Below are positions 1 through 64,000 of a stretch of DNA of 64,000 bases, piece by piece; positions within the stretch are counted from its first letter, which is position 1; every line of letters starts with the position of its first letter. The position numbers were made by a program, and so were the translations under genes. The notes beneath the pieces were generated by a model that saw only the letters and a list, made by a program, of their open reading frames with translations, had not been told where the DNA came from and did not search any database. The stretch is from Myxococcota bacterium. GTDB lineage: Bacteria > Myxococcota_A > UBA9160 > UBA6930. The stretch is taken from positions 1,344,001 through 1,408,000 of the forward strand of contig OZ245002.1 of assembly GCA_965223415.1 (NCBI GenBank), written 5' to 3'.

Positions 1-2745
1 CATGCCCGGACCGAAGGCGCGGCGTAGCTCGAGCACGGAGCCGGTATCGGCGAGCAGCTCGATCACCTGCCGCACGTCGTAGATGCGCAGCCGGTTCTCG
101 GGGATCGCGGCCCGCAGCAGCCGCGGGTCGCCGCAGGCCCAGTCGTCCGTCGGCCCCTGGAAGTAGGACAGGTACTGCTTCGCCACCTGCACCGCCTCCG
201 CCTCGTCGGTGACCGGCACGTCCACGACGCCGTTCGGCACCTGCACGTCCATCGGCCCGACTTCCTCGGGCCGGAACACGCCGAGGCCGCCCCCCTCGAT
301 CATGGCCGGTCCGCCCATGCCGATGTTCGAGCCCTCGGTCGCGATCACCACGTCGCAGCAGCCGAGCAGCGCCGCGTTGCCGGCGAAGCAACGGCCGGAG
401 TTGATGCCGACCAGCGGGACCAGCCCAGAGAGGCGCCCGAAATAGTGGAAGGCCATGCAGTCCAGGCCGGCCACGCCGATGCCGTCGGTGTCACCGGGCC
501 GCCCGCCCCCGCCCTCGGTGAAGAACACCAGCGGGATGCGAAGACTCTCGGCGATCTCGAACATGCGATCCTTCTTGCGGTGGTTCTGCTGCCCTTGGGT
601 GCCGGCGAGGACCGTGTAGTCGTACGACATCACGACGCAGCGTGAGGCTTCGTCGCCGAAGCGCTCGCCGTTCACGCTGCCGATGCCCGCGATCATGCCG
701 TCGGCCGGCGTGCGCTGGATCAGGTCGTCGAGGCTGCGCCGGCGCCGCTGGGCGGCGATCACCACCGGGCCGTACTCGACGAAGGACCCCGGATCGCACA
801 GGTCCTCCACGTTCTCCCGTGCCGTTCGCTGGCCGGTCTTGCGCCGGCGGGCGACGGATTCGGGCCGTGCGGCGTCGAGCCCGATCTCGTGACGCTCGTG
901 GACCTCCGCGAGGTCCGGCCGCAGGTGGTCCGGGTCCACCGCGTCGTCGCCGCCTTCGGCGCGACCCTCGACCTCCGCCTCCTCCAGGAAGAGCAGCGGA
1001 TGGCCCTCGAAGAGCGTATCGCCGGGCGCCACGGCCAGGGCCCGCACGATCCCGCTGCGATCGGCGACGACGACGTGCTCCATCTTCATCGCTTCCATCA
1101 CCAGGAGCGCCTCGCCCCGGGCCACGGCGTCGCCCACGGCCACGTCGATGCCGACGATGGTGCCCTGAACCGGCGCGGCGACGGCCACGGTGCCGGGGGG
1201 TCCCGCCGTCCGCGCCGGAGCCGCCACCTCCGATACCGCAGGCGACGCCGCCGGCGCATCGGCGCCGCTCTTGCCATGATCGAGTACCGCCAGCGGATCG
1301 TCGCTGTCGAGGCGGGCCCCGGCACGCCCTTCCGCCTCGCCGGCCGGCGCCCGGGCCGGCTCGCTCTCGGCGGCCCGCGCGAGAAGCTCCGGCAGGTGCT
1401 CGGCGAGGAAGCTCGTCGTCACCCGGTTCTCCCGCACGGAGGGATGGGCGAGCAGGCTCTCGAGCAGGGGAAGGTTCGTCTCCACCCCCTCGATGCGGAA
1501 CTCACGCAATGCGCGCCGGGCCCGGGCGACCACGTCGGCATAGGCCGGCGACGTCGAGTGGACGATCACCTTCGCGAGGAGCGAGTCGAAATGGGGGCTC
1601 GTCGCGTAGCCCGGGTAGCCGCAGCCATCCACGCGCACGCCCGGACCTGTGGGCGGCTCGTAGCCCACCAGGACGCCACCCGAAGGACGCACGCTCCCGT
1701 CCGCGCCCAGCACCTCCATGTTGACCCGCGCCTGCAGCGCGAAGCCGCGCGCGCGCGGCGCCTCCGCACCCGCGAGGCCCAGGCTCTCCAGGGACGCGCC
1801 ACCGGCGATCTTCAGCTGGGCCGCCACCAGGTCGACGCCGGTCACCTCCTCGGTGACCGTGTGCTCCACCTGCAGCCGCGGGTTCGCCTCGATGAACGCC
1901 CAGCCGCCCTCGGCATCCAGCAGGAACTCGAAGGTGCCGAGGCTGCGGTAGCCGACCTCGTGGGCCATGCGCACGGCCGCGTCGCAGAGGGCCTCGCGGA
2001 GGGTGTGGGGAAGGGTCGGGCTGGGCGCGATCTCGACCAGCTTCTGGTGGCGTCGTTGCAGGCTGCACTCGCGCTCGCCCAGGTGCGCGATCCGGCCCTG
2101 GCCGTCGCCGACGATCTGCACCTCGACATGCCGCGCCTCGGGCACGAGCCGCTCCACGTAGAGCGCGTCGTTGCCGAAGGCGGCGCCGGCCTCGGAGGCG
2201 CAGCGCGGCCAGGCGGCTTCCAGCTCGGCGGCACTCGCAGCGGGCCGCATCCCCCGGCCGCCGCCTCCGCCGACGGCCTTGATCATCACCCTGGCCCCGG
2301 CGCCGAGAGAGGCGAGGAAGTCGCGAGCCTCCGGGAGCGAGGTCGGCCCGCCAGTACCGGGCAGCACGGGCACGCCGCAACGCTCGGCCAGCGCGCGGGC
2401 GCGTGTCTTGTCGCCGAGGGTGCGCAGGGTCTCGGGACGCGGCCCGACCCAGGTGATGCCCGCGTCCTCGCAGGCGTGGGCCAGCTCCGGGCTCTCGCTC
2501 AGGAAGCCGTAGCCGGGATGGAGGGCGTCGCATCCGCCCTCCCGGGCCGCGGCGACCAGGGCCTCCGCGTGGAGGTACGCCGCTGCGCCCCGTCCCGGGA
2601 GCGTGCGCGCCTCGTCGGCCACGCGCACGTGCAGGCTCGCCGCATCGTCGGCGGAGGCCACCGCCAGCGCCTCCAGGGCGAGATCGCTCGCGGCCCGCAG
2701 CACCCGCACCGCGACTTCCCCGCGGTTCGCGACCAGGAGCCTCAT
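1..2745 (-). CDS. Single-chain acyl-CoA carboxylase (biotin carboxylase + biotin carrier + carboxyltransferase), runs off the left edge
   Basis: Manual translation: N-terminus MRLLVANRGEVAVRV (ATG 2745), biotinylation motif VMEAMKMEH near 1075-1100, carboxyltransferase motif FTEGGGGRPGDTD near 485-525; ATG overlaps the upstream TGA (ATGA). Confidence 0.93.
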   Translation of the reverse strand, partial: MRLLVANRGEVAVRVLRAASDLALEALAVASADDAASLHVRVADEARTLPGRGAAAYLHAEALVAAAREGGCDALHPGYGFLSESPELAHACEDAGITWVGPRPETLRTLGDKTRARALAERCGVPVLPGTGGPTSLPEARDFLASLGAGARVMIKAVGGGGGRGMRPAASAAELEAAWPRCASEAGAAFGNDALYVERLVPEARHVEVQIVGDGQGRIAHLGERECSLQRRHQKLVEIAPSPTLPHTLREALCDAAVRMAHEVGYRSLGTFEFLLDAEGGWAFIEANPRLQVEHTVTEEVTGVDLVAAQLKIAGGASLESLGLAGAEAPRARGFALQARVNMEVLGADGSVRPSGGVLVGYEPPTGPGVRVDGCGYPGYATSPHFDSLLAKVIVHSTSPAYADVVARARRALREFRIEGVETNLPLLESLLAHPSVRENRVTTSFLAEHLPELLARAAESEPARAPAGEAEGRAGARLDSDDPLAVLDHGKSGADAPAASPAVSEVAAPARTAGPPGTVAVAAPVQGTIVGIDVAVGDAVARGEALLVMEAMKMEHVVVADRSGIVRALAVAPGDTLFEGHPLLFLEEAEVEGRAEGGDDAVDPDHLRPDLAEVHERHEIGLDAARPESVARRRKTGQRTARENVEDLCDPGSFVEYGPVVIAAQRRRRSLDDLIQRTPADGMIAGIGSVNGERFGDEASRCVVMSYDYTVLAGTQGQQNHRKKDRMFEIAESLRIPLVFFTEGGGGRPGDTDGIGVAGLDCMAFHYFGRLSGLVPLVGINSGRCFAGNAALLGCCDVVIATEGSNIGMGGPAMIEGGGLGVFRPEEVGPMDVQVPNGVVDVPVTDEAEAVQVAKQYLSYFQGPTDDWACGDPRLLRAAIPENRLRIYDVRQVIELLADTGSVLELRRAFGPGM

Positions 2746-3491
2746 GCGCCGCGGGCGGCCCCGTCGAAGAAGGCGCGGAGCCCGGCGCTGGATGCGGCGG
2801 AGGACTCGAAGACCGACGTGATGTGGTCACCTGGGACACTCAGGAAGGACAGGCCGTGCTTGCCGGCCCAGATCTGCATCGGATCGTGGTAGGGATCCTG
2901 TGCTCCGTTCCAGAGCAGGACGGGCCGGCCGAGCCCGATCACGGCGGCCTCGGCGCCTTCGAGCTGGAAGAGGGCGTCCCAGCAGGCGCGCAACCCCGGC
3001 TCCACCTCCGGCGTGATCCACGCCACCAGCTCCGGCGCCATGGCCTTCGCACCTGCGAGCAGGCCCTCGAAGTCGAGCTGGCCGCCGAGGGACGCGGCCG
3101 CGGTCGCTGCGCCGTGGACCAGATCCCAGCCGCCGATCACCAACGAGGCCAGTCGATCTGGATGGTGCAGGGCCACGCCCGTCGCGATCCAGCCGCCCAT
3201 CGAGTAGCCGGTGAGATGGACGCGCTCGGCGCCGACGGCGTCGAGCACGGCGACGACGTCGCCGGCGCGCTGGTCGCGTACATAGCAAGCCGGATCGTCG
3301 GGCTTGTCGCTCTCGCCGTGGCCGAGGGAGTCGATGCACACGACCCGATAGGCGTCGGAAAGGGCCGCCACGTAACCCCGCTCGGCCCAGCTCACGGCGC
3401 TGCTCAGCAGGCCGTGCTGGAACACGACCGTCGGCCCCTCCCCCTCCACCGTGTAGTGGAGGCGCTGGCCGCGGTTCGAGGCGAAGGGCAT
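2742..3491 (-). CDS. Alpha/beta fold hydrolase
   Basis: MPFASNRGQRLHY..., VFQHG, DSLGHGES, nucleophile elbow GYSMGG, C-terminal GDH; ATG overlaps the upstream TGA (TGATG). Confidence 0.9.
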   Translation of the reverse strand: MPFASNRGQRLHYTVEGEGPTVVFQHGLLSSAVSWAERGYVAALSDAYRVVCIDSLGHGESDKPDDPACYVRDQRAGDVVAVLDAVGAERVHLTGYSMGGWIATGVALHHPDRLASLVIGGWDLVHGAATAAASLGGQLDFEGLLAGAKAMAPELVAWITPEVEPGLRACWDALFQLEGAEAAVIGLGRPVLLWNGAQDPYHDPMQIWAGKHGLSFLSVPGDHITSVFESSAASSAGLRAFFDGAARGA

Positions 3492-4354
3492 CAGCTGCCC
3501 CGGCGCTTCTTCATCAGCGCGATGATCGGAGACGGCTCCGGCGGGTGCCACTTCGTCTCCTTCGGGTCCTCGTGCCAGCGGAAGGGCAGGTGCTCCACGT
3601 GGCCGGGTTCCCGAGCCTTGCCGAAGACGGCGAGGGCCGCCCGAAGCACGGCGCCCTGGGTCGCCGCGTCTCCCACGTCGCCGAAGGGCCGCCCGAAGGG
3701 ATGCTCGATCGCCGCCACTCGTGCCATGCCGATGCCCCGCTGCAGGGGCCACAGCATGTTCAGGGTGACGGTGGGGATGCCCCCCTCCTCGATCACGCGT
3801 CCGACCAGTCCCACGGACCGGCAGCAGTCCGGTCAGACCGGTGCGAGGAGCGCCAGGTCGACCTCCTCGCTCCTCATGGCGTCGGCGATCTCCGGCGCGC
3901 TCGTCCCGACGAGCGTGCTGGAGTCGTTGCCCTGGTAGCCCATGATCGAGTAGTGGCTCTCGGCCAGGGAGCCCACCACACCCTCGCCGACGAGCTCCCG
4001 CAGGCGATCGAGCGGCAGCGCGACGTTCAGGTCGCGGAGGACGTAGCCGGTATCGATGTGGAGGTGGTTCGCCTCGATGTCCGCGGCGGTCGCGTCCGCC
4101 CGCAGCTTCCGCCAACTCGGATCGCCCCGGGTCGGGCGCTGGCGCTCGAACTCCATGTCGAAGGGCGTGTCGCCCTTCATCGAGAGACCGGCGGTCGAGA
4201 GCAGCGCCACCTTCGCTTCGGCGAGTGGCTTCTCCACCGGCGTCCACGGGATCGGCGGGTGGTTGGGCTCGTCCGGAATCCCTCCGGAGAGGGCGTTCTT
4301 CAGGAAGCCCCCGGTGAAGCGCCAGGGATCCACTTTGCGTGTGGTGTCTGCCAT
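3491..4354 (-). CDS. PrdB/GrdB-like selenoprotein (glycine/sarcosine/betaine/proline reductase selenoprotein B family), 287 aa with Sec at UGA 3833-3835
   Basis: ORFs 3833-4354 and 3491-3814 are in the same frame and separated only by one TGA: ...LALLAPV-TGA-PDCCRSVGLVGRVIEEGGIPTVTL; family motifs VALLSTAG, DLNVALPLDRLREL, HPFGRPFG. Confidence 0.88.
3801..3832 (-). promoter_or_regulatory. Candidate bacterial SECIS hairpin immediately 3' of the Sec UGA
   Basis: Minus strand UGA-CCGGACUGCU-GCCGGUCC-GUG-GGACUGGU-CGG: 8-bp upper stem (with G-U pairs), G-initiated apical loop 18 nt after the UGA, CCG/CGG lower pairing. Confidence 0.65.
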
Positions 4355-4382
4355 GGCGGGAGGCTACCACGGCGGCCGTGGA

Positions 4383-5186
4383 TCAGTCCTGGAAGTCCGG
4401 CTTGCGTCCTTCCTTCCTCGCCCGGGTGGCCTCCTCGAAGTTCTGGGTCGTGAGCCGCACGTAGAGCTGGGTGTGTGACTCCATCTCGATGGCCGCGGCG
4501 AGGCTCCCGGTCTCCAGGCCGGACCAGATCATCCGCTTCGTCAGCTGGACGCCCTGGGTGCTCCAGCCGTTGATCTGGTCGGCCAGGTCGAGGGCGGCGT
4601 CCATCAGCTCCGCGTCGGGAACGGTCCGCGAGACCAACCCGATTTCGGCGGCCTCCCGGGCCGGGACGTCGCGGCCCGAAAGCATGATCTCGAAGGCGCG
4701 GCTGCTCCCGATGGCGCGGGGCAGCAGGAACGAGAGGCCGAGCTCGGTGGCCGTGAGGCCGTTGTTGATGCCGGCGGCGCGGAAGTAGGCGGACTCGGCA
4801 GCGATGCGCACGTCGCCGCCCAGGCTGAGGCACATCCCGCCGCCGATCGCGGCGCCGTTGATCGCGCAGATCACCGGCTGCGGCATGCGACGCATCGCCG
4901 GCACCAGATCGGCGAGGATGCTCATCGAACGAGTGGCGATGCGGGTGAGGGTCATTCCTTCGATGCCCGGAGGCGGCTCGGTGCCCTGGGTGTCGGCACC
5001 GGAGCAGAACCCGCGGCCGGTGCCCGTCAGCACGACGCACCAGGTGTCGTTGTCCCCCGCCACCGCCTCGATGGCCTCGTGCAGGGGCACCGCCAGCTCG
5101 AACGCCATGGAGTTCATCCGCTCCGGGCGGTCCATGACGATCACGCTGGTGTGGGGGCGCGGCTTCTCGATGCGGACGTAGCTCAT
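4383..5186 (-). CDS. Enoyl-CoA hydratase/isomerase
   Basis: MSYVRIEKPRP..., DRPERMNS, GFCSGAD, PVICAINGAAIGGG crotonase motifs. Confidence 0.93.
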   Translation of the reverse strand: MSYVRIEKPRPHTSVIVMDRPERMNSMAFELAVPLHEAIEAVAGDNDTWCVVLTGTGRGFCSGADTQGTEPPPGIEGMTLTRIATRSMSILADLVPAMRRMPQPVICAINGAAIGGGMCLSLGGDVRIAAESAYFRAAGINNGLTATELGLSFLLPRAIGSSRAFEIMLSGRDVPAREAAEIGLVSRTVPDAELMDAALDLADQINGWSTQGVQLTKRMIWSGLETGSLAAAIEMESHTQLYVRLTTQNFEEATRARKEGRKPDFQD

Positions 5187-5194
5187 CGCCGTGC

Positions 5195-5641
5195 CTAGAA
5201 GAGGAGGTGGACCAGGGATGCGATCGCCATCCAGACGGTGACGAGGAAGCCGACCATCCAGGTGATCGTGCGATGGGGCATCAGCCCCTTCTGGTAGGTC
5301 ACCATGTGGAAGATGCGTCCGAGGGGGAAGCCCAGGAAGCAGATCCAGAGCATCAGCGTGCTCGGCTGGGTGAGCGCATAGACGAAGCCCACCAGGGCGA
5401 AGGGCAGGCCGGCCTCGAGATCGTTCTGGTGGATGCGCCGGGCGCGCTCCACCTCCTCGTCGGGGACGGTCTTCGGCTCGAGATCCTGGAGGGTGTAGTC
5501 CTCGGGCGAAGCGAAGACGTTCTTCCGGATACGGATCGAGCTCACGACCATCCCGGTGGCCAGGGTCTTCAGAGCGACCACGATGCACGAGAGGGCCCAG
5601 GCCCGGATGGCGGCGTTCTCGAGCAGCTGCTCCCAGAGCAT
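5195..5641 (-). CDS. MAPEG family membrane protein (microsomal GST-like)
   Basis: Four hydrophobic segments; VFASPED and VERARRIHQNDLE motifs; GGAGG RBS. Confidence 0.88.
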   Translation of the reverse strand: MLWEQLLENAAIRAWALSCIVVALKTLATGMVVSSIRIRKNVFASPEDYTLQDLEPKTVPDEEVERARRIHQNDLEAGLPFALVGFVYALTQPSTLMLWICFLGFPLGRIFHMVTYQKGLMPHRTITWMVGFLVTVWMAIASLVHLLF

Positions 5642-5688
5642 GGCGGTCCTCCCCGCGAGATGGCGGCCACGCTAGCACGGGAGCGGCG

Positions 5689-6468
5689 TCAGACGTCGCG
5701 CTCGCGGCCTTCGGTGATCCTGCGCGTCACCGGGTCGCGCTTGCGGGGAAGCTCCGGACGCTCGCAATCGGCCGAGGCGTAGTGCGCCGAGATGGCGCGG
5801 CGGAAGCCCTCGGTCCGATTGTGACCGCTGCCGTGGAGGAGCAGGGGATGGAAGAGGAGCGTGTCGCCCGGCTCCATCTCCACGTGCACGCGATCCGCCA
5901 CGTCGACGTCGGCCGCGGCGAAGAAGCCGAAGTTCACGTGCTCCCAGTCCGGGTCGGCGTGCTTCCGGAGCTCGCCCCGATGGCTCCCGGGAAGCACGGC
6001 CAGGCAGCCGTTTTCCCGGGTACAGGGAACCAGGGCCGTCCACGTCCCGACGATCTTCCCGGCGGGCCGCAGGGCGAAATAGCGGAGGTCCTGGTGGATC
6101 GGATGGCGCGCGTCCACCCCTGGCGGCTTGTTGAAGACGTTCGTGGAGATCGTCATCAGCGAAGGGCCGATCAGCGAACGCACCGCGGCCAGGAGCCCCG
6201 GATCCTCCGCGTAGGCGAAGAGCTCCGGATCCTCCTCGAAGCTCAGGATCTTGTTGATCCCGTGCAGCGGCGTCTCCGGGACGACGACGCCCTTCGCGAC
6301 CATCACGTCCTGCATGAAGACCATGCGCGCGGGGCGGGGCACCCGGCCGAGGACCAGGTCCTCGAAGCGTTCCCCCCAGCGCGCCAGCCGCTCGGGAGCG
6401 AAGAAGCCGCGCAGCAGCAGGAAGCCGTCGCGTTCGTACTCCGCGACCTGCCCTGCGCCGAGACCCAT
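5689..6468 (-). CDS. Phytanoyl-CoA dioxygenase (PhyH) family 2OG-Fe(II) enzyme
   Basis: HPIHQDLRYF, ENGCLAVLPGSH, FHPLLLHGSGHN, RRAISAHY. Confidence 0.93.
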   Translation of the reverse strand: MGLGAGQVAEYERDGFLLLRGFFAPERLARWGERFEDLVLGRVPRPARMVFMQDVMVAKGVVVPETPLHGINKILSFEEDPELFAYAEDPGLLAAVRSLIGPSLMTISTNVFNKPPGVDARHPIHQDLRYFALRPAGKIVGTWTALVPCTRENGCLAVLPGSHRGELRKHADPDWEHVNFGFFAAADVDVADRVHVEMEPGDTLLFHPLLLHGSGHNRTEGFRRAISAHYASADCERPELPRKRDPVTRRITEGRERDV

Positions 6469-6511
6469 GGGCGCGAGGATAGGCCGGCTTGTGCCATGCT
6501 CGCCCCCTCAC

Positions 6512-7870
6512 ATGCCGGGACCCCGCGACTCCCTCGAGCCCGCCCGCCTCGAGCCGGCCCTGGTCGCCGCCTACTGCGTGCCGACCCTCGGGGTGAACTT
6601 CTCCCTGGTGCTCACCTTCGCCTACGTGGCGAAGTACGCGACGGACGTGCTGCTGATCGCGCCGGCGACCATGGGCCTGATCTTCGGGCTCTCGCGCATC
6701 TGGGACGCCGTGACGGACCCGGTCGTCGGGTTCTGGAGCGACGCGACGCGCAGCGCCCTGGGGCGCCGCCGGCCCTGGATCCTGGCCTCCGGGGTGCCGC
6801 TGGCGGTCTTCGGCCTGGCCCTGTGGGCGCCGCCGCGGAGCCTCGCCGGGGGAGCGCTCACCACCTGGTTCGCCGTGGCCTTCGTCGCCTACATGACGGC
6901 GACGACGGTCTTCAACGTCCCGCACATGGCGCTGGGCGCCGAGCTCAGCGACGCCCAACACCTTCGCACCCGTCTGTTCGGGCTGCGTCACGCCACCGCC
7001 ACCCTGGGCTCGGCACTGGCCCTCGTGCTCGGCACCACCCTCCTCGTGCGCGCGAGCGATCCGCGGGAGACAGCGCTCTGGCTCTTCTCGCTGATCGGCG
7101 CCCTGTGCATTGCAACCACAGCGCTGGCGGCGTGGCGGCTGCGGGAGCGCCCGGAGCACCGCGAGCGCGGCGGACGTCACCCATGGGCGGCGTTCCGCGA
7201 CGTCGTCCGCAACCCCCACGGACGCCTGCTCGTGACGATGTACTTCATCGAGCACATGGGCACCGGGGCGACCTCCGTGCTCTCGCCCTACATCCTGCAC
7301 TACGTGATCGGCGCTCCGGAGGCGCTGGGCCTGGTGTACGCGTTCTACACGGGAGCCCTGCTTCTCTCGATCCCGGTGTGGGTCGGTCTCGCTCGGCGGC
7401 TCGGAAAGAAGACCACCTGGCTGCTCGGCATGGCCACGGCCATGGTGGGCTACGCGAGCCTCTTCTTCGTCGGCGAGGGCACGCTCGCGCTGATGTGCGG
7501 CGTGGTCTGCCTCACCGGCTCGGCGGCGAGCTGCGGAACCGTCGTCGGCCCCTCGGTGCAGGCCGACGTGATCGACTGGGACGAGCACGCCACCGGCGAG
7601 CGCAAAGAAGGCTCCTACTACTCGACCTTCACCTTCCTGCAGAAGGCCTCGGCGGGCGTGATGGCCATGCTGACCGGCCTGGCGCTCCAGCAGGTTGGCT
7701 TCGAGCCGAACGTCGAGCAGGGAGACACGACCAAGCTGGTCATGCGCAGCCTGATCGCCCTGGTGCCGCTGGGCTGTTTCGTCGTCGGGGCGGCGATCTT
7801 CTCCCGCTTCCGTCTCACCGAGGACGTCCACGCCGCCATTCGCGCCGAGCTGGACGCCCGGAGAGGCTGA
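6512..7870 (+). CDS. MFS transporter, glycoside-pentoside-hexuronide (MelB-like) family
   Basis: WDAVTDPVVGFWSD, GRRRPWI, PHMALGAELS, ADVIDWDE..GERKEG; 12 hydrophobic segments. Start chosen at ATG 6512. Confidence 0.9.
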   Translation: MPGPRDSLEPARLEPALVAAYCVPTLGVNFSLVLTFAYVAKYATDVLLIAPATMGLIFGLSRIWDAVTDPVVGFWSDATRSALGRRRPWILASGVPLAVFGLALWAPPRSLAGGALTTWFAVAFVAYMTATTVFNVPHMALGAELSDAQHLRTRLFGLRHATATLGSALALVLGTTLLVRASDPRETALWLFSLIGALCIATTALAAWRLRERPEHRERGGRHPWAAFRDVVRNPHGRLLVTMYFIEHMGTGATSVLSPYILHYVIGAPEALGLVYAFYTGALLLSIPVWVGLARRLGKKTTWLLGMATAMVGYASLFFVGEGTLALMCGVVCLTGSAASCGTVVGPSVQADVIDWDEHATGERKEGSYYSTFTFLQKASAGVMAMLTGLALQQVGFEPNVEQGDTTKLVMRSLIALVPLGCFVVGAAIFSRFRLTEDVHAAIRAELDARRG

Positions 7871-7911
7871 ATCCCGTCAACTCGGGGGGCCGAACGGCCG
7901 ATCCAGCCCCC

Positions 7912-8634
7912 ATGGTGGGGCCCCCGGAGCGAAGGCAGACCCAGCGCGTCGCGCTGGCGGAGCCGATCTGGCTGCTCAGCTGGCGGGGGATCCAGCGGGC
8001 GACGCTGCGGGACGGAACCGCGGTTTCCCTGGGGCTGGCGGTCCGCGGGCGGTCCCCGGCGGCGGGGAGCCGGGCGATCGTGCTACTGCCGGGCGGCCCG
8101 GACCAGCTCCTCCCGGCGCCGGTCTTCGCCCGGATCGTGCGCGGCGCCGGCTCGGCAGGCCTGATCTTCACCTCGATTCCCCGCTCGTCGCGCCTCGCCC
8201 TGCAGGCGCTGCTCGACCGGGAGGCAACGGACACCCCGGCGGGCGAGTCCCAGGGCGGACCGCGTCGTCGCGCCGTGCGACGCCACTACAGCGTTCGGCT
8301 TGCGGCCCGGTCGGTCTGGCTCCCCCATGTGCTGGTCGCCCGGGATCTCTCGACGGAAGGGGTCCGGGTGCACGCCCTCCCCTGGGCCGCCGTGGGCAGC
8401 GAGCTGCGCATCTCGTTCCCGGTGCCCGGCGCGCCCTCGCCGATCTCCATCTCCGCCCGGGTCGCCCGCCACGACGGAGACGCGGGAACGATCCTCCGCT
8501 TCCATTCGGTCACACCGGAGGAGCGGGAGGGCCTGGACGGCCTGCTCGCCCTGTTGCCCGAGCTCCCGGACGGCCGTCGCGAGGGCGTCGCCTTGGCGGC
8601 CGTCGAGAACGACTACGACAGCGGCGCTGCCTGA
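7912..8634 (+). CDS. Putative tandem PilZ-domain protein
   Basis: ERRQTQRV and RRRAVRR (RxxxR) followed by RDLSTEGVRV (DxSxxG), ARIVR/ARVARH strands; overlaps the convergent gene by 22 bp. Confidence 0.6.
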   Translation: MVGPPERRQTQRVALAEPIWLLSWRGIQRATLRDGTAVSLGLAVRGRSPAAGSRAIVLLPGGPDQLLPAPVFARIVRGAGSAGLIFTSIPRSSRLALQALLDREATDTPAGESQGGPRRRAVRRHYSVRLAARSVWLPHVLVARDLSTEGVRVHALPWAAVGSELRISFPVPGAPSPISISARVARHDGDAGTILRFHSVTPEEREGLDGLLALLPELPDGRREGVALAAVENDYDSGAA

Positions 8635-10328
8635 GGCCCGCGAACCAGGCCCCCGGGCAGGGCCCCGGTGGGCTCGCCGTCCTCGTAGATGACCTCGCCG
8701 TTCTTGATCGTGTAGCGGTAGCCGTCGACCTTCTGGATCAGGCGCCGTCCGCCACCCGGGAGGTCGTAGACCATCTCGGGCGCGTGGATGTGCAGGCCGT
8801 CGAAGTCGATCACGTTCAGGTCGGCGCGCATGCCCGGCGCCAGGACGCCGCGATCCTCCATGCCGTAGAACGCGGCGGTGCGGCGGGTCTGCTGCTCGAC
8901 CAGGACCTCGAGGGGAATGCGATCGCCGCGATCGCGATCGCGCACCCAGTGGGTGAGCAGGAAGCTCGGCATGCTGGCGTCGCAGACGAGGCCGCAGTGG
9001 GCGCCGCCGTCGGAGAGACCGAAGACCGAGCGCTCGTGGAGCATCATCTCGCGGATCGGCTCCAGGTGGCCGTTCGCGTAGCCGAGCAGCGGCAGGTAGA
9101 GGAAGTCGCCGGCCAGCATCCGGTCGTAGGCGACCTCGGCGCCTTCGCGCCCCTCGCGCTCGGCGATGGCGGCGATGCTCTTCTCCGGGCCCGGCTCGTA
9201 GTCCGGCGGGTCGCCAAGGGGGAACATCATGTTCCAGGCGCTCGCGATGATCGCCGTCACGCCCGGGCGGCCCCGGAGATCCGGCTCGTCGGCCAGGATC
9301 GCCGCCCGCACCTCCGGCTCCGCCAGCTTCCGCCGCTTCTCCTCCCGCGGCAGGTTCCAGTAGGGATGGAACGCGGGCCGCAGCATGAAGGGGTGGAAGC
9401 TGCTCTCGAAGCCGAGCAGCAGCCCCGCCGGGCGCTGGGCCACCTGCGGGGTGAGGCAGCCGCCCTCGGCGGCGTCCTCGTCCACCACGGCCAGGAGCCG
9501 CTTCCACTGGTCGGGATCGGTCGGGTTCTGCAGGCAGGCGAAGGTGACGGGCCGGCCGGTCTCCTTGCCGAGCTGCCGCATCCAGCGAAGCTCCTCGCCC
9601 TCGGGCGCCAGATCGCTCGCCACCTCGAACACTCCGTGGCCCACCTCGCCTAGCGTGCGACCGATGCCGAGCACCTCTTCGTCCTCGGCGGTGGTGCCGG
9701 GCACGAGCTCGCCGTCCTTCGCCCGGTGCAGGATGGTGCGCGAAGTGGAGAAGCCCAGCGCGCCGGCCTGGAGGCCTTCCTTCACGATCGCCGCCATCTG
9801 CTCGATCTCTTCCGGCGTGGCCTTCTCGTTCTTCGCGCCGCGCTCGCCCATCACGTAGGCGCGCACCGCGCCGTGGGGGATCTGGGCCGCGACGTCGATC
9901 GCGCGGGGCATCTTCTCCACCGCGTCCAGGTATTCCGGGAAGCTCTCCCACTCCCAGTGGATGCCCTCGGCGAGCGCCGTGCCGGGGATGTCTTCGACGC
10001 CCTCCATGAGCTGGATCAGGAAGTCTTCCTGGCCCGGGTGCACCGGCGCGAAGCCCACGCCGCAGTTGCCCATCACCAGGGTGGTGACGCCATTCCAGCC
10101 GGAGGGCGTCAGGTAGGGATCCCAGGTGACCTGGCCGTCGTAGTGGGTGTGGATGTCGACCCAGCCGGGCGTGACGAGCTGGCCTTCGGCGTCGACCTCG
10201 CGACGGCCCGGGCCCACATCCTCACCGACGGCGACGATGCGATCACCGTCCATCGCCACGTCGGCGCGGCGCGCCGGCGCGCCGGTGCCGTCCACCACGA
10301 TTCCGCCACGGATCACGAGATCGTGCAT
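8613..10328 (-). CDS. N-acyl-D-amino-acid deacylase family amidohydrolase
   Basis: [67 protein letters not shown]. Confidence 0.93.
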
Positions 10329-10379
10329 CGGATGCTCCTCTCCCAAGGGGAAGTGGGGCAGAACGTAGCACTCCCCGGA

Positions 10380-12530
10380 TCAGTCGACGGGCTCGATCGT
10401 CACCGGCACGCCGTTGAAAACGGCGTTGCCGACGACGGGCTCGAGCACCGCGTCGTCCACGAGGTCGTTGCAGGAAACGCCCGGATGGGCTTCGGCGAGG
10501 GCCATCCGCAGGCCGGGCCCCCGGTGCCCCCAGCCGTGGGGCAGGCTCACGACGCCCGGCCGCAGATCCGTGGAAAGCTCGAGGGGGGCCTCCACCGCGC
10601 CCACCCGGCTGACGATGCGCACGACCTTCCGATCCAGGAGACCGCGCTCCGCCGCATCGTCGGGGTGCATCTGGAGGGTGCAGCGCTCGCGTCCCTTGGT
10701 GCCGACCCGTGTGTTGTGGAGCCAGGAGTTGCACGTGCGCACGTCGCGGCGGCCGATCAGCCGCAGGCCCGGCGGCGAGATGGGGGCGGCCGGGAGCTCC
10801 GCCGCGAGCCGCGCCAGCTCGGCGCGCATGGGCTCGGGGGCGAGGTCGATGCGCTGGTCCGGCGTACACAGGACGCGGTCCAGGCCCGGCTCGAGGGGCC
10901 CGAGGTCGATGCCGCTGGGCTGCGCCTCCAGGTCCCGCAGCCGCAGCCCACGGCGCCACGGGCGGAAGCCGTCGCCATGGGGGCCCATGCGCAGACCCAG
11001 ATCGAGGAGCGTACGCAGCTTGGGGACGCGCCGGCGCAGGAGGTTCAGGGCCCGGCGCCGGAGGGGCCCGCCCTTCCTCGCGCCGAGCCGCAGCGCCAGG
11101 TCGACGAGCATCTCGTAATCGTCGGGCTGGCCCGGCGCCGGCTCGAGGGCGGCGGGCGAGAGTTTCGCCGTGTTGCGGATGGCGAAGCCGTGGAAGAGTG
11201 CCTCGTAGTTGTCGTGTTCGAGGGACCAGCTCGGCGGCAGCACGAGGTCGGCGTGGCGGGTCGTCTCGTTCAGGTAGAAGTCGACCGCAGCCTGGAAGTC
11301 GAGGCCCTCCATCGCTCGGGCGAGGGCCGGGCCGTTCGGTGCGCTCAGCACGGGGTTGCCGGCGACGGTGAGGAGACCGCGCACCTGGCCCGGTCCGGGC
11401 GTCGCGATCTCCTCGGCCAGGCAGGCGGTCGGCGCGTCCCCGTTGAAGATGGGCGCACCGCGCACACGCGTGCGGCCGGTGTGCAGCTGGCCCGTGTCGC
11501 CGCGCAGCGTGATCAGCCCCGCGAGGTCCAGGGCCGGCCGCGGGAACATCGCGCCGCCGGGACGGTCGAGGTTGCCGGTGAGCAGGTTCAGGACGTCGAC
11601 GAGCCAGCTGTTCAGCGTCCCGAACGGGTGCTGGCAGGTGCCGACCCGCCCGTAGCAGACGGCGCGGGGCGCCGCGGCGAAGGCGCGAGCGAGCTCGCGG
11701 ATCCGGGCCGCCGGAAGGCCGATGGCGGGATGGACGGCTTCCGGCGTGAAGGGCGCCACCGCCGCGGCCAGGGCAGCGCGGCCGTGGGCGCGCTCGGCGG
11801 CCGGGCTCCCGCGCCCGAGCTTCTCCTCGAGGACCGTGTGCACCAGCGCCGCGAGCAGCCACCCGTCGGCGCCCGGCGGAAGAGACCAATGCTCGTCGGC
11901 CATCCGCGCGGTCTCGCTGCGGCGGGGATCCACGACCACGAGTCGTCCACCCCGGGCGTGCAGCCGGCGGATCGTGTCGTCGAAGCGCGGCGCCGACATC
12001 AGGCTGCCGCCGGAGACCACCGGGTTCGCACCGAGCATCAGCAGGAAGTCGGTGCGCTCGACGTCGGGGATCGGCAGGTGCAGCCAGTGGCCGAAGAGCA
12101 TCAGGGAGGACGCGTGCTTGGGGTTCTGGTCGAGGGAGCTGGCCGAGTAGCGGCTGCGACTCCCGAGGGCCATGCCGAACGGCGTGAGGCCGAAGAGGAT
12201 GCCGAGGCTGTGGGCGCTCGGGTTGCCGATGTAGAGGGCGACGGCGTCGTCGCCGTGGCGGCGTTGCAGGCCGGCGACGCGCTCCGCCGTCTCGCCCAGC
12301 GCGTCCTCCCAGCCGATCTCCTCCCAGTCCCCGCCGCGCTTGCGCAGGGGACGGGTGAGCCGGTCCGGATCGTGCTGGATCTCGCCGAGGGCCACCGCTT
12401 TGGGGCACAGCGCGCCGTGGCTGTAGGGATCCTCCGGATCCCCCTCGATCCGCCCGACCTCCCGCCCCTTCACCTCGATGCGCAGCCCGCACATCGCCTC
12501 GCACAGGTTGCAGGTCTTGTGGACGATCAC
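10380..12530 (-). CDS. Molybdopterin-dependent oxidoreductase (DMSO reductase superfamily) with N-terminal 4Fe-4S motif
   Basis: TCNLCEAMCG...LCPKA, GANPVVSGGS, VDPRRSETA, GNPVLSAPNG, VSLPHGWGH; GTG 12530 supported by TACCCT 6 nt upstream. Confidence 0.92.
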   Translation of the reverse strand: MIVHKTCNLCEAMCGLRIEVKGREVGRIEGDPEDPYSHGALCPKAVALGEIQHDPDRLTRPLRKRGGDWEEIGWEDALGETAERVAGLQRRHGDDAVALYIGNPSAHSLGILFGLTPFGMALGSRSRYSASSLDQNPKHASSLMLFGHWLHLPIPDVERTDFLLMLGANPVVSGGSLMSAPRFDDTIRRLHARGGRLVVVDPRRSETARMADEHWSLPPGADGWLLAALVHTVLEEKLGRGSPAAERAHGRAALAAAVAPFTPEAVHPAIGLPAARIRELARAFAAAPRAVCYGRVGTCQHPFGTLNSWLVDVLNLLTGNLDRPGGAMFPRPALDLAGLITLRGDTGQLHTGRTRVRGAPIFNGDAPTACLAEEIATPGPGQVRGLLTVAGNPVLSAPNGPALARAMEGLDFQAAVDFYLNETTRHADLVLPPSWSLEHDNYEALFHGFAIRNTAKLSPAALEPAPGQPDDYEMLVDLALRLGARKGGPLRRRALNLLRRRVPKLRTLLDLGLRMGPHGDGFRPWRRGLRLRDLEAQPSGIDLGPLEPGLDRVLCTPDQRIDLAPEPMRAELARLAAELPAAPISPPGLRLIGRRDVRTCNSWLHNTRVGTKGRERCTLQMHPDDAAERGLLDRKVVRIVSRVGAVEAPLELSTDLRPGVVSLPHGWGHRGPGLRMALAEAHPGVSCNDLVDDAVLEPVVGNAVFNGVPVTIEPVD

Positions 12531-12543
12531 CGGGCCAGGGTAC

Positions 12544-12622
12544 ACCGTGAGACAAGGGGACGTTCCTTTCTGTCTCACGGCAAAGCCGTGAGACAGAAAG
12601 GAACGTCCCCTTGTCTCACGGT
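12544..12622. repeat. REPIN-like inverted doublet, family A (copy 1)
   Basis: Perfect 38-bp arms (12544-12581, 12585-12622) around an AAA loop; each arm is CCGTGAGACA-AGGGGACGTTCCTTTC-TGTCTCACGG. Confidence 0.93.
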
Positions 12623-12651
12623 ATGCTCGGGGGCTGGAGGAACCCCACGCC

Positions 12652-13788
12652 ATGGCCGACATCCAGCCCTTCCAGATCGCCGCGACCGACGAGCAGCTCG
12701 ACGACCTGCGCCGGCGCCTGCAGCACACCCGCTGGCCCGAAGCGGAGACGCCGGACGACTGGTCCCAGGGGATTCCGCTCGCCTACACCCAGGAGGTCTG
12801 CGCCTACTGGGCGGAGAAGTACGACTGGCGCGCGCGGGAGGCGAGCCTCAACCGCTTCGACCAGTTCCGCACCGAGGTGGACGGCCTCGGCATCCACTTC
12901 ATCCACGTGCGCTCGCCCCACGAGGACGCCCTGCCCCTTGTGATCACCCACGGCTGGCCCGGCTCGGTGGTGGAGTTCCACAAGGTGATCGAGCCGCTCA
13001 CGAATCCGACCGCCCACGGCGGCGACGCGGCGGACGCCTTCCACGTCGTCTGCCCCTCGCTCCCGGGCTACGGCTTCTCCGACAAGCCCACCGCGCCGGG
13101 TTGGGGCGTCCAGAAGATCGCCGACGCCTGGGCGAAGCTGATGCCGAAGATCGGCTACCCGAGCTACGTCGCGCAGGGCGGCGACTGGGGCGCCATGGTC
13201 ACGACCTGCATCGGCATGCAGGACCCGAAGAACTGCCGCGGCATCCACCTCAACATGCCGATCGTCCCGCCGGACCCGGAGACGATGAACGATCTCACCG
13301 AACGCGAGCAGCAGGCCATGGCCGCCATGCAGCACTACCAGCAGTGGGACTCGGGCTACTCGAAGCAGCAGAGCACGCGCCCCCAGACCCTGGGCTACGG
13401 GCTCACGGACTCGCCGGCGGGCCAGGCGGCCTGGATCCTGGAGAAGTTCTGGTCCTGGACCGACTGCAGCGGGCACCCGGAGAACGTGCTCACCCGCGAC
13501 GAGCTGCTGGACAACGTGATGCTCTACTGGCTGCCCGGCAACGCCGCCTCCTCGGCGCGGCTCTACTGGGAGAGCTTCAACCAGCCGCCGATGGGCAAGG
13601 TCGCCACACCGGTCGGCTGCAGCATCTTCCCCAAGGAGATCTTCCGCAGCTCGCGCCGCTGGGCGGAGAAGCACTTCGACGACCTCATCCACTGGAATGA
13701 GCCCGCCCAGGGCGGCCACTTCGCAGCCTTCGAGCAGCCGGAGGTCTTCGTGGACGAGGTGCGCACCTGCTTCCGCCAGCTTCGGTAG
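12652..13788 (+). CDS. Epoxide hydrolase (microsomal-type, EHN domain)
   Basis: YDWRARE, HGWPGS, PSLPGYGFS, QGGDWG, GGHFAAFEQP. Confidence 0.96.
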   Translation: MADIQPFQIAATDEQLDDLRRRLQHTRWPEAETPDDWSQGIPLAYTQEVCAYWAEKYDWRAREASLNRFDQFRTEVDGLGIHFIHVRSPHEDALPLVITHGWPGSVVEFHKVIEPLTNPTAHGGDAADAFHVVCPSLPGYGFSDKPTAPGWGVQKIADAWAKLMPKIGYPSYVAQGGDWGAMVTTCIGMQDPKNCRGIHLNMPIVPPDPETMNDLTEREQQAMAAMQHYQQWDSGYSKQQSTRPQTLGYGLTDSPAGQAAWILEKFWSWTDCSGHPENVLTRDELLDNVMLYWLPGNAASSARLYWESFNQPPMGKVATPVGCSIFPKEIFRSSRRWAEKHFDDLIHWNEPAQGGHFAAFEQPEVFVDEVRTCFRQLR

Positions 13789-13828
13789 CGCCCTCCAGCG
13801 GAGCGCGGGGCCGGCCGATGCAACGCTC

Positions 13829-14305
13829 ATGGCCTGTCTCCGCCGAGTCCTCTGCGGGTCGACCGCTCTCCTCATCGCCTGTGCCACGGCGGGGCCGCCC
13901 CTCGACGGCGCCTGGCGCTCGGACCGGGAACTCACGCTGGCACGGCTGGACGGGATTCTCGACACCTCGCCGGGCGCCAGGTGGGAGTTCCTCCGCGATG
14001 CGGAGTTCTTCGGCCACACGGTGGTCCTCTATCGCGGCAACGACGTCGCCCACGTCTACGAAGGGCGCTGCAGCCGGATGCCGCCCGTGAAGGTCGTGGC
14101 GAGTGAGCCGAGCGCCATCACCTACCGCTACTTCGACGTCCTCCACCAGCGGGCCGACACGTCTCGGATCGAGGTGGACGGCGACGTGCTCTGGGTCGAC
14201 GTCCCGCTGCTCGGCGAGGGCGCCCGCGAGGCCTTCCGGCGCATCCCCGTCGAGGAGGCTGTCGCCGACCACCCCTGTCTGGCCGAGGTGATGTCGCTCT
14301 GGTAG
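13829..14305 (+). CDS. Hypothetical lipoprotein
   Basis: MACLRRVLCGSTALLIAC lipobox-like N-terminus; LDGAWRSD beta-barrel-like start; codon usage fits the genome. Confidence 0.55.
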   Translation: MACLRRVLCGSTALLIACATAGPPLDGAWRSDRELTLARLDGILDTSPGARWEFLRDAEFFGHTVVLYRGNDVAHVYEGRCSRMPPVKVVASEPSAITYRYFDVLHQRADTSRIEVDGDVLWVDVPLLGEGAREAFRRIPVEEAVADHPCLAEVMSLW

Positions 14306-14338
14306 CTGCAGCACCGCCGGAGTGAGGCGCCGCACCCG

Positions 14339-16240
14339 CTAGTCCGCAGGCCCGTCCTCCGACGCCCCCGCGACCACCTCGAGCAGCCCCTTGCCGAAGC
14401 GGTCGGCCTTGGCGGGGCCGATGCCGTGGGCGAGCAGGAGCTCCTCGCGGTTGCGGGGACGCAGCAGGGCGATGTCCCGAAGCGTCCGGTCGCTGGCGAC
14501 GACGTAGGGCGGGACGGCGGCGGCGCGGGCCACTTCGAGGCGGTGGTGGCGCAGCGTCTCGAAGAGTGCCTCGCCGGCCTCGTCCAGGGCATCGGCGACG
14601 GCCTCCGCCCGCGCGGAAGGAGTGCGGGCCACGGTGCCGGCGGCCGGGCGCGCGGGCCGGGCCGGGCCCTCGGGCGGAAGCGTGAGGCGCGCGGGGAGCT
14701 CGGCGCGCATCACCCGCGCGCCTTCCTCGGTGAGCACGACGACGGGGCGATCGCCGCCGATGAAGTCGACCCAGCCAGCGGTGACGCAGCGGCGCAGGAG
14801 CTTCGTGATCCACAGGTCCGAGCGGTCGGAGAGCACTCCGAAGGTCGGGGTCCGGTCCAGGCGCGTGCTCGCCAGCCGCTCGTCATCGGCGCCGCGCAGG
14901 AGCTTCGCGGCCATCTGCAGGCCGAAGCGCCCGTGCACGCGTGCCACGCCCGAGAGCGCCTTGCGCACCACCAGGGTGACGGTTTCAGCGTCCGTGTCGC
15001 TCCGCGCCACCAGATCGCGGCACACGTCGCAACGGCCGCAGCCAGCGAGGGTCTCCTCCTCGTCGCCGAAGTAGCGCAGGATGGCGTCGTGGCGGCAGCT
15101 CCCGCCCTCGGCCCAGCGCATCAGCTCGAGGAAGAGGTTCCACTTGTGGCGCGCGATTTCCGGATCCGTCGCGTCGCCCTCGATCAGGTGACGGCGCAGC
15201 GGGAGATCGCCGGCGGAGACCAGCAGCAGGCCCTGGGCGGGCTCACCGTCCCGCCCGGCGCGGCCCACCTCCTGGTAGTAGGCCTCGATGGAGCTCGGCG
15301 GCGCCAGGTGGACGACGGCGCGGACGTCCGCGCGATCGATGCCCATGCCAAAGGCGTTGGTCGCGACGACCACCTCGGTGCCGCCGCCGGAGAAGCGGCC
15401 GTGGACCGTCTCGCGCACGGCGCCGCCCATGCCGGCGTGGTAGGCGTCGGTTCGGTAGCCCGCCCGGCCGAGCCGGGCGGCCTCCTGCTCCGTCGCCTTG
15501 CGGGTCGGCGAATAGACGATCGCGCAGCCCCGGACCGAGCCCGGCGTGCCGATCGCCTCGCGCAGCACGGCGTCCACGGACGCATCGCGATCGCGCTTCG
15601 AGGCGACCTCCCGGGCTGCCAGCGCGAGATTCGGGCGGGCGAAGCCGCGCACGAGCTGGGGCGTGTCGGCCGGGAGCCCGAGACGCTCGAGGATCTCGTC
15701 GCGCACCACCGGCGTGGCCGTCGCCGTGCACGCCAACACCTGCGCATCGGGAAGCGCCGCGACCACCTCGCTGATCTGCATGTACTCGGGGCGGAAGTCG
15801 TGGCCCCACTCGCTGATGCAGTGGGCCTCGTCGACGGCCACGAGCGGACACGCGAGATCGGCGAGCAGCGACCGGAAGCCGTCGAAGGCGAGGCGCTCCG
15901 GGGCCACGTAGGCGAGCTTGTAGCTACCGCGGCCGAGCTCCCGCATGCGCCGGCGCAGCTCGCCCCCGTCGAGCGTGGCGGCGAGGAAGGTGGCGGGCAC
16001 ACCGATCGCTTCGAGGGCCGACACCTGGTCCTGCATCAGCGAGACCAGTGGCGAGACCACCAGACTCGTTCCGGGCAGCTCCGAGGCGGGGAGCTGATAG
16101 ACCAGGCTCTTGCCGCCGCCGGTGGGGGCCACGAGCAGCAGGCGGCCGACGCGCAGCAGCGTCTCCACGGCCTCCCGTTGGCCGGAGCGGAACTTCTCGA
16201 GGCCGAAGCGCTCGAGCGCTCCATCCAGATCGATCGACAC
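14339..16240 (-). CDS. recQ: ATP-dependent DNA helicase RecQ (RQC and HRDC domains)
   Basis: PTGGGKSL, VDEAHCISEWGHDFRP, ATNAFGMGID, YYQEVGRAGRDG, CRH..CGRCDVC, HRDC VPPYVVASDRTL; GTG 16240 with GAGGA RBS. Confidence 0.96.
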   Translation of the reverse strand: MSIDLDGALERFGLEKFRSGQREAVETLLRVGRLLLVAPTGGGKSLVYQLPASELPGTSLVVSPLVSLMQDQVSALEAIGVPATFLAATLDGGELRRRMRELGRGSYKLAYVAPERLAFDGFRSLLADLACPLVAVDEAHCISEWGHDFRPEYMQISEVVAALPDAQVLACTATATPVVRDEILERLGLPADTPQLVRGFARPNLALAAREVASKRDRDASVDAVLREAIGTPGSVRGCAIVYSPTRKATEQEAARLGRAGYRTDAYHAGMGGAVRETVHGRFSGGGTEVVVATNAFGMGIDRADVRAVVHLAPPSSIEAYYQEVGRAGRDGEPAQGLLLVSAGDLPLRRHLIEGDATDPEIARHKWNLFLELMRWAEGGSCRHDAILRYFGDEEETLAGCGRCDVCRDLVARSDTDAETVTLVVRKALSGVARVHGRFGLQMAAKLLRGADDERLASTRLDRTPTFGVLSDRSDLWITKLLRRCVTAGWVDFIGGDRPVVVLTEEGARVMRAELPARLTLPPEGPARPARPAAGTVARTPSARAEAVADALDEAGEALFETLRHHRLEVARAAAVPPYVVASDRTLRDIALLRPRNREELLLAHGIGPAKADRFGKGLLEVVAGASEDGPAD

Positions 16241-16337
16241 GAACGTTCCTCGGAGGAGACCGGGGCCGCGAAGGTAGCGGTTTCGTGGCGATTCCGGGCG
16301 CCCTACCATCGGCGCCCCACGTCCGACCGGAGTGCCC

Positions 16338-18251
16338 ATGCGAACCCTCACGACCGTCCTGTCCCTTCCCTTTCTGGCCGCGGCCCTCGCCGCGGCGGCT
16401 ACCGAGGCCCCCTTCGAGCGCACCGAGGAACGGGAGACCTGCGTCGCCTACGACGAGAACCGCCGGCCCTTCTTCGGCGATAGCCACGTCCACACCGCCT
16501 ACTCCTTCGACGCCGGGAGTCAGGATACGCGCAACACGCCCCGGGACGCCTATCGCTTCGCCAAGGGCGGGGAGGTGGGGCTCCAGCCCTTCGCCCCGGA
16601 CGGCACCCCGACCCGCACCGCCCGGCTCGACCGGCCCCTCGACTGGACCGTGGTCACCGATCACGCGGAGGTCCTCGGCGAGGTCCGGGTCTGCCGCGAT
16701 CCGAGCGCCCCGGGCTACGACTCCGACTTCTGCTGGATCTACCGCGGCTTCGGGCCCCTGGCCATGAACCTGGTGGCCCTGCGGACCATCGTGGGCAAGG
16801 AGCGCTTCCAGTTCTGCGGCGAGGACGACGTGAGCTGCCTGAAGCAGGCCGCGGTGGTGTGGGGCGACATCCAGGCGGCGGCGGAAGAGGCCTACGATCG
16901 CAGCTCGGCGTGCTCCTTCACGAGCTTCGTCGGCTACGAGTGGACGGGCTCCCTCTCGGGCGGGCAGAACCTCCATCGCAACGTCGTCTTCCGCAACGAG
17001 AAGGTGCCGGACGTGGCGCCGAGCTGGGTCGACACGCCCTCGGCCTTCGCCCACTGGCAGCGGCTCGAGGCGGACTGCGTCCAGGGCAAGCCCGGCTGCG
17101 ACGCCATCACGATCCCCCACAACTCCAACCTGAGCGGACCGGGCCTGATGTTCGCATCGGCAAAGATCGAGAAGCCCGTGGACCTCGGGATTCCGGTGGA
17201 CGCGGAGGAAGCCACGCTGCGCCAGCGCTGGGAGCCGCTGATCGAGATCATGCAGCACAAGGGCGATTCCGAGTGCCTGATGAGCGGAGACACCAGCGAC
17301 GAGGCCTGCGGCTTCGAGAAGCTCCCCTACAACAGCTTCGCCGGCGTCGGGCGCTTCCGTCAGCTGAACCTCGGCGTGGATCTCGAACCCGACGCGCGCG
17401 GCATGGTGCGCGACGCGCTGAAGAAGGGGATCGCCCTGGAGGGGAAGCTCGGGGTGAACCCGCTCAAGTACGGGATCATCGCCAGCACCGACACCCATCT
17501 CGGCACGCCGGGGCTGGTCTCCGAGGCGAACTCGAAGGGCCACGGCGGCGCGGGGCTGCGCGCCCTGGCCGGCCTCCCCGACGACCTGGAGTTCAACCCG
17601 GGCGGCCTGGCGGTGCTCTGGGCCGAGGAGAACAGCCGCGACGCGCTGTTCGCCGCCATGCAGCGGCGCGAGGCCTACGGAACCAGCGGCACGCGTCCGG
17701 TAGTGCGCTTCTTCGGCGGCTGGGGATACGAAGCGGCCCTGTGCGAGGCCGAGGACTTCGCCGCCCGAGGCTACGCCGGCGGCGTGCCGATGGGTGGCGA
17801 CCTGCCGACGGCCCCGGAAGGCGCCAGCGCGCCGGCCTTCGCAGTGTGGGCGCTGCGCGACGCGGGAGCCGAGGCCTCCCCGCTCCAGCGCATCCAGGTG
17901 GTGAAGGGCTGGGTCGAGAACGGCGAGGTGCGCGAGCAGGTCTTCGACGTGGCGGGCGGGCCGAACGAGGCGAGCGTGGACACGTCCACCTGCGAGACGA
18001 AGGGCAGCGGCGCCGAGCAGCTCTGCTCGGTCTGGCGGGATCCGGGCTTCGATGCGGACCAGGCCGCTTTCTACTACGCGCGGGTGCTCGAGAACCCGAC
18101 CTGCCGCTGGAGCCAGGCCCTGTGCGTCGCAGCGAAGGTCGATTGCAGCGACCCGAAGCCCGGCTACGAGGCCTGCTGTGCCCCGGACCACGTGAAGACG
18201 CTGCAGGAGCGGGCCTGGACCTCGCCCATCTGGTACACGCCGGGCTCGTGA
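16338..18251 (+). CDS. DUF3604 family secreted PHP-like metallohydrolase
   Basis: Signal peptide; FFGDSHVHTAYSFDA, VTDHAE, GYEWT, LHRNV, IPHNSN, TDTH, YGTSG, QERAWTSPIWY. Confidence 0.9.
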   Translation: MRTLTTVLSLPFLAAALAAAATEAPFERTEERETCVAYDENRRPFFGDSHVHTAYSFDAGSQDTRNTPRDAYRFAKGGEVGLQPFAPDGTPTRTARLDRPLDWTVVTDHAEVLGEVRVCRDPSAPGYDSDFCWIYRGFGPLAMNLVALRTIVGKERFQFCGEDDVSCLKQAAVVWGDIQAAAEEAYDRSSACSFTSFVGYEWTGSLSGGQNLHRNVVFRNEKVPDVAPSWVDTPSAFAHWQRLEADCVQGKPGCDAITIPHNSNLSGPGLMFASAKIEKPVDLGIPVDAEEATLRQRWEPLIEIMQHKGDSECLMSGDTSDEACGFEKLPYNSFAGVGRFRQLNLGVDLEPDARGMVRDALKKGIALEGKLGVNPLKYGIIASTDTHLGTPGLVSEANSKGHGGAGLRALAGLPDDLEFNPGGLAVLWAEENSRDALFAAMQRREAYGTSGTRPVVRFFGGWGYEAALCEAEDFAARGYAGGVPMGGDLPTAPEGASAPAFAVWALRDAGAEASPLQRIQVVKGWVENGEVREQVFDVAGGPNEASVDTSTCETKGSGAEQLCSVWRDPGFDADQAAFYYARVLENPTCRWSQALCVAAKVDCSDPKPGYEACCAPDHVKTLQERAWTSPIWYTPGS

Positions 18252-18255
18252 GCTG

Positions 18256-19416
18256 GTGAGCGGCGCCTTCGTTCCCGAGACCCTGCTCGCGGAGGCCCGC
18301 GAGCAGACGCGCCTGCAGGACTTCGGCGATCCCTCCTTCCGCGAGCCGATGGAGCGGCTCTGCCGTGCGCTCGCGGAGGAAGCACGGCTCAACCAGGTGG
18401 GCACGGCGACCCAGCGCCAGCGGGTGCTCGACATTCTCGTCACGCGGCTGCGGGTCGAGGACTTCTTCGCGCGGCACCCGGAGATCGCCGACGAGGAGAT
18501 CGGCGCGCCGCTGGTGGTCTGTGGGCTCCCCCGCACGGGCACGACCATGCTCCACCGCGTGATCGCCGAGGATCCGACCTTCGACGCGGCGCTCTGGTAC
18601 GAGGTGCGCTACCCGGCGCCCTTCGACGGCTGGAAACCCGGCGAGCCCGACGCACGCATCGCCGCCGCCGAGGAAGAGGTGCGGATGACCCTCGAGCTCG
18701 CGCCGGAGCTGATGGCGATCCATCCTTTCGAAGCCACCAGTCCGGACGAGGAGATCATGCTCCTCGAGCAGTCCTTCTTCAGCCGCACGCCCGAGTCCTA
18801 TTGCCACCTGCCGCGCTTCTCCGCCTGGCTCGAGGAGCAGGACCAGCTGCCGGGCTACCGCTACCTCCGGCGGCTGCTCCAGCTCCTGCAGTGGCAGCAC
18901 CGGCTCGAGGGACGGGCGCGGGAACGCTGGGTGCTGAAATCGCCCCACCACCTGGGCTTCCTGCCGGAGCTGTTCACGGTCTTCCCCGACGCGACGGTGA
19001 TCCAGACCCACCGCGACCCGGTGGACTCGATCCCATCCATCTGCAGCCTGTGCTTCCACCTGGAGACGATGGGCTGCGACGACCCGGACCCGAAGGCCAC
19101 CGGCGCCCACTGGAGCGCCGGCTGGGCCCGCTTCCTTGAGCGCGCCATGGCCTACCGGGACGCCGGCCACGAGGACCGCTTCCTCGACATCGACTACCTC
19201 CACTCGGTGAAGGACCCGGTCGCCACCGTCGCCCGGATCTACGCCTTCCTCGGCCGCGAGCTCACCCCGATCGCCGAGGACAAGATGCGCGCCTGGACCG
19301 AGGCCAACGCCCGCGACAAGCGCGCCGCCCACGCCTACACCCCCGCCCAGTTCGGCCTCACCGAAGCCACCCTCGCCCGCGACTTCGCCCCCTACCGCAC
19401 CCGCTTCGTCAAGTAG
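18256..19416 (+). CDS. Sulfotransferase (Sulfotransfer_3 family)
   Basis: GLPRTGTTMLH PAPS loop, WVLKSPHH, THRDP. Confidence 0.93.
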   Translation: MSGAFVPETLLAEAREQTRLQDFGDPSFREPMERLCRALAEEARLNQVGTATQRQRVLDILVTRLRVEDFFARHPEIADEEIGAPLVVCGLPRTGTTMLHRVIAEDPTFDAALWYEVRYPAPFDGWKPGEPDARIAAAEEEVRMTLELAPELMAIHPFEATSPDEEIMLLEQSFFSRTPESYCHLPRFSAWLEEQDQLPGYRYLRRLLQLLQWQHRLEGRARERWVLKSPHHLGFLPELFTVFPDATVIQTHRDPVDSIPSICSLCFHLETMGCDDPDPKATGAHWSAGWARFLERAMAYRDAGHEDRFLDIDYLHSVKDPVATVARIYAFLGRELTPIAEDKMRAWTEANARDKRAAHAYTPAQFGLTEATLARDFAPYRTRFVK

Positions 19417-19444
19417 AGAACCGCCGTCCGTTTATTGAGCCGTT

Positions 19445-19478
19445 GTTGCGTTAGGGGCCGGTTCCGTTTGTTGCGTTG
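19445..19478 (+). repeat. Dispersed repeat family B (copy 1)
   Basis: GTTGCGTTAGGGGCCGGTTCCGTTTGTTGCGTTG, identical (reverse complement) to 59508-59541; 21-bp core also at 23075-23095. Confidence 0.92.
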
Positions 19479-21935
19479 CTAGGTGAGGGCGCCGGATTCG
19501 GCGAGGCGGGCCACGTCGTCGTCGGTGTAGCCCAGGTGCTCGGTGAGGACTTCGAAGGTGTGCTGGCCGATGGTGGGGCCGGCGTGGGTGGGGCGTGAGG
19601 GCGTGGCGGAGAAGCGCGTCACGGGGCCATCGAAGCGGATGCGGCCCATGCGCGGGTGGTCGAGCTCGACGAAGAAGTCCCGGGCCAGGAGCTGCGGATC
19701 CTCGTGGAGGTCGGTGGCGCGCATGACCACGTAGGAGGGGACCCCCTGCTCCCGGAGAGAGCGGGCGAGCGCGAAGGGCTCACGCTCAGCGCACCAGGCG
19801 GCGAGCGGCGCCTCGAGCTCGGCCTTCCGGGCGATGCGCGCCGGGAGCGCATCGAGGTCCGGCGTCGCGAGCGCGGCCAGGTCGGGAACCGCTCCGCACA
19901 GGGCACGCCATTGTTCCGGCGTCTCGGTGGCGATCGCCAGGTATCGCTCCGTGCCCTCGGCGGCAAAGACGCCGTGCGGGCAGGCTCGCGCCGAATCGTG
20001 TCCCGGCCGCTCCTGCACGCGTCCGTTCACCGTGTAGTCGAGCACCATCGGCTCGAGGAAGTGGATCGCCCCCTCGATCTGGGCAAAGTCGATGTATTGG
20101 CCCTCGCCGGTGCGGTCGCGGTGGTGGAGCGCCGCCCCCAGGGCCGCCAGGGAGTAGCGGGGTGCGATGAAGTCGGTGTAGGCGCCCCAGGGCCCCGAGG
20201 GCACGCGATCCGGCCAGCCCGTCACCGCGACGAAGCCCGCCAGACCCGCGCCCTGCAGGCCGAAGCCCGTGTAGGCGGCCTCCGGCCCGGTCTGGCCGCG
20301 CATGCACGAGGAGATCATCACCAGCTCCGGCTTGCGGCGCCGCAGGGTCTCGTAGTCGAGCCCGAGCTTCGCGGCGGAGCCGGGTGTGAAGCTCTCGGTG
20401 ACCACGTCCGCCCAGTCCACCAGCCGAAGCGCCACCTCGCGCCCTTCCGCGGTGGAGAGATCGAGGGCGAGGCCCAGCTTGGATTGATTGAAGTTCGCCA
20501 TGGCGTAGCCGGTGCTGACGTTCGGCACGCCGTCCTTCCAGGGCGGGATCATGCGAAGCGGGTCGACATGCTTCTCGCTCTCGACCCGAAGCACGGTGGC
20601 GCCGAGGTTCGCCAGGTCCTTCGACACCAGCGGGAGCGCACCGACCCAGGAGAAGTCGGCCACCTTGAGCCCTTCGAAGATCGAGGCGCGCGGCGCCGCC
20701 GAAACCCGGGCGGGAACCAGCGGAGGTCGATTCGCGCTCTCCACCAGCGCCTGGTGCTGGCCGAGGGCCGGCGCCTCCGCGCGGTACACGACCGGCGTCG
20801 CGGACAGCCGGGCGAAAGGCCCCGGGTGGGTCGTTCCCGCGACGTCGACCCAGTAGTCCCGGGAGGCGAGCTGCGGATCGCCCAGCAGGTCGGCGGCGCT
20901 CCAGGCGGGCCCGATCAACCACTTGCCGTCGTGCGCGCGCTGCTGGATCTCGGCCTTGGTGCAGGTGCCGAGGAACGCCACGAGCTGGTCGAAGGCCCTT
21001 GCGATGGCCGGCGGCGTGATCTTGCCCTGGCCGAGCAGCTCGAACATCACGCTCCAGTCGTGATCGGCGAGGTCGTCGTCGATGGCGCCGCTCTCTGCCG
21101 CCCAGCGCATCATCGAGCCGAAGCTGCGCGCGCCGACCTCGGCGAGCACGAGCGTCATTACGACGAAGCCGTCCTTGCAGGCGGCCCTGTCCGGCACCAC
21201 GACGCCGGGCAGGAGCTCCTGGGGTTGGCGACGGTTCTCGCCCGAGCCCGGCTGGTTGTCGCCCATCAGCACCGGGTAGCCCTCTGCGAAGAGCAGCGTC
21301 CACAGCACCGCGGCCTGGCAGGAGACGTCCAGGTGTTGGCCGCGTCCGTCGCGGTGACGACCGTAGAGGGCGAGGATCGCGTCGGCGGCGGCCTGGACGC
21401 CGGCGTGGTGGGAGGTCTCCGGGTGCCCGATCGGAACCGGCGGCCGGTCCCGGTCGCCCTGCAGGTTCACGAGCCCACCGGCGCACGCGAGGGTGAGGTC
21501 CGTGGCGGGGCTCTCCGCCTCGGGTCCGGTGCGTCCGAACGGGGTGACGGAGACGTAGAGGAGAGCGGGGTTCAGCGCGTGCAGCGCGTCGAAGCCGAGG
21601 CCCAGGCGGTCGAGGGAGCCCGGCGCGGAGGACTCGATCAGGATGTCGGCGCCCCGGACCAGCTCGAGGAGGCGATCGCGGTCGGCTTCGTCCTCGATGT
21701 CGAGCACGACGCTCTTCTTGCCGAGCCCCCACGCCCGCCAGAAGAGCGAGCCGTCCGGATCGCCTTCGCGCCCGTCCTCGAAGGGAGCCAGGAAGCGGGC
21801 CTCGCAGCCACTCGGCGGCTCGACCTTGATGACCTCGGCGCCGAGGTCCGCCAGCACGCGGCCGGTGGCTTCCGCCAGGGGGGTGGCGAGATCGATCACG
21901 CGAAGGCCCGCGAGGGCGCCGGCAGTGTCGGGCAT
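19479..21935 (-). CDS. Family III CoA-transferase (CaiB/BaiF), tandem two-domain
   Basis: LAGLRVIDL..LADLGAEVIKVEPP, second domain FEGLKVADFSWVGA, SITPFG/GQTGP motifs. Confidence 0.94.
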   Translation of the reverse strand: MPDTAGALAGLRVIDLATPLAEATGRVLADLGAEVIKVEPPSGCEARFLAPFEDGREGDPDGSLFWRAWGLGKKSVVLDIEDEADRDRLLELVRGADILIESSAPGSLDRLGLGFDALHALNPALLYVSVTPFGRTGPEAESPATDLTLACAGGLVNLQGDRDRPPVPIGHPETSHHAGVQAAADAILALYGRHRDGRGQHLDVSCQAAVLWTLLFAEGYPVLMGDNQPGSGENRRQPQELLPGVVVPDRAACKDGFVVMTLVLAEVGARSFGSMMRWAAESGAIDDDLADHDWSVMFELLGQGKITPPAIARAFDQLVAFLGTCTKAEIQQRAHDGKWLIGPAWSAADLLGDPQLASRDYWVDVAGTTHPGPFARLSATPVVYRAEAPALGQHQALVESANRPPLVPARVSAAPRASIFEGLKVADFSWVGALPLVSKDLANLGATVLRVESEKHVDPLRMIPPWKDGVPNVSTGYAMANFNQSKLGLALDLSTAEGREVALRLVDWADVVTESFTPGSAAKLGLDYETLRRRKPELVMISSCMRGQTGPEAAYTGFGLQGAGLAGFVAVTGWPDRVPSGPWGAYTDFIAPRYSLAALGAALHHRDRTGEGQYIDFAQIEGAIHFLEPMVLDYTVNGRVQERPGHDSARACPHGVFAAEGTERYLAIATETPEQWRALCGAVPDLAALATPDLDALPARIARKAELEAPLAAWCAEREPFALARSLREQGVPSYVVMRATDLHEDPQLLARDFFVELDHPRMGRIRFDGPVTRFSATPSRPTHAGPTIGQHTFEVLTEHLGYTDDDVARLAESGALT

Positions 21936-21979
21936 GGTCCCTCCCTGCTCCAGGAGCCTGGGCAGTATAATCCGGCGCG

Positions 21980-23077
21980 ATGTCCGAACCGAACCCCGGA
22001 AAAGCGGTCCGCGATCCCCAGAGCTACCAGCAGGCCCTGAACGGCTGGATGGCCCGGGCCCAGCCCGAACGCGAGGGCCTGCGGGTGCACGACGTGGACA
22101 TGCCCCGGGCCACCGGCTTCTCGAACGAGACCGTCTTCTTCTCCGCCAGCTGGCGGGAGGGCGGGCGCGAGCGCAGCCAGCCCTACGTGGCGCGCATCGA
22201 GCCCGAGAGCGGCGGCCTGTTCCCGGTGCAGAACCCCGCCTGCGCTGTCTCGGTCGGCCTCCAGCACCGCGTGATGGAGGCGGTGCGGAGCGCCGGCCTC
22301 GCGCCGGTGCCGCCCACACTCCCCTACGAAGCCGACGCCTCGGTCCTCGGCAGCCCCTTCTTCGTGATGGAGTTCGTGCCGGGCGAGATCCCCGCGGACG
22401 TGCCGCGCTACTCCACCGACGGCTTCCTGGTCGACCGGGCCATCCCGGCCGAGCGCGAGCGCATGATCACGAGCGGCATCGAGACCATGGCTTCCCTTCA
22501 CGCTCTCGATTGGCGGGAAGCGGGGCTCGGCTGGCTCGACGCCTCCGGCACCGGCGCACCGACGATGGCCGACCAGCTGCGCATCTACCGCGACACGATC
22601 GAGCGTCAGCTGGGCGACCGCGAGCACCCGGTGCTGTTGCGAAGCCTCGGCTGGCTCGACGCCCATGTCCCGAACGCCGAGCCCGGCCTCTCCTGGGGCG
22701 ACGCCCGCCTCGGCAACATGATCTGGCAGGACTACCGCTGCGCCGCCGTCGTCGACTGGGAGGCCGCCTCCCTCTGCCCCCCGGAGGCCGACATCGGCTG
22801 GTGGGTGATGTTCGACCGCATGTCCTTCGACGACATGGACGCCCCACGCCTCGAGGGCTTCCCGACCCGCGAGGAGATGGTCGCCCTCTGGGAGGAGAAG
22901 ACCGGTCGAAAGGTCGCCGCCGATATCCACTACTGGGAGATCTTCGGCGTCATGCGCTTCTGCCAGGTCATGATCGGCCTCGGCGACCGCATGACCGCCG
23001 CCGGCCTCGCCCCCCCCGAAGCCAACATGTCCATCAACAACGGCGTCACCGAAGCCCTCGCCAGGCTGTTAAGCTAG
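21980..23077 (+). CDS. APH-family phosphotransferase (ACAD10/11 kinase-like)
   Basis: TGFSNET, LGSPFFVMEFVPG, WGDARLGN, VDWE. Confidence 0.9.
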   Translation: MSEPNPGKAVRDPQSYQQALNGWMARAQPEREGLRVHDVDMPRATGFSNETVFFSASWREGGRERSQPYVARIEPESGGLFPVQNPACAVSVGLQHRVMEAVRSAGLAPVPPTLPYEADASVLGSPFFVMEFVPGEIPADVPRYSTDGFLVDRAIPAERERMITSGIETMASLHALDWREAGLGWLDASGTGAPTMADQLRIYRDTIERQLGDREHPVLLRSLGWLDAHVPNAEPGLSWGDARLGNMIWQDYRCAAVVDWEAASLCPPEADIGWWVMFDRMSFDDMDAPRLEGFPTREEMVALWEEKTGRKVAADIHYWEIFGVMRFCQVMIGLGDRMTAAGLAPPEANMSINNGVTEALARLLS

Positions 23078-23100
23078 GGGCCGGTTCCGTTTGTTAAGTT
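23068..23100 (+). repeat. Dispersed repeat family B (copy 2)
   Basis: TGTTAAGC-TAGGGGCCGGTTCCGTT-TGTTAAGTT; same 21-bp core with a different direct-repeat flank. Confidence 0.88.
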
Positions 23101-24084
23101 GTAGATGCGCTCGGCGGTGTCGTGGAAGAGCAGGCGCTTCTCGTTCGGCGAGAAGGAAGCGGCGACGCGCTTGAAGGCGTTCCAGAGCACCCGGTAGGAG
23201 CAGGAGAGCTTGTCGACCGGGAAGTTGCTCTCGAAGAGGCACCGCTCCGGGCCGAAGGCCTCGATGGCGGCCAGGGTGTAGGGACGGATCGCAGCGGCCA
23301 GCTCCTCGCTTCCCGGCGGACGATCGCGCTCGTGCCAGCCGAAGCCGTTGATGCGCATCTGGAGGCCGCCGATCTTGACGACGACGTTCGGGCAGGTCGC
23401 CAGCTCTCCGATTGCACGGCGCCAATCGGCGAAGACCTCCCCCCGGCGCCCTGCGTAGGGCCCGACGCCGAGCGGCCCGCCGAAGTGGTCGAGCACGATC
23501 GTCGTGTGCGGGAAGGCCCTCGCAAGAGCGGTGAGCTCGGAGATCTGCGGGTGGTAGAGCCAGGCGTCGAAGCTGAGACCCAGCTCGCCGAGGAGCGCGA
23601 AGCCCCGCCGAAAGGTGGCGTCGCCCAGGAGCCCCGGCGGCGGCGAGGCGCGCCCGATGCCCAGGTGGCCGCTCGGGTCCCAACGCGTCGAATGCCGGAT
23701 GCCTCGGAAGCGATCCGGACTCGCCGCCCGATGCGCCTCCAGCACGGACCGCACGCCGTCGCCGAGGGTGAGATCCGCGTGGCTCACGATCCCCGCGGCG
23801 ACGCGCGGCGCCCCGCGAGGCACGACCACGCCGTCCACGAACTCCGTCTCGCCCACCGGCCGCAACGCCTCGGGTCCTTCCGGCCGGTACATCGCCCCGC
23901 ACTCGACGAAGACGCTGCTCACGACGCGGTGCCCGCCGCGCTCTACGTCCGCGAGCAGCTCCCCCTGCAGGTAGCGCCCCCGCCCGGGCTTGCCCTCCCA
24001 CAGGTGGTGGTGCGCGTCGCAGATCTCGAGCTCGGGCTCGAGCACCTCCTCTTCTGCCTGGGCCAGCCAGGCTTCGCGCTCCAT
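23074..24084 (-). CDS. Amidohydrolase family 2 protein (lactonase-like)
   Basis: DAHHHLW, FRGIRH, LDHFGGP, FESNFPVD; C-terminal LTNGTGP is encoded by the repeat. Confidence 0.92.
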   Translation of the reverse strand: MEREAWLAQAEEEVLEPELEICDAHHHLWEGKPGRGRYLQGELLADVERGGHRVVSSVFVECGAMYRPEGPEALRPVGETEFVDGVVVPRGAPRVAAGIVSHADLTLGDGVRSVLEAHRAASPDRFRGIRHSTRWDPSGHLGIGRASPPPGLLGDATFRRGFALLGELGLSFDAWLYHPQISELTALARAFPHTTIVLDHFGGPLGVGPYAGRRGEVFADWRRAIGELATCPNVVVKIGGLQMRINGFGWHERDRPPGSEELAAAIRPYTLAAIEAFGPERCLFESNFPVDKLSCSYRVLWNAFKRVAASFSPNEKRLLFHDTAERIYNLTNGTGP

Positions 24085-24125
24085 CCGGCGATGCTAGCCT
24101 GACCCGTCTTCCCCAAGGAGATCCC

Positions 24126-25361
24126 ATGATCGAATGGAGCGAGCAGCACGAGATGATCCGCGACGCGGTGCGCCGCTTCATCGACGAGGAGATCGTCCCC
24201 CACCTGGACGACCTGGAGCACGGCGACCTTCCGCCCTACGACATCCTGCGCAAGATGTACGCGACCTTCGGCATGGACGAGATGGCGCGCACGCGTTTCC
24301 GCCGCCAGATCGAGCGGGCCAAGGCGGGCGGGGCCAAGGAGAAGAAGGCCCGCGAAGGCGACGGCAGCGGCGACGGCGCCGCCATGCAGCTCATCCCCAT
24401 CATCGAGCTGTGCCGCTACTGCCCGGGCATGGTCACGGCGATGGGCGTCTCCGTCGGGCTGACCGGAGCCGCGGTGATGGGCAAGGGCACCACCCCGCAG
24501 AAGGAACGCTGGGGCGAGGATCTCCTCACCCTGGCCAAGGTCGGCGCCTGGGCGATCACCGAGCCGGGCTCCGGCTCCGACGCCTTCGGCGGCATGAAAG
24601 CCTCCGCGCGGCGCGAAGGCGACGAGTTCGTGCTGAACGGCAGCAAGACCTTCATCACGAACGGCCCCTACGCCGACACGATCGTCTTCATCTGCAAGCT
24701 CGAGGAAGAAGGCGTCGACCCCCGTGACCGCAAGATCCTGAACTTCGTGCTCGATCGCGGCATGCCGGGCCTCGAGCAGAGCAAGCCCCTGCGCAAGATG
24801 GGCCTGCACTCGTCGCCCACCGGCGAGCTGTATCTCTCCGACGTGCGCTGCGGCATCGACCGACTGCTTGGCGGGGAGGAGGCGCTGGCCAGGAGCCGCG
24901 GCGCCGGCCGCGAGGGCGCCAAGGACACCTTCCAGACCGAGCGCACCGGCGTCGCCGCCATGGCCCTCGGCATCGTCTCCCGGTGCGTCGAGCTCTCCGT
25001 GGCCTACGCCAAGGAGCGCGTGCAGTGGGACCGGCCGATCGGCGAGTACCAGCTGATCCAGGAGAAGCTGGCGCGCATGGAGGTGGCGCGGATGAACCTC
25101 CAGAACCTCGTCTTCCGCACCATCGAGCTCTCGGCGAAGGGAAAGGGAATGGGCCTCGCCGAGGCCTCGGCGATGAAGCTCTACGCCGCCCGCGCCGCCG
25201 TCGAGGTGGCGATGGAGGCGGTGCAGGTCTTCGGCGGCAACGGCTACATGGCCGAGTACCGCGTCGAGCAGCTCGCCCGCGACGCCAAGGTGCTGCAGAT
25301 CTACGCCGGCACCGACGAGATCCAGATCCGCGCCATCGCCCGCGATCTCCTGACCGGCTGA
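24126..25361 (+). CDS. Acyl-CoA dehydrogenase
   Basis: AITEPGSGSD, NGSKTFITNG, FGGNGYM, IYAGTDEIQ; AAGGAG RBS. Confidence 0.96.
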   Translation: MIEWSEQHEMIRDAVRRFIDEEIVPHLDDLEHGDLPPYDILRKMYATFGMDEMARTRFRRQIERAKAGGAKEKKAREGDGSGDGAAMQLIPIIELCRYCPGMVTAMGVSVGLTGAAVMGKGTTPQKERWGEDLLTLAKVGAWAITEPGSGSDAFGGMKASARREGDEFVLNGSKTFITNGPYADTIVFICKLEEEGVDPRDRKILNFVLDRGMPGLEQSKPLRKMGLHSSPTGELYLSDVRCGIDRLLGGEEALARSRGAGREGAKDTFQTERTGVAAMALGIVSRCVELSVAYAKERVQWDRPIGEYQLIQEKLARMEVARMNLQNLVFRTIELSAKGKGMGLAEASAMKLYAARAAVEVAMEAVQVFGGNGYMAEYRVEQLARDAKVLQIYAGTDEIQIRAIARDLLTG

Positions 25362-25368
25362 CGCGTCC

Positions 25369-26643
25369 TTGTCCGACGCCGCCGGGTCGAGAGACGCCGG
25401 AGGATCGCGCCAGGCCGTCCTCCTGCTCGCGGGACTGATGGCCTACTGGGGCTTCGCGGACGGCCTGAACGGCGCCGCGGCACCCTTCCTCGCCCGCGAG
25501 TTCGGCCTCGACGACGTCGGCATCAGCCGCTCCTTCGGCTGGATCTCGATCGGCGCGCTGGGCACCTACGGACTCGCGCGCTGGGCCGACCGCACCGGCC
25601 GCCGCCGCGTACTGCTGTGGACGATGCTCCTGATGGCGCCGCTCTGCATCGGTACCGCGCTGGCCTCGGGGCTCACGGCCTTCATCGTCGTGCAGGTGTT
25701 CGTGCAGGCCCTGAAGGGCCTGCTCGCAATCCTGGTGCCGGTGATGGTCACCGAGACCCTCTCCACCGAGGCGCGCGCCCGTGGCCAGGGCTGGGTCGGG
25801 CTCGCCGGCTCCCTCGGCGGCGGCGGCGGCCTGCTGCTGATGGCGGGCTCCGAGAACCTGCCGGGCACCTGGCGCTGGGTGTGGGGCGCCGCCGCGCTCG
25901 TCGTGATCGCGGTGCCATTCCTGCGCCGCGTCCTTCCCGAGAGCCGGCACTTCGAGCGCGCCGCCGCGGCCGGCGAGACCGAGAGCGCGAAGGTCCGCCA
26001 CCTGGTGAGCCCTCGCTATCGCCGACGCACCCTCGCCGTCCTGGCGGTCTCCGGGCTCTTCCCCATGGTCATCGCCGCGACCCAGTCGTGGCTGATCTAC
26101 TTCCCCGTGCAGCACCTGGGCCTGCCGCCCCTGGCCGCCACCGCCGTGGTGATCGTCGGCGGCGCCATGGCGCTGCCGGGCTTTCCGATCGGCGGGCATC
26201 TCTCGGAGGTGTGGGGCCGGCGGCCGACCTTCCTCGTCACGAGCGTCCTGTACTTCGGCGCCACCTGGGGCTTCTACCACGTGACGCAGGACTTCCCCGT
26301 GCACCCGGCCCTCGGGCTGGTGCCGGGCATGGCGGCGATGAGCTTCTGCTCCTCGGCGGCCGCCGTGCCGATGCGCGCCGCGGCCACGGAGCTCTTCCCC
26401 ACCGCCCTTCGCGCCACCCTCAGCGGCGGCGCGGCGATCGCCGTGGCCGTGGGCCAGATCTCCGCCTACTTCGCCACCTCGGCCCTGAGCGCGTGGCTCG
26501 GTGGCCTGCCCACCGCCGCCAGCCTGCTCGCCCTGGGCATGCCGACGGCCGGCCTGATCTTCTTCCTCGCGCTCCCCGAGACGCGCGGCCGACCGATCGA
26601 GGACGAGGACGCCGCGCACCGTGAGACAAGGGGACGTTCCTGA
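25369..26643 (+). CDS. MFS transporter
   Basis: ADRTGRRR, LPESRHF, GRRPT, TELFPTALRAT, LPETRG; TTG start uncertain. Confidence 0.88.
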   Translation: MSDAAGSRDAGGSRQAVLLLAGLMAYWGFADGLNGAAAPFLAREFGLDDVGISRSFGWISIGALGTYGLARWADRTGRRRVLLWTMLLMAPLCIGTALASGLTAFIVVQVFVQALKGLLAILVPVMVTETLSTEARARGQGWVGLAGSLGGGGGLLLMAGSENLPGTWRWVWGAAALVVIAVPFLRRVLPESRHFERAAAAGETESAKVRHLVSPRYRRRTLAVLAVSGLFPMVIAATQSWLIYFPVQHLGLPPLAATAVVIVGGAMALPGFPIGGHLSEVWGRRPTFLVTSVLYFGATWGFYHVTQDFPVHPALGLVPGMAAMSFCSSAAAVPMRAAATELFPTALRATLSGGAAIAVAVGQISAYFATSALSAWLGGLPTAASLLALGMPTAGLIFFLALPETRGRPIEDEDAAHRETRGRS

Positions 26644-26717
26644 CTGTCTCACTCCTCGGGCTGGAGATGGGCACCTGCGGCGGGAGTGAGACAGTCAGGA
26701 ACGTCCCCTTGTCTCAC
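26621..26717. repeat. REPIN-like inverted doublet, family A (copy 2)
   Basis: Perfect 35-bp arms 26621-26655 and 26683-26717 (GTGAGACAAGGGGACGTTCCTGACTGTCTCACTCC) with a 27-nt spacer. Confidence 0.92.
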
Positions 26718-27509
26718 CTACGCGTCCTCCAGGGGACGATGCCCCGAGAGGTTGATGAAGGCCGTGGCGCCGCCGTCGACCACCATGGCGTGGCCGGTGA
26801 CGGCGGAGGCATCCTCGCTGCATAGGAAGGCGACCACCGACGCGATCTCCTCGGGCTGGATCAGGCGCCCGATGGCGTGGAGATCCTCGACCTCCTCGCG
26901 GGTGCGGCGCGACGCCTGCTGGAACTGGTCGTAGAGCGGCGTCTCGACCACGCCGGGGCAGACCGCGTTGGCGCGGATCCCGCGCCGCCCGTACTCGATG
27001 GCGACGTTGCGCGTGAAGTTCACGACGCCGGCCTTGGCGGTGGTGTAGGGCGACGCGAACATCTCGCCGCCGAAGGCCTCGATCGAGGCGGTATTCACGA
27101 TCGAGCCGCCGCCGCGCTCGATCATCTCCGGCAGGGCCGCCCGGCAGCCGTAGAAGACCGCCGTGAGCATGATGCGCAGGCTCTTCTCCCAGCCGTCCGG
27201 GTCGAGGGCGTGCACCGGCCCGCCGCTCGACCACACCGCGTTGTTCATCATGATGTCGAGGCCGCCGAACTCGCGTACGGTGGCCGCGACGCAGTCCTCG
27301 AGCTGTGACAGCTCGCCCACGTCGCATGCGATGAAGCGCGCGCGTCCGCCGGCTTTGGCGATCTCCTGGGCGAGCTCGCCGCCCTTGGCCGCGTCGATGT
27401 CCGCACACACCACGGCGGCGCCCTCGGAGACGAGCCGGCGCAGCGTCGCGGCGCCGATCCCCGACGCTCCGCCCGTCACGATCGCCACCTTGCCGTCGAA
27501 TCGACCCAT
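26718..27509 (-). CDS. Short-chain dehydrogenase/reductase
   Basis: TGGASGIG, NNA, YTTAK, VVDGG; GGAGG RBS. Confidence 0.95.
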   Translation of the reverse strand: MGRFDGKVAIVTGGASGIGAATLRRLVSEGAAVVCADIDAAKGGELAQEIAKAGGRARFIACDVGELSQLEDCVAATVREFGGLDIMMNNAVWSSGGPVHALDPDGWEKSLRIMLTAVFYGCRAALPEMIERGGGSIVNTASIEAFGGEMFASPYTTAKAGVVNFTRNVAIEYGRRGIRANAVCPGVVETPLYDQFQQASRRTREEVEDLHAIGRLIQPEEIASVVAFLCSEDASAVTGHAMVVDGGATAFINLSGHRPLEDA

Positions 27510-27541
27510 CCCGCCCTCCTGGCCCGTCGCCCGCCGCGATC

Positions 27542-27682
27542 CTACCCCAGCTCTCCGGCGCGAAGCGCCGCTCCGACGTAGGCGGTGGCGAGGATGGCGA
27601 AGATGCAGGCCTGCAGGAGCCCGATCAGTACGTCGAGGGCCATCAGCGGCAAGGGCACCGGGAAGCCGGTGAGCGCGACGAG
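27542..27682 (-). pseudogene. atpB: C-terminal fragment of ATP synthase subunit a (N-ATPase type)
   Basis: LVALTGFPVPLPLMALDVLIGLLQACIFAILATAYVGAA matches the last helix of subunit a (LQAYIFxxLxxxY); the upstream about 80% of the gene is absent. Confidence 0.78.
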
Positions 27683-27830
27683 CCGAGCCAGGCGCCCAGG
27701 GTCGCGGGCAGTGCGATCGACCAGCCCAGCGTTCCGAGGACCGAGGGCGAGCGCCAGGAGTGGGCGCCGGAGGGGTCGCGCCGCCGGAGCCGCTCCACGT
27801 CGCGCTCCAGGGAGGGGAACCCTTCGCGCT
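27683..27830 (-). pseudogene. Fragment of N-ATPase accessory gene (AtpQ / AtpZ-AtpI-like)
   Basis: LERDVERLRRRDPSGAHSWRSPSVLGTLGWSIALPATLGAWLG resembles the W..L...G..GWSIA.P..LG.WLG motif; joined out of frame to the atpB fragment. Confidence 0.65.
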
Positions 27831-28090
27831 CGACCCCGTCGGCCTGCTCGGGGAGACGCAAGGGCGAGGCCAGCTCGGAGGCCGGCCGACGGCGGTCCCA
27901 TCCGCAGCGGGCACGAGGGCCTGGGACACTTGGCCCCGAGCGATCCCGGGTAGTCTCTGCCCGTGGCGCGGAGGTCCATGCTCGCGGCCCCGGGGAGGCT
28001 CCCCGGGCTGGCCCTCTCCTTCTCGGTGGCGATGCTCCGGGGCATGCCCGCCCCGTCCCCGTCCCCCGCACCCACCGAAGAGGAGGCCGT

Positions 28091-29194
28091 GTGGAGCCGC
28101 TGACCCAGGCCCTGCTCGGTGCGTCCGTCGCCCGGGTCGCGAGCCCGGAGCTCGGGCGGCGCGCCCTCGTGTGGGGAGCGCTCGTCGGCATGGCGCCGGA
28201 CCTCGATGTGCTCCTCGCCCCGCTCCACGGCGGCTACGGCGAGCTGCTCTACCACCGGGGCACGACCCACTCACTCTGGTTCGGTCCGGCGGTGGGGCCG
28301 CTGGTCGCCTGGCTACTGTGGCGATGGCGGGATCCGGAGCGGACGACGGCGCTCCGCGCCTGGGTGAAGGTGTGCGTGCTGGCGCTCTTCACCCATCCGC
28401 TGCTCGATCTGTTCACGCCCTACGGCACGCAGCTGCTGGCGCCTTTCTCGCGGGCGCGCTTCGCCGTGCACGGCGTCGGCATCATCGATCCGTTCTACAC
28501 GGGCATCCTCGCGTTCGGCCTGCTGGCGCCGCGGGGCTTCGGCTTCGTCCAGGCGGCGCCTCGGCGGGTCGCCTGGGCACTCGCGCTCGGGGCGATCTAC
28601 CTGATGGGAGGCGTGGCGCTCAACGAGCTGGCGCGCAGCGACGCGGCACGCGCCCTCGGTGCACGGCGCGCGGAGGTTCGCGTCTATCCCACCCTGCTCC
28701 AGCCGCTGATGCGGAGGGTGGTCGCGCGTCAGGACGGCACGGTCTGGGTCGGCTGGCACACGACGCTCGCGATGGGCTGCCCCTTCGGCGAGCGCTTCCC
28801 CGAGCCGCCCTCGAGTGCGGAGGCGGGCGAGCTCCGGGACACCTGGGAAGGCCGGCTGATGCGCTGGTTCGCCTTGGACGACGTCGTCGTCCACACCACC
28901 CGCCTGCCCGACGGGAGCGCCCTCGTGGAGATGGAGGACCTCCGCTACGGGATGCCCGGCCAGCCGCCGTCGCGCAGCATGTGGGGCGTGCGAGCGCGCT
29001 ACGACGCGGCGGGCCGGCGCACCGGCCCGGTCGAGCGCTTCCGGCGTCCGCGGGCCGAAGGGACGAGCCTCGCCGTGCTGGGCGAGCTCACCCTCGGCCG
29101 CTTCGCCCGCAGCGGGCTCACTGGACAGCTCGCCGGCAGCTGCGCCGGCACCGTGGAAGCGGACGCCTTGCCTGTGCCACCCTCGCGCTCATGA
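28091..29194 (+). CDS. Membrane-bound metal-dependent hydrolase (YdjM/LexA-regulated family)
   Basis: MEPLTQALLG, APDLDV, HRGTTHSL, THPLLDLFTPYGTQLLAPFS; AGGAGG RBS. Confidence 0.9.
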   Translation: MEPLTQALLGASVARVASPELGRRALVWGALVGMAPDLDVLLAPLHGGYGELLYHRGTTHSLWFGPAVGPLVAWLLWRWRDPERTTALRAWVKVCVLALFTHPLLDLFTPYGTQLLAPFSRARFAVHGVGIIDPFYTGILAFGLLAPRGFGFVQAAPRRVAWALALGAIYLMGGVALNELARSDAARALGARRAEVRVYPTLLQPLMRRVVARQDGTVWVGWHTTLAMGCPFGERFPEPPSSAEAGELRDTWEGRLMRWFALDDVVVHTTRLPDGSALVEMEDLRYGMPGQPPSRSMWGVRARYDAAGRRTGPVERFRRPRAEGTSLAVLGELTLGRFARSGLTGQLAGSCAGTVEADALPVPPSRS

Positions 29195-30420
29195 CGCGAA
29201 CGGGCGAGCGCGACCGGGCGCTCCGGGAGCGTGCGCGACGGGTGATCCCCGGCGGCATGTACGGCCACCAGTCGACGGGTCCCCTGCCCGACGGGTTCCC
29301 CCAGTTCTTCTCCCGCGCCGAGGGCTGCCGGCTGTGGGACGCGGACGGCAACGAGCTCGTCGACCTGATGTGCGCCTACGGTCCGATGCTGCTCGGCTAC
29401 GGCCACCCGAAGGTCGAGGCCGCGGCGGCCGAGCAGGCCCGGCTCGGCGACACCATGACCGGGCCCCACGAGATCCTGGTCGACCTGGCGGAGCGCTTCG
29501 TCGCGACGGTCGAGCACGCCGACTGGGCGGTGTTTTGCAAGAACGGCACGGACGCGACCAGTGCCTGCGTCGCGATCGCGCGGGCGGCGACGGGACGGCG
29601 GGTGCTGCTCGTGGCCGAGGGCGCCTACCACGGCGCCGCGCCCTGGTGCACGCCCTTCCCCGCCGGCACCGTGGAGGAGGCGCGCGCTCACCAGATCGAG
29701 TTCACCTACGGCGACGCGGAGAGCCTCGCCGGGGCCGTCGATCAGGCGGGAGACGATCTGGCCGCGGTGCTCGTGAGCCCGTTCCGCCACGACGCCCTGC
29801 ACGACCAGAGCGAGCCGGACGCGGCCTTCGCCCGGCAGGTGCGCGCCGTGTGCGACGAGCGCGACGCCCTGCTGATCCTCGACGACGTGCGCGCCGGCCT
29901 GCGGCTCTCCTTCGGCGGCAGCTGGACGCCGCTCGGCGTGGAGCCGGACCTCAGCGCCTGGGGAAAGGCCATCGCGAACGGGCATGCGCTCTCGGCGCTC
30001 ACCGGCGGCGAGCGCTGTCGCGAGGCGGCGCGCAAGGTCTACCTGACGGGCTCCTTCTGGTTCCAGGCGGTACCGATGGCCGCGGCCCTGGCGACCCTGG
30101 ACGAGCTCTCCCGCGAGCCCTACGTGGAGCATCTGGTGGCGATGGGCACGAAGCTGCGCCGCGGCTGGGCCGTGCAGGCGGAGCGCCACGGCGTCGGCAT
30201 TCGCCAGACCGGGCCCGTCCAGATGCCGATGGTGCTGTTCGACGAAGACCGGCGCTTCCGCAAGGGCTACCGCTGGGTGAGCGAGGCGCTGAACCGTGGC
30301 GCCTATCTCCACCCCTGGCACAACATGTTCCTCAGCACGGCCCATCGGGAGCAGGACATCGAGCGCGTGCTCGCGGCCACCGAGCCGGCCTTCGCTGCAG
30401 TGGCGAGGGAGGAGCCGTGA
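29191..30420 (+). CDS. Class III aminotransferase (glutamate-1-semialdehyde aminomutase-like)
   Basis: VIPGGMYGH, DLMCAYGP, KNGTDAT, YHG, DDVRAGLR, WGKAIANG; ATGA overlap with the upstream gene. Confidence 0.9.
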   Translation: MTRTGERDRALRERARRVIPGGMYGHQSTGPLPDGFPQFFSRAEGCRLWDADGNELVDLMCAYGPMLLGYGHPKVEAAAAEQARLGDTMTGPHEILVDLAERFVATVEHADWAVFCKNGTDATSACVAIARAATGRRVLLVAEGAYHGAAPWCTPFPAGTVEEARAHQIEFTYGDAESLAGAVDQAGDDLAAVLVSPFRHDALHDQSEPDAAFARQVRAVCDERDALLILDDVRAGLRLSFGGSWTPLGVEPDLSAWGKAIANGHALSALTGGERCREAARKVYLTGSFWFQAVPMAAALATLDELSREPYVEHLVAMGTKLRRGWAVQAERHGVGIRQTGPVQMPMVLFDEDRRFRKGYRWVSEALNRGAYLHPWHNMFLSTAHREQDIERVLAATEPAFAAVAREEP

Positions 30421-31472
30421 GCGGCCTGCGCGATCGACTGCTGGGTGCCTGGCAGGGGCGCATCTCCGGCTGTCAGCTCGGCAAGCCGGTGGAGCTCCTG
30501 GTGCACGTCGAGGGACAGGAGGGCCTGACTTCCTATCTCGAGGGCGCCGGCGCCCTGCCCCTGCGCGACTACGTGCCACTCGTCGAGGACAGCGTGGTCG
30601 ACCGGACCGCGCGCGCTTCGTGCAAGGGCCAGCTCACCCGCAGCGAGCCCGACGACGACATCAACTACACCGTGCTCGCCCTGCTCCTGCTCGAAGAGCA
30701 CGGGCTCGCGCTGGACACCACCGCGGTCGGGCGCGCCTGGCTCCGCCTGCTGCCGGTCGGCGCCACCTTCACGGCCGAGCGCGCGGCCTACCGGACCCTT
30801 CTGGAGCGCGGCCACGAGTACTTCGCCCTCGGCGCGCCGCCGGGCTTCGACCTGGCGGAGTGCTCCGACCACGAGTGGAACGACTGGATCGGCGCGCAGA
30901 TTCGCGCGGACCTCTACGGCTGGGTGTGCCCGGGCCGGCCGGAGCTGGCGGCGGACCTCGCGCGCCGCGACGCCGCGCTCTCCCATCGCGGCGACGGCAT
31001 CCACGGTGCGGCCTTCGTCGCGGCAGCGGGTGCGGCGATTCCGGCGGCGGCGTCTCTCGAAGCGGCCGTCGAGCGCGCGCTGGCGGAGATCCCCGCCGAT
31101 TCCCGCGCGGCGGAGGCCGTGCGTCTCGGCCGCGAGCTGGCCGGGCACGGCGACGGCGGCGGCCGCATCCGCGAGCGCTACGCGGACCTCCCGGTGGTCC
31201 ACACCGTGAACAACCTCGCCCTCGTCGTGTGGTCGCTCCTGGGCCACCCCGACGATTTCGGCGCCGCCATCGGTGACGTGGTGGCCGCCGGCCTCGACAC
31301 CGACTGCAACGGCGCCACCGTCGGAGGCCTCTGGGGCCTCCAGGGCAAGCCCATCCCCGAGGCCTGGACGGCCCCCTGGGCCGGCCGTGTCGCCGTCCAG
31401 CTCGCCGGCCACGGCGAGCTCACCGTGGGCGACCTCGTCGCCCGCACCACCCACCTCGCCGAGACCCTCTGA
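30417..31472 (+). CDS. ADP-ribosylglycohydrolase family protein
   Basis: GCQLGKPVE, PDDDINYT, WIGAQIRADLYG, GLDTDCNGAT; GTGA overlap. Confidence 0.9.
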   Translation: MSGLRDRLLGAWQGRISGCQLGKPVELLVHVEGQEGLTSYLEGAGALPLRDYVPLVEDSVVDRTARASCKGQLTRSEPDDDINYTVLALLLLEEHGLALDTTAVGRAWLRLLPVGATFTAERAAYRTLLERGHEYFALGAPPGFDLAECSDHEWNDWIGAQIRADLYGWVCPGRPELAADLARRDAALSHRGDGIHGAAFVAAAGAAIPAAASLEAAVERALAEIPADSRAAEAVRLGRELAGHGDGGGRIRERYADLPVVHTVNNLALVVWSLLGHPDDFGAAIGDVVAAGLDTDCNGATVGGLWGLQGKPIPEAWTAPWAGRVAVQLAGHGELTVGDLVARTTHLAETL

Positions 31473-31473
31473 A

Positions 31474-31551
31474 AACGCAAGAGTGGGGACGTTCCTTGCA
31501 TCTTGCGCTCTTAAGAGCGCAAGATGCAAGGAACGTCCCCACTCTTGCGTT
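31474..31551. repeat. 78-bp perfect palindrome, family A (copy 3, different arms)
   Basis: AACGCAAGAGTGGGGACGTTCCTTGCATCTTGCGCTCTT followed directly by its reverse complement; shares the GGGGACGTTCCT core. Confidence 0.93.
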
Positions 31552-32420
31552 CAGCGGTTGGCGAGGGTGGAGTCCTTGAGCTGGCGGCGGGTGAGGTCGC
31601 CCATGCCCTTGGTGTCGAGGAGATCGGGGCGGACGGCGGCGATGGGATCGCGGGTGTCGTCGATGTAGCCCAGGGCGTAGGCGCCGCGGGCGTAGCCCAT
31701 CAGCCGGAGGAGATCCTTTGGGAGGGTGGCGGCGATCTCGCGGGGCACCGTCAGGTACTGGTTCTCCTCCTGGCGGAGGAAGCCCACGACGTAGGTGAGG
31801 TTGACGCCGATGCGCACGTCCTGGCTGCGGTTGGGGCCGCCGCCGTGGTAGACCGAGCCGGTGTAGAAGAGGACCGAGCCCGCCTCCATCTCCGCCGGCT
31901 CCGTGTCCTCGAGCCGGTAGCGGAGCTTGTCCTCGTGGAGGTGCGAGCCCGGGATCACGCGGGTGGCGCCGTTCTCCTCGTTGAAGTCGGTGAGTGCCCA
32001 GATGGTGTTGCACTGCACCTCGTAGCCCTTCGGGAAGGGGAAGAAGTCGAAGGCCCACTGGTCGCGGTGCACGTCCTGGGCCTTCTCGCCGGGCCCGATG
32101 GCGATCACCTGGGTCAGGTGGAGCTGGTAGTTGGTGACGTGGCCGAGCACCCGGTCGGCGGTGCCGAGCACCAGCGGGTGCCGGATCCACTCCCGGGCCT
32201 GCTCCGAGCGCGCGATCAGCGCGCCGGTGCGCCGCGTGGAACGGCCGGTGAAGCCGTCGACGCCCGGCGCCGTCGCTTCCAGATGCGGCCCGATCTCCTC
32301 CCGGAAGCGGGCGAGCTCCTCGGGCGCCGCGACGCCGTCGACGACCACGGCACCGTCCCGGGCCAGGAGCTGGGCAACGCGATCGGGACCGTCCTCGGGC
32401 TTCAGGTGTTCCACCGGCAT
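31551..32420 (-). CDS. PhyH-family 2OG-Fe(II) dioxygenase
   Basis: QDVHRD, ENGATRVIPGSH, YHGGGPN, LRQEENQYL. Confidence 0.93.
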   Translation of the reverse strand: MPVEHLKPEDGPDRVAQLLARDGAVVVDGVAAPEELARFREEIGPHLEATAPGVDGFTGRSTRRTGALIARSEQAREWIRHPLVLGTADRVLGHVTNYQLHLTQVIAIGPGEKAQDVHRDQWAFDFFPFPKGYEVQCNTIWALTDFNEENGATRVIPGSHLHEDKLRYRLEDTEPAEMEAGSVLFYTGSVYHGGGPNRSQDVRIGVNLTYVVGFLRQEENQYLTVPREIAATLPKDLLRLMGYARGAYALGYIDDTRDPIAAVRPDLLDTKGMGDLTRRQLKDSTLANR

Positions 32421-32433
32421 GGCTCCGAGCGTA

Positions 32434-33435
32434 TCACCCCTCCAGGGCCGCGCGCAGCGCAGGGTCCGCCGCCTTCGCCTCGCGCAGCCGAGCGGTGCCG
32501 CGAGCCACGGTGGGGTGGGTGTGATCGGTGATCGCCTGGCGGTAGCTCGGCCGCTCGCGCAGCCGATCCCAGTACGCGGTGACGGCGGGCCGCTTCCCCT
32601 CCCCGAGGAAGACGCGGACCCCGTCCGCTTCGACCAGGCGCTCGAAGATCACGACCCAGCTCACGTCCGCCAGGCTGAAGGCGTCGCCCAGGATCCACGG
32701 CCCGCCGCTCGCCTCGAGCTGGGCCTCCAGGCGATCGAGGTGCTCGTGCATGTGCGCGCGACTGCGCGCCACCGCCTGCATTGCGGGCCCGAGCGTCGAG
32801 AGCTTCGCGAGGCCGCGGGCCTTGAGGGCCAGGAAGATCAGTGGCCGGCGACGGTCGATGTGGAAGAGCAGTCCCTCGAGGATCTTCGTGTAGGGGATGT
32901 CTTCGATCATCGCGGCGAAGAGCGGAACGGTCAGCCCCGGGATGGCGTTTCCGGCGCTGCGATCCGATTCCGCCATCGGATCGCCGGTGAGCGAGGAGCA
33001 GTCGATCCAGGTCTGCATCGTCTCGCGAAGGGCCGGATCCTCCGGCACGAGCTTCGGGCTCGAGTCCGGCGCGTGATCCGCCGCGTAGCGGATCTGCTCG
33101 TGGGACTCGTAGATCGGATGGCCCTTGTGCACGAGCACCGGCACGGTTCCGGCGGGGTTCACCGCCAGGAAGCGCCGCGAGATGTTCTCGTAGGCTCCGG
33201 TCTCGATCAGGTCCACCGGATGGCTCCGGTAGGAGAGCCCCAGCTCGGCCATGCACACCCGCACCTTCTTCGAGCAGAGGGAGAGCGCGTTGTGGTAGAG
33301 CTCGAACTCCTCCTCGTAGGGAATCCGCAGGTCGGGCTGGAGCCCGGCGGACACCGCGTGGGTCTTCCGATGGGCCTTCTCCGAGGCCCACCAGGCGACG
33401 ACGACAACGAAGGCGAGAAGAGCGGCTCCGAGCAC
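32434..33435 (-). CDS. Glutathione S-transferase (GDAP1-like) with N-terminal membrane anchor
   Basis: SLCSKKVR, NPAGTVPVL, YESHE, FSLADV; hydrophobic N-terminus. Confidence 0.88.
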   Translation of the reverse strand: MLGAALLAFVVVVAWWASEKAHRKTHAVSAGLQPDLRIPYEEEFELYHNALSLCSKKVRVCMAELGLSYRSHPVDLIETGAYENISRRFLAVNPAGTVPVLVHKGHPIYESHEQIRYAADHAPDSSPKLVPEDPALRETMQTWIDCSSLTGDPMAESDRSAGNAIPGLTVPLFAAMIEDIPYTKILEGLLFHIDRRRPLIFLALKARGLAKLSTLGPAMQAVARSRAHMHEHLDRLEAQLEASGGPWILGDAFSLADVSWVVIFERLVEADGVRVFLGEGKRPAVTAYWDRLRERPSYRQAITDHTHPTVARGTARLREAKAADPALRAALEG

Positions 33436-33589
33436 GTATGCCCCTTCCGTCCGGATCCTACCGCGATGAAGGACCGGCCGCGCGGGAAACCGTTCGGCTG
33501 GCGCCGGTGTCCTCGCCGATGAGGGGACATCCAGGCGGGAGATGCACGATGGCGAACGCGACGCGTCGCGGGTTCGGGGACGCCGCTCG

Positions 33590-34807
33590 CTAGGGCAGCA
33601 CCTTCTCGGGCAGCGGGTGCCGGTACAGCTTCGCGGCGTTCTCGCAGCAGATCGCGCGGATCTCGTCCGGCGGGAGGTCTCCCAGGGTCTGGTGGATCAC
33701 GTCCTGGGTGTCCGGCCAGGTGCCGTCGCCGTGGGGATAGTCGGATTCGAAGAGGATGTTCTCGACGCCGATCGAGTGGCGGGTGACGACCGTCGACGGG
33801 TCGTCGATCATGCAGAACCAGAAGTTGCGGAGCAGCACCTCCGACGGGCGGGTCTTCGGATCCGGCCACCCCTGGCCATAGCCGGAGCGGCTCATGATGT
33901 TGTCGAGGCGGTCCTTCAGGCAGGCGACCCAGCCGATGCCGCCCTCGCTCATGGCGATCTTGAGCTCCGGGTACTTCGCGGGCCAACCGCTCCACAGCCA
34001 CTCGGCGCAGGAGCCGAGGGCCATGGGGCCGAACTGGGTCGCGCCGAGCTCGAGCATGGGCGCTCCGGCGGGCATCTGGGCAAAACCCGAGGAGCCCACG
34101 TGCAGGTTGAGCACGGTGTCGGTCTCGGCGCAGGCGCGGATGATCGGCTCCCAGTGCGGGTCGAACACCGAGGGCAGGCCCTGGCGGTGGGGCTGCTCGG
34201 GCATGGTCACGGCGGTGAAGCCACGCTTCGCGTTGCGGCGGATCTCCTCCGCGCCCAGCTCGGCGTCCGAGAGATAGGTGATGCCGAGGGGCACGATGCG
34301 CTCCGGGTAGGAGCCGTGCCACTCCTCGAAGAGCCAGTCGTTCCAGGCGCGCACGCAGGCGAGACCGAACTCCTGGTCCTTGAACTCGGAGAAGAGGTGA
34401 CCGCCGAAGCCGGTCACGCCGGAGGGGAAGTTCACCGATCCCCAGCAGCCGTTGATATCCATGTCCTTGATGCGTTCGTGGATGTCGAAGCAGCCCGGGC
34501 GCAGCTCGTCGTAGCGGGCGGGCTCGACACGATGGTCCTCCCTGGGCCGCCCGGCCACGCACATGAAGCCCACCTGGAAGTAGGGCGTGTCGTCGATCAT
34601 CCAGACCTCGTGCCCTTCCTCGGTCTCCACGACGCGCGGGGCCCGGTCCTCGAACTTGCGCGGCATGCGCCCCTCGAAGGTGTGCTTCGGCTCCATCAGG
34701 TGATCGTCGACGGAGATCAGCGTGTAGCGGACGTCCCGGGGCTCCGGATCCGGAAGCAGCGGACGCGTCACGGGCCGCTTGATGCCGAGCTTGATGACGG
34801 AAGGCAT
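33590..34807 (-). CDS. Amidohydrolase family 2 protein
   Basis: ISVDDHLMEP, LNLHVGS, SEGGIGW, FESDYPHGD; CAGGAG RBS. Confidence 0.93.
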   Translation of the reverse strand: MPSVIKLGIKRPVTRPLLPDPEPRDVRYTLISVDDHLMEPKHTFEGRMPRKFEDRAPRVVETEEGHEVWMIDDTPYFQVGFMCVAGRPREDHRVEPARYDELRPGCFDIHERIKDMDINGCWGSVNFPSGVTGFGGHLFSEFKDQEFGLACVRAWNDWLFEEWHGSYPERIVPLGITYLSDAELGAEEIRRNAKRGFTAVTMPEQPHRQGLPSVFDPHWEPIIRACAETDTVLNLHVGSSGFAQMPAGAPMLELGATQFGPMALGSCAEWLWSGWPAKYPELKIAMSEGGIGWVACLKDRLDNIMSRSGYGQGWPDPKTRPSEVLLRNFWFCMIDDPSTVVTRHSIGVENILFESDYPHGDGTWPDTQDVIHQTLGDLPPDEIRAICCENAAKLYRHPLPEKVLP

Positions 34808-34829
34808 GGGGTTCTCCTGGCTGGGAGGT

Positions 34830-35489
34830 TCAGTGTGGCGCAGCCCGCAGGGCAATGCCGTCGACCAGGGCGCCGACGATGTAGGCGAAGTAGGCGTCGA
34901 AGCCCTCTCGCAGGGGCTCGCGGTTGAGCGAGAGCCAGACGTCGGCCGCGTCCCCGGAGAGATGCTCCGCCACGCTGCGGAGGTAGCGCTGGATCTTGGC
35001 GGGTGGGCTCTCCACGGCGAGCGCCTGGCTCTGCGCGATCGCGGTGACCTCGTGGAGGAGCCCCTGGGCGGCGTAGAGGAGCGGCGGACCGACGAGGCCG
35101 GACTCGGCCAGCACCTCCACCAACAGGCCGTTCGCCCGGGCGTTGAACGGCGTCGTCCACGGCGAGCCGGCGACCTGGAGCCCCAGCTCCGGATGGCTGC
35201 GGAGCTGGTCGTGGATGGCCGTACACAGGGTGAGGGTGCGCTCCTGCCAGCTCCCGACGGCCGGCACGTCGAGCGCCACGGCCTCGGCGGCGGCCCGGGC
35301 GACCTCCGCCAACAGCTCGTCCTTGTTGCGGAAATGCCAGTAGAGGGCGGCCGGGTCGACGCCCAGGGCAGCCGCCACCCGCCGCATCGAGAGAGCGCGC
35401 TCCCCCCCCTCCCGGGCCAGCTCGAGGGCGGCCTCCACGATCCGGGTCCGGTCCAGGTGACGGGAGTGGCCACGGCCGCGCGGGGGCAT
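34830..35489 (-). CDS. TetR-family regulator (TetR_C type)
   Basis: LSMRRVAAALGVDPAALYWHFRNKDEL HTH. Confidence 0.94.
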   Translation of the reverse strand: MPPRGRGHSRHLDRTRIVEAALELAREGGERALSMRRVAAALGVDPAALYWHFRNKDELLAEVARAAAEAVALDVPAVGSWQERTLTLCTAIHDQLRSHPELGLQVAGSPWTTPFNARANGLLVEVLAESGLVGPPLLYAAQGLLHEVTAIAQSQALAVESPPAKIQRYLRSVAEHLSGDAADVWLSLNREPLREGFDAYFAYIVGALVDGIALRAAPH

Positions 35490-35495
35490 GCCCTC

Positions 35496-35525
35496 AACTT
35501 AATTCAACACTGTTGATTTCGTCAA
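35496..35525 (-). promoter_or_regulatory. Sigma70-type promoter of tetR with a palindromic operator in the spacer
   Basis: TTGACG-18nt-TAAGTT-6nt-ATG; palindrome TCAACA-C-TGTTGA at 35504-35516. Confidence 0.75.
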
Positions 35526-35580
35526 GGACCGGTGCTACCTCCTGCGGCCGAGGCCACAAGGAACCACCAGGAGGACCTCC

Positions 35581-36771
35581 GTGACGCTCTTCGACGGCGC
35601 CATGCACGACGCCGACAACCACTACTACGAGCCCGACGACTGCTTCACCCGCCACATCGAGGCCGAGTACCGGGACCGCACGGTCTGGCTCGACCGCAAG
35701 GAGCCGGGCACGCCGGCGCGGATGTACGTGGGCGACGAGCGCTGCAGGTTCTTCAGCGTGGGCACGGGGGACAGCGTGGGCCCGCCGGGCATCATGAAGG
35801 AGTTCCTGCGCGGCACCAGCGACGAGGGCGGCAGCCCGAGCCTCTCGCCGACGAACGCTCTCGCGGTCCCGGAGTACGTCGACCGAGCAGCGCGCCTAGC
35901 CAAGATGGACGCGCAGCGAATCGAGAAGACCTTGATGCTCCCCACGACCGGCGTCGGCGTGGGCGTGCAGCTCGCGGAGCCGAAGCATCGGGAGGTGCTG
36001 TATCCGTCGCTGCGCGCCTTCAATCGATGGCTCGAGGAGGACTGGGGCTACGACGACGGACGCATCTACGGCGCGCCGCTGATCGCCCTCGAGGACGTGG
36101 AGCAGGGCGTGGAGGAGCTGGAGCGGGTCGTCGCCCTGGGCGCGCGCTTCGTGTGCCTGATGGCGGGGCCGATCGACGGCAAGTCGCCGGGCGAGCCGGT
36201 TCTCGATCCCTTCTGGGCCCGCTGCGAGGAGGCGGGCGTGAACGTGGTCTTCCACATCGGGTCCACCTCGGTGCAGCCCGCCTACAACCGGGTCTGGGGC
36301 CTGCGGCCGGTGCCGCCCTCCCACCGCAACTCGGTGATGGAGTACGTGCTCTCGTTCACCGACCGCCCGGTGGTCGACACGGTCGCCGCGCTTGTCGCCG
36401 ACAACGTGTTCGGTCGTTTCCCGGAGCTTCGGGTGCTCTCGGTCGAGTACGGCTCCGCGTGGGTGGCGCCGCTCAAGACGAAGCTCCACCACATCGCCCG
36501 GCTCTACAGCAAGGACCTGTGGCGCTTCGGCGCCCCGCCGGACGGCACCGACGCGATCTTCGAGAGGAACCTCTTCGTCTCGCCGTTCTTCGAGGACGAC
36601 GTCCCCGCCCTCGCTGCGCTGATCGGCCCTACGCAGGTCCTCGCCGGCTCGGACTATCCCCACCCGGAAGGCCTGGCCGAGCCCCAGGAGTTCGCCGAAG
36701 AGCTCGAGGGCCTCCCCGCCGACCAGGTCCGCATGGTCATGCGCGACAACTTCGACCGTCTGGTCGCCTGA
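35581..36771 (+). CDS. Amidohydrolase family 2 protein
   Basis: HDADNHYYE, VFHIGS, SVEYG, GSDYPHPEG; AGGAGG RBS. Confidence 0.93.
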   Translation: MTLFDGAMHDADNHYYEPDDCFTRHIEAEYRDRTVWLDRKEPGTPARMYVGDERCRFFSVGTGDSVGPPGIMKEFLRGTSDEGGSPSLSPTNALAVPEYVDRAARLAKMDAQRIEKTLMLPTTGVGVGVQLAEPKHREVLYPSLRAFNRWLEEDWGYDDGRIYGAPLIALEDVEQGVEELERVVALGARFVCLMAGPIDGKSPGEPVLDPFWARCEEAGVNVVFHIGSTSVQPAYNRVWGLRPVPPSHRNSVMEYVLSFTDRPVVDTVAALVADNVFGRFPELRVLSVEYGSAWVAPLKTKLHHIARLYSKDLWRFGAPPDGTDAIFERNLFVSPFFEDDVPALAALIGPTQVLAGSDYPHPEGLAEPQEFAEELEGLPADQVRMVMRDNFDRLVA

Positions 36772-36778
36772 ACGCCGC

Positions 36779-38044
36779 CTACGTTGCGTTCGCGATCTTC
36801 TCGAGCTTGCTGATCTCCTTCTCGAGCCAGCGATGCTCCCAGAAGTTGGTGGTCTGGTCCAGGAGTGCGCGATGGGCAGCGAGGCTCGCGGCGGCGGCGC
36901 CGGCGTGCCGGGGGTCGGCTTCGAGGGCGACTTCGGCGAGGTGGATCGCCTCGACGGGCGCACCGGCGGCGAGCTTCTTGCGAGCCGCCTCGGCGACCAC
37001 GTCGGGCCCTCCCGCCAGGGCACAGAGCTCCGGTGAAACGCTCCAGGGGGGCGTCGGGAACAGCTCGGTCGTGGAATGATGGTGGAACCAGCCCATGTAG
37101 TTCTCCACGATCGCGCGCACCGACCAGGAGACCTTGCCGTAGCCCTCGCCCACCTCGAGCTCCGACGGCAGGCGGATCTCGCGCATCAGGGTCCAGACGT
37201 CCTTCCCTTCGTTCATTCCCGCCACGGTGGCGTCGTGGACGAAGAGCACCGCGTCGCGCATGCGCTCCAGCTCGCTCCGGATCAGCGCGCGGCCGCGCAC
37301 GGGCTCGTGGTGGCCGACGCAGAGCACGTCCGCCTCGAGGTCGAGGAGCTTCTCGAGCGTTGCGACGTAGGTGAGCGCGTCCCGGTAGCGATCGCCGCGA
37401 ATCGTCACCAGGTTCGGGAAGTGGCCGAAGAGCGCGCCGAACACGTTACCGGTGAAGCAGATCCGATGCTGGGGAAGCCAGACGACCAGCGAGTCCTTGG
37501 TCTCCGCCCCGGGCGTCGCGATCAGCTCCACTTCCAGCCCGCCGAGCTCGAAGGCGAAGCGGTCCTGGAAGGTGATCGTCGGCGTCGGCCGCGATTGGCC
37601 GGGCACGCCGCTCCCGAGCTTGTCCCTGATGTAGGCGTTCGCCCGGGCGATCGACTCGGCGAAGGCGAAATAGCTGCGGCGCCCGCGGACGGCGGCGTTC
37701 AGGGCGTCCTCGGCCTGATGGGCCGGGTTGTTCGCCTGGGCCACGATCTCGGTCCCCTCCTCGACGAAGAGGTCCGTCCCGCCCACGTGGTCCACGTGCC
37801 CCTGGGTGAAGATGACGTAGCGGACCGGCCCGTCGTCGACCGAGTCGAAGTACTCCTTGTGCATGGGCGCCTCGAAGCCCATGCCTGTGTTGACGACGAT
37901 GCGCCCCTCCTTCGTCACGATGAGGAATGCGTTCGAGTTCCCCTCGGAGAGGTAGATGAACTCGTTCACCGGGCCGTGGCGCACCTCGGTGGCCGGCAGC
38001 ATCTCGAAGGCGGTCGGGCGGGAGCGGTAGAGGGGCTCGGACAT
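36779..38044 (-). CDS. Alkyl sulfatase-like metallo-beta-lactamase fold protein
   Basis: TQGHVDHVGG, TPGAET, PNLVTIRGDRYR, GEGYGKVSW. Confidence 0.9.
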   Translation of the reverse strand: MSEPLYRSRPTAFEMLPATEVRHGPVNEFIYLSEGNSNAFLIVTKEGRIVVNTGMGFEAPMHKEYFDSVDDGPVRYVIFTQGHVDHVGGTDLFVEEGTEIVAQANNPAHQAEDALNAAVRGRRSYFAFAESIARANAYIRDKLGSGVPGQSRPTPTITFQDRFAFELGGLEVELIATPGAETKDSLVVWLPQHRICFTGNVFGALFGHFPNLVTIRGDRYRDALTYVATLEKLLDLEADVLCVGHHEPVRGRALIRSELERMRDAVLFVHDATVAGMNEGKDVWTLMREIRLPSELEVGEGYGKVSWSVRAIVENYMGWFHHHSTTELFPTPPWSVSPELCALAGGPDVVAEAARKKLAAGAPVEAIHLAEVALEADPRHAGAAAASLAAHRALLDQTTNFWEHRWLEKEISKLEKIANAT

Positions 38045-38048
38045 GGGT

Positions 38049-38840
38049 CTAGCCTTCCGCGACGAGGGCCTCGACGTCCGCCCACACGGCCCGGCCGTTC
38101 GCACGGAAGCCCTCGATCAGCGGCTCGGGCACGAACGCGGCGACGGCGGTCTGGAAGGACGGGCGCTCCTGCATGCGCTGGTACCAGGCGGCGGCGCGGG
38201 GCCGGGCGTCGATCAGCGGCGTCATGGCCAGGTGGTCGAGGCGCAGCACGTAGGGCAGCACGCAGGCGTCGGCGAGGCTCCAATCGTCACCGGCGAGGCA
38301 GGCGTGGTCCGCGAGCGCCGCGTCCATGTCGTCGAGCATCGCCGTGAAGGCGGAGAACGCCGCCTTCATCTCGGGGGCCTTCACGCCGTTCTCGATCACC
38401 GAGCGGCGCCGGGCGCGGTTGGCCGGGTCGGGGATCGCCTCGATCGTCGCATCGATCTCCTCCTGCGTGCGCTGCAGGATCATCGGCCGCGTCCCGATGC
38501 CGAAGGTGATCACGCCCGCGTTCGGATGCACCTGCCCGTCGATGCGCTTCGTCCACAGGCGCATCCCATGACGGTCCGCCGGATCCGCCGGAGCGCAGGA
38601 CGGCTCGGGGAAGGCGTCCTCCAGGTACTCGTTGATCAGCGTGGACTCGATCAGCACCCGACCGTCGTGCACGAGCGTCGGCACCACGTGGTTGGGGTTC
38701 AGCTTCACGTACTCCGGATCGTGCTGCTCGCCGGCCATCAGGTCGATCCAGTGGTGGGTGGGCTCGAGCCCCTTCTCGGCCAGCACCAGCCTTACCTTCT
38801 GGGAGCAGGTGGAGAGGAAGTGGTTGTAGAGCTCGAGCAT
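38049..38840 (-). CDS. Glutathione S-transferase
   Basis: STCSQKVR, LNPNHVVPTL, IESTLI, WSLADA; AGGAGG RBS. Confidence 0.93.
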   Translation of the reverse strand: MLELYNHFLSTCSQKVRLVLAEKGLEPTHHWIDLMAGEQHDPEYVKLNPNHVVPTLVHDGRVLIESTLINEYLEDAFPEPSCAPADPADRHGMRLWTKRIDGQVHPNAGVITFGIGTRPMILQRTQEEIDATIEAIPDPANRARRRSVIENGVKAPEMKAAFSAFTAMLDDMDAALADHACLAGDDWSLADACVLPYVLRLDHLAMTPLIDARPRAAAWYQRMQERPSFQTAVAAFVPEPLIEGFRANGRAVWADVEALVAEG

Positions 38841-38907
38841 GGGGGGCCTCCTGGAGGGGGGGGCGGCCAGGGTACTCCGGTGACGGGCCGCCCGGTACCT
38901 TCCCTCC

Positions 38908-39360
38908 ATGCCCGAGGTCTTCCCCATCGCTCCGGCGTCGGCGAAGCCGCTCTGGTTCCTCGGCGTCGTGAGCGTCGTGCTACTGGCGGTCGTCCTGATG
39001 CTGGCCTACACGGCCTGGTCTTCTCGCCACGCACGTGTGGAGGTGCACGCCACGGAGCTCGTCCTGGTGGGCGACCTCTGGGGACGCCGGATCCCGCTCT
39101 CGAGCCTCGTCGTCGACCAGGCGCGGGTCGTCGACCTGCGCCGCGACCCGGAGCTGGCGCCCCGCTGGCGAACGCTCGGGACCGGCCTGCCGGGCTACGC
39201 CTCCGGTTGGTTCAAGCTGCGAAACGGCGAGAAGGGCCTCGCCTACCTGACACGCCGCGACCGGGTGCTCTACCTGCCCACCCGTGAGCGCTATGCGCTG
39301 CTGCTCTCGGCGGAGGAGCCGGAGGCGCTGCTGGAGCGGATCCGCAGCGGAATCCCTTGA
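38908..39360 (+). CDS. Bacterial PH-domain membrane protein
   Basis: One TM helix then RTLGTGLPGYASGWFKLRNGEK motif. Confidence 0.8.
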   Translation: MPEVFPIAPASAKPLWFLGVVSVVLLAVVLMLAYTAWSSRHARVEVHATELVLVGDLWGRRIPLSSLVVDQARVVDLRRDPELAPRWRTLGTGLPGYASGWFKLRNGEKGLAYLTRRDRVLYLPTRERYALLLSAEEPEALLERIRSGIP

Positions 39361-40088
39361 GCGGCCCGAGCACCTGGCTCGGCGCACTCGCGCTCGCGGC
39401 CCTCGTCGTGGTGGCGCCTCCGGACGCGTCCGCCCCGGCGAAGCCCGGCGCCCCGGCAGCGGGACGCCTGCTCGTGGCGACCCGCCAGGTGGCGGGCCCG
39501 ATCTTCGGCGAATCGGTGATCCTGCTGCTCGACGCGAACGACGAGGGCGCCGCCGGGCTGATCGTCAACCGACCCACGCGCCTTCCGCTGCGCGAGCTCT
39601 TCCCGGAGCTCGACGCCCTGGCCGAGCGTGGCGACCGGGTCCACCTGGGCGGCCCCGTGGAGCCTCGCGGCCTGCTGTTCCTGTTCCGCAGCGAGCACCC
39701 GCCGGAAGACACGCGACGCATCCTGGGCGACCTGCACCTCGGCCAGAGTGCCCGGGCCCTGCGGGCGGTGGTCGACGCGGGCGCGCCGGCCAGCCGCTTG
39801 CGGGCCTTCGTCGGCCACGCGGGCTGGGCACCGGGCCAGCTCGAGGGCGAGATCGCCCGCGGCGACTGGCTCGTTGCCGAGGGAGCGCCGGGGCTCCCCT
39901 TCAGCGAAACCCCAGAGACGATGTGGCGGGAGAAGATCCGCGCCCTGGAAGGGCTTCGGGTGCGCCGCGAGACCGTACCCGGTCCCGCGCCGGTCGCCCT
40001 GCCCTTGACAGCCCTGGGCGAGGGAGCGATCTCAGGCATGCAGCTCCATGTGCCCCCGCGTCAACCGTCCGAAACAGCAGCGCAGTGA
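39357..40088 (+). CDS. YqgE/AlgH family protein with signal-peptide-like N-terminus
   Basis: GRLLVA, FGESVILL, GLIVNRP, GGPVE, GHAGWAPGQLEGEI; the last about 40 aa may be a read-through extension. Confidence 0.85.
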   Translation: MSGPSTWLGALALAALVVVAPPDASAPAKPGAPAAGRLLVATRQVAGPIFGESVILLLDANDEGAAGLIVNRPTRLPLRELFPELDALAERGDRVHLGGPVEPRGLLFLFRSEHPPEDTRRILGDLHLGQSARALRAVVDAGAPASRLRAFVGHAGWAPGQLEGEIARGDWLVAEGAPGLPFSETPETMWREKIRALEGLRVRRETVPGPAPVALPLTALGEGAISGMQLHVPPRQPSETAAQ

Positions 40089-40677
40089 GCAGACCCTCGC
40101 CCGGATCCTGGAGGCGACCGAGGACCTGCTCTACGAGCGCGGCCTCCCCGACGTCCCGGTGCGCGAAATCTGCGACGCCTCCGGCGCCTCCTCCAGCTCC
40201 TTCTACGCGCGCTTTCCCGACAAGAGCTCTCTCCTGCGAGCCGTGATGGATCGCTTCTGCGACCGGGTGATGGAGCGGATCGACGAGCTCGCGGCGGAGC
40301 AGGTCGCGGACGAGCGGTTCGAGGCCTTCGTGCTTCGATGTCTCGACGCCCTGGTTCTGCTGTTCCGCCGGGAGCGACGCCTCTTCCAGGCGATCACGCT
40401 GGCGGGAGAGGACGATCCCTCCCTCGCGAGCCAGCGGCAGTGGCTCGACCGGGAGATCCTGCGGCGCTTCATCGACCTGGCCTCCCAGCGCTACCCGGAA
40501 CGGGAGCGCGCGTTCCTGGAGGCACGGGTGCAGGAGGGCATCCCCATCATCGCTTCCGCGTTCCGCGGCGGCATCGAGGGCCCTCAGCACCTGGGCCTGG
40601 AGGACGGCGACGCCCACGACCGGGTGGTGGCGGACCTCACCGCCCTGATCCTGCGCTTTGTCGACGGCTCGGGCTGA
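40048..40677 (+). CDS. TetR-family regulator
   Basis: PKQQRSEQT, VREICDASGASSSSFYARFPDK HTH. Confidence 0.9.
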   Translation: MCPRVNRPKQQRSEQTLARILEATEDLLYERGLPDVPVREICDASGASSSSFYARFPDKSSLLRAVMDRFCDRVMERIDELAAEQVADERFEAFVLRCLDALVLLFRRERRLFQAITLAGEDDPSLASQRQWLDREILRRFIDLASQRYPERERAFLEARVQEGIPIIASAFRGGIEGPQHLGLEDGDAHDRVVADLTALILRFVDGSG

Positions 40678-40722
40678 GGGGCGGGAACGGGGTCGCCGGC
40701 CGTTCTATCCTCGCTCCCGCCG

Positions 40723-42864
40723 ATGCGACGTGCCGCCCCTCTCCTCCTGGCCCTTCTCCTGGCCAGCTCCTGCGGCGAGCACCTGGGCCCCGGTACACCC
40801 GCGCAGACGCCGCGCCCGAAGCTCCCCGAGGCGGAGGGCGCACAGATCCTCTTCGGCGACCTTCACACCCACACCCACTTCTCCCTCGACGCCTGGGCCG
40901 TGAACCTGCCCGTCCTCGGAGGCGAAGGGGCCCACCCTCCCGCCGACGCTTGCGACTTCGCGCGCTACTGCGCGGCCCTCGACTTCTGGAGCATCAACGA
41001 TCACGCCGAGGGCCTGACGCCCCGCCATTGGGACGAGACCCGCCGGGCGGTGCGCGACTGCAACGCGGTGACCGACCCGGCCAATCCGGACCTCGTCACC
41101 TTCCTCGGCTGGGAGTGGACCCAGGTCGGGACCGAGCCGGCCAATCACTTCGGCCACAAGAACGTGGTGCTGCGCCACGTCGACGATGCCCGCGTACCGC
41201 CGCGGCCGATCAGCGCCCTTCGCCCGGAATTCCGCGAGAGCCCGATCCCACCGGCGGTGCGCTTCGTCCTGCCGATCGCGGACTTCGCGAACCGCGCCTA
41301 CTACTTCGACTGGGTGAAGCGCTTCGAGGAGACGAACGCCACTCCCCTCTGCGAGCCGGGCGTGGACACGCGGGAGCTCCCGACGGACTGCCTCGAGTTC
41401 GCGAACGAGCCGCGCACCCTGTTCGAGAAGCTCGCCCAGTGGGGCGGCGAGGCCCTGGTGATTCCCCACGGCACGACCTGGGGGCTGATGACGCCACCAG
41501 CGAGCGAGATCGGCATGCAGCTGGCCGGTGGCCAGCACGATCCGACCCGACAGAAGCTGTTCGAGATCTACTCGGGCCACGGCAGCGCCGAGGAGTACCG
41601 CCCGTGGCGAGCCGACGTACGCGACGAAGCGGGCCGGCCCGTCTGCCAGGAGCCGACGCCGGGCTACCTGCCCTGCTGCTGGCGGGCCGGGGAGATCATC
41701 CGCGAACGGTGCGACGATCCGACGTCCGCGGCCTGCGAGGAGAAGGCCCGGGAGGCCCGCCGTCACTTCGCCGAGGCCGGCGTGGGCGGTTACCGCACGA
41801 TCGCCGGCGTCAGCGCCGCGGACTGGCTCGATTGCGGCCAATGCCGGGACTGCCCCCTCTCGGTGATGGACCACCGCCCCGCCATGTCCGCCCAGGCCGC
41901 GCTCGCCGAGGGAGCGCCGACCGGGGACGGCGCGCCCGGTCGCTTCCGCTTCGGATTCCTCGGCAGCAGCGACACCCACAAAGCGCGGCCCGGCAACGGC
42001 TACAAGGAGACCGCCCGCTCCCGGATGACCGACTCGATGGGGAAGATGAGCGACTTGCTAGGCGGCGAGGAGGAGCCGGCGGACGCGTCGCGGGAGGTCG
42101 TCCTCGCCGAGTTGCCGCTGCAGCAGCGCCGCTACATCGAGCGGCAGAGCTCCTTCTACGTCACCGGCGGACTCGTCGCCGTGCACGCCGCGGACCGGAC
42201 GCGGGACGGCATCTGGGAGGCGCTCGTGGAGCGGCGGGTGTATGGAACCTCCGGTCCACGCATCCTGCTCTCCTTCGAGCTCCTGAACGGGCCCGCGGGC
42301 CCGCGGCCCATGGGCTCGGAGGTCGAGACTGGCGCCGTACCCCGTTTCCGGGTCTCCGCCTCTGGCGCCCGCAAGCAGAAGCCCGGCTGCCCGGCCCACG
42401 CCGAGGCCGCCCTCGGCCCGGCGCGCCTCGAGACCCTGTGCGCCGGAGAGTGCTTCCATCCGGGCGACGAGCGCTGGCGCATCGAGGCCGTGGAGGTGGC
42501 CCGGATCCGCCCCCGCGTTTCTGCGACGGAGGACCTGGCCGAGCTGATCGACGACCCCTGGCGGATCCTCCCCTGCCCGCCGGCCCCGGATGGCTGCCGG
42601 GTCGAGTTCGAGGATCCGGAGTATCCGGGGCTCGGCCGCGAGGTCGTCTACTACGTGCGCGCGCTCCAGGAGCCGACGCCGGCGATCGGCGCCGACCCCA
42701 CCGGCTGCGAGCGAGACGCGGAGGGCCGCTGCCTCTCCGTGCGGCTGTGCGGCGACGACCCGGACGACCCGGACGACCCGGACTGCCTCTCCCCCGTGGC
42801 CGAGCGAGCCTGGTCCTCGCCGATCTTCCTGACGCCCGGGCATTCGCCGAACGCACTAGAGTGA
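40723..42864 (+). CDS. DUF3604 family lipoprotein
   Basis: Lipobox LASSC; FGDLHTHTHFSLDA, INDHAE, GWEWT, IPHG, SSDTH, YGTSG, ERAWSSPIF. Confidence 0.9.
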   Translation: MRRAAPLLLALLLASSCGEHLGPGTPAQTPRPKLPEAEGAQILFGDLHTHTHFSLDAWAVNLPVLGGEGAHPPADACDFARYCAALDFWSINDHAEGLTPRHWDETRRAVRDCNAVTDPANPDLVTFLGWEWTQVGTEPANHFGHKNVVLRHVDDARVPPRPISALRPEFRESPIPPAVRFVLPIADFANRAYYFDWVKRFEETNATPLCEPGVDTRELPTDCLEFANEPRTLFEKLAQWGGEALVIPHGTTWGLMTPPASEIGMQLAGGQHDPTRQKLFEIYSGHGSAEEYRPWRADVRDEAGRPVCQEPTPGYLPCCWRAGEIIRERCDDPTSAACEEKAREARRHFAEAGVGGYRTIAGVSAADWLDCGQCRDCPLSVMDHRPAMSAQAALAEGAPTGDGAPGRFRFGFLGSSDTHKARPGNGYKETARSRMTDSMGKMSDLLGGEEEPADASREVVLAELPLQQRRYIERQSSFYVTGGLVAVHAADRTRDGIWEALVERRVYGTSGPRILLSFELLNGPAGPRPMGSEVETGAVPRFRVSASGARKQKPGCPAHAEAALGPARLETLCAGECFHPGDERWRIEAVEVARIRPRVSATEDLAELIDDPWRILPCPPAPDGCRVEFEDPEYPGLGREVVYYVRALQEPTPAIGADPTGCERDAEGRCLSVRLCGDDPDDPDDPDCLSPVAERAWSSPIFLTPGHSPNALE

Positions 42865-42903
42865 CCGTGGCCCGGCGCTACGCGCCGGGAGCAAGGAGAC
42901 CCC

Positions 42904-43701
42904 ATGCCCCTGCACCGCTTCCTCGGTATCGAGATCGGCGTGCCGGAGCCCGCGATCCTGGAGGCCTGCTACCGGGAGATCGGCCTCGAAGGGGGCTCCG
43001 GCCTCTGGGGAACCGCCGACGTGTCGGGCCAGATCCGGATCGAGGAGACCCGGGTACGCCGGCTCCTCGCCATGCGCGTCGGCTGCCATGACGAAGCGGA
43101 CCTCGACCGCATCGCCAGACGACTCGACGGCCTCGGCGCCAAGCACCAGCGCGGCGACGGCAAGCTGCGCGCCACCGACCCGGTCAACGGATGGGACGTG
43201 GTCGTGGAGCCGGCGCCGCGGATGGACCTCACGGTCCAGCCGCCCCGGATCCTGAACGGGCCGAGCAGTCGCGGCCGACAGGGCAGCCGTGCCGAGCCCG
43301 TCGTGCAGCGCGAGGCCCCGCGGCCGCCGCGACGCCTGGGCCACTGCGTGGTCGGCACCCACGACCCGCTGAAGACCGCCGAGTTCATGCTCGACGGCAT
43401 CGGCTACCGCCTGACCGACAAGATCGCCGGCGGCGCTGCCCAGTTCATGCGCTGCTCCTCCGACCACCACAACCTGCTGATCGCCCCGGGCCCCTGCCCC
43501 CACCTCAACCACTACGCCTTCGAGCAGGACGACATCGACGGCGTCGGTCACGCCGCCTCCCGCTACCTCCGCGAGCACCCGGACCGCGACATCTCGGGCA
43601 TCGGCCGCCACGTGATCGGCTCCAACGTCTTCTGGTACATGCTCGACCCAAGCGGAAACATGTTCGAGTTCTTCACCGACATGGACTGCATCACCGACGA
43701 C
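42904..43701 (+). pseudogene. Two-domain VOC / extradiol-dioxygenase-like gene, 5' part, interrupted by IS256
   Basis: RRLGHCV, SDHHNL, GRHVIGSN.FWY..DPSGNMFE; the frame enters the IS at ITDD and stops at 43755; the native tail resumes at 46258. Confidence 0.88.
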
Positions 43702-43793
43702 GGATCCGCCCCGAGTTCCGTGGAAATTGTGAGGTGGCGTAACCTTCCGAGCTGACAAAGCAAATCGCCGAGAAGGCGATGGAGGGCTACGCC

Positions 43794-44999
43794 ATGAACG
43801 AGGGTATCACGAACGAGGCCGAGGTGATCCGGCTGCGGCAGGACATCCAGGGGTTCTTGCGGCGCCGGGTGCTTGAAGCGGTCCAGGTGGTGCTGGAGGA
43901 GGAGCTGGACGAGGCCCTGGGAGCCCGTCGCTACGCACGAAGCGAGCAGCGGCGGGGCACCCGCAACGGTCACCAGGCGAGGCGGATCACGACCTCGCTG
44001 GGGACGGCGACGCTCGAGGTGCCGCGAGGCCGGATCGCCCTGGAGGACGGATCGAGCCGCGAGTTCCAAAGCCAGGTGCTCTCGCGCTACCAGCGCCGGA
44101 CCCGGGACGTCGATGAAGCGATCCTCGGGGCGTACCTCGCTGGGGCGAACACGCGGCGCATCCGCAAGGCGCTGTCCCCTCTGCTCGGGGAGGAGCATCT
44201 GTCGAAGAGCGCGGTCTCGCGGGTCGCGGCGCGTCTCAGGGAGCACTTCGCTGCGTGGAGCTGCCGGGACCTTTCGGAGGAGAGCTGTCGAGTGCTCTTC
44301 CTCGACGGCCTGCACTTGAAGGTGCGGCTTGCCCGGCGCGTGGTGAGCGCCCCGGTGCTCGCCGTGCTGGGCGTGGCCGACGATGGCACGAAGCGCCTCG
44401 TGGGCCTGGAGCTGGCGCTCAGCGAGGCGAGCGAGCACTGGGGTCGCGTGGTGCGGGATCTCCAGCGACGCGGGCTTCCGAGTCCGGCTCTCCTCGTCAC
44501 CGACGGCCACGCGGGCCTCGCCAAGGCGCTGGAGGCCTGGCCGGAGACGAAGGTGCAGCGCTGTACCGTGCACAAGTGGGCGAACCTCGCGTCGCACTGC
44601 CCCGTGCATGCGCGGCGCGAGATGAAGCGCGACTACGACGCCATCATCTATGCCGAGGACGGTATGCGGGCCCGCGAGGCCTACGCAGCCTTCGTGCGGA
44701 AGTGGACGCCGCTGTGCCCCAAGGCGGTGGCGAGCCTGGAGGAAGCCGGAGAGCGACTGCTCACGTTCACGGCCTTCCCGAAGGCGCTGTGGAAAGCGAT
44801 TCGCACGACCAACTCCATCGAGAACCTGAACCGGGAGTTTCGGCGCAGGACGAAGACGCAGGCCTCGTTCTCGAGCGAGGAGGCCGCTGTGGCACTCCTC
44901 TACGGCCCCGTGGCCTTCGGGCAGATCCCGATGAATCGGATCGCCGGCTACGAGCGGCTCCACAAGCTCGAAAGGCCCGTGGCTCAGGAGGCCGCATGA
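43794..44999 (+). CDS. IS256-family (Mutator-like) DDE transposase
   Basis: RNG..R, VPR, FLDG, VTDG, QRCTVH, RTTNSIENLNREFRRRTK; GGAGG RBS before ATG 43794. Confidence 0.96.
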   Translation: MNEGITNEAEVIRLRQDIQGFLRRRVLEAVQVVLEEELDEALGARRYARSEQRRGTRNGHQARRITTSLGTATLEVPRGRIALEDGSSREFQSQVLSRYQRRTRDVDEAILGAYLAGANTRRIRKALSPLLGEEHLSKSAVSRVAARLREHFAAWSCRDLSEESCRVLFLDGLHLKVRLARRVVSAPVLAVLGVADDGTKRLVGLELALSEASEHWGRVVRDLQRRGLPSPALLVTDGHAGLAKALEAWPETKVQRCTVHKWANLASHCPVHARREMKRDYDAIIYAEDGMRAREAYAAFVRKWTPLCPKAVASLEEAGERLLTFTAFPKALWKAIRTTNSIENLNREFRRRTKTQASFSSEEAAVALLYGPVAFGQIPMNRIAGYERLHKLERPVAQEAA

Positions 45000-45105
45000 A
45001 CCCTGGTTACGCGGGCACGCCCAACGGCTCGCCCGGGAGCTGCGCCTCGTCGTCGCTGGTCGCAGGCGGTTGAACGGCCTGGGCCCGAGGCGGTAGTCTC
45101 GGGCC

Positions 45106-46104
45106 ATGTCCTCGAAAAAGCGTCGCGCCCAGAAGAGAGCTCGAACGAAGAAGCAGAGTCCGCAGAAGAGGGGAACCTCCTCGCCCGACCGGCGACAAGC
45201 CTCCACATCGGATCCCATCGTCACGGGTTTCGAAACCGAACAGCTCATGCGGAAGGTCCATCGGGCCATGGGGGACCGGGAGTTCGAGTCCACGGCGGAT
45301 CTCCAGGAGTTCCTGAACGGCTTCATGGGGAAACCGATCGATGAGATCGTCTTCGAGAACGAGAGCGATTCCGAGCGCGCACAGCAGCTCGTGTACGAGG
45401 CCTTCGAGGTCTTCCCTTCGGAGAAGGCAGTGGCGCTCGCGAGGCAGGCGCTCGCGCTCGATGACGGATGCGTCGATGCGCAGGTGATGCTGGCCCAGCT
45501 CTCCGGATCCTCTCAGGACGACTACGCGATGGAGCTCGAGGGGATCGTCTCGTCCGCGGAGGCTCGGCTCGGGCTCACCCTCGAAGAAGAGGCCGGACAC
45601 TTCTGGGGCATCCTCGAGACGCGCCCCTACATGCGGGCCTGCATGGAACTCGCGTTCGCGCTCTGGCGATCGGGACGTGAGGCGGAGGCCTGCGAACGCC
45701 TGGCGCGCATGCTCGAGCTCAACCCCAACGACAATCAAGGGGTCCGCGGCACGCTCGTGGGGTGGCGGCTGGCGACGGGCGATGTGGCTGGGGCGCGCTG
45801 CGTGCTCGATCAGTACAGCGACTCGGGCGAGGCGGTGCTCGCCTGGGGTCGGGTCCTTGCGTGCTGGATGGCCGACGATCTGCTCGCGGCAGCCGGCGCG
45901 CTCGAGGTCGCCCGCAAGTCGAATCCGCACGCCGAGCGCTACTTTAACGGTTGCTCGGACTGCCCCGAGGAGGGACCTGACTCCTACTCGCCTGGGGAGG
46001 AGAGCGAAGCAGTGGTGTGCGCGATGGACCTTGGTCAAGCCTGGCACCGGCAGCCCACGGCTCGGCTCTGGCTCCGCCAACAGGCCTCTGCGGAGCTCCA
46101 CTGA
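45106..46104 (+). CDS. ST7-like tetratricopeptide-repeat protein (IS passenger)
   Basis: AQQLVYEA, LARQAL..D..CVDA, FWGILETRPYMRA, LELNPNDNQGVR; own candidate promoter TTGAAC-18-TAGTCT-6-ATG. Confidence 0.75.
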   Translation: MSSKKRRAQKRARTKKQSPQKRGTSSPDRRQASTSDPIVTGFETEQLMRKVHRAMGDREFESTADLQEFLNGFMGKPIDEIVFENESDSERAQQLVYEAFEVFPSEKAVALARQALALDDGCVDAQVMLAQLSGSSQDDYAMELEGIVSSAEARLGLTLEEEAGHFWGILETRPYMRACMELAFALWRSGREAEACERLARMLELNPNDNQGVRGTLVGWRLATGDVAGARCVLDQYSDSGEAVLAWGRVLACWMADDLLAAAGALEVARKSNPHAERYFNGCSDCPEEGPDSYSPGEESEAVVCAMDLGQAWHRQPTARLWLRQQASAELH

Positions 46105-46257
46105 GTCCCTGAAGTGCTCTGCGCGACTCCCAGAGAGCCGCTCCCCACGACGAGACGCTATGTCCCGCGGTGGCAAGGCGAGCCGGTTGGCTATCGTCCG
46201 GCTTCAACCGTCAGCTCGATAGGCTACGCCAAAGTCCACAGGAATCGGGACGGGTCC

Positions 46258-46394
46258 CCGACGACGACGCCTGGGAAGTCGGCGACTGGGGCCCCGAGTG
46301 GAGCACCTGGGGACCGCCGGAGCCCCCGGAAGTGTTCTTCCAGATGAGCGACCTGGCGGAGCTGGGGAAGGACTGGGAGAGCCGGAAGGCGTAG
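46258..46394 (+). pseudogene. 3' remainder of the interrupted VOC gene
   Basis: DDDAWEVGDWGPEWSTWGPPEPPEVFF...RKA-stop, a typical W-rich WGP tail for this VOC type, in frame once the IS and one TSD are removed. Confidence 0.88.
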
Positions 46395-46553
46395 GGCCAG
46401 CCCTGCTTCGAGAGGGAGTCCGGCTAGGAAGCGGGGATCTCCACTGGATCGAACCCCGGCCCTGCCTTGCGCCAGCCCGTGCTGAGGGCCGGGCGGAAGC
46501 CGGGGCCGAGCCCGAACGCGCCCCCATCCCAACCGAACCCGAGCCCGCCTCCG

Positions 46554-48230
46554 CTACGGCCGTCCGTCTCCGCAAGCCACTCTCCGCTCGTCTCGCTCGA
46601 CCTCCACGGCGATCCCCCGTCCCTCGGCGTCACACACCACCGCCGCTGCGAAGCCCCGCCCGACCCGTCTACGAAGCGCCTCCCAGCTCTCCCGGCCAGC
46701 TCCCTCCGCGAAGAACGGCACCGCCTCGTACCCCCAGGTCCGATGCAGCAAGGCGATGCGCCGCCACCGCTGCACGGCCGCGATCATGTCGCCCTTCCCG
46801 AGGGCCTCCCAGAGCGCCTCCTCGTGGACCGCCGCCCCCGGCAGCACCAGCGTTGCCGCCACCCGCCGGTTCTCCGCATCCCACGCTCGGCGCGCCGCTT
46901 CGAGGGGGCGGAACCGTTCCGGCGCCGTCGGGAAGACGTCGCGGGTCTCACCGGGATCCGCGCCCAGGTCGAATCCCTCCACCCGTGCCGCGCGCCCATC
47001 CTCCCCGGGCCACCACAAGAGCTTGCGATCCCGGCTGCGCACCGCGACGACGCGCCGTTGCATCTCTCGCTTCGGGGTCGTCCAACCCTTGCGCGTGGTC
47101 TGCAGGAAGACGTACTCACGCGCCGCCTCGGCGCGCCCGTCGACGAGGGGTGCGAGGCTCACGCCCTGCATGGCGGGCATCACGCTGGCGGTCGGGACGC
47201 CCAGCCACTCGAAGAGGGTCGGCATGAGATCGACGCCCTGCACGAGGGCGTCGCTTCGGCCGGCGACCGGCGTGTTTCCGCGGAGGCTCTCGGGCAGGCG
47301 CACGACGAGGGGGATGCGCACGAGCTCGTCGTAGAGCTTGCCGTCATAGCCGGTGGAGGCGTGCCCGACCCAGCCGTGCTCGAGGAGCTCCTCACCGTGG
47401 TCGGCGGAGACGATGACGATGGTGCGCTCGAGGAGCCCGGTCTCGCGGAGGGCGGTGAAGGCGCGCCCGAGGTGGTCGTCGGCATCCCGCACGGTCTCGT
47501 CGTAGAGCGCGCGAATCGCTTCCGCGTCGCCGGGAACGAAGGCGATCTCTCCGGGGTGGGAGAAGCCCACCTGCGGGATCGGGGGACGGAGCACGAGGTA
47601 GTGCTCGCTCACAGCGCGGAAGCCCGGCGTCGAAGGGCGCTCGGCGAGGAAGCGCCCCGCGTTGCGCTCCGAAGGCTGGTAGGGGAGATGAGGCTCCTTG
47701 CTGTGGAGCCAGGCGAAGAAGGGCTTCTCCTCGGGCAGGGCGGCACGCTCTCGCACGAAGCGCTCGAAGTCGGTGGGGCCGAGCTCGGTCTCGATGCCGA
47801 GCCCGCCGTAATTCGCGCCGCGGCCGCTGTGGCCCAGCACTTCGTAGCCACGCCCGGCGAGCACGCGCAGGGGCGCCGCCAGGGCGTCGTCGTAGGCACT
47901 GTGCCGGCCGTTCTGGGCGTGGACCGGCGGGTAATAGCCCGTCAGCATCGAGACGATGCCGGGACTGGTCCAGGCGGACGTGGCGAAGGCGTTCTCGAAC
48001 ACGAACGCCTCGCGGGCGAAGGCCTCGAGCTGCGGCGTGGTGGGGCGCGCGTAGCCGTGGAGGCCGGTGTGGTCCGGGCGCAGGCAGTCGACGGTGAGGA
48101 GCAGGACGTTGGGGGCCACCGGGGCGCCCCAGGCGGGAGGGGCGAGAAGGAAGGCCACCGCCAGCAGCCATCGGGATCGGGTCGTCCCGCGCGAGACCCT
48201 CGCCGATCGCGTTGCGCCCCGAGCCGCCAC
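46554..48230 (-). CDS. Secreted sulfatase-like hydrolase/transferase (alkaline phosphatase superfamily)
   Basis: PNVLLLTVDCLRPDH, AWTSPG..SMLTG, SADHGE, RIPLVVR, VDLMPTL, DPGE. Confidence 0.88.
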   Translation of the reverse strand: MAARGATRSARVSRGTTRSRWLLAVAFLLAPPAWGAPVAPNVLLLTVDCLRPDHTGLHGYARPTTPQLEAFAREAFVFENAFATSAWTSPGIVSMLTGYYPPVHAQNGRHSAYDDALAAPLRVLAGRGYEVLGHSGRGANYGGLGIETELGPTDFERFVRERAALPEEKPFFAWLHSKEPHLPYQPSERNAGRFLAERPSTPGFRAVSEHYLVLRPPIPQVGFSHPGEIAFVPGDAEAIRALYDETVRDADDHLGRAFTALRETGLLERTIVIVSADHGEELLEHGWVGHASTGYDGKLYDELVRIPLVVRLPESLRGNTPVAGRSDALVQGVDLMPTLFEWLGVPTASVMPAMQGVSLAPLVDGRAEAAREYVFLQTTRKGWTTPKREMQRRVVAVRSRDRKLLWWPGEDGRAARVEGFDLGADPGETRDVFPTAPERFRPLEAARRAWDAENRRVAATLVLPGAAVHEEALWEALGKGDMIAAVQRWRRIALLHRTWGYEAVPFFAEGAGRESWEALRRRVGRGFAAAVVCDAEGRGIAVEVERDERRVACGDGRP

Positions 48231-48253
48231 GGGACGATCCTAGCGATGCACTA

Positions 48254-48283
48254 TTGACACTAAAAATGCCAATATGGCATCCT
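48254..48283 (+). promoter_or_regulatory. Promoter with overlapping palindromic operator upstream of the acyl-CoA synthetase
   Basis: TTGACA 48254-48259, TGgCATCCT extended -10; palindrome ATGCCA-ATA-TGGCAT at 48266-48280 in an AT-rich patch. Confidence 0.65.
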
Positions 48284-48308
48284 GGCCCGCCGCCGTCGGA
48301 GGACCCCC

Positions 48309-50087
48309 ATGAGCTCACTCGAGCGCCTCCAGACCCTTTGGACCGAGGCTCGCGGAATGGGGCGGGTCGCGCGCAACGCGCCGCGCCTGCTTCCCGCAGC
48401 ACCCTGGAACCCGGCACGGCTCCTCGAGGAGAAGGCGAAGCGGCTCGGACCCCGCCCGGCCCTCCTGTTCGAGGATCGCCGCCTCTCCTGGAGCGAGCTC
48501 GACGGAGAGGTGAACCGCGCAGCCCGCACGTTCCGGCAGATGGGGATCCGGCGCGGAGACGTCGTGGTTCTGCTGATGGACAACCGGCCCGAGTTCCTGT
48601 TCGCGGTCTCGGGCCTGAACCGGATCCGCGCCGGCGCGGCCCTGATCAACACGAACATCACCGGGGCGGCCCTGGCCCACGCGATCCGTATCGCCGAGCC
48701 CGTGGCCGTGCTGGCGGGCGCCGAGCACCGGGAGAAGCTCGAGACGGTGCTCCCCGAGCTCGAACAGCTGCCGAAGGATCGAGTGTGGATCCAGCGGGAC
48801 GGGGACGACACCGCCGTCGGCGGCTTCCGCAGCTTCGACGAGGCCGCGGCGCGAGAGAGCACGCGGCCGCTTCCAGACCGCCCGGTGCCCCGGGCGGACG
48901 ACCGCTTCGGCTTCATCTACACCTCCGGAACGACCGGGCTGCCGAAGGCCGCGGTGATCAAGAACCAGCGCATCATGGCGCCCGGCGCCATGCTGGGCGA
49001 CGGCGTGTTCGAGATGACGCCCGACGACGTCGTCTACATCACCACCCCGCTCTACCACAGCGTCGGCATGTTCATCGGTTGGGGGGGCACGCTCACGACC
49101 GGCGCCACCATCGCCCTGCGGCGCAAGTTCTCCGCCTCGCGCTTCTGGGAGGACGTGCGCCGTTTCGACGCGACGGTCTTCGTCTACATCGGAGAGCTGT
49201 GCCGCTACCTGCTGAACCAGCCGGAGCACCCGGACGAGCGGCGGCACCGGCTGCGGATCGCCGGCGGCAACGGCCTGCGCCCGGACATCTGGGAGGCGTT
49301 CCAGTCGCGCTTCGGGATCCCGCTGATCCGCGAGTACTACGGCGCCACCGAGGGCACGGTCTCCACCGTCAACATGACCGGCAAGAAGGGAATGGTGGGG
49401 CGCCTGCCGCCCGGCGCCTACCTGCTGCGCTGTGATCCGGAGACCGGCGAGCCCTGGCGCAGCGCCGACGGACGCTGCGAGGCCGTCGGTGCCGGGGGCA
49501 CGGGGCTCCTCGTGGGCCGCATCACCCGCGCCCTGCCCTTCGACGGCTACGCCGACGCGGAGGCGACGAAGAAGAAGATCCTCGAGGGCGTCTTCCACGG
49601 GGGCGATCGCTACTTCAACACGGGCGACCTGCTGACCCTCCATGAGGACCGGTGGCTCGGCTTTGCCGATCGCGTGGGCGACACCTTCCGGTGGAAGGGC
49701 GAGAACGTGTCGACCAACGAGGTGGCGGAGATCCTGAACGGGGCCCGCGGCGTGCTCGAGACGAACGTCTACGGCGTGAAGGTGCCGGGCGCCGACGGAC
49801 GGGCCGGGATGGCCAGCGTCCATCACGACGAGCGCTTCTCGATCGACGAGCTCGCGGCCTTCGTGAGCCGCGAGCTGCCGGGTTACATGCGGCCCTACTT
49901 CGTCCGTCTGCAACGGGAGATGCGCATTACCGGCACCTTCAAGCACCAGAAGGTCGACTACCGGCGCGAGGGCTACGACCCCTCCCTCGTGTCCGACCCA
50001 CTCTACTTCCTGCAAGGCGACCGCTACGTGCCCCTCGACACCGAGCTGTTCGGGGGCATCGAGAGCGGACGCGTCGAGGTTCGCTGA
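48309..50087 (+). CDS. Long-chain acyl-CoA synthetase (FATP/FadD6-like)
   Basis: YTSGTTGLPKA, YIGELCRYL, YGATEG, DRVGDTFRWKGENVST. Confidence 0.95.
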   Translation: MSSLERLQTLWTEARGMGRVARNAPRLLPAAPWNPARLLEEKAKRLGPRPALLFEDRRLSWSELDGEVNRAARTFRQMGIRRGDVVVLLMDNRPEFLFAVSGLNRIRAGAALINTNITGAALAHAIRIAEPVAVLAGAEHREKLETVLPELEQLPKDRVWIQRDGDDTAVGGFRSFDEAAARESTRPLPDRPVPRADDRFGFIYTSGTTGLPKAAVIKNQRIMAPGAMLGDGVFEMTPDDVVYITTPLYHSVGMFIGWGGTLTTGATIALRRKFSASRFWEDVRRFDATVFVYIGELCRYLLNQPEHPDERRHRLRIAGGNGLRPDIWEAFQSRFGIPLIREYYGATEGTVSTVNMTGKKGMVGRLPPGAYLLRCDPETGEPWRSADGRCEAVGAGGTGLLVGRITRALPFDGYADAEATKKKILEGVFHGGDRYFNTGDLLTLHEDRWLGFADRVGDTFRWKGENVSTNEVAEILNGARGVLETNVYGVKVPGADGRAGMASVHHDERFSIDELAAFVSRELPGYMRPYFVRLQREMRITGTFKHQKVDYRREGYDPSLVSDPLYFLQGDRYVPLDTELFGGIESGRVEVR

Positions 50088-51460
50088 TGGCCCAAGAGAA
50101 GAGCGCCAAGCTGGCCGCCACCAGCGACCTGAGCCCCCTCGCGCGCCGGCTGCAATCGGCCTTCCTGCGCACCCTGGTGAGCCCGGGCACGCGCGCGCGC
50201 CGCCGCCGGATGGACGAGTGGCGTCGCCGGCTGCACAGCGGCCCTCGTGTGGTGCACTACTTCCACCAGGCCGACGATCCCTACAGCCAGCTCGCGGCTC
50301 AGCGCCTGGGCGCCCTCGCGGCGAGCTACGAGGTCGAGCTCTCGCCCCACCTGGTCGGGCCGAATCGCGGCGCCAACAACCCGGAGCCGGAGCTCCTCGC
50401 GGGCTTCGCCCGGCGCGACGCTGCTGCGGTGGCGCCCCACTACGGGCTGGCCTTCGACGACCCGGGCCAGCAGCCGCCGCCGGAAGCGGTGCAGCTGGCG
50501 GAGCGGCTGCTCGTCGCGGCGCTCGAGCGGGGCGACTTCGCCGAGCGGGCGGCGACGATCGGCGAGGCGCTCTGGTCCGGGGCCAAGGAGCGCCTCGAGC
50601 GACTCGCCGAGGAGCACCCGCCGGCATCGCCGGAGGCGACCGAGGCCGCCCGCTCGGAGGGCGACGCGCTCCGGGCGAAGCTGCGCCACTACTCCAGCGC
50701 CACCCTCCACTACGCGGGCGAGTGGTACTGGGGCGTCGATCGGCTCCCGCACCTCGAGACCCGCCTGGCCGAGCTGGGGGCGCGACGGGCTGGTGCCGAG
50801 CCGGTGATCACGCGGCCTCCGATCGACCCGGGTCCCATGCCCGACGACGGCCGTCTGACCCTCGAGTTCTTTCCGTCCCTGCGCAGCCCGTACACGGCGG
50901 TGATCTACGACAAGGCACTGGAGCTGGCGGAGCGAAGCGGGGTGCGCCTCCGGCTGCGGCCGGTGCTCCCCATGGTGATGCGCGGCGTGCCCGCGACCTT
51001 CGCCAAGGGCCTCTACATCTTCAGCGATGCGCTGCGGGAGGCGGAGGCCCTGGGCGTCCCCTTCGGCAACATGGTCGATCCGATCGGCCGGCCGGTGGAA
51101 CGCGCGTACTCGCTCTTCCCGTGGGCGCAGCAGCAGGGAAAGGGAGGAGCCCTGCTCTCCTCCTTCCTGCGCGGGGCCTTCGCCGAAGGCGTGAACACCA
51201 GCACCGATGCCGGCATGCGCGCCGTGGTCGAGAGCGCCGGCCTCTCCTGGGCGGCCGCTCAGCCCTACCTGGACAGCGACGACTGGCGCGACGAGCTCGA
51301 GGCCAACCGCCTCGCCATGTACGACGAGCTCGGCCTGTGGGGGGTCCCGTCCTTCCGCGTGAGCGGACCCGCCGGCGAGCCCGACTACGGAACCTGGGGC
51401 CAGGACCGCCTCTGGCTCGTGGCCGCGGAGATCCGGCGGCGCATCGCCCTCGCCCGTTGA
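50087..51460 (+). CDS. Tandem DsbA-like / 2-hydroxychromene-2-carboxylate isomerase family protein
   Basis: Two thioredoxin-fold repeats: DDPYS..WYWGVDRL and LRSPYT..LWGVPSF..WGQDRL; TGATG coupling. Confidence 0.88.
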   Translation: MAQEKSAKLAATSDLSPLARRLQSAFLRTLVSPGTRARRRRMDEWRRRLHSGPRVVHYFHQADDPYSQLAAQRLGALAASYEVELSPHLVGPNRGANNPEPELLAGFARRDAAAVAPHYGLAFDDPGQQPPPEAVQLAERLLVAALERGDFAERAATIGEALWSGAKERLERLAEEHPPASPEATEAARSEGDALRAKLRHYSSATLHYAGEWYWGVDRLPHLETRLAELGARRAGAEPVITRPPIDPGPMPDDGRLTLEFFPSLRSPYTAVIYDKALELAERSGVRLRLRPVLPMVMRGVPATFAKGLYIFSDALREAEALGVPFGNMVDPIGRPVERAYSLFPWAQQQGKGGALLSSFLRGAFAEGVNTSTDAGMRAVVESAGLSWAAAQPYLDSDDWRDELEANRLAMYDELGLWGVPSFRVSGPAGEPDYGTWGQDRLWLVAAEIRRRIALAR

Positions 51461-51472
51461 CGCGGCCGGCGC

Positions 51473-51913
51473 TCAGCAGCAGCCGGCTCGCTCGGCCAGC
51501 TTCTCGGAGACGTCGGAGGGCTCCTCGCTCGGGGGCGTGGCGAAGAACGTCTCCGAGTCCTCGGAGATCCGATACCACTCCCAGCGCAGGCCGTCGGGCT
51601 CCTCGGCCCAGACCTTGTCCTGCTTGGCGTAGCAGCAGGTGGTCTCGTCTTCGACCAGGTGCTCCAGGCCGGCGGCCTTCAGGCGTTCCGTGGCGGCGGT
51701 GACGTCACCGCCCCCGAAGACCTCGACACCCAGGTGGTTGATCCGCTGCTCGGCGTCCGGAGCCTCGAAGAGCACGAGCTTCAACGGCGGCTCGTCGATG
51801 GCGAAGTTCGCATAGCCGGGCTTCCGCTTGTGGACCTCGGCGCCGAACATCTTGCCGTAGAAGTCGATCGCCGCGTCCAGGTCCTTCACGTTGAGAGCGA
51901 GCTGGAGTCTCAT
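51473..51913 (-). CDS. ArsI/CadI-family VOC metalloenzyme
   Basis: MRLQLALNV, PGYANF, NHLGVEV, TTCCYAKQDKVW..PDG..WEWY; C-terminal CC. Confidence 0.9.
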   Translation of the reverse strand: MRLQLALNVKDLDAAIDFYGKMFGAEVHKRKPGYANFAIDEPPLKLVLFEAPDAEQRINHLGVEVFGGGDVTAATERLKAAGLEHLVEDETTCCYAKQDKVWAEEPDGLRWEWYRISEDSETFFATPPSEEPSDVSEKLAERAGCC

Positions 51914-51922
51914 GGCTCCCCC

Positions 51923-51956
51923 TTTCGATATTTCCATTATCGTGGAAATATCGAAA
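51923..51956. promoter_or_regulatory. ArsR operator (14-6-14 inverted repeat) over the arsI promoter
   Basis: TTTCGATATTTCCA-TTATCG-TGGAAATATCGAAA; minus-strand TTGACA at 51958-51963 and GATAAT inside the repeat. Confidence 0.8.
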
Positions 51957-51959
51957 CTG

Positions 51960-52244
51960 TCAACCCCGACAGCAGTTCTCCGTGAGGAATCCCAGAACCC
52001 CGTTCAGGGTCGGGAAGTTGGGGGCGTAGACGAGCGAGCGGCCCTCGCGGCGGGAGCTCACCAGGTCCGCGTGGAGCAGGGCCTTCAGATGGAAGGATAG
52101 GGTGGGGGCAGGAACCCCCAATTCGTCGGCGATGTCTCCGGCCGGGAGGCCCTCGGGGCCCGCCTCCACCAGCAGCCGGAACGCGTCGAGGCGGGTCTCC
52201 TGGGCCAGGGCGCCGAGGACCTGGACGACTTCCTTGGTTTCCAT
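51960..52244 (-). CDS. arsR: ArsR/SmtB repressor with C-terminal vicinal Cys pair
   Basis: ALAQETRL..FRLLV, TLSFHLK, FLTENCC. Confidence 0.93.
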   Translation of the reverse strand: METKEVVQVLGALAQETRLDAFRLLVEAGPEGLPAGDIADELGVPAPTLSFHLKALLHADLVSSRREGRSLVYAPNFPTLNGVLGFLTENCCRG

Positions 52245-52246
52245 GC

Positions 52247-52262
52247 TTCCAGTCTAATGGAA
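52247..52262. promoter_or_regulatory. Second ArsR operator core over the arsR -10
   Basis: TTCCA-GTCTAA-TGGAA, the same TTCCA-N6-TGGAA core as 51932-51947, containing TAGACT on the minus strand. Confidence 0.7.
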
Positions 52263-52295
52263 TCGTGCGGCCGTGGAGCACCTAGACTGAGGGCC

Positions 52296-52724
52296 ATGAA
52301 GCACCCCCTCCCCGTCCTGGCCCTGCTCGCCGGCCTGGCCTGCGCGAGCGTCCCGCCGGCCAGCAGCCCGGTCGACTGGGCCCGGGCCGCCGAGCCCTGG
52401 TCGGTCCTGATCGTCACGGTGGACCCGGACGGCGACGAGCGGGCGACGCGCATCTGGCTCGTGGCCCACGAGGGCGTTGGCGCCATTCGCACCGGCGAGA
52501 CGCGTTGGCGGGAGAACCTCGACCGGGACCCGCTGTGCCGGCTCCGCGTCGGCGGGGCGGAACATCGGCTGCGCGCCGAGCCGATCACGGATCCGGAGGA
52601 GCGTCACCGGATCGACGCGGCCTTCCGGGCCAAGTACGGCTGGCAGGACCGCATGCTGGGCGCCGATCGGGCCGGCAGCGACGACCCCTACTTCCAGCTG
52701 CGACCCGCCGGCGGGACCGACTGA
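52296..52724 (+). CDS. DUF2255-like split-barrel lipoprotein
   Basis: Lipobox LAGLAC; T.D.DG..R.TRIWLV, IDAAFRAKYG. Confidence 0.65.
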   Translation: MKHPLPVLALLAGLACASVPPASSPVDWARAAEPWSVLIVTVDPDGDERATRIWLVAHEGVGAIRTGETRWRENLDRDPLCRLRVGGAEHRLRAEPITDPEERHRIDAAFRAKYGWQDRMLGADRAGSDDPYFQLRPAGGTD

Positions 52725-53030
52725 GCGCACTGCGCGCCCCCGCGCCGGGCCCAGCGGGCCGGATCGCATAGGTCACTCCCCCCACCCGAACGTGTCGCCG
52801 GCATCGAACGGACGTTCTGCCGCGAAACGTGCCCGTGCGGGCACAGGAGCCTGTCCCCGGGGAACGGAGCGAAGCCACCTCCGTCGGTGGGCTGCTTGCG
52901 TTCCCGTGGCGAGGCCCTAGCGTATTACGGGTCAGAGGCCCCCTTTCGAAGCGATCCAAGGCCCACGGGTTTCCCAGGTCCGTGCATCTCTCGATCGAGC
53001 CTCCCTCACGAACCTGAAATCGGAGACCGA

Positions 53031-53318
53031 ATGAGCAAGAAGCTCTACGTGGGCAACCTGCCCTTCCGCACCAACGACGACGAGCTGCGAGACGTGTTCT
53101 CGGTACACGGCAGCGTGCTTTCCGCTCGCGTCATCACCGACCGGGAGACCGGCCGTTCGCGAGGCTTCGGCTTCGTCGAGTTCGAGAACGGCGAAGATGC
53201 CGACAAGGCCATGCAGGCCCTGGACGGCAGCGACATGGGCGGTCGCCCGCTGCGCGTCAACGAGGCGCAGGATCGCCGCGGTGGCGGCGGTGGCGGAGGC
53301 GGAGGTCGGCGCTTCTAG
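53031..53318 (+). CDS. RRM (RNP-1) RNA-binding protein with Gly-rich tail
   Basis: KKLYVGNL (RNP2), RGFGFVE (RNP1), LRVNEA, GGGG tail; GGAG RBS. Confidence 0.96.
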   Translation: MSKKLYVGNLPFRTNDDELRDVFSVHGSVLSARVITDRETGRSRGFGFVEFENGEDADKAMQALDGSDMGGRPLRVNEAQDRRGGGGGGGGGRRF

Positions 53319-54973
53319 CGCGGGCTCCCCACGCTCATCAGGATCTCGAGGCGGACCCGCTCCGGCGGCTCCTCCTCGTCCTGCTCGCGGGCCCGGCGCG
53401 CTTCTTCGGCGCGTCGGGCCCGCTCCCGTTCGGCGCGGCGCCGCTTCACGGCGTGAAAGCCGCGACCGAGCTGCTCGCGCACGGGCCGGGTGCCGTGGTA
53501 GGCGAAGAGATCGGTGCGCCCGTCGCCGTCCGCGTCGACCAGGTCGTAGGAGAGGGTCGACTCGAAGGGCACCACCAGATCCGGTGACCCGGAGTAACGG
53601 GCCTCTTCGTTCCCCCAGAAGATGCGCAGCTCGTCGGCACCGTCGTCGGCGGCCAGGTCGGCGTAGCCATCGCCGTTGAAATCGGCACCGAAGTCGAGGA
53701 GCGGCGCGATGCGGCCGGTGGGTCGGGCCTGGTTGCCGAACACGAGCTTCAGGATGTCGAGCTGGTAGTCGAGGACCACCCGCCGGTCGACGCGGGCGAA
53801 GGGCTTGCCCTCCGGCTGGGCGTAGCGTCCGTCTTCGCCCATCAGGAAGAGGCGCAGCTGCCAGCGCAGGGCGTTCTGGGTGATCACCTTCACGGCCTGG
53901 GACGGCGCGAAGTGGAAGAACGGGATCACCAGATCCCGCAGGCCGTCCCCGTCCAGGTCGACGACGTCGAAGTCCGGGGTCACGCTCTCCGAGCGGACTT
54001 TCTGGTCCGGCTCCTCCGGGTGGCTGCCGTCGGGGCGGGAGAAGAAGATCGCCCGATCCATCCGGGTGCGCTCCTCCGAGCTGCCCCACTTCGTGAGGAT
54101 CAGGTCCGCCTGCCCGTCGCCGTCGAGCTGCGCGAAGCTCACCACCTCGCCGGTGAACTGGGAATCGAGCTCGCTCTCCAGGAGGGCGCTGCGCTCGATC
54201 ACCCGCGAGGGCTTGCTGGGCAGTGTGCCGCCCTCTCCCTGGAGGAAGACGCGGATGACGTTGTCGAGCTGGGTCACCACGTCGAGACGTCCGTCGCCGT
54301 TCCAGTCGTAGGCGTGGAGGTCCGGCGTGTTGAGCTCGCTGGTGACGCGGCTCTGGAATCCGGAGCGGAGGGCCGCGTTCACGTCGGCGCCGCGGCTGGC
54401 GAGCCGGTAAAGGACGACGGCGGGGCTCTCGAAGCGCTGGGTGCTGCCGTCGGGGCGGACCCAGGTGGGGCCGTCCGGGCCGGGCAGCAGGAGCTCCTCG
54501 GTTCCGTCGCCGTCGAGATCGAAGAGCAGGTCGATCGGCCGGGGGATGTCCGCGTCGGTTCCTGCGAAGACGCCGGCACTGCCGGCCAGCGGCTCGCGGG
54601 GGCCGAGGCTCTCGGAGGCGAGCGAGGCCCATTCGACGCCGCGGTCGGTCACCACCACGAGCTCGGCGCCTGGCGCCGGCGCCACGTTCCCCACGTCGAA
54701 GGCTCGCACCTCCTCGGGGAGGTCGACGACGTCGCAGCCCGCGAAGCGCCGATCGGCCTGCTGGCGGCAGACGGCCAACCGGTAGTCGAAGCGGTCCCCG
54801 GCGGCGGCGTGCACCACCAGCACGTCGAGACGCCCGTCCCTGTCCATATCGGCGAGGAGCTGGTCCTCGATCTTGCCGGGGAACTCGACCTTCGAGCGAA
54901 CGAAGGGGCCGTCGTCTGCGGCGGCGGCGGGCAGCGCGAGGAGAAGGCACGCGAGGGCGCACGCGAGCCTCAC
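53315..54973 (-). CDS. Secreted FG-GAP/VCBS repeat protein
   Basis: Signal peptide; repeated DxDGDGxxD motifs (DMDRDGRLD, DLDGDGTEE, DWNGDGRLD, DFNGDGYAD, DADGDGRTD); GTGA overlap. Confidence 0.88.
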   Translation of the reverse strand: MRLACALACLLLALPAAAADDGPFVRSKVEFPGKIEDQLLADMDRDGRLDVLVVHAAAGDRFDYRLAVCRQQADRRFAGCDVVDLPEEVRAFDVGNVAPAPGAELVVVTDRGVEWASLASESLGPREPLAGSAGVFAGTDADIPRPIDLLFDLDGDGTEELLLPGPDGPTWVRPDGSTQRFESPAVVLYRLASRGADVNAALRSGFQSRVTSELNTPDLHAYDWNGDGRLDVVTQLDNVIRVFLQGEGGTLPSKPSRVIERSALLESELDSQFTGEVVSFAQLDGDGQADLILTKWGSSEERTRMDRAIFFSRPDGSHPEEPDQKVRSESVTPDFDVVDLDGDGLRDLVIPFFHFAPSQAVKVITQNALRWQLRLFLMGEDGRYAQPEGKPFARVDRRVVLDYQLDILKLVFGNQARPTGRIAPLLDFGADFNGDGYADLAADDGADELRIFWGNEEARYSGSPDLVVPFESTLSYDLVDADGDGRTDLFAYHGTRPVREQLGRGFHAVKRRRAERERARRAEEARRAREQDEEEPPERVRLEILMSVGSPR

Positions 54974-55845
54974 AGGGTGAAGTCCCGCTTTCGCACGCCG
55001 AACGCAGATACGCCGACGAACAGCACGAGATAGCCCGCGCACACAGCCACCATGCGCTGGATGGGCGCGACCCACCAGCTCTCGATCGGAATGCCGGTCA
55101 TCAGATCGTCCAGCACGCCGAGGGGGACGAGGGGCTGGTTGGGAAGCCCGAGGGTGCTGAAGGGAACCGTCAGCGGCTCCCCGCCGGTCGGCAGGCTCAG
55201 CCCCAGCGTGGTCGGAACGATCGAGAGGGTCTCGAGCAGGGAGTAGAGCAGGAGCCCGACGATGATGGCGCCGCCCATCGTGCTCGAGAAGGTGGAGACC
55301 GCCACTCCCATGGCCGCCACGCTCGCGAGGGCGAAGAGCAGGAAGAGCGTGCCGATGGCGAGCTGGCTCACGACGTAGCCGCTCTGGAAGATCACGTACT
55401 CGTTCTCGGTGAGGTCACCGAGGCCGTAGTAGGCCGCGCCTCCCCCGAGCGCCACCGTCCACAGCAGCAGCACGGTGAGCGCGACCATGCCCAGGGCCGT
55501 CACGTACTTCGAGCAGAGCAGCTCCATCCGGGTCACCGGGCGCGTGAGGATGCACTTCACCGTGGAGTTGGAGACGTCGATGGCGAAGAGGATGCAGACC
55601 AGCACGTAGACGATGGGCGTCGAGACGTCGACGAGGCGGTTCATCACCGAGAGGGCGAAGGCCCAGCCCGAATCGGAGGTGACGTTGGCGGCCTGCTCGA
55701 TGCGGCGGAAGAGCATGGCCCCGCCAACGGCGAAAATCGCGATGGCCCCGTAACCGGCGGCTACCACCCAGTAGCGGCAGAGCTTGGTGGCATCGGCGCG
55801 CACCAGGCGCGCCACGCTGCGCAGGAAGTCGAGGGGGCCCGTCAT
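54970..55845 (-). CDS. ABC-2 type permease
   Basis: Six TM segments, ILTRPVTR.ELL.SK motif. Confidence 0.88.
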   Translation of the reverse strand: MTGPLDFLRSVARLVRADATKLCRYWVVAAGYGAIAIFAVGGAMLFRRIEQAANVTSDSGWAFALSVMNRLVDVSTPIVYVLVCILFAIDVSNSTVKCILTRPVTRMELLCSKYVTALGMVALTVLLLWTVALGGGAAYYGLGDLTENEYVIFQSGYVVSQLAIGTLFLLFALASVAAMGVAVSTFSSTMGGAIIVGLLLYSLLETLSIVPTTLGLSLPTGGEPLTVPFSTLGLPNQPLVPLGVLDDLMTGIPIESWWVAPIQRMVAVCAGYLVLFVGVSAFGVRKRDFTL

Positions 55846-56777
55846 TGGATGTCCGACGCGCCCCCCGTCAGCTCCACGAACACCTGCTCGAGGCTTCGCC
55901 GACGGCTGCGGAGCCCCTGCACGGCCACGCCTTCCTCCACGAGCGCCCGGTTCACCTGGGCGGCCTCGACGCCACCGTCCACGACCAGCTCCAGGTGGCC
56001 CTGGCGGATGCGCTGGGCCGCAAGACCGAAGCGACGGCCCACCACCTCCACCGCCGCGTCGTCGGCCCCGGGCGCCACCGCCAGCTCGATCACGCCGTCG
56101 TCGGCGCCGAGCAGCTCGTCGAGAGAGCCCTCCCGAAGCATGCGTCCCCGGGAGAGCACCGCCACCCGATCGCAGATGCGCTCCATCTCGCCGAGGAGAT
56201 GGCTGGAGAGGAACACCGTCGTGTGTCCCTCGTCGCGGATGCCGCGCAGGAGCGAGCGCATCTCCCGGGTGCCCTGGGGATCGAGGCCGTTGGTCGGCTC
56301 GTCCAGGACCAGCAGGCGCGGCTCCTCCAGGAGCGCGAGCGCGATGCCGAGCCGCTGGCGCATGCCCTGGGAGAAGCCCGAGACCTTCTGCTCGGCTCGC
56401 CGGCCGAGCCCGACCCGATCGAGCACCGCCTCGATGCGCTGGGGCGTCACCCCGCCGGAGATCCGCCCGAACAGCTGCAGGTTCTTCCGCGCCGTCAGGA
56501 ACGGGTAGAAGGCCGGCCCCTCGACCATGGCGCCGACACAGCGGATCGCGCGCTTGAAGTCCCGCCGCACGTCGTGGCCGAAGATCCGGACCGAGCCGGA
56601 GCTCGGCGCGATCAGCCCGAGCAGCATGCGAATCGTGGTGGTCTTGCCGGCACCGTTCGGCCCGAGGAAGCCATAGACCTTCCCTTCCTCGACGGTGAGG
56701 CTCAGGTCCTCGACCGCAGCCAACGCCCCGAAGCGCTTGCACAGGCCCAGGGCTTCGACCGGCGGGGCGGGACTCAT
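55842..56777 (-). CDS. ABC transporter ATP-binding protein
   Basis: GPNGAGKTT, FSQGMRQR, LDEPTNGLD, SSH. Confidence 0.96.
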   Translation of the reverse strand: MSPAPPVEALGLCKRFGALAAVEDLSLTVEEGKVYGFLGPNGAGKTTTIRMLLGLIAPSSGSVRIFGHDVRRDFKRAIRCVGAMVEGPAFYPFLTARKNLQLFGRISGGVTPQRIEAVLDRVGLGRRAEQKVSGFSQGMRQRLGIALALLEEPRLLVLDEPTNGLDPQGTREMRSLLRGIRDEGHTTVFLSSHLLGEMERICDRVAVLSRGRMLREGSLDELLGADDGVIELAVAPGADDAAVEVVGRRFGLAAQRIRQGHLELVVDGGVEAAQVNRALVEEGVAVQGLRSRRRSLEQVFVELTGGASDIQ

Positions 56778-56864
56778 CGGGGCGAGCTTAGCGGGCGTGG
56801 CGCCTGGACCCGAGACCGGCCCAGCCGAGCTAGCTTCCCGTGGCCTCGAGAACGGAGGAGCATC

Positions 56865-57419
56865 ATGCAACTTCGCTGGTCCCATGCGGTCGTGAAAGTC
56901 CGCGACCTCGACCTGATGGTCGACTTCTACTCCCGGGTGCTGGGCTTCGAGGTCGCCGATCGCGGCGATCTGGCGCCCGGCGGCCCCGCCATCGTCTTCA
57001 TGAGCCAGGTCGAGACCGACCACCACCAGATCGCCTTCCTGCCGGCCGGCCGCGGCGACGACCCGCCGAACTCCCTGGACCACATGGCGTTCCGGGTGGG
57101 CGGGCTCGACGACGTCCGGGAGATGAAGGAACGGGTCGAGAAGGACGGACGCGCCGCGCGGCCGCCGGGCCCCGTCACCCACGGCAACGCCTGGTCGGTC
57201 TACTTCCAGGATCCGGAGGGCAACGGGATCGAGGTCTTCTGCGACACCCCGTGGCACGTCGCCCAACCCCAGCTCTCGCCCTGGGATCCGAGCCAGACGA
57301 ACGAGGAGGTGATGCGAGCCACCGAAGCAGCCTTCTCGGACAGGGCCGAGTTCCGGCCGTTCGGCGACTATGTCGCGGAGCGGGCCGCACACTTCGCGAA
57401 GCGCGAAGGCAAGAGCTAG
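56865..57419 (+). CDS. VOC family protein (glyoxalase/dioxygenase-like)
   Basis: SHAVVKVRD, DHHQI, LDHMAF, THGNAWSVYFQDPEGNGIE; GGAGG RBS. Confidence 0.92.
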   Translation: MQLRWSHAVVKVRDLDLMVDFYSRVLGFEVADRGDLAPGGPAIVFMSQVETDHHQIAFLPAGRGDDPPNSLDHMAFRVGGLDDVREMKERVEKDGRAARPPGPVTHGNAWSVYFQDPEGNGIEVFCDTPWHVAQPQLSPWDPSQTNEEVMRATEAAFSDRAEFRPFGDYVAERAAHFAKREGKS

Positions 57420-57432
57420 GAGCCCGACCGGG

Positions 57433-58674
57433 CTACGCGGCTTCCCGGAGCTCGAGCCGCCGGCGTCCGCGGATCACGAAGGAGGACAGGAACTCCCGCT
57501 CGGGCGCCGCACGGGCGAGCCTCGGCAGCTCGGGCACCAGCGCCTCGAGGGCGACGCGGGCTTCGAGGCGGGCCAAGGACGCGCCCAGGCAGAAGTGGTT
57601 GCCGAAGCCGAAGGCGAGATGCCCTCGGGTGTCGCGATCGATGTCGAAGCGATCCGGTTCCGGGAAGCGGCGCTCGTCGCGGTTGGCGGAGCCGATGGCG
57701 ATGAGCAGATCCCCCTCGGCGGGGATCTTCACGCCGGCGATCTCGGTGTCCTCGCGGACGACGCGACGCAGGCGCTGGACGGGGCTGTCGTAGCGGAGCG
57801 CCTCCTCGACCAGCGCCGGGACCAGCGAGAGATCCGCCGCCACCCGCGCGAGCTGGTCGGGATGCTCCAGCAGCGCGTCGACCGTGTTGCCGAGCAGGTT
57901 CGTCGTCGTCTCGTTCCCGGCGACCAGGAGCAGCAGGATGAACATGGCGATCTCGAACTCGGTCAGGCCCAGCTCGCCCTCCGAAGCCGCTGCGATCACG
58001 CTGATGAGGTCGTCGGCCGGGTGCCTGCGGCGCTGGCGGATGATCGGGCGCATGTAGCGCACCAGCTCGAACATCACCTCGAAGCTCGCGGTGGTGCCGG
58101 CGCCGTCGGGGCCCGTGTTGTCCTCGACCAGCTCGTCGCTCCAGCGCTTGAAGAGGTGGCGGTCCTCGGCGGGGATGCCGAGCAGCTCGGAGATGACCGT
58201 CACGGGAAGGGGAATGGCCAGCTCGCTGACCAGATCGAAGCGCTCGAGGCCACGCATCTGCGCCATCGACTTCTCGACCAGCTCCCGGATGCGGCCCTCC
58301 CAGCGGGCGATTCGGCGCGGGGTGAAGCCGCGGTTGACCAGGTTGCGCATCGGGCCGTGGGTCGGCGGATCGTCGAGGATCAGCATGCGGAACTGGGCGA
58401 TGCGGAAGGGATTGAGGCGCAGGCCCACCGCGACCTTCCACAGCATGGAGACGCGGGTGCGGGCGCTCTCGCGGGCTGCCCGCATGCGGTTCGTGGCGCG
58501 GGTATCGGAGGAGAACAACTCCGGGTGCCGGAAGACGTACTGGACGTCTTCGTAGCGGGTGACGAGCCAGGTGTTCGAGCGCGCGTGGTGGAAGACGGGC
58601 GCCTCGTCGCGAAGACGCCGGTACATCGGATAGGGATCCCGCTGCCAGGCCTCGGAGAAGGGATCGAGCTCCAT
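57433..58674 (-). CDS. Cytochrome P450
   Basis: AGNETT, EEALR, HLAFGFGNHFCLG. Confidence 0.97.
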   Translation of the reverse strand: MELDPFSEAWQRDPYPMYRRLRDEAPVFHHARSNTWLVTRYEDVQYVFRHPELFSSDTRATNRMRAARESARTRVSMLWKVAVGLRLNPFRIAQFRMLILDDPPTHGPMRNLVNRGFTPRRIARWEGRIRELVEKSMAQMRGLERFDLVSELAIPLPVTVISELLGIPAEDRHLFKRWSDELVEDNTGPDGAGTTASFEVMFELVRYMRPIIRQRRRHPADDLISVIAAASEGELGLTEFEIAMFILLLLVAGNETTTNLLGNTVDALLEHPDQLARVAADLSLVPALVEEALRYDSPVQRLRRVVREDTEIAGVKIPAEGDLLIAIGSANRDERRFPEPDRFDIDRDTRGHLAFGFGNHFCLGASLARLEARVALEALVPELPRLARAAPEREFLSSFVIRGRRRLELREAA

Positions 58675-58684
58675 TGCGGAGAGG

Positions 58685-59518
58685 CTAGCGCGGGTCCAGC
58701 ACGGCGACCCCGTCCTGGATGGCCTCTTCGCCGTCGGCGTTGCGCACCCGGAAGGCGACGAGGCCCCCGCCCGCGGACGTGAGCTCGAGCTCGATGGTCG
58801 TGCCCGGGATGACCATCGCCCGGAAGCGGCCGCGCAGGCGCCGCAGCCGGCGGGGCTCGCCGCCGGCGTGGCGTGCGACGATCTCCCGGCCTGCGAGGGC
58901 CCAGGTGGCGGTCCCGTGCAGGATGATGTCCGGCAAGCCCGCCGCGAGGGCCACCACCCTCTCGGTGTGGATCGGGTTCCAGATGCGCGCGCACTCGGTG
59001 TAGACGTGGGGCATCTCGCGGGGGATCGGGATCGCGATCGTCTCGGGCGGTCCCGCCTCTCCGAGCCGTGGGAGGGGCGGCGGCTCCTCGCGGGTGCGCG
59101 GCTCGCCGTCCAGACCGACGCCCCGGTACATCGAATCGGACCAGGAGCTGACGAGGATGCGGCCCTGGTCGTCGTAGCTGTCGTAGCGGCAGGTGAGCAG
59201 CGTCCCGGCGCTCGTCGCCCGCATCGCCGTCACGCGGCCGGTGGTGCGCACCTTCGCCCCGGGCCGGATCGGCGCGTAGAAGACCGAGTCCTGGGTGGCG
59301 TGGACGCCTCGCAGCAGCTCCCCGGGCTCCGCCCCGAGCAGGGCGGCCAGCTCCGGATGACTCGCGACCGGCCACTCGAGCGACACGCAGAAGGGCGGCG
59401 GCGCCACCTCCCCCGAGCCCAGCGCCCCGATCCCCGCCCCGTAGGCGAGCACCCGCCGCACCGAGACCTCCTCGACCGAATCCGGAAGCCACGACCCGAC
59501 GGCAGAACAACGCAACAA
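58685..59518 (-). CDS. Double hot-dog MaoC-type (R)-specific enoyl-CoA hydratase; start uncertain
   Basis: RGVHATQD, IWNPIHTE, ILHGTAT, FRAMVIPG; the only plausible starts are TTG 59518/59515 inside repeat B. Confidence 0.85.
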   Translation of the reverse strand: MLRCSAVGSWLPDSVEEVSVRRVLAYGAGIGALGSGEVAPPPFCVSLEWPVASHPELAALLGAEPGELLRGVHATQDSVFYAPIRPGAKVRTTGRVTAMRATSAGTLLTCRYDSYDDQGRILVSSWSDSMYRGVGLDGEPRTREEPPPLPRLGEAGPPETIAIPIPREMPHVYTECARIWNPIHTERVVALAAGLPDIILHGTATWALAGREIVARHAGGEPRRLRRLRGRFRAMVIPGTTIELELTSAGGGLVAFRVRNADGEEAIQDGVAVLDPR

Positions 59519-59558
59519 ACGGAACCGGCCCCTAACGCAACGGGCCCCTAACGCAACG
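59508..59558 (-). repeat. Dispersed repeat family B (copy 3) with 16-bp tandem partial duplication
   Basis: 59508-59541 is the exact reverse complement of 19445-19478; GGCCCCTAACGCAACG is repeated at 59527-59542 and 59543-59558. Confidence 0.92.
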
Positions 59559-61134
59559 CCTGGTCGCGGAGGATGAACTTCTGGACCTTGCCGGTCGCGT
59601 TCATGGGGAGCTCGGGGACGATTTCGATGCGGCGGGGGACCTTGAAGTTGGCCATGTGCTCGCGGCACCAGGCGTGGAGGGCGTCCGGGTCGGGGCTCGC
59701 GCCGGGTTCGGGGACGACGAAGGCCATGCCGACCTCGCCCATGCGCTCGTCGGGGATGCCGATCACCGCCACCTGGGCGATCTCCGGGTGCTCGAACATG
59801 AGGGCCTCGATCTCGGCCGGGTAGCAGTTGAAGCCGCCCATGATGAACATGTCCTTCTTGCGATCGGTGATGTCCAGGTAGCCGTTCTCGTCCATCACGC
59901 CGATGTCGCCTGTGTGGAGCCAGCCGTCGGGGTCGATGACCTTGCGGGTCTCCTCTTCGTCCTCGAAGTAGCCCTGCATCACGTTGTAGCCGCGGATCAC
60001 CACCTCGCCGGGCTCGCCCCGCGGCACCTCCTTGCCGTCGTCGTCGACGCAGCGCACCTCCACGTCCGGATTCGCGCGGCCGGAGGTCTTCGAGATGATC
60101 TCGGGATCGTCGCCGTCCCGACACATGGTGGCGAGGCCGGTCGCTTCGGTGAGGCCGTAGGCGGTGAGAACCGTCTCGAAGCCCAGCTCGTCCCGCATGC
60201 GGCGGATCAGCTCCACGGAGATGGGAGCTGCGCCCGTGACGGCCAAGCGGAGGTGGGACAGGTCGTACTCGTCGCGATCCGGATGCATCAAGATCGACTC
60301 GTAGAGCGAGGGCACGCCCGGCAGCACGTTGATGTGTTCCTCGTCGATCCGCTTCAGCAGTGCGGGCACGTCGAGCACCTTGTGGGGCAGGCAGGTCGCT
60401 CCGCGCATGATGCAGGCGAGCCAGCCAGCCTTGTAGCCGAAGGTGTGGAAGAAGGGGCTCACAACGAGGTAGCGATCTCCCTCGCGCAGGCCGACCAGCT
60501 CGCTCCAGCTCTCGAAGCCGCGCAGGTTCTGCTCGTAGGTCGTCATCACGCCCTTCGGCTTCCCGGTGGTGCCCGAGGTGAACATGATGTCCGCCAGGTC
60601 GCCGGGCCGGACCGCCTCGAGCCGCTCCCGCGCCGCGTCCTCCGCGATCGCCTCGCCGGCCTCGAGGAAGGCCTCCCAGCCCTCCGCCTTCGGGTGGCTG
60701 CCGTCGAAGAGCACGATGCGCTCGAGATCGGGGAGGTCGAGCGCTGCGACCCGGTCCGCATAACGTTCTCCGAGAAACTCCTCCAGGGTGAAGACCATGC
60801 GGGCGCGGCTCTTGCGAAGCGAGTGGTCCGCCTCGGAGGACTTGTAGCGGGTGTTCATCGGCACGAGAACGCCACCCGCGGATTGGAGGCCGATGGCGGC
60901 CAGCGCCCACTCCAGCTGGTTCGGCGCCCAGACGCCCACCCGATCCCCGGGCTCGAGGCCGGCGGCCAGGAAGGCCCTCGCGCTTCGCAGCGCCACCCCG
61001 CCCAGCTCGGCGAAGGTAAGGCTGCGTCCCGCGTCCTCGAAGGCCATCCGCTCGGCGAAGCGCTGGGCGGCGTCCTGTACGAGGCGCGGCAGGGTGCCGG
61101 AGGAGGAAGGACGGTAGTCGCTGGCTGCGCTCAC
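59548..61134 (-). CDS. FadD3-like acyl-CoA synthetase
   Basis: FTSGTTGKPKG, PFFHTFGYKAG, TAYGLTEA, GWLHTGD, GGFNCYPAEIE, NATGKV. Confidence 0.93.
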   Translation of the reverse strand: MSAASDYRPSSSGTLPRLVQDAAQRFAERMAFEDAGRSLTFAELGGVALRSARAFLAAGLEPGDRVGVWAPNQLEWALAAIGLQSAGGVLVPMNTRYKSSEADHSLRKSRARMVFTLEEFLGERYADRVAALDLPDLERIVLFDGSHPKAEGWEAFLEAGEAIAEDAARERLEAVRPGDLADIMFTSGTTGKPKGVMTTYEQNLRGFESWSELVGLREGDRYLVVSPFFHTFGYKAGWLACIMRGATCLPHKVLDVPALLKRIDEEHINVLPGVPSLYESILMHPDRDEYDLSHLRLAVTGAAPISVELIRRMRDELGFETVLTAYGLTEATGLATMCRDGDDPEIISKTSGRANPDVEVRCVDDDGKEVPRGEPGEVVIRGYNVMQGYFEDEEETRKVIDPDGWLHTGDIGVMDENGYLDITDRKKDMFIMGGFNCYPAEIEALMFEHPEIAQVAVIGIPDERMGEVGMAFVVPEPGASPDPDALHAWCREHMANFKVPRRIEIVPELPMNATGKVQKFILRDQALR

Positions 61135-61179
61135 GGTGGCTCCGAAGGGAAAGGGCCCGCGAGGATACCCGGGCAGCCG

Positions 61180-61953
61180 CTACTCGTCCCCCATGCGGAA
61201 GCGGTCGCGGAACGACGAGCTCGCACTGGCCCGGGCGATCAGGTCGCCGTCGGCCTCGGTGGCGTCGCCCAGCACGCCGAGGCGGCTGTAGCCGCGCAGC
61301 TGGGTCTTCGTCATGTGCACGGCGAGCTCGGGCTTCGCCGCCAGATCCGCCGCCCACTCCGCCACCTCCGCGTCGAGGGAGACCGCGGGTACGGCCTTGT
61401 GCACGAGCCCCCATTCCTCCGCCTGGGTCCCGGCCAGGGACGGACAGCGCAGCAGGATCTCGCGGGCCCGCGCCGTGCCGACCTCCCGGATCAAGAGCGG
61501 CACCGCTCCCCAGGAGAGCGGGACCGCCAGGTCGAGCTCCGGCACGAGGAAGACCGCATCGTCGGCGGCGATTCGGAAGTCGCACGCCAGGGCGAAGCAG
61601 GCACCGCCGCCGATGGCGTGGCCGTGCACCCGCGCGATCGTGATCGCCTCGCAGTCCTGGATCGCGCGGCAGGCCCGCCTTCCGAGCTGGCCGATCCAGC
61701 GGAGCTGGCGCTCGGTGGCGTCCGGCGGAGGACGACCGGCCGGGTCCGGCTTGCGATCCGCGCCAGCGCAGAAGGACTTGCCCCGCCCCCCGAGCACGAC
61801 CACCCGCGTCGCGAAGTCCGTCTCGAGGGATCGGAAGAGATCGCCGACCTCGCGCAGCATCACCGGCCCCACGGCGTTGCGCCGCTCGGGGCGGTTCAGC
61901 CAGACGTGGAGGACGGGGCCGTCGCGTTCGGTTTCGAGGGTGGCGTAGCTCAC
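61180..61953 (-). CDS. Enoyl-CoA hydratase/isomerase
   Basis: LNRPERRNA, FCAGAD, HGHAIGGG, VPE; GTG start. Confidence 0.92.
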   Translation of the reverse strand: MSYATLETERDGPVLHVWLNRPERRNAVGPVMLREVGDLFRSLETDFATRVVVLGGRGKSFCAGADRKPDPAGRPPPDATERQLRWIGQLGRRACRAIQDCEAITIARVHGHAIGGGACFALACDFRIAADDAVFLVPELDLAVPLSWGAVPLLIREVGTARAREILLRCPSLAGTQAEEWGLVHKAVPAVSLDAEVAEWAADLAAKPELAVHMTKTQLRGYSRLGVLGDATEADGDLIARASASSSFRDRFRMGDE

Positions 61954-61976
61954 GGGGGCGGTTCGGACCCGCGATG

Positions 61977-62894
61977 CTAGCAGCCCTCGGCGGGTACCCG
62001 TCGCGCCAGCCCGTCCAGCATGCGATCCAGCTCCCGCTCCCACCCGGGATCCCGCAGCCGGTAGCGTCGGCACGCCCGGCGCAGCAGGTGGAAGCCGACA
62101 TGGAGACCCAGGCGATCGGCGTCCGGCCAAGGCGCGAGCTCGACGTAGCCCGACCGGAACGCGGCCTCCTGCACCGGGCGATCGGGCGCCGGGTGCGTGT
62201 GGAGGTAGACCAGGAAGCCCGCCACGTCGAAGGCCGGGTCGCCGGCGGCCAGGTCGTCCCAGTCGACGACCCAGGTCCGCTCGGGGGTGTCGAACAGCTG
62301 CCGGAGGTGGAAATCGCGGTGGATCGGGACCGGCGACGGCCAGGCGTCGTTTGCACGCAGCCAGGCCAGGGCCCGGGAGAGCAGCGCGCCCCGCTCCGGA
62401 AGCGAACGAAGGAGCTCCTCGGGATGCGGTCGCACTCGCTCCGCGAGGTGGTCTTCCAGGGAACGCGGATCCAGCCCGACAGGCGTCAACCGATGGAGCC
62501 GCGCCAGGGCGCGGCCGACTCGGCGGTAGGCGCGGCGTGAAAGCCGACGGGAGGCCAGAGGCTCGCCGGGCGCGTGCTCGCTCACGAGCCAGCCGTCTCG
62601 CTCGAAGAGGGGCCGCGGAATCCCCAGCTCGCGGGCGCCGGTGCGCTCGAGCTCGGCGAGGAGGCACTGCACCCGCGGCAGGGTGCGCGCTGCCGAGTCG
62701 CCCGCGGAGCGCTTGGCGACGACGCGCCGCGGAGGCCCCTCGGGGGTGTCGGGCCGGGCGAACTCGAAGACGAGCACGCGGCTCTCTCCGAAGGGCTCGC
62801 TTCGCTCGAAGGCGCGAAAGGCGCCGACGCGTTCTCCGCCGGACGCGAGGACACGGCGAATCCAGCCGGCGGTCGCGGCAGCGTCGTCGCTCAG
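61977..62894 (-). CDS. APH-family phosphotransferase; start uncertain (CTG?)
   Basis: RVVAK, LARLH, IHRDFHLRQ, VVDWD, GDPAFDVA. Confidence 0.85.
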   Translation of the reverse strand: MSDDAAATAGWIRRVLASGGERVGAFRAFERSEPFGESRVLVFEFARPDTPEGPPRRVVAKRSAGDSAARTLPRVQCLLAELERTGARELGIPRPLFERDGWLVSEHAPGEPLASRRLSRRAYRRVGRALARLHRLTPVGLDPRSLEDHLAERVRPHPEELLRSLPERGALLSRALAWLRANDAWPSPVPIHRDFHLRQLFDTPERTWVVDWDDLAAGDPAFDVAGFLVYLHTHPAPDRPVQEAAFRSGYVELAPWPDADRLGLHVGFHLLRRACRRYRLRDPGWERELDRMLDGLARRVPAEGC

Positions 62895-63925
62895 GAGACC
62901 AGCTCCAGGATACGCCGCGCCGCTTCCCCGTTCCCGGGTCGGAAGGAGGAGACGGCGTGGCGCTCCCGACAGGCCGCGAGGGCGGCGGCGTCGGTCGCGA
63001 CGGCGACGACCCGCTCGGCGCGTCGCGCAGGGTCGTCCCCGCCGGCTACGAAGCCGAGGCCCGCGGCGGCGATCTCCGCCACGCGAGCCGCCTGATCGTC
63101 GGCGCCGCGCGGAGCGGGCAGGAAGACGCCGGGCGTGCCCGTGGCCAGTAGCTCGTGCACCGTGTTGTATCCGCCCTCCGCAACCACCAGGTGCGCCAGG
63201 GCGAAGAGGTCCACCAGGTCGGCCACGGTCTCCACCAGCTCGACGCCCGGCGGCGGCCGGAGAGGCTCGCCGAAGTAGGGGCCGCGCACCACGACGTGCC
63301 GGAGATCTCCCCGCCGGCGGCGGCATCCCTCGTGGGCTCGGAACACGGTCTCGAAGAAGGCCCGGGCGGGCTCGGTGAATCCTCCGCCACCCACCGAGGA
63401 GACCAGGAGGAAATCCTCGGAGCGAGTGTCGTAGCGCTCGGCCACCCGTGCGCGACCCGCCTCGGTGGACCGGCGCACGATCGGGCCCACGAAGGCCGCG
63501 CGCGGACGGAGGGCTGGGGGGAGATCGTCGCCGAACTCCTCCTCGCTGTGCGGCACGAGCAGGAGGTCGGCCGCCGCGAGCTGCGGATGCGCCAGGATCT
63601 CGCGCTGTCGCTCCTCCTTCGAGCGGCGCACGACGAAGACCTGACGGCTTCCTGCCTCGGCCCGAGAGACGTCTTCGTCCGGCAGCGTGTCACGAACGAC
63701 GACATCGGGCCGCCAGCCTTCGAGGGGCTCCCCTCCGATGCCCTCGACCCAGACCCGGGTCGCGGGATCGAGGAGCTCCGGGGGCGCCGCACGGCGCAGG
63801 AGCATGCGCACGTCGGCCGCCGGCGCGAGCGCGCGAAGCGCCTTGGCCAGGTTGGTCGCGCGCATGAAGTGGCCGAGGCCGCGGCGGTTGGAGACACGGA
63901 ACAGCACGCGGGGTGCCGACGTCAT
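62891..63925 (-). CDS. Predicted GT-B glycosyltransferase (GT28 C-terminal-like)
   Basis: RGLGHFMR, VGGGG, EGGYNT..E, DDQ..R. Confidence 0.88.
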   Translation of the reverse strand: MTSAPRVLFRVSNRRGLGHFMRATNLAKALRALAPAADVRMLLRRAAPPELLDPATRVWVEGIGGEPLEGWRPDVVVRDTLPDEDVSRAEAGSRQVFVVRRSKEERQREILAHPQLAAADLLLVPHSEEEFGDDLPPALRPRAAFVGPIVRRSTEAGRARVAERYDTRSEDFLLVSSVGGGGFTEPARAFFETVFRAHEGCRRRRGDLRHVVVRGPYFGEPLRPPPGVELVETVADLVDLFALAHLVVAEGGYNTVHELLATGTPGVFLPAPRGADDQAARVAEIAAAGLGFVAGGDDPARRAERVVAVATDAAALAACRERHAVSSFRPGNGEAARRILELVS

Positions 63926-64000
63926 GCGTCCGCGCTCCGTCCCGCCACGGCCTCGCGAAAGCGGTCCGCCAGGGTTCGGGCGGTCCGACGGGCATCGTAG
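63922..64000 (-). CDS. 3' end of an upstream gene, probably a GT4 glycosyltransferase (partial)
   Basis: YDARRTARTLADRFREAVAGRSADA-stop; TGA overlaps the next ATG. Confidence 0.5.
   Translation of the reverse strand, partial: YDARRTARTLADRFREAVAGRSADA

What the first reader, a model, noticed from the sequence alone, without database searches (positions are those of the whole stretch)
19321..59700. Local strand-skew switch (C-rich to G-rich) centred on the repeats, independent of gene orientation
Hand counts in 60-nt plus-strand blocks: 19321-19380 C35/G12 vs 19561-19620 G34/C12; 22981-23040 C29/G13 vs 23101-23160 G25/C13; 31441-31470 (30 nt) C18/G4 vs 31621-31680 G29/C13; 59401-59460 C34/G15 vs 59581-59640 G26/C15. 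A control block (12961-13020) is G20/C20. The 59.5-kb locus is the informative one: both genes are on the minus strand, yet the upstream gene ends in C-ending codons and the downstream gene starts with G-ending codons (GGG, GCG, GTG, TCG). The effect is one-sided at 12.5 kb and weak at 26.6 kb. Inference: the repeats mark sites of recurrent strand-asymmetric mutation or DNA synthesis (nicking then repair, or origin-like priming), leaving a mini origin-like skew. I know of no description of this for such repeats. Blocks were chosen by eye, so selection bias is possible.
Basis: partly seen in the sequence, partly recalled or inferred. Interest (0 to 1): 0.75.

Follow-up and report, generated by a model that had tools for sequence, protein, structure and literature searches.

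The report
Mirror-image base skew flanking REP repeats
In this bacterium the ends of genes that touch a small mobile hairpin repeat have had their silent codon positions rewritten, C-rich on the strand that runs into the repeat and G-rich on the strand that leaves it, and no known process explains this.

Summary
All nine hand counts are exact. Genome-wide, 179 gene junctions carry the two repeat families. Convergent junctions with a repeat go from -10.0 to +11.2 G-C per 60 nt; repeat-free ones stay near zero (p=2e-34).

- The skew sits mainly at silent sites: four-fold sites are C 77%/G 18% against 52%/40%. It fades over about 350 nt.
- It appears at 5' gene ends too, at under half strength.
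- Junctions without repeat-related motifs show no switch.
- In congeners that lack the repeat, orthologous gene ends are not skewed: 33 of 35 flanks are more C-rich in this genome.

The repeats are REP/RAYT-type elements.

- A Rho loading site is excluded, because the genome has no rho gene.
- Fork direction has no effect.
- Deamination alone does not fit.

My best guess (0.4) is strand-polar repair or conversion seeded at the repeats. Selection on transcripts remains a serious rival.

Earlier notes of this scan record similar mirror skews at palindromic repeats in other genomes. I found no published description.

The parts
19445..19479 (+). Family B repeat unit (core GGGGCCGGTTCC between two direct GTTGCGTT words) between convergent genes
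   Evidence: nhmmer E=4.6e-8; sequence; 71 exact cores in the genome, 61 of them intergenic
19076..19416 (+). 3' end of a sulfotransferase-family gene (18256-19416, +); C-rich on the plus strand
   Evidence: Blocks -6,-5,-12,-4,-20,-14 up to the repeat; Pfam PF13469. Orthologs in three congeners without the repeat read -15, -24 and -9 against -51 to -55 here
19479..19778 (-). 3' end of a CoA-transferase III gene (19479-21935, -); G-rich on the plus strand
   Evidence: Blocks +11,+20,+13,+9,+8; Pfam PF02515. Ortholog in G002 -15 against -53 here, on the strand running into the repeat
23068..23101 (+). Family B repeat unit (GTTAAG word variant) overlapping both stop codons of a convergent pair
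   Evidence: nhmmer E=9.9e-9; sequence; gene ends at 23077 (+) and 23074 (-)
23103..23282 (-). 3' end of an amidohydrolase gene (23074-24084, -); G-rich on the plus strand. The left flank is skewed only in its last 60 nt (23006-23065)
   Evidence: Right +13,+7,+7; left -16 in the last block; Pfam PF04909 and PF01636
31474..31551 (.). Family A inverted pair (REPIN-like; cores GGGGACGTTCC and GGAACGTCCCC), a perfect 39+39 nt palindrome between convergent genes
   Evidence: the repeat finder I4, 100% complementary; nhmmer E=3e-8 for each unit
31174..31472 (+). 3' end of an ADP-ribosylglycohydrolase gene (30417-31472, +); C-rich on the plus strand
   Evidence: Blocks -6,-4,-5,-7,-13; Pfam PF03747; orthologs +10 and +10 against -20 here
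31552..31851 (-). 3' end of a PhyH-family dioxygenase gene (31551-32420, -); G-rich on the plus strand
   Evidence: Blocks +12,+16,+13,+1,+10; Pfam PF05721; orthologs -7, +3 and -5 against -41 to -21 here, on the strand running into the repeat
59508..59558 (-). Family B unit in reverse orientation plus a partial second copy, between two minus-strand genes (tandem junction)
   Evidence: nhmmer E=3.1e-8 for 59508-59542; sequence
59559..59738 (-). 3' end of an AMP-binding (acyl-CoA synthetase-like) gene (59548-61134, -); G-rich on the plus strand
   Evidence: Blocks +9,+9,+7; Pfam PF00501 and PF13193
59388..59452 (-). Called 5' end of a MaoC-like gene (58685-59452, -); C-rich on the plus strand, so G-rich in its own sense. 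The start codon is my caller's choice and is not verified
   Evidence: Blocks -11,-11; the Pfam MaoC domain covers only residues 158-228
26622..26718 (.). Family A pair (GTGAGACA stem variant) at a convergent junction; weak skew
   Evidence: blocks left -6,-7,-6 and right +2,+3,-3. The left-flank C-richness is shared with congeners
12535..12631 (.). Family A pair at a divergent junction; no C-to-G switch
   Evidence: the repeat finder I1; blocks left -17,-1 and right -8,-5; genes 10380-12530 (-) and 12652-13788 (+)

Best explanation
The repeats are REP/RAYT-type mobile hairpin elements that sit just behind stop codons. Where one occupies a gene junction, about 350 nt on each side has been recoded, mostly at silent sites. 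The strand that runs 5'->3' into the repeat gains C and loses G (G>C, plus G>A and T>C), and its complement does the reverse.

I think the most likely cause is a DNA-level, strand-polar substitution drive seeded at the repeat. Repeated nicking or breakage at the REP is followed by repair synthesis or heteroduplex correction. That repair treats the strand ending 3' at the repeat differently from the strand leaving it. It acts more often or further on the side where a gene is transcribed into the repeat.

Shown: the pattern, its restriction to repeat junctions, its gain together with the repeat among species, and the failure of the Rho, fork-direction, gene-orientation and deamination explanations.

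Inferred: that the drive is repair or conversion and not selection, and every molecular step of it.
For: 1. Specificity.
- Of the 100 highest D180 values among 4152 junctions, 58 carry family A or B and 83 carry a related motif, against 723 of 4152 overall.
- The 479 convergent junctions free of such motifs have mean D180 of 1.9.
- Families A1, A2, both B variants and C all show the skew.

2. Gain together with the repeat.
- 35 3' flanks beside repeats in this genome read -28.0. Their orthologs in congeners without a recognisable core read -5.7. 33 of 35 are more C-rich here (Wilcoxon p=1.2e-6).
- 57 control flanks read -1.6 against -1.4.
- Congeners that carry a repeat at the same junction, of the same or another family, are skewed too.

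3. The same junction slots hold different families or variants in G000 and G005, which points to recurrent DNA events at the same places. RAYT genes are flanked by family A and by family B units.

4. The effect is mirrored on both sides, including 5' gene ends (S180 +9.7 and +8.8 against -1.2 and -1.3; p=6e-4 and 9e-5). Non-coding spacers read +0.11 to +0.17 against -0.024.

5. G+C at four-fold sites is slightly higher in the flanks (A+T 5.1% against 8.2%), as expected from conversion-like processes.

6. In single family-B units the amplitude depends on unit orientation (36.5 on the 5' side, 18.3 on the 3' side; n=32; p=3.5e-6). This shows cis coupling to the element.

7. A 3.5- to 5-fold strand bias in C>G change reproduces the observed four-fold composition.
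Against: - The effect is two to three times stronger, and reaches twice as far, at 3' gene ends than at 5' ends at equal distance. A pure DNA process does not predict this. Selection on transcripts running into the repeat does.
- In the small ortholog sample, the 5'-flank skew was not specific to this genome (5 flanks, -10.3 against -9.6).
- The same family A repeats have much weaker flank skew in five other genomes (D180 7.7 to 29.9 against 38.5), although one of them has a RAYT. Age or a host factor has to be invoked.
- The stationary composition (C > A~T > G) is just what a selection-like force would give. I know of no enzyme that gives strand-specific G>C change.
- No nick, break or conversion event has been observed. 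No RNA data or close-strain polymorphism data were available.
Confidence: 0.4

Rival explanations
1. Selection on RNA. Transcripts that run into a REP hairpin need a C-rich, G-poor (unstructured) tail, for a Rho-independent way of ending, processing or stabilising the message. Silent sites upstream of the repeat are therefore driven to C.
For: - The effect is strongest where a gene is transcribed into the repeat, and it is as strong at tandem junctions as at convergent ones (S180 25.3 and 19.4 against 24.5).
- Silent-site ranking is C > A~T > G. At two-fold codons G>A rises (19.8% against 10.5%) and T falls (4.1% against 11.7%). A and T are not raised at four-fold sites.
- A selection-like term fits the composition by construction.
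- The family-B orientation effect fits. Read from its 3' side the unit itself is C-rich and G-poor, so that gene needs less skew of its own (the link is my inference).
- REPs act as terminators and stabilisers in E. coli (abstract; passages).
Against: - The one known reader of C-rich, G-poor RNA, Rho, is absent.
- 5' ends of downstream genes and non-coding spacers are skewed in mirror image. That would need antisense or read-through RNA to matter.
- The 479 motif-free convergent junctions show nothing, so this is not the genome's general way of ending genes.
- About 100 silent sites per flank would each need a visible fitness effect, and only once a repeat is there.
Confidence: 0.25
2. Rho loading sites: the C-rich zone is the rut site of a Rho-dependent terminator that uses the REP as pause or protective hairpin.
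For: The composition matches the textbook description of rut: unstructured, C-rich, G-poor, about 80-90 nt, upstream of the stop (passage). REPs lie near Rho-dependent ends in E. coli. Another note of this scan read a similar pattern that way (e1-5049611).
Against: - TIGR00767 finds no rho in this complete one-contig genome, nor in 4 of its 5 congeners.
- tblastn with two relatives' Rho sequences finds only a match of 22-23% identity at 2.009 Mb, which I take to be another ATPase. The same queries hit a congener's fragment at 68%.
- The Rho RNA-binding domain is found in 0 of 6 genomes of the genus.
- Across six genomes the size of the skew does not follow the presence of rho.
- In E. coli the C/G excess is reported downstream of REPs. 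Here it is upstream.
Confidence: 0.02
3. Single-strand DNA damage: cytosine (and adenine) deamination on a strand that is repeatedly exposed next to the repeat, through resection, R-loops or strand displacement.
For: G and T are both in excess on the outward strand, as on replication leading strands. The two-fold codon shifts are the two deamination transitions. Earlier notes of this scan favour this reading for mirror skews at palindromes in other genomes (e1-4796194, e1-1902801).
Against: - In all 24 parameter sets, a C>T (with or without A>G) bias strong enough to give the observed G/C ratio needs a 6- to 25-fold rate rise. It also predicts 8-17% T at four-fold sites on that strand, where 2.5% is observed.
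- 5'->3' resection at a break exposes the inward strand, which would then lose C. The inward strand is the C-rich one here, so the polarity is opposite to this model (inference from geometry).
Confidence: 0.05
4. Insertion preference: the repeats land, or survive, only at junctions that already had a C-to-G switch.
For: The same junction slots are reused by different families in different species. RAYT-type enzymes act on single-stranded DNA (recalled knowledge), which skewed DNA might offer.
Against: - Orthologous junctions without a repeat in congeners are not skewed (-5.7 against -28.0).
- Almost no empty skewed slots exist. Among motif-free convergent junctions 7.9% exceed +30 and 4.4% fall below -30, and there is no excess at tandem junctions.
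- Family A repeats sit at nearly unskewed junctions in other genera.
Confidence: 0.05
5. Origin-like priming or another replication-fork-linked process at the repeats.
For: The polarity is that of an origin: G and T in excess on the strands that leave the site.
Against: - There is no difference between the flank met first and the flank met second by the fork (23.2 against 25.8; n=82; p=0.28), and no orientation bias of units relative to the inferred leading strand. Fork direction is inferred only from gene-orientation bias.
- The genome's own replication skew at four-fold sites is about 0.01-0.02, against 0.6-0.7 here.
- There are at least 179 sites, and the effect fades in 350 nt.
Confidence: 0.03
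6. No special feature: a by-product of gene orientation, amino-acid content or blocks chosen by eye.
For: Coding strands are slightly C-rich in general (-0.5 to -1.7 per 60 nt), and 100 of the 179 junctions are convergent.
Against: The general effect is ten times too small. Repeat-free convergent junctions show none. The skew is at four-fold sites, with small amino-acid shifts. Fixed blocks and controls give p down to 1e-34.
Confidence: 0.01

Closest known systems
REP / REPIN elements with RAYT (Y1 HUH) transposases
   Same: - Short hairpin units in high copy outside genes: 165 and 71 exact cores, 88% and 86% of them intergenic.
- They lie mostly at convergent or tandem gene ends.
- Family A is mainly inverted pairs.
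- PF01797 genes lie between two units of family A and of family B.
- Two earlier notes on this genome reached the same filing (e1-2212459, e1-2212460).
   Different: - None of the 12 REPIN/RAYT papers listed holds the term 'GC skew', and searches found no description of a flank skew.
- Family B units are bounded by direct words that co-vary, not by a stem.
[quoted passage not shown] 2021, PMC8256042; passages read)
   Same: Intense, correlated GC and TA skews inside coding DNA of G+C-rich bacteria. They are visible at third codon positions, change sign abruptly on a scale of about 150 nt, are linked by the authors to gene conversion, and have an unknown mechanism.
   Different: GRINS are by definition duplicated segments inside polyketide synthase genes. 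Here the skewed segments are unique ends of unrelated housekeeping-type genes, and the sign switch is anchored on an intergenic mobile repeat.
Rho-dependent terminators (rut sites) near REPs in E. coli (Dar & Sorek 2018, PMC6061677, passages; Harris et al. 2026 preprint, abstract)
   Same: C-over-G composition next to REP hairpins at gene ends; REPs act as terminators and stabilisers.
   Different: There is no rho gene here. The C excess is upstream of the REP here but is reported downstream of it in E. coli. The size of the effect at silent sites is far greater than a 'mild enrichment'.
Replication- and transcription-associated strand skews
   Same: G with T against C with A; the sign flips at a point.
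   Different: The scale is 350 nt, not a replichore or a gene. The amplitude is 0.6-0.7 at four-fold sites against about 0.01-0.02 for replication in this genome. The coding strand is C-rich at 3' ends, the opposite of deamination of the non-transcribed strand. The composition is not explained by transitions.
Mirror skews at palindromic repeats noted earlier in this scan (e1-4796194, e1-1902801, e1-1206304; unpublished AI notes on other genomes)
   Same: Housekeeping genes rewritten at silent sites on both sides of hairpin-rich repeats, in mirror image.
   Different: Two of those notes (e1-4796194, e1-1902801) report the opposite polarity, G+T-rich on the left, and about 1 kb reach; e1-1206304 gives about 1.3 kb and names no polarity. 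They were read as resection damage. I did not re-examine them.

Membership tests
Rho-dependent terminator / rut site | The organism encodes Rho | tested here: not met
   TIGR00767: no match in G000, which is complete, 1 contig, 97% marker completeness. tblastn with two relatives' Rho sequences: best hit 22-23% identity. PF07497: 0 of 6 genomes of the genus
Rho-dependent terminator / rut site | C-rich, G-poor RNA of about 80 nt or more upstream of the stop | tested here: met
   3' flanks: G 15.7 and C 26.4 per 60 nt in the first block; four-fold sites C 77%, G 18%
Rho-dependent terminator / rut site | Rho-sensitive RNA 3' ends | not testable with these tools
   No RNA run is listed for this organism
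REP/REPIN-RAYT element (the repeats themselves) | Short repeated hairpin units, high copy, extragenic | tested here: met
   Family A has stems; family B has direct words and no clear stem, so for B this is only partly met
REP/REPIN-RAYT element (the repeats themselves) | A Y1 transposase (RAYT) gene flanked by the repeat units | tested here: met
   PF01797 matches at 859208-859531, between family A units at 859075 and 860007, and at 3528523-3528852, between family B units at 3528045 and 3528955
REP/REPIN-RAYT element (the repeats themselves) | GTAG or CGTC tag at one end of the unit (Di Nocera et al. 2013, PMC3733652; only the search listing was seen) | tested here: inconclusive
   The family A core holds CGTC on one strand (GGAACGTCCCC). 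Its place relative to the unit end was not analysed
GRINS | Intense, correlated GC and TA skews in coding DNA, third positions included | tested here: met
   G-C and A-T have opposite signs on each side (so GC and TA skews go together), and both pairs flip at the repeat
GRINS | The skewed segment is itself a repeat (duplicated within the gene cluster) | tested here: not met
   The repeats found at the six sites in the window are the intergenic units alone. The flanks align to single orthologous genes in congeners
Replication origin or terminus skew switch | The skew persists over a replichore; one or a few sites per chromosome; tied to fork direction | tested here: not met
   It fades within about 350 nt, occurs at 179 or more junctions, and shows no effect of inferred fork direction
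Deamination-type strand asymmetry (transcription, R-loop, resection) | Skew produced by C>T and A>G on the exposed strand | tested here: not met
   The model predicts 8-17% T at four-fold sites on the exposed strand in 24 of 24 parameter sets; 2.5% is observed

The most novel reading that the evidence does not exclude
REP slots are hot spots of strand-polar biased gene conversion. Breaks made at the repeat leave 3' tails, the inward strands, which form heteroduplex with a homologous partner. Mismatch repair corrects G:G (and G:T) mispairs on the invading strand but is blind to C:C, so C accumulates on the strand that runs into the repeat and G on its complement. MutS is present and NucS absent in this genus; the blindness of MutS to C:C is recalled knowledge. 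If true, this would give a general mechanism for intense local skews, including GRINS, and a sequence footprint from which recombination-initiation sites and their polarity could be read in any genome.
Probability: 0.12. Interest if true: 0.9.

Novelty: new variant of a known kind. Interest (0 to 1): 0.8.

Why it matters
REP-type repeats are among the commonest non-coding elements of bacteria, yet their effect on the host is still debated. Here they mark zones where unrelated genes have had up to three quarters of their silent sites pushed to one base, in mirror image. The change arrives with the repeat during speciation.

If the cause is a DNA process, it would be a strong local and directional force on bacterial coding sequence. 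It would show that mobile hairpins reshape neighbouring genes, and it would leave a readable footprint of where and in which direction DNA is broken or copied. If the cause is selection, a Rho-less bacterium has a so far unknown way of ending or processing transcripts that reads C-rich RNA.

Either way it distorts codon-usage, dS and gene-transfer measures near gene ends. It may also share a cause with the unexplained GRINS of antibiotic synthase genes.

Tried and rejected
- **RNA evidence:** no RNA holder is listed for this stretch. The four DNA runs, laid as contigs, only showed assembly breaks at the repeats and scattered letters from mixed organisms. No usable polymorphism or excision signal came out.
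- **Frequent intergenic 12-mers as a general repeat label:** too noisy, since 768 junctions were flagged and the signal was diluted. I did not use it beyond noting a small same-direction shift at divergent junctions.
- **Pattern scan of the species collection for GGGGACGTTCCTTGC:** Only a few multi-copy records, labelled Myxococcota or delta proteobacterium among others, were useful, and they showed no clear skew.
- **First Rho tblastn:** it used a wrongly framed ORF and gave nothing. It was repeated with the in-frame match.
- **Rho presence as the host factor:** rejected. The skew is strong in G012, which has rho, and weak in G044, where no rho was found.
- **RAYT presence as the host factor:** rejected. 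G031 has a RAYT between family A units but little skew.
- **Literature:** searches found no description of skew at REPs.
- **Two tool calls failed on format.** One search was repeated in the right format; one search was dropped.

Full report
**Setting**

The window is bases 1,344,001-1,408,000 of a complete one-contig genome of 5,833,097 bp with 71% G+C. I called genes with my own codon-model caller, which gave 5195 genes covering 90% of the genome. These calls are not curated.

I did not determine the taxon. Multi-copy hits of one repeat in the species collection are in records labelled Myxococcota or delta proteobacterium, among other labels.

**Check of the observation**

Among the 1066 non-overlapping 60-nt blocks of the window, G-C has a standard deviation of 6.4, and only 3 blocks reach |G-C|>=19.

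To remove choice by eye, I read fixed 60-nt blocks outward from the edges of all six repeat sites.
- The C-to-G switch is clear at 19.4, 31.5 and 59.5 kb.
- At 23.07 kb it is clear on the right side and confined to the last block on the left.
- It is weak at 26.6 kb.
- It is absent at the divergent junction at 12.5 kb.

**The repeats**

Two families account for the six sites.
- **Family A** has the core GGGGACGTTCC: 165 exact copies, 145 of them intergenic, where 10.15% of the genome is intergenic. The core sits inside a short stem (GTGAGACA...TGTCTCAC or CGCAAGA...TCTTGCG). At 74 junctions it occurs as a '+-' inverted pair and at 29 as a single unit.
- **Family B** has the core GGGGCCGGTTCC: 71 copies, 61 intergenic. 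It is bounded by two direct words that co-vary (GTTGCGTT twice or GTTAAGTT twice), and it mostly occurs as single units.

Profile searches gave 184 sites in 179 junctions: 100 convergent, 75 tandem and 4 divergent. Five further sites lie deep in called genes.

A third palindromic family, family C, appeared among the most skewed 'repeat-free' junctions. The units abut or overlap stop codons.

Y1-transposase (PF01797) genes lie between two family A units (859075 and 860007) and between two family B units (3528045 and 3528955). The same is seen in two relatives. These are therefore REP/RAYT-type elements, as two earlier notes on this genome concluded (e1-2212459, e1-2212460).

**Genome-wide test**

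I compared junctions with and without a repeat, taking only those whose two flanking genes are at least 400 nt long.

| Junction class | n with / without repeat | L60, R60 with repeat | L60, R60 without | p (test on D60) |
|---|---|---|---|---|
| Convergent | 82 / 584 | -10.0, +11.2 | +0.7, -1.0 | 2.4e-34 |
| Tandem, plus strand | 26 / 1276 | -10.5, +3.7 | about zero | 5e-12 |
| Tandem, minus strand | 33 / 1458 | -5.0, +8.0 | about zero | 5e-13 |
| Divergent | 4 / 689 | not significant | | 0.43 |

- D180 exceeds +30 in 73% of convergent repeat junctions and 12.5% of the others. No repeat junction falls below -30.
- The general C-richness of coding strands is only 0.5-1.7 per 60 nt (1301 genes). 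That is ten times too small to explain the switch.
- Of the 100 most skewed of 4152 junctions, 58 carry family A or B and 83 carry a related motif.
- Once such motifs are removed, the 479 remaining convergent junctions have mean D180 of 1.9, with 7.9% above +30 and 4.4% below -30.
- All subfamilies show the effect: A1 22.5, A2 42.3, the B word variants 37.5 and 58.1, and family C 32-38.

**Anatomy of the skew**

- **Both skews flip.** G-C and A-T both change sign at the repeat: the strand leaving the repeat is rich in G and T.
- **Silent sites.** The effect lies mainly at third codon positions. At four-fold sites of 130 3' flanks, C is 76.8% and G 18.1%. In 2267 control flanks they are 52.1% and 39.7%. 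Amino-acid shifts are small: fewer Gly, Glu and Val; more Thr, His and Ile.
- **Reach at 3' ends.** Measured from the repeat edge, the four-fold GC skew of the outward strand reads 0.73, 0.67, 0.50, 0.39, 0.28 and 0.23. It then returns to the baseline of about 0.14 by 360-420 nt.
- **Reach at 5' ends.** At 5' gene ends it reads +0.15, +0.17 and +0.05, against a baseline of -0.14 to -0.2.
- **Relative size.** In odds of G to C this is about 4.8-fold at 3' ends and 1.9-fold at 5' ends (my arithmetic).
- **The 5' effect is real.** S180 is +9.7 and +8.8 against -1.2 and -1.3 (p=6e-4 and 9e-5).
- **Spacers.** Non-coding spacers beside repeats read +0.11 to +0.17. Repeat-free tandem spacers read -0.024.
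- **Two-fold codons.** In the last 120 nt of 3' flanks, R-ending codons use A in 19.8% against 10.5% (p=2e-11), and Y-ending codons use T in 4.1% against 11.7% (p=7e-15). A and T are not raised at four-fold sites.

So on the strand that runs into the repeat, the ranking is C > A~T > G.

**Evolutionary coupling**

I compared seven 20-kb regions, holding 110 junctions (21 with a repeat), with five congeners at about 73-84% DNA identity.
- **Flanks beside repeats.** For 35 3' flanks beside repeats, G-C on the inward strand over about 240 nt is -28.0 here. It is -5.7 in orthologs whose junction has no recognisable core. 33 of the 35 are more C-rich here (Wilcoxon p=1.2e-6).
- **Control flanks.** 57 control flanks read -1.6 against -1.4, and 30 of the 57 are more C-rich here.
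- **Congeners with a repeat.** Where a congener has a repeat at the same junction it is skewed too: -63 against -63, -29 against -34, -40 against -21. This also holds where the repeat belongs to another family.
- **Congener G005.** Its family B copies are flanked by -10.6 and -7.5 on the left and +7.4 and +8.4 on the right. Twelve to thirteen chance matches of the same 12-mer in the other congeners give about zero.
- **Slot reuse.** The same slots hold different variants or families in G000 and G005.
- **Caveat.** The five 5' flanks in this sample were no more skewed here than in congeners (-10.3 against -9.6).

**Other genera**

For family A sites analysed in one way, D180 summed over both sides is as follows.

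| Genome | D180 | n | p |
|---|---|---|---|
| G000 | 38.5 | 100 | 1e-27 |
| G012 | 29.9 | 20 | 6e-9 |
| G036 | 15.4 | 19 | 0.004 |
| G044 | 12.2 | 20 | 0.005 |
| G031 | 7.7 | 20 | 0.08 |
| G015 | 7.8 | 19 | 0.07 |

The sign is the same everywhere and the size differs widely. The copies in G031 and G015 are nearly identical to each other, so they may be young. That is my inference.

**What it is not**

1. **Rho.**
   - The rho model finds nothing in this complete genome or in four of its five congeners. The fifth has only a 266-aa piece on an 800-nt contig.
   - tblastn with two relatives' Rho sequences gives only a match of 22-23% identity. The same queries hit the congener fragment at 68%.
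   - The Rho RNA-binding domain is found in 0 of 6 genomes of the genus.
   - Rho is patchy in the family, found in 15 of 33 genomes, and the size of the skew does not follow it.
   - In E. coli the C/G excess linked to REPs is reported downstream of them (passage in PMC6061677). Here it lies upstream.
2. **Replication.**
   - Gene-orientation bias places the origin near 2.0 Mb and the terminus near 4.9 Mb.
   - The flank met first by the fork reads 23.2 and the one met second 25.8 (n=82, p=0.28).
   - Units show no orientation bias relative to the leading strand.
3. **Deamination alone.**
   - I used a four-state substitution model fitted to the control composition.
   - A strand-specific rise of C>T, with or without A>G, has to be 6- to 25-fold to give the observed G/C ratio.
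   - It then predicts 8-17% T at four-fold sites on the exposed (outward) strand in all 24 parameter sets. The observed value is 2.5%.
   - A 3.5- to 5-fold rise of C>G on the outward strand, together with A>G, reproduces the data.
4. **Target preference.** Empty skewed slots hardly exist, and orthologous empty junctions are not skewed.

**A further clue**

In 32 single family-B units at convergent junctions, the flank on the 5' side of the unit as written has S180 of 36.5 and the 3' side 18.3 (p=3.5e-6). At tandem junctions both the unit side and the kind of gene end matter: 28.4, 23.1, 14.6 and 11.6. The element is therefore coupled in cis, and with a direction, to the skew.

**Reading**

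Two explanations survive.

*A DNA-level drive seeded at the repeat.* This fits:
- the restriction to repeat junctions;
- the gain of skew together with the repeat;
- the slot turnover and the RAYT link;
- the mirror geometry, including 5' ends and spacers;
- the slightly higher G+C at silent sites;
- the need for a G>C-type bias.

It does not by itself explain why 3' ends are hit two to three times harder.

*Selection for C-rich, G-poor transcripts running into the repeat.* This fits:
- the asymmetry between 3' and 5' ends;
- the ranking C > A~T > G;
- the family-B orientation effect.

But it has lost its only known reader, Rho. It also has to explain the mirror skew at 5' ends and in spacers, and why only repeat junctions are affected.

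I put the first at 0.4 and the second at 0.25. The rest goes to the minor rivals and to causes I have not thought of.

A specific version of the first is biased correction of mismatches on invading 3' strands by a MutS system that does not see C:C. It would give the right polarity and a G>C bias. MutS is present and NucS absent. This version is speculation.

**Comparison with what is known**

- **The repeats** are members of the REP/RAYT kind.
- **The skew.** I found no description of it. None of the 12 REPIN/RAYT papers listed holds the term 'GC skew', and searches gave nothing relevant. Subscription journals are largely outside the library.
- **GRINS** is the closest published phenomenon (PMC8256042, passages): intense, correlated GC and TA skews in coding DNA, of unknown cause and linked to gene conversion. 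GRINS are duplicated segments within polyketide synthase genes, which these flanks are not.
- **This scan** has noted mirror skews at palindromic repeats in other genomes. Two of those notes report the opposite polarity (e1-4796194, e1-1902801). Another genome has a pattern of the same polarity that was read as Rho loading (e1-5049611). I did not re-test those.

**Limits**

- Gene calls, ortholog pairs (best blastn hits) and fork direction are my own inferences.
- The congeners are fragmented assemblies with up to 5% contamination, and repeats often end their contigs.
- The relatives are not independent samples.
- No expression, nick or population data exist for this organism in the tools I had.

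Noticed in passing
Whole genome G000 and its family (genome search handles): No rho gene in this complete genome or its genus. Rho was found in only 15 of 33 genomes of the family, missing from whole genera (g1 apart from one fragment, g4, g5, g6, g9). How these G+C-rich bacteria end transcripts without Rho is open.
   Followed up: partly
window 19445-19479, 23068-23101, 59508-59542; genome-wide list: Family B units are bounded by two direct, not inverted, 8-nt words that co-vary between copies (GTTGCGTT twice or GTTAAGTT twice). That is unusual for a REP and hints at recognition by a protein or at a copying mechanism rather than a hairpin.
   Followed up: no
G000 C1:859075-860007 and C1:3528045-3528955: Two Y1-transposase (RAYT-like) genes, each lying between two units of its own repeat family (A and B). 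Five weaker PF01797 matches, and one strong one at 5490263-5490616, lie elsewhere.
   Followed up: partly
G000 junctions at 283318, 956931, 1939032, 1946987 and 2271276 against G005 loci L101-L111: The same gene junction holds different repeat families or word variants in two species of the genus. At 1939032 only a remnant (CTAACGCAAC) is left in G000, yet the flank skew is still strong (-50/+31).
   Followed up: partly
G000 e.g. 2610334-2610402, 3436690-3436768, 3556402-3556475: A third palindromic family, C (arms of about 30 nt with the GGGGCCAGAGTTAAG core around a variable loop), at 34 junctions. It also carries the C-to-G switch (D180 32-38).
   Followed up: partly
window 19400-19480, 23060-23105, 31460-31560; many sites: The repeats abut or supply the stop codons of the flanking genes (TGA-ACGCAAG......CGTTCA, GCTAG-GGGCC). 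At 23.07 kb both convergent genes end inside one 34-nt unit.
   Followed up: no
Whole genome G000: Replication-associated GC skew is almost absent, about 0.01-0.02 at four-fold sites. Gene-orientation bias alone suggests an origin near 2.0 Mb and a terminus near 4.9 Mb.
   Followed up: partly
G001 locus L003 (rc 2599-2760) and G004 (rows): Congeners carry further, different hairpin or tandem repeats at the same junctions (for example a GTTGACGAAGGGGTCGGGTCTCTCAGTCAAC unit in two copies). Their flanks are skewed as well.
   Followed up: no

Follow-up and report, generated by a model that had tools for sequence, protein, structure and literature searches.

The IS256-family transposase gene at this locus is followed on the same strand by a second gene, which encodes a 332-aa tetratricopeptide repeat (TPR) protein, before a right terminal inverted repeat (TIR) is reached. 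This arrangement raises the question of whether the TPR gene belongs to the mobile unit or merely neighbors an ordinary insertion sequence (IS). The locus was analyzed within a 64,000-nucleotide stretch of a Myxococcota contig (the window), and its features are collected in Table 1. With a probability of about 80%, it represents a transporter element (tIS): an IS256-family IS whose right end lies 1.26 kb past the transposase and which holds the TPR gene inside its mobile unit.

Table 1. Features of the IS256-type element and of the gene it interrupts (window positions).
Feature	Position	Strand	Description
Whole element	43702-46257		2556 bp, from outer ends and target-site duplication (TSD)
TSD, left copy	43694-43701	.	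CCGACGAC, 8 bp, exact
TSD, right copy	46258-46265	.	CCGACGAC, 8 bp, exact
Left inverted repeat (IRL)	43702-43756	+	Terminal part of ~27 nt from GGATCC; 6 extra nt; 22-mer TGGCGTAACCTTCCGAGCTGAC at 43735-43756
Right inverted repeat (IRR)	46210-46257	-	Terminal part ending ...GGGTCC at 46257; subterminal 22-mer at 46210-46231
Transposase leader	43734-43796	+	10-mer TGGCGTAACC (43735-43744) complementary to GGCTACGCCA (43785-43794)
IS256-family DDE transposase	43779-44999	+	Longest ORF 406 aa from ATG 43779; PF00872, NF033543
Transposase-cargo spacer	45000-45105	+	106 bp, 74.5% G+C, without recognizable IS end
Passenger gene, 332-aa TPR protein	45106-46104	+	ST7-like TPR family; 106 bp downstream of the transposase
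Target gene, N-terminal 266 codons	42904-43701	+	Vicinal-oxygen-chelate/extradiol-dioxygenase-like; PF00903 E 5e-10
Target gene, C-terminal 42 codons and stop	46266-46394	+	In frame after removal of the element and one TSD copy

Boundaries of the element and the interrupted gene

The element splits an extradiol-dioxygenase-like gene, which is inactivated by the insertion. When the two flanking segments are joined in silico to an empty site, a single 308-aa ORF is obtained; target-gene homologs measure 304 to 318 aa. In the nearest homolog, P0241 (311 aa), the N-terminal part corresponds to residues 1 to 266 and the C-terminal part to residues 267 to 311 (E 1.7e-5), and the latter is likewise found at residues 265 to 306 of P0242 and 276 to 314 of P0244. 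The junction is crossed without a gap (DMDCITDD/DAWEV against DMDRIVDD/EAWEI in P0241). Models of the catechol 2,3-dioxygenase type also match the N-terminal part weakly, every one below its cut-off. A recent insertion is plausible and would agree with the identity of the TSD copies and with the intact state of both target ORF halves.

Because base 43702 and the next base of the right flank are both G, a 9-bp TSD with a 2555-bp element can be read equally well, and the 8-bp reading gives more symmetrical ends (GGA...TCC). Of the 61,428 intervals in the whole window that span 2556 bp, five have an exact 8-nt flanking repeat, the real one included, compared with 5.7e-5 per interval expected from base composition. 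The two inverted repeats align over ~55 nt, and their terminal part matches in ~21 of 28 columns by our own count on the alignment. In IRL, 6 extra nucleotides are placed between the terminal part and a 22-nt subterminal block, which is 86% complementary between 43735-43756 and 46210-46231. With up to three mismatches allowed, the 22-mer pattern is found at the two element ends only within the window (expected 0.00). Across 5112 window tiles on both strands, the best non-self match of each end model is the opposite end, with scores of 18 and 20 for the true ends and 15 and 13 for the next best. The initial annotation had reported the exact 8-bp TSD, the seamlessly restored target gene, the right TIR 1.26 kb beyond the transposase and past the 332-aa gene (1258 bp from the stop at 44999 to the tip at 46257), and a pair of mirrored subterminal 10-mers (43735-43744 and 46222-46231), and all of these were recovered, the 10-mers as parts of the 22-nt block. 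That a chimeric join in the assembly had put an IS and an unrelated gene into the dioxygenase gene is exceedingly improbable, as a misjoin would not yield matched inverted ends, an exact 8-bp TSD, and an in-frame, gapless target.

Two of the features that characterize IS256-family elements are found here, namely imperfect TIRs of a few tens of base pairs and a TSD within the family range of 8 to 9 bp (8 bp, or 9 bp if read otherwise). The usual length of ~1.2 to 1.5 kb with the transposase as sole gene is exceeded by a unit of 2556 bp with a second intact ORF. No second copy of the element was detected in the window by self-BLAST, and none of the 43 further window ORFs scanned is a mobile-element gene. 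A search of Rfam on 43000-47000 gave no match at E values up to 1, and related plasmid DNA was limited to five weak partial matches that cover 5-14% of the query at 67-72% identity.

The same boundaries could in principle have arisen in two steps, with an IS256 element of ~1.3 kb, an adjacent host TPR gene, and an unrelated solo right end, MITE, or composite remnant beyond it, so that the 2556 bp never moved together. In favor of such a nested arrangement, a weak likeness between the 3′ end of the transposase gene (44943-44999) and the right end (46198-46257) could represent a decayed inner end, and composite IS256 transposons exist (Tn4001). The score of 10 that the right-end model attains here is reached by 2.3% of shuffles (p ~0.02) and by 1.4% of the 5112 tiles; for the left-end model, the score near the transposase stop is 2, which 34% of tiles reach. 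Neither local nor semi-global scanning with the two end models revealed anything above background across the element interior, and the top IRR-like and IRL-like scores among interior 120-nt tiles (22 to 29) stay within the general spread and do not lie beside the transposase stop. A second right TIR after the transposase, which the initial annotation had named as refuting its reading, is not convincingly present, the best score being 10 against 18 to 20 at the true ends. Beyond the missing internal ends, the nested arrangement is made very improbable by the 8-bp TSD that flanks the outer ends and by the lack of a second transposase fragment. In addition, excision of exactly 2556 bp plus one repeat copy restores the gapless dioxygenase-like ORF, and the TPR gene is therefore not resident host DNA at this site. 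Judged by its sequence likeness, the segment 44943-44999 could still be a decayed ancestral right end, in which case the history of the element would be more than a simple cargo insertion.

The whole 2556 bp was inserted in one transposition event, as follows from the intact DDE transposase, the one related pair of ends, the absence of a convincing internal end, the 8-bp TSD, and the seamless target; mobility is deduced from this one insertion scar. With the TPR gene between its single transposase gene and IRR, a single TIR pair, and a TSD at the outer ends that is matched by the in-silico empty site, the element has the organization and the mark of mobility of a tIS. Both the movement as one unit and the combination of one IS256 transposase with a cargo gene inside a single TIR pair had been proposed in the initial annotation and hold up. 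By analogy to IS256, the transposase would bind both ends, the segment would be copied into a circle in which the two ends abut, and the circle would be pasted into an 8-bp staggered cut. For IS256, circular intermediates are stated with references in PMC3942029. Since the sole usable right end lies past the TPR gene, the gene would be carried along in every event.

The transposase gene and its expression

The transposase matches PF00872 over profile positions 15 to 366 of 379 (E 3.8e-89) and the IS256-family transposase model NF033543 (314.6 bits, cut-off 150). Of its sister models, ISH6, IS1249, and ISKra4, none reaches its own cut-off. Translation likely starts at ATG 43794 (residue M6 of the longest ORF), which has a GGAGG upstream and gives a protein of 401 aa, the length of most relatives. 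M6, D176, D242, and E348 are invariant in all 12 aligned sequences, and length and C-terminus are the same as in the relatives. D176 (LFLDG), D242 (VTDGH), and E348 (NSIENLN) are candidate catalytic positions, which family motifs suggest to be the catalytic triad, IS256 itself being outside the alignment. The best plasmid transposases share 41 to 44% protein identity and are too distant for a comparison of ends.

In the leader, the downstream 10-mer GGCTACGCCA overlaps both the Shine-Dalgarno-like GGAGG (43781-43785) and ATG 43794. The RNA fold of 43702-43830 reaches -55.8 kcal/mol compared with -39.4 ± 3.8 kcal/mol for shuffled sequences (z = -4.3), and none of 200 shuffles is as stable. The motif TGGCGTARCC occurs four times in the window, three times in the element ends, with 0.13 occurrences expected. 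The predicted leader stem probably hides the ribosome site of the transposase in transcripts that start outside the element.

Between 43600 and 46400, no sigma-70-like promoter is predicted, and a single terminator-like hairpin (43764-43780, minus strand) is at chance level. Co-transcription of cargo and transposase is probable, as the genes lie on the same strand with a short spacer and no predicted promoter or terminator between them.

The TPR passenger and its relatives

The passenger protein is predicted to be all-helical with a basic, disordered N-terminus (15 helices, AlphaFold pLDDT 83.8). Its only Pfam matches, TPR_19 and TPR_14, are barely over the cut-off, and Atlas clusters that score 0.95 to 0.98 for it are labeled TPR_14, TPR_19, and ST7. 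A fold search in the PDB returned generic TPR solenoids only, the best being a designed consensus TPR (E 5.4e-4). No NCBIfam model reaches its cut-off, the sole listing being PrsT with 19.7 bits against 312, and the family has no matches in PADLOC and PHROGs. Among the scored candidates, 896 are homologs. The nine closest (56-81% identity, the top ones 78-81%) form a distinct group, and all others share 45% identity or less. At least 589 genomic relatives were confirmed, with 45% as the best identity among the matches listed. An alignment of 26 sequences contains 28 invariant columns and the family motifs ETRPYMRA and LNPNDNQG, and the N-terminus is kept in P0004, P0006, and P0007. The cargo gene is intact and under protein-level conservation. 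The GC3 values of the transposase (0.885), the cargo (0.82), and the host genes (0.89-0.94) differ too little to place the origin of either gene.

The genomic surroundings of the family are mixed. About 20 of the 80 genomic loci examined place a relative beside restriction-modification, other defense-type, or mobile-element genes (restriction-modification neighbors at 10, other defense-type genes at at least 5, and a recombinase or transposase at 5). Housekeeping neighbors, such as gyrA, SMC, dnaN, serS, and secA, are frequent among the same loci, and an IS256 transposase within 6 kb was found at none of the 80. The family is also present on 442 plasmids; on pNL1, the homolog adjoins VapBC and Fic. 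At two of the loci, L071 and L072, a homolog with 35% identity to the window protein is located inside a Tn3-family transposon of 7,959 bp that encodes a Tn3-type transposase and a tyrosine recombinase, carries 36-nt inverted repeats (L071 positions 1155-1190 and 9078-9113), and is 99.4% identical between two metagenome-assembled genomes (MAGs). This transposon shares with the element described here the cargo family and the bounding inverted repeats, whereas the vehicle here is IS256-type.

Instead of being cargo, the TPR protein might be an accessory or regulatory factor of the transposon, such as an adaptor that takes part in choosing the target or in controlling the transposase. Its gene is close to that of the transposase and on the same strand, TPR folds serve as scaffolds for protein binding, contact with nucleic acid is conceivable for the basic disordered N-terminus, and the family recurs in other mobile elements. 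Such a role is nevertheless quite improbable, as the family overwhelmingly occurs without IS256 transposases and often in housekeeping contexts, its longer members are fused to DUF7309/DUF6930, SEC-C, or HARE-HTH modules and not to transposition domains, and close relatives of the transposase appear to manage without a TPR protein. Tentatively, we regard the passenger of the tIS as an adaptor that binds other proteins to the advantage of the mobile element or of its host.

A broader idea is that mobile elements and defense islands have a dedicated accessory gene in this family of ~330-aa TPR proteins, which would travel on at least three kinds of vehicle: the IS256-type tIS, the Tn3-family transposon that different phyla came to share recently, and hundreds of plasmids. 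We regard this as unlikely. If it were true, the family might serve to modulate immunity, including restriction-modification, or assist a mobile element in establishing itself, and the element described here would be the first of the IS256 family to have become a dedicated carrier of such a gene.

A probable tIS in the IS256 family

The initial annotation had extended its reading to a cargo-carrying subgroup of IS256 elements. An established, widespread subgroup that regularly carries the same or other cargo is rather doubtful, and this part of the annotation is not supported. In its favor, the nine closest cargo homologs stand apart from the rest of the family, and five of them lie on contigs of 1171 to 2806 nt, the size expected of repeated elements of ~2.6 kb; some of these metagenome contigs could be sister copies of the tIS, which would favor a subgroup. 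Likewise, 22 of the 119 close transposase relatives listed have a longest listed contig of at least 2556 nt (e.g., P0122, 27 members, 3465 nt). For the other 97 of these 119 relatives, the closest listed with 67 to 75% identity, the longest listed contig is shorter than the element, and for 63 of the 119 it is below 1800 nt. The median of 1747 nt fits ordinary elements of ~1.3 to 1.5 kb. All these sizes refer to the longest listed contig of each cluster, and the argument drawn from them is indirect. No longest-contig size is common to the nine closest cargo homologs and the 119 transposase relatives (best 120 matches listed). The single copy in the window and the missing IS256 transposases at the 80 TPR loci also speak against a subgroup, as does a published survey in which each of 109 elements with an IS256-type transposase has a plain IS organization, as far as the available text goes (PMC3942029). 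The capture of the cargo looks lineage-specific and would then not be a trait of a large IS256 subgroup.

Composite IS256 transposons are known, such as Tn4001, in which two IS256 copies flank resistance genes. As in Tn4001, an IS256-type transposase moves DNA between left and right ends that are set further apart than in an IS. In contrast, the element here has a single transposase gene and a single pair of ends. Self-BLAST revealed no second IS copy, and the end-model scans revealed no internal end; a Tn4001-like composite transposon was rejected on these grounds. With the canonical IS256 ISs (IS256 of Staphylococcus and Enterococcus and relatives; p-MULT 1 of Guerillot et al. 2014, PMC3942029), the element has in common a Mutator/IS256-type DDE transposase of ~400 aa, imperfect TIRs, an 8-bp TSD, and presumably the circular intermediate. 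It differs from them (~1.2-1.5 kb) by its length and by a second, unrelated gene that separates the right end from the transposase. The tIS of the IS1595, IS66, and IS1202 families, three of which are listed for IS1202 in a 2023 paper, also hold one or more passenger genes in a single TIR pair and move them by their own transposase, which belongs to a different family from that of the element here. In the literature searched, tIS were found described for these three families and none for IS256.

The weight of the finding is moderate, because it rests on one copy. IS256-family elements are usually treated as plain ISs, and a tIS in this family adds one more large family to those in which IS and transposon are not sharply separated. 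Automated IS annotation would end the element right behind the transposase, and the present case calls for caution with such annotation. With its members near restriction-modification systems as well as in transposons and on plasmids, the widespread, uncharacterized TPR family would be a sensible choice for functional work.

Insertion site and element ends

The presence of a cargo-carrying element is confirmed, and its transposase, ends and duplication place it in the IS256 family. The initial annotation had described an exact 8-bp target site duplication (TSD) around 2556 bp, which is present (table). A 9-bp duplication is an alternative reading that is possible because a G is found both at 43702 and just after the right copy. 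Under the 8-bp reading, the tips are symmetrical (GGA...TCC).

The ORF that enters the left end (from 42904) encodes a vicinal-oxygen-chelate, extradiol-dioxygenase-like protein (PF00903, E 5e-10). NCBIfam models of the catechol 2,3-dioxygenase type match this protein weakly, in every case under the cut-off. When its 266-residue N-terminal part was searched against 1.84 billion representative proteins, full-length homologues of 304–318 aa were retrieved. The top homologue P0241 (311 aa, 58% identity) is covered by this part over residues 1–266, and its residues 267–311 are matched by the 42-residue C-terminal part alone. Joining of 42904–43701 and 46266–46394 by script yields a single open frame of 308 aa that aligns to eight homologues with no gap at the junction (...DMDCITDD/DAWEV... 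versus ...DMDRIVDD/EAWEI..., junction marked by the slash). Given this gapless in-frame restoration of the target, the 2556 bp came in through a single event with an 8-bp duplication, as had been proposed for a unit moving as a whole. Prior residence of the TPR gene at the insertion site is ruled out.

The left and right ends align with each other as inverted repeats across ~55 nt. Their terminal part matches in ~21 of 28 columns (counted on the end alignment) and is separated from a 22-nt subterminal box (86% complementarity) by six extra bases in the left end. In an end-model scan, a 60-nt model per end was slid across 5112 window tiles on both strands, and each model found its top non-self match in the opposite end (scores 18 and 20; runners-up 15 and 13). 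With up to three mismatches allowed, the degenerate 22-mer is found in the window at the two element ends alone (0.00 expected). Of 61,428 window intervals of 2556 bp, 5 are flanked by an exact 8-nt repeat, among them the real TSD. By these three checks, the relatedness of the ends together with the TSD is above chance.

The surrounding window is an ordinary chromosomal region of catabolic and transport genes, which include DUF3604 proteins, a sulfatase, amidohydrolases, GSTs, CoA-transferases and acyl-CoA enzymes. Scanning of 43 further window ORFs revealed no additional mobile-element gene. The two DUF3604-family genes lie at 16332–18248 and 40723–42861. The second immediately precedes the interrupted gene, and its surroundings are rich in amidohydrolase, GST, sulfatase and acyl-CoA enzyme genes.

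Transposase, leader and cargo gene

The first gene of the element encodes an IS256-family transposase (PF00872, E 3.8e-89; NF033543, 314.6 bits versus a cut-off of 150), whose length and C-terminus match those of its relatives. D176, D242 and E348, which we take from family motifs to be the DDE triad, are the same in all 12 aligned sequences. The ATG at 43794 (M6) is the likely start, since M6 is invariant, a length of 401 aa is shared by most relatives and a GGAGG lies 8 nt upstream.

Against an expectation of 0.13, the window contains four copies of the 10-mer TGGCGTARCC, three of them within the element ends. The copy at 43785–43794 is complementary to that at 43735–43744 and overlaps the Shine-Dalgarno site and start codon of the transposase. 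The leader (43734–43796 region), folded within 43702–43830, reaches −55.8 kcal/mol, compared to −39.4 ± 3.8 kcal/mol for shuffles (z = −4.3). Fold-back inhibition exists in other IS, and by analogy the leader stem would dampen translation of transcripts that enter from outside the element. The pairing may represent such a translation block on read-through transcripts or an additional transposase-binding site. The fourth copy, TGGCGTAGCC at 20501–20510 within a CoA-transferase gene, is probably due to chance because its flanks are unlike the ends of this IS. Across 43600–46400, no sigma-70-like promoter is predicted, and the sole terminator-like site is on the minus strand upstream of the transposase. 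Rfam gave no family match in the element.

The cargo ORF (332 aa) follows on the same strand after a 106-bp spacer. Its predicted structure is an all-helical TPR fold of 15 helices (pLDDT 83.8) with a disordered basic N-terminus, and a fold search of the PDB returned generic TPR relatives only. The right inverted repeat had been located beyond the cargo rather than directly after the transposase. This placement stands, as end-model scans for a second one revealed no convincing IRL-like or IRR-like sequence within the element, including the stretch just behind the transposase, where a second right repeat would have refuted the initial annotation. The one hint is a weak gapped similarity of the 3′ end of the transposase gene (44943–44999) to the right end (46198–46257). 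This match scores 10, a value attained in 1.4% of tiles and 2.3% of shuffles, and may be fortuitous or the relic of an ancestral right end.

Distribution and neighborhoods of the cargo family

The cargo family comprises 896 proteins (E ≤ 0.001) among the scored candidates, and at least 589 relatives from many phyla were confirmed in representative genomes. The best 80 of these relatives (33–45% identity) define the loci surveyed. From either flank of each, the largest ORF found up to 2.5 kb away (77 upstream, 73 downstream) was compared with Pfam. The TPR homologue lies inside or beside restriction-modification operons at 10 of 80 loci (homologue at ~6001–6900 or at locus-specific coordinates), immediately behind the enzyme gene in the type IIG cases. 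At least five more loci have other defence-type genes beside it (table). PADLOC type IIG models also matched three of the four type IIG neighbors, which were re-scanned (L033, L034, L077). The remaining loci, apart from five with recombinase or transposase genes (L063, L067, L071, L072, L073), are housekeeping or unannotated settings (gyrA, SMC, dnaN, serS, secA, rho and others). The defence-gene enrichment is a lead and not a statistic. The family is absent from both PADLOC and PHROGs, which were searched. Relatives of ~600–650 aa (among P0391–P0510) are fusions to DUF7309/DUF6930 or a SEC-C motif, with HARE-HTH in P0391 and P0395. At locus L062 (1354–3330), a DUF7309/DUF6930 ORF lies immediately downstream of the TPR match.

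Features of the element (window positions) and of loci encoding TPR homologues (L-handles)
Feature or locus	Position	Description
TSD, left copy	43694–43701	CCGACGAC, exact 8-mer
Element	43702–46257	2556 bp, between TSD copies
Subterminal box, left	43735–43756	22 nt
Subterminal box, right	46210–46231	22 nt
TSD, right copy	46258–46265	CCGACGAC, exact 8-mer
L006, L007		HsdR - TPR - HsdM
L048		HsdS - TPR - HsdR
L020		HsdR neighbor
L033, L034, L035, L077		type IIG enzyme upstream
L021		methylase neighbor
L066		BsuBI/PstI endonuclease neighbor
L014, L017		SIR2_2 neighbor
L064		AbiEii and nSTAND neighbors
L022		Fic neighbor
L030		RRXRR-HNH neighbor
L081	5929–6732	plasmid-survey TPR homologue
L082	5905–6777	plasmid-survey TPR homologue

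The family also occurs on other mobile DNA. L071 and L072, from MAGs labeled as different phyla (Gemmatimonadaceae and Thermomicrobiales), have 7.68 kb in common at 99.4% identity (L071:1155–9113; L072:174–7853). In L071, the unit spans 7,959 bp between 36-nt inverted repeats and encodes a Tn3-type transposase (TnpA), the TPR homologue and a tyrosine recombinase. Either this Tn3-family transposon was recently transferred between phyla or a binning error occurred. The TPR core (residues 88–329) was found at 32–36% identity on 442 plasmids, mostly from Enterobacteriaceae and 216 of them from Klebsiella, where the homologues (H6–H30) are annotated as hypothetical or TPR proteins. In pNL1, the homologue lies beside vapBC, a Fic gene and two tyrosine recombinases.

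Relation to the IS256 family

The initial annotation had also proposed a cargo-carrying IS256 subgroup, which is not established. The window contains one copy, and tblastn with the window transposase revealed an IS256 transposase within 6 kb of the TPR homologue at 0 of 80 loci. For the 119 closest transposase relatives among the matches listed (67–75% identity), the longest listed contig falls below 2556 nt in 97 cases and below 1800 nt in 63 (median 1747 nt). These short contigs fit ordinary repeated IS of ~1.3–1.5 kb in metagenome assemblies, and this indirect evidence makes the subgroup unlikely for most transposase relatives. The nine closest cargo homologues (56–81% identity) stand apart from all others (45% or less). 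Sister copies may exist because five of the nine are on contigs of 1171–2806 nt. As a weak test, the listed contig sizes have no value common to the nine cargo homologues and the 119 transposase relatives.

According to PMC3942029, 109 of 109 elements with IS256-type transposases are of IS organization, the IS256 and ISH6 families “contain only ISs,” and the superfamily is characterized by 8–9-bp duplications and circular intermediates. The element differs in that it breaks the defining single-gene, 1.2–1.5-kb layout of the IS256 family. Structurally, it is a transporter IS (tIS), as defined in PMC3129680; three tIS are described for the IS1202 group in PMC10132070. No IS256-family tIS was found in full-text searches of the openly accessible literature. 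The cargo TPR family merits functional study.
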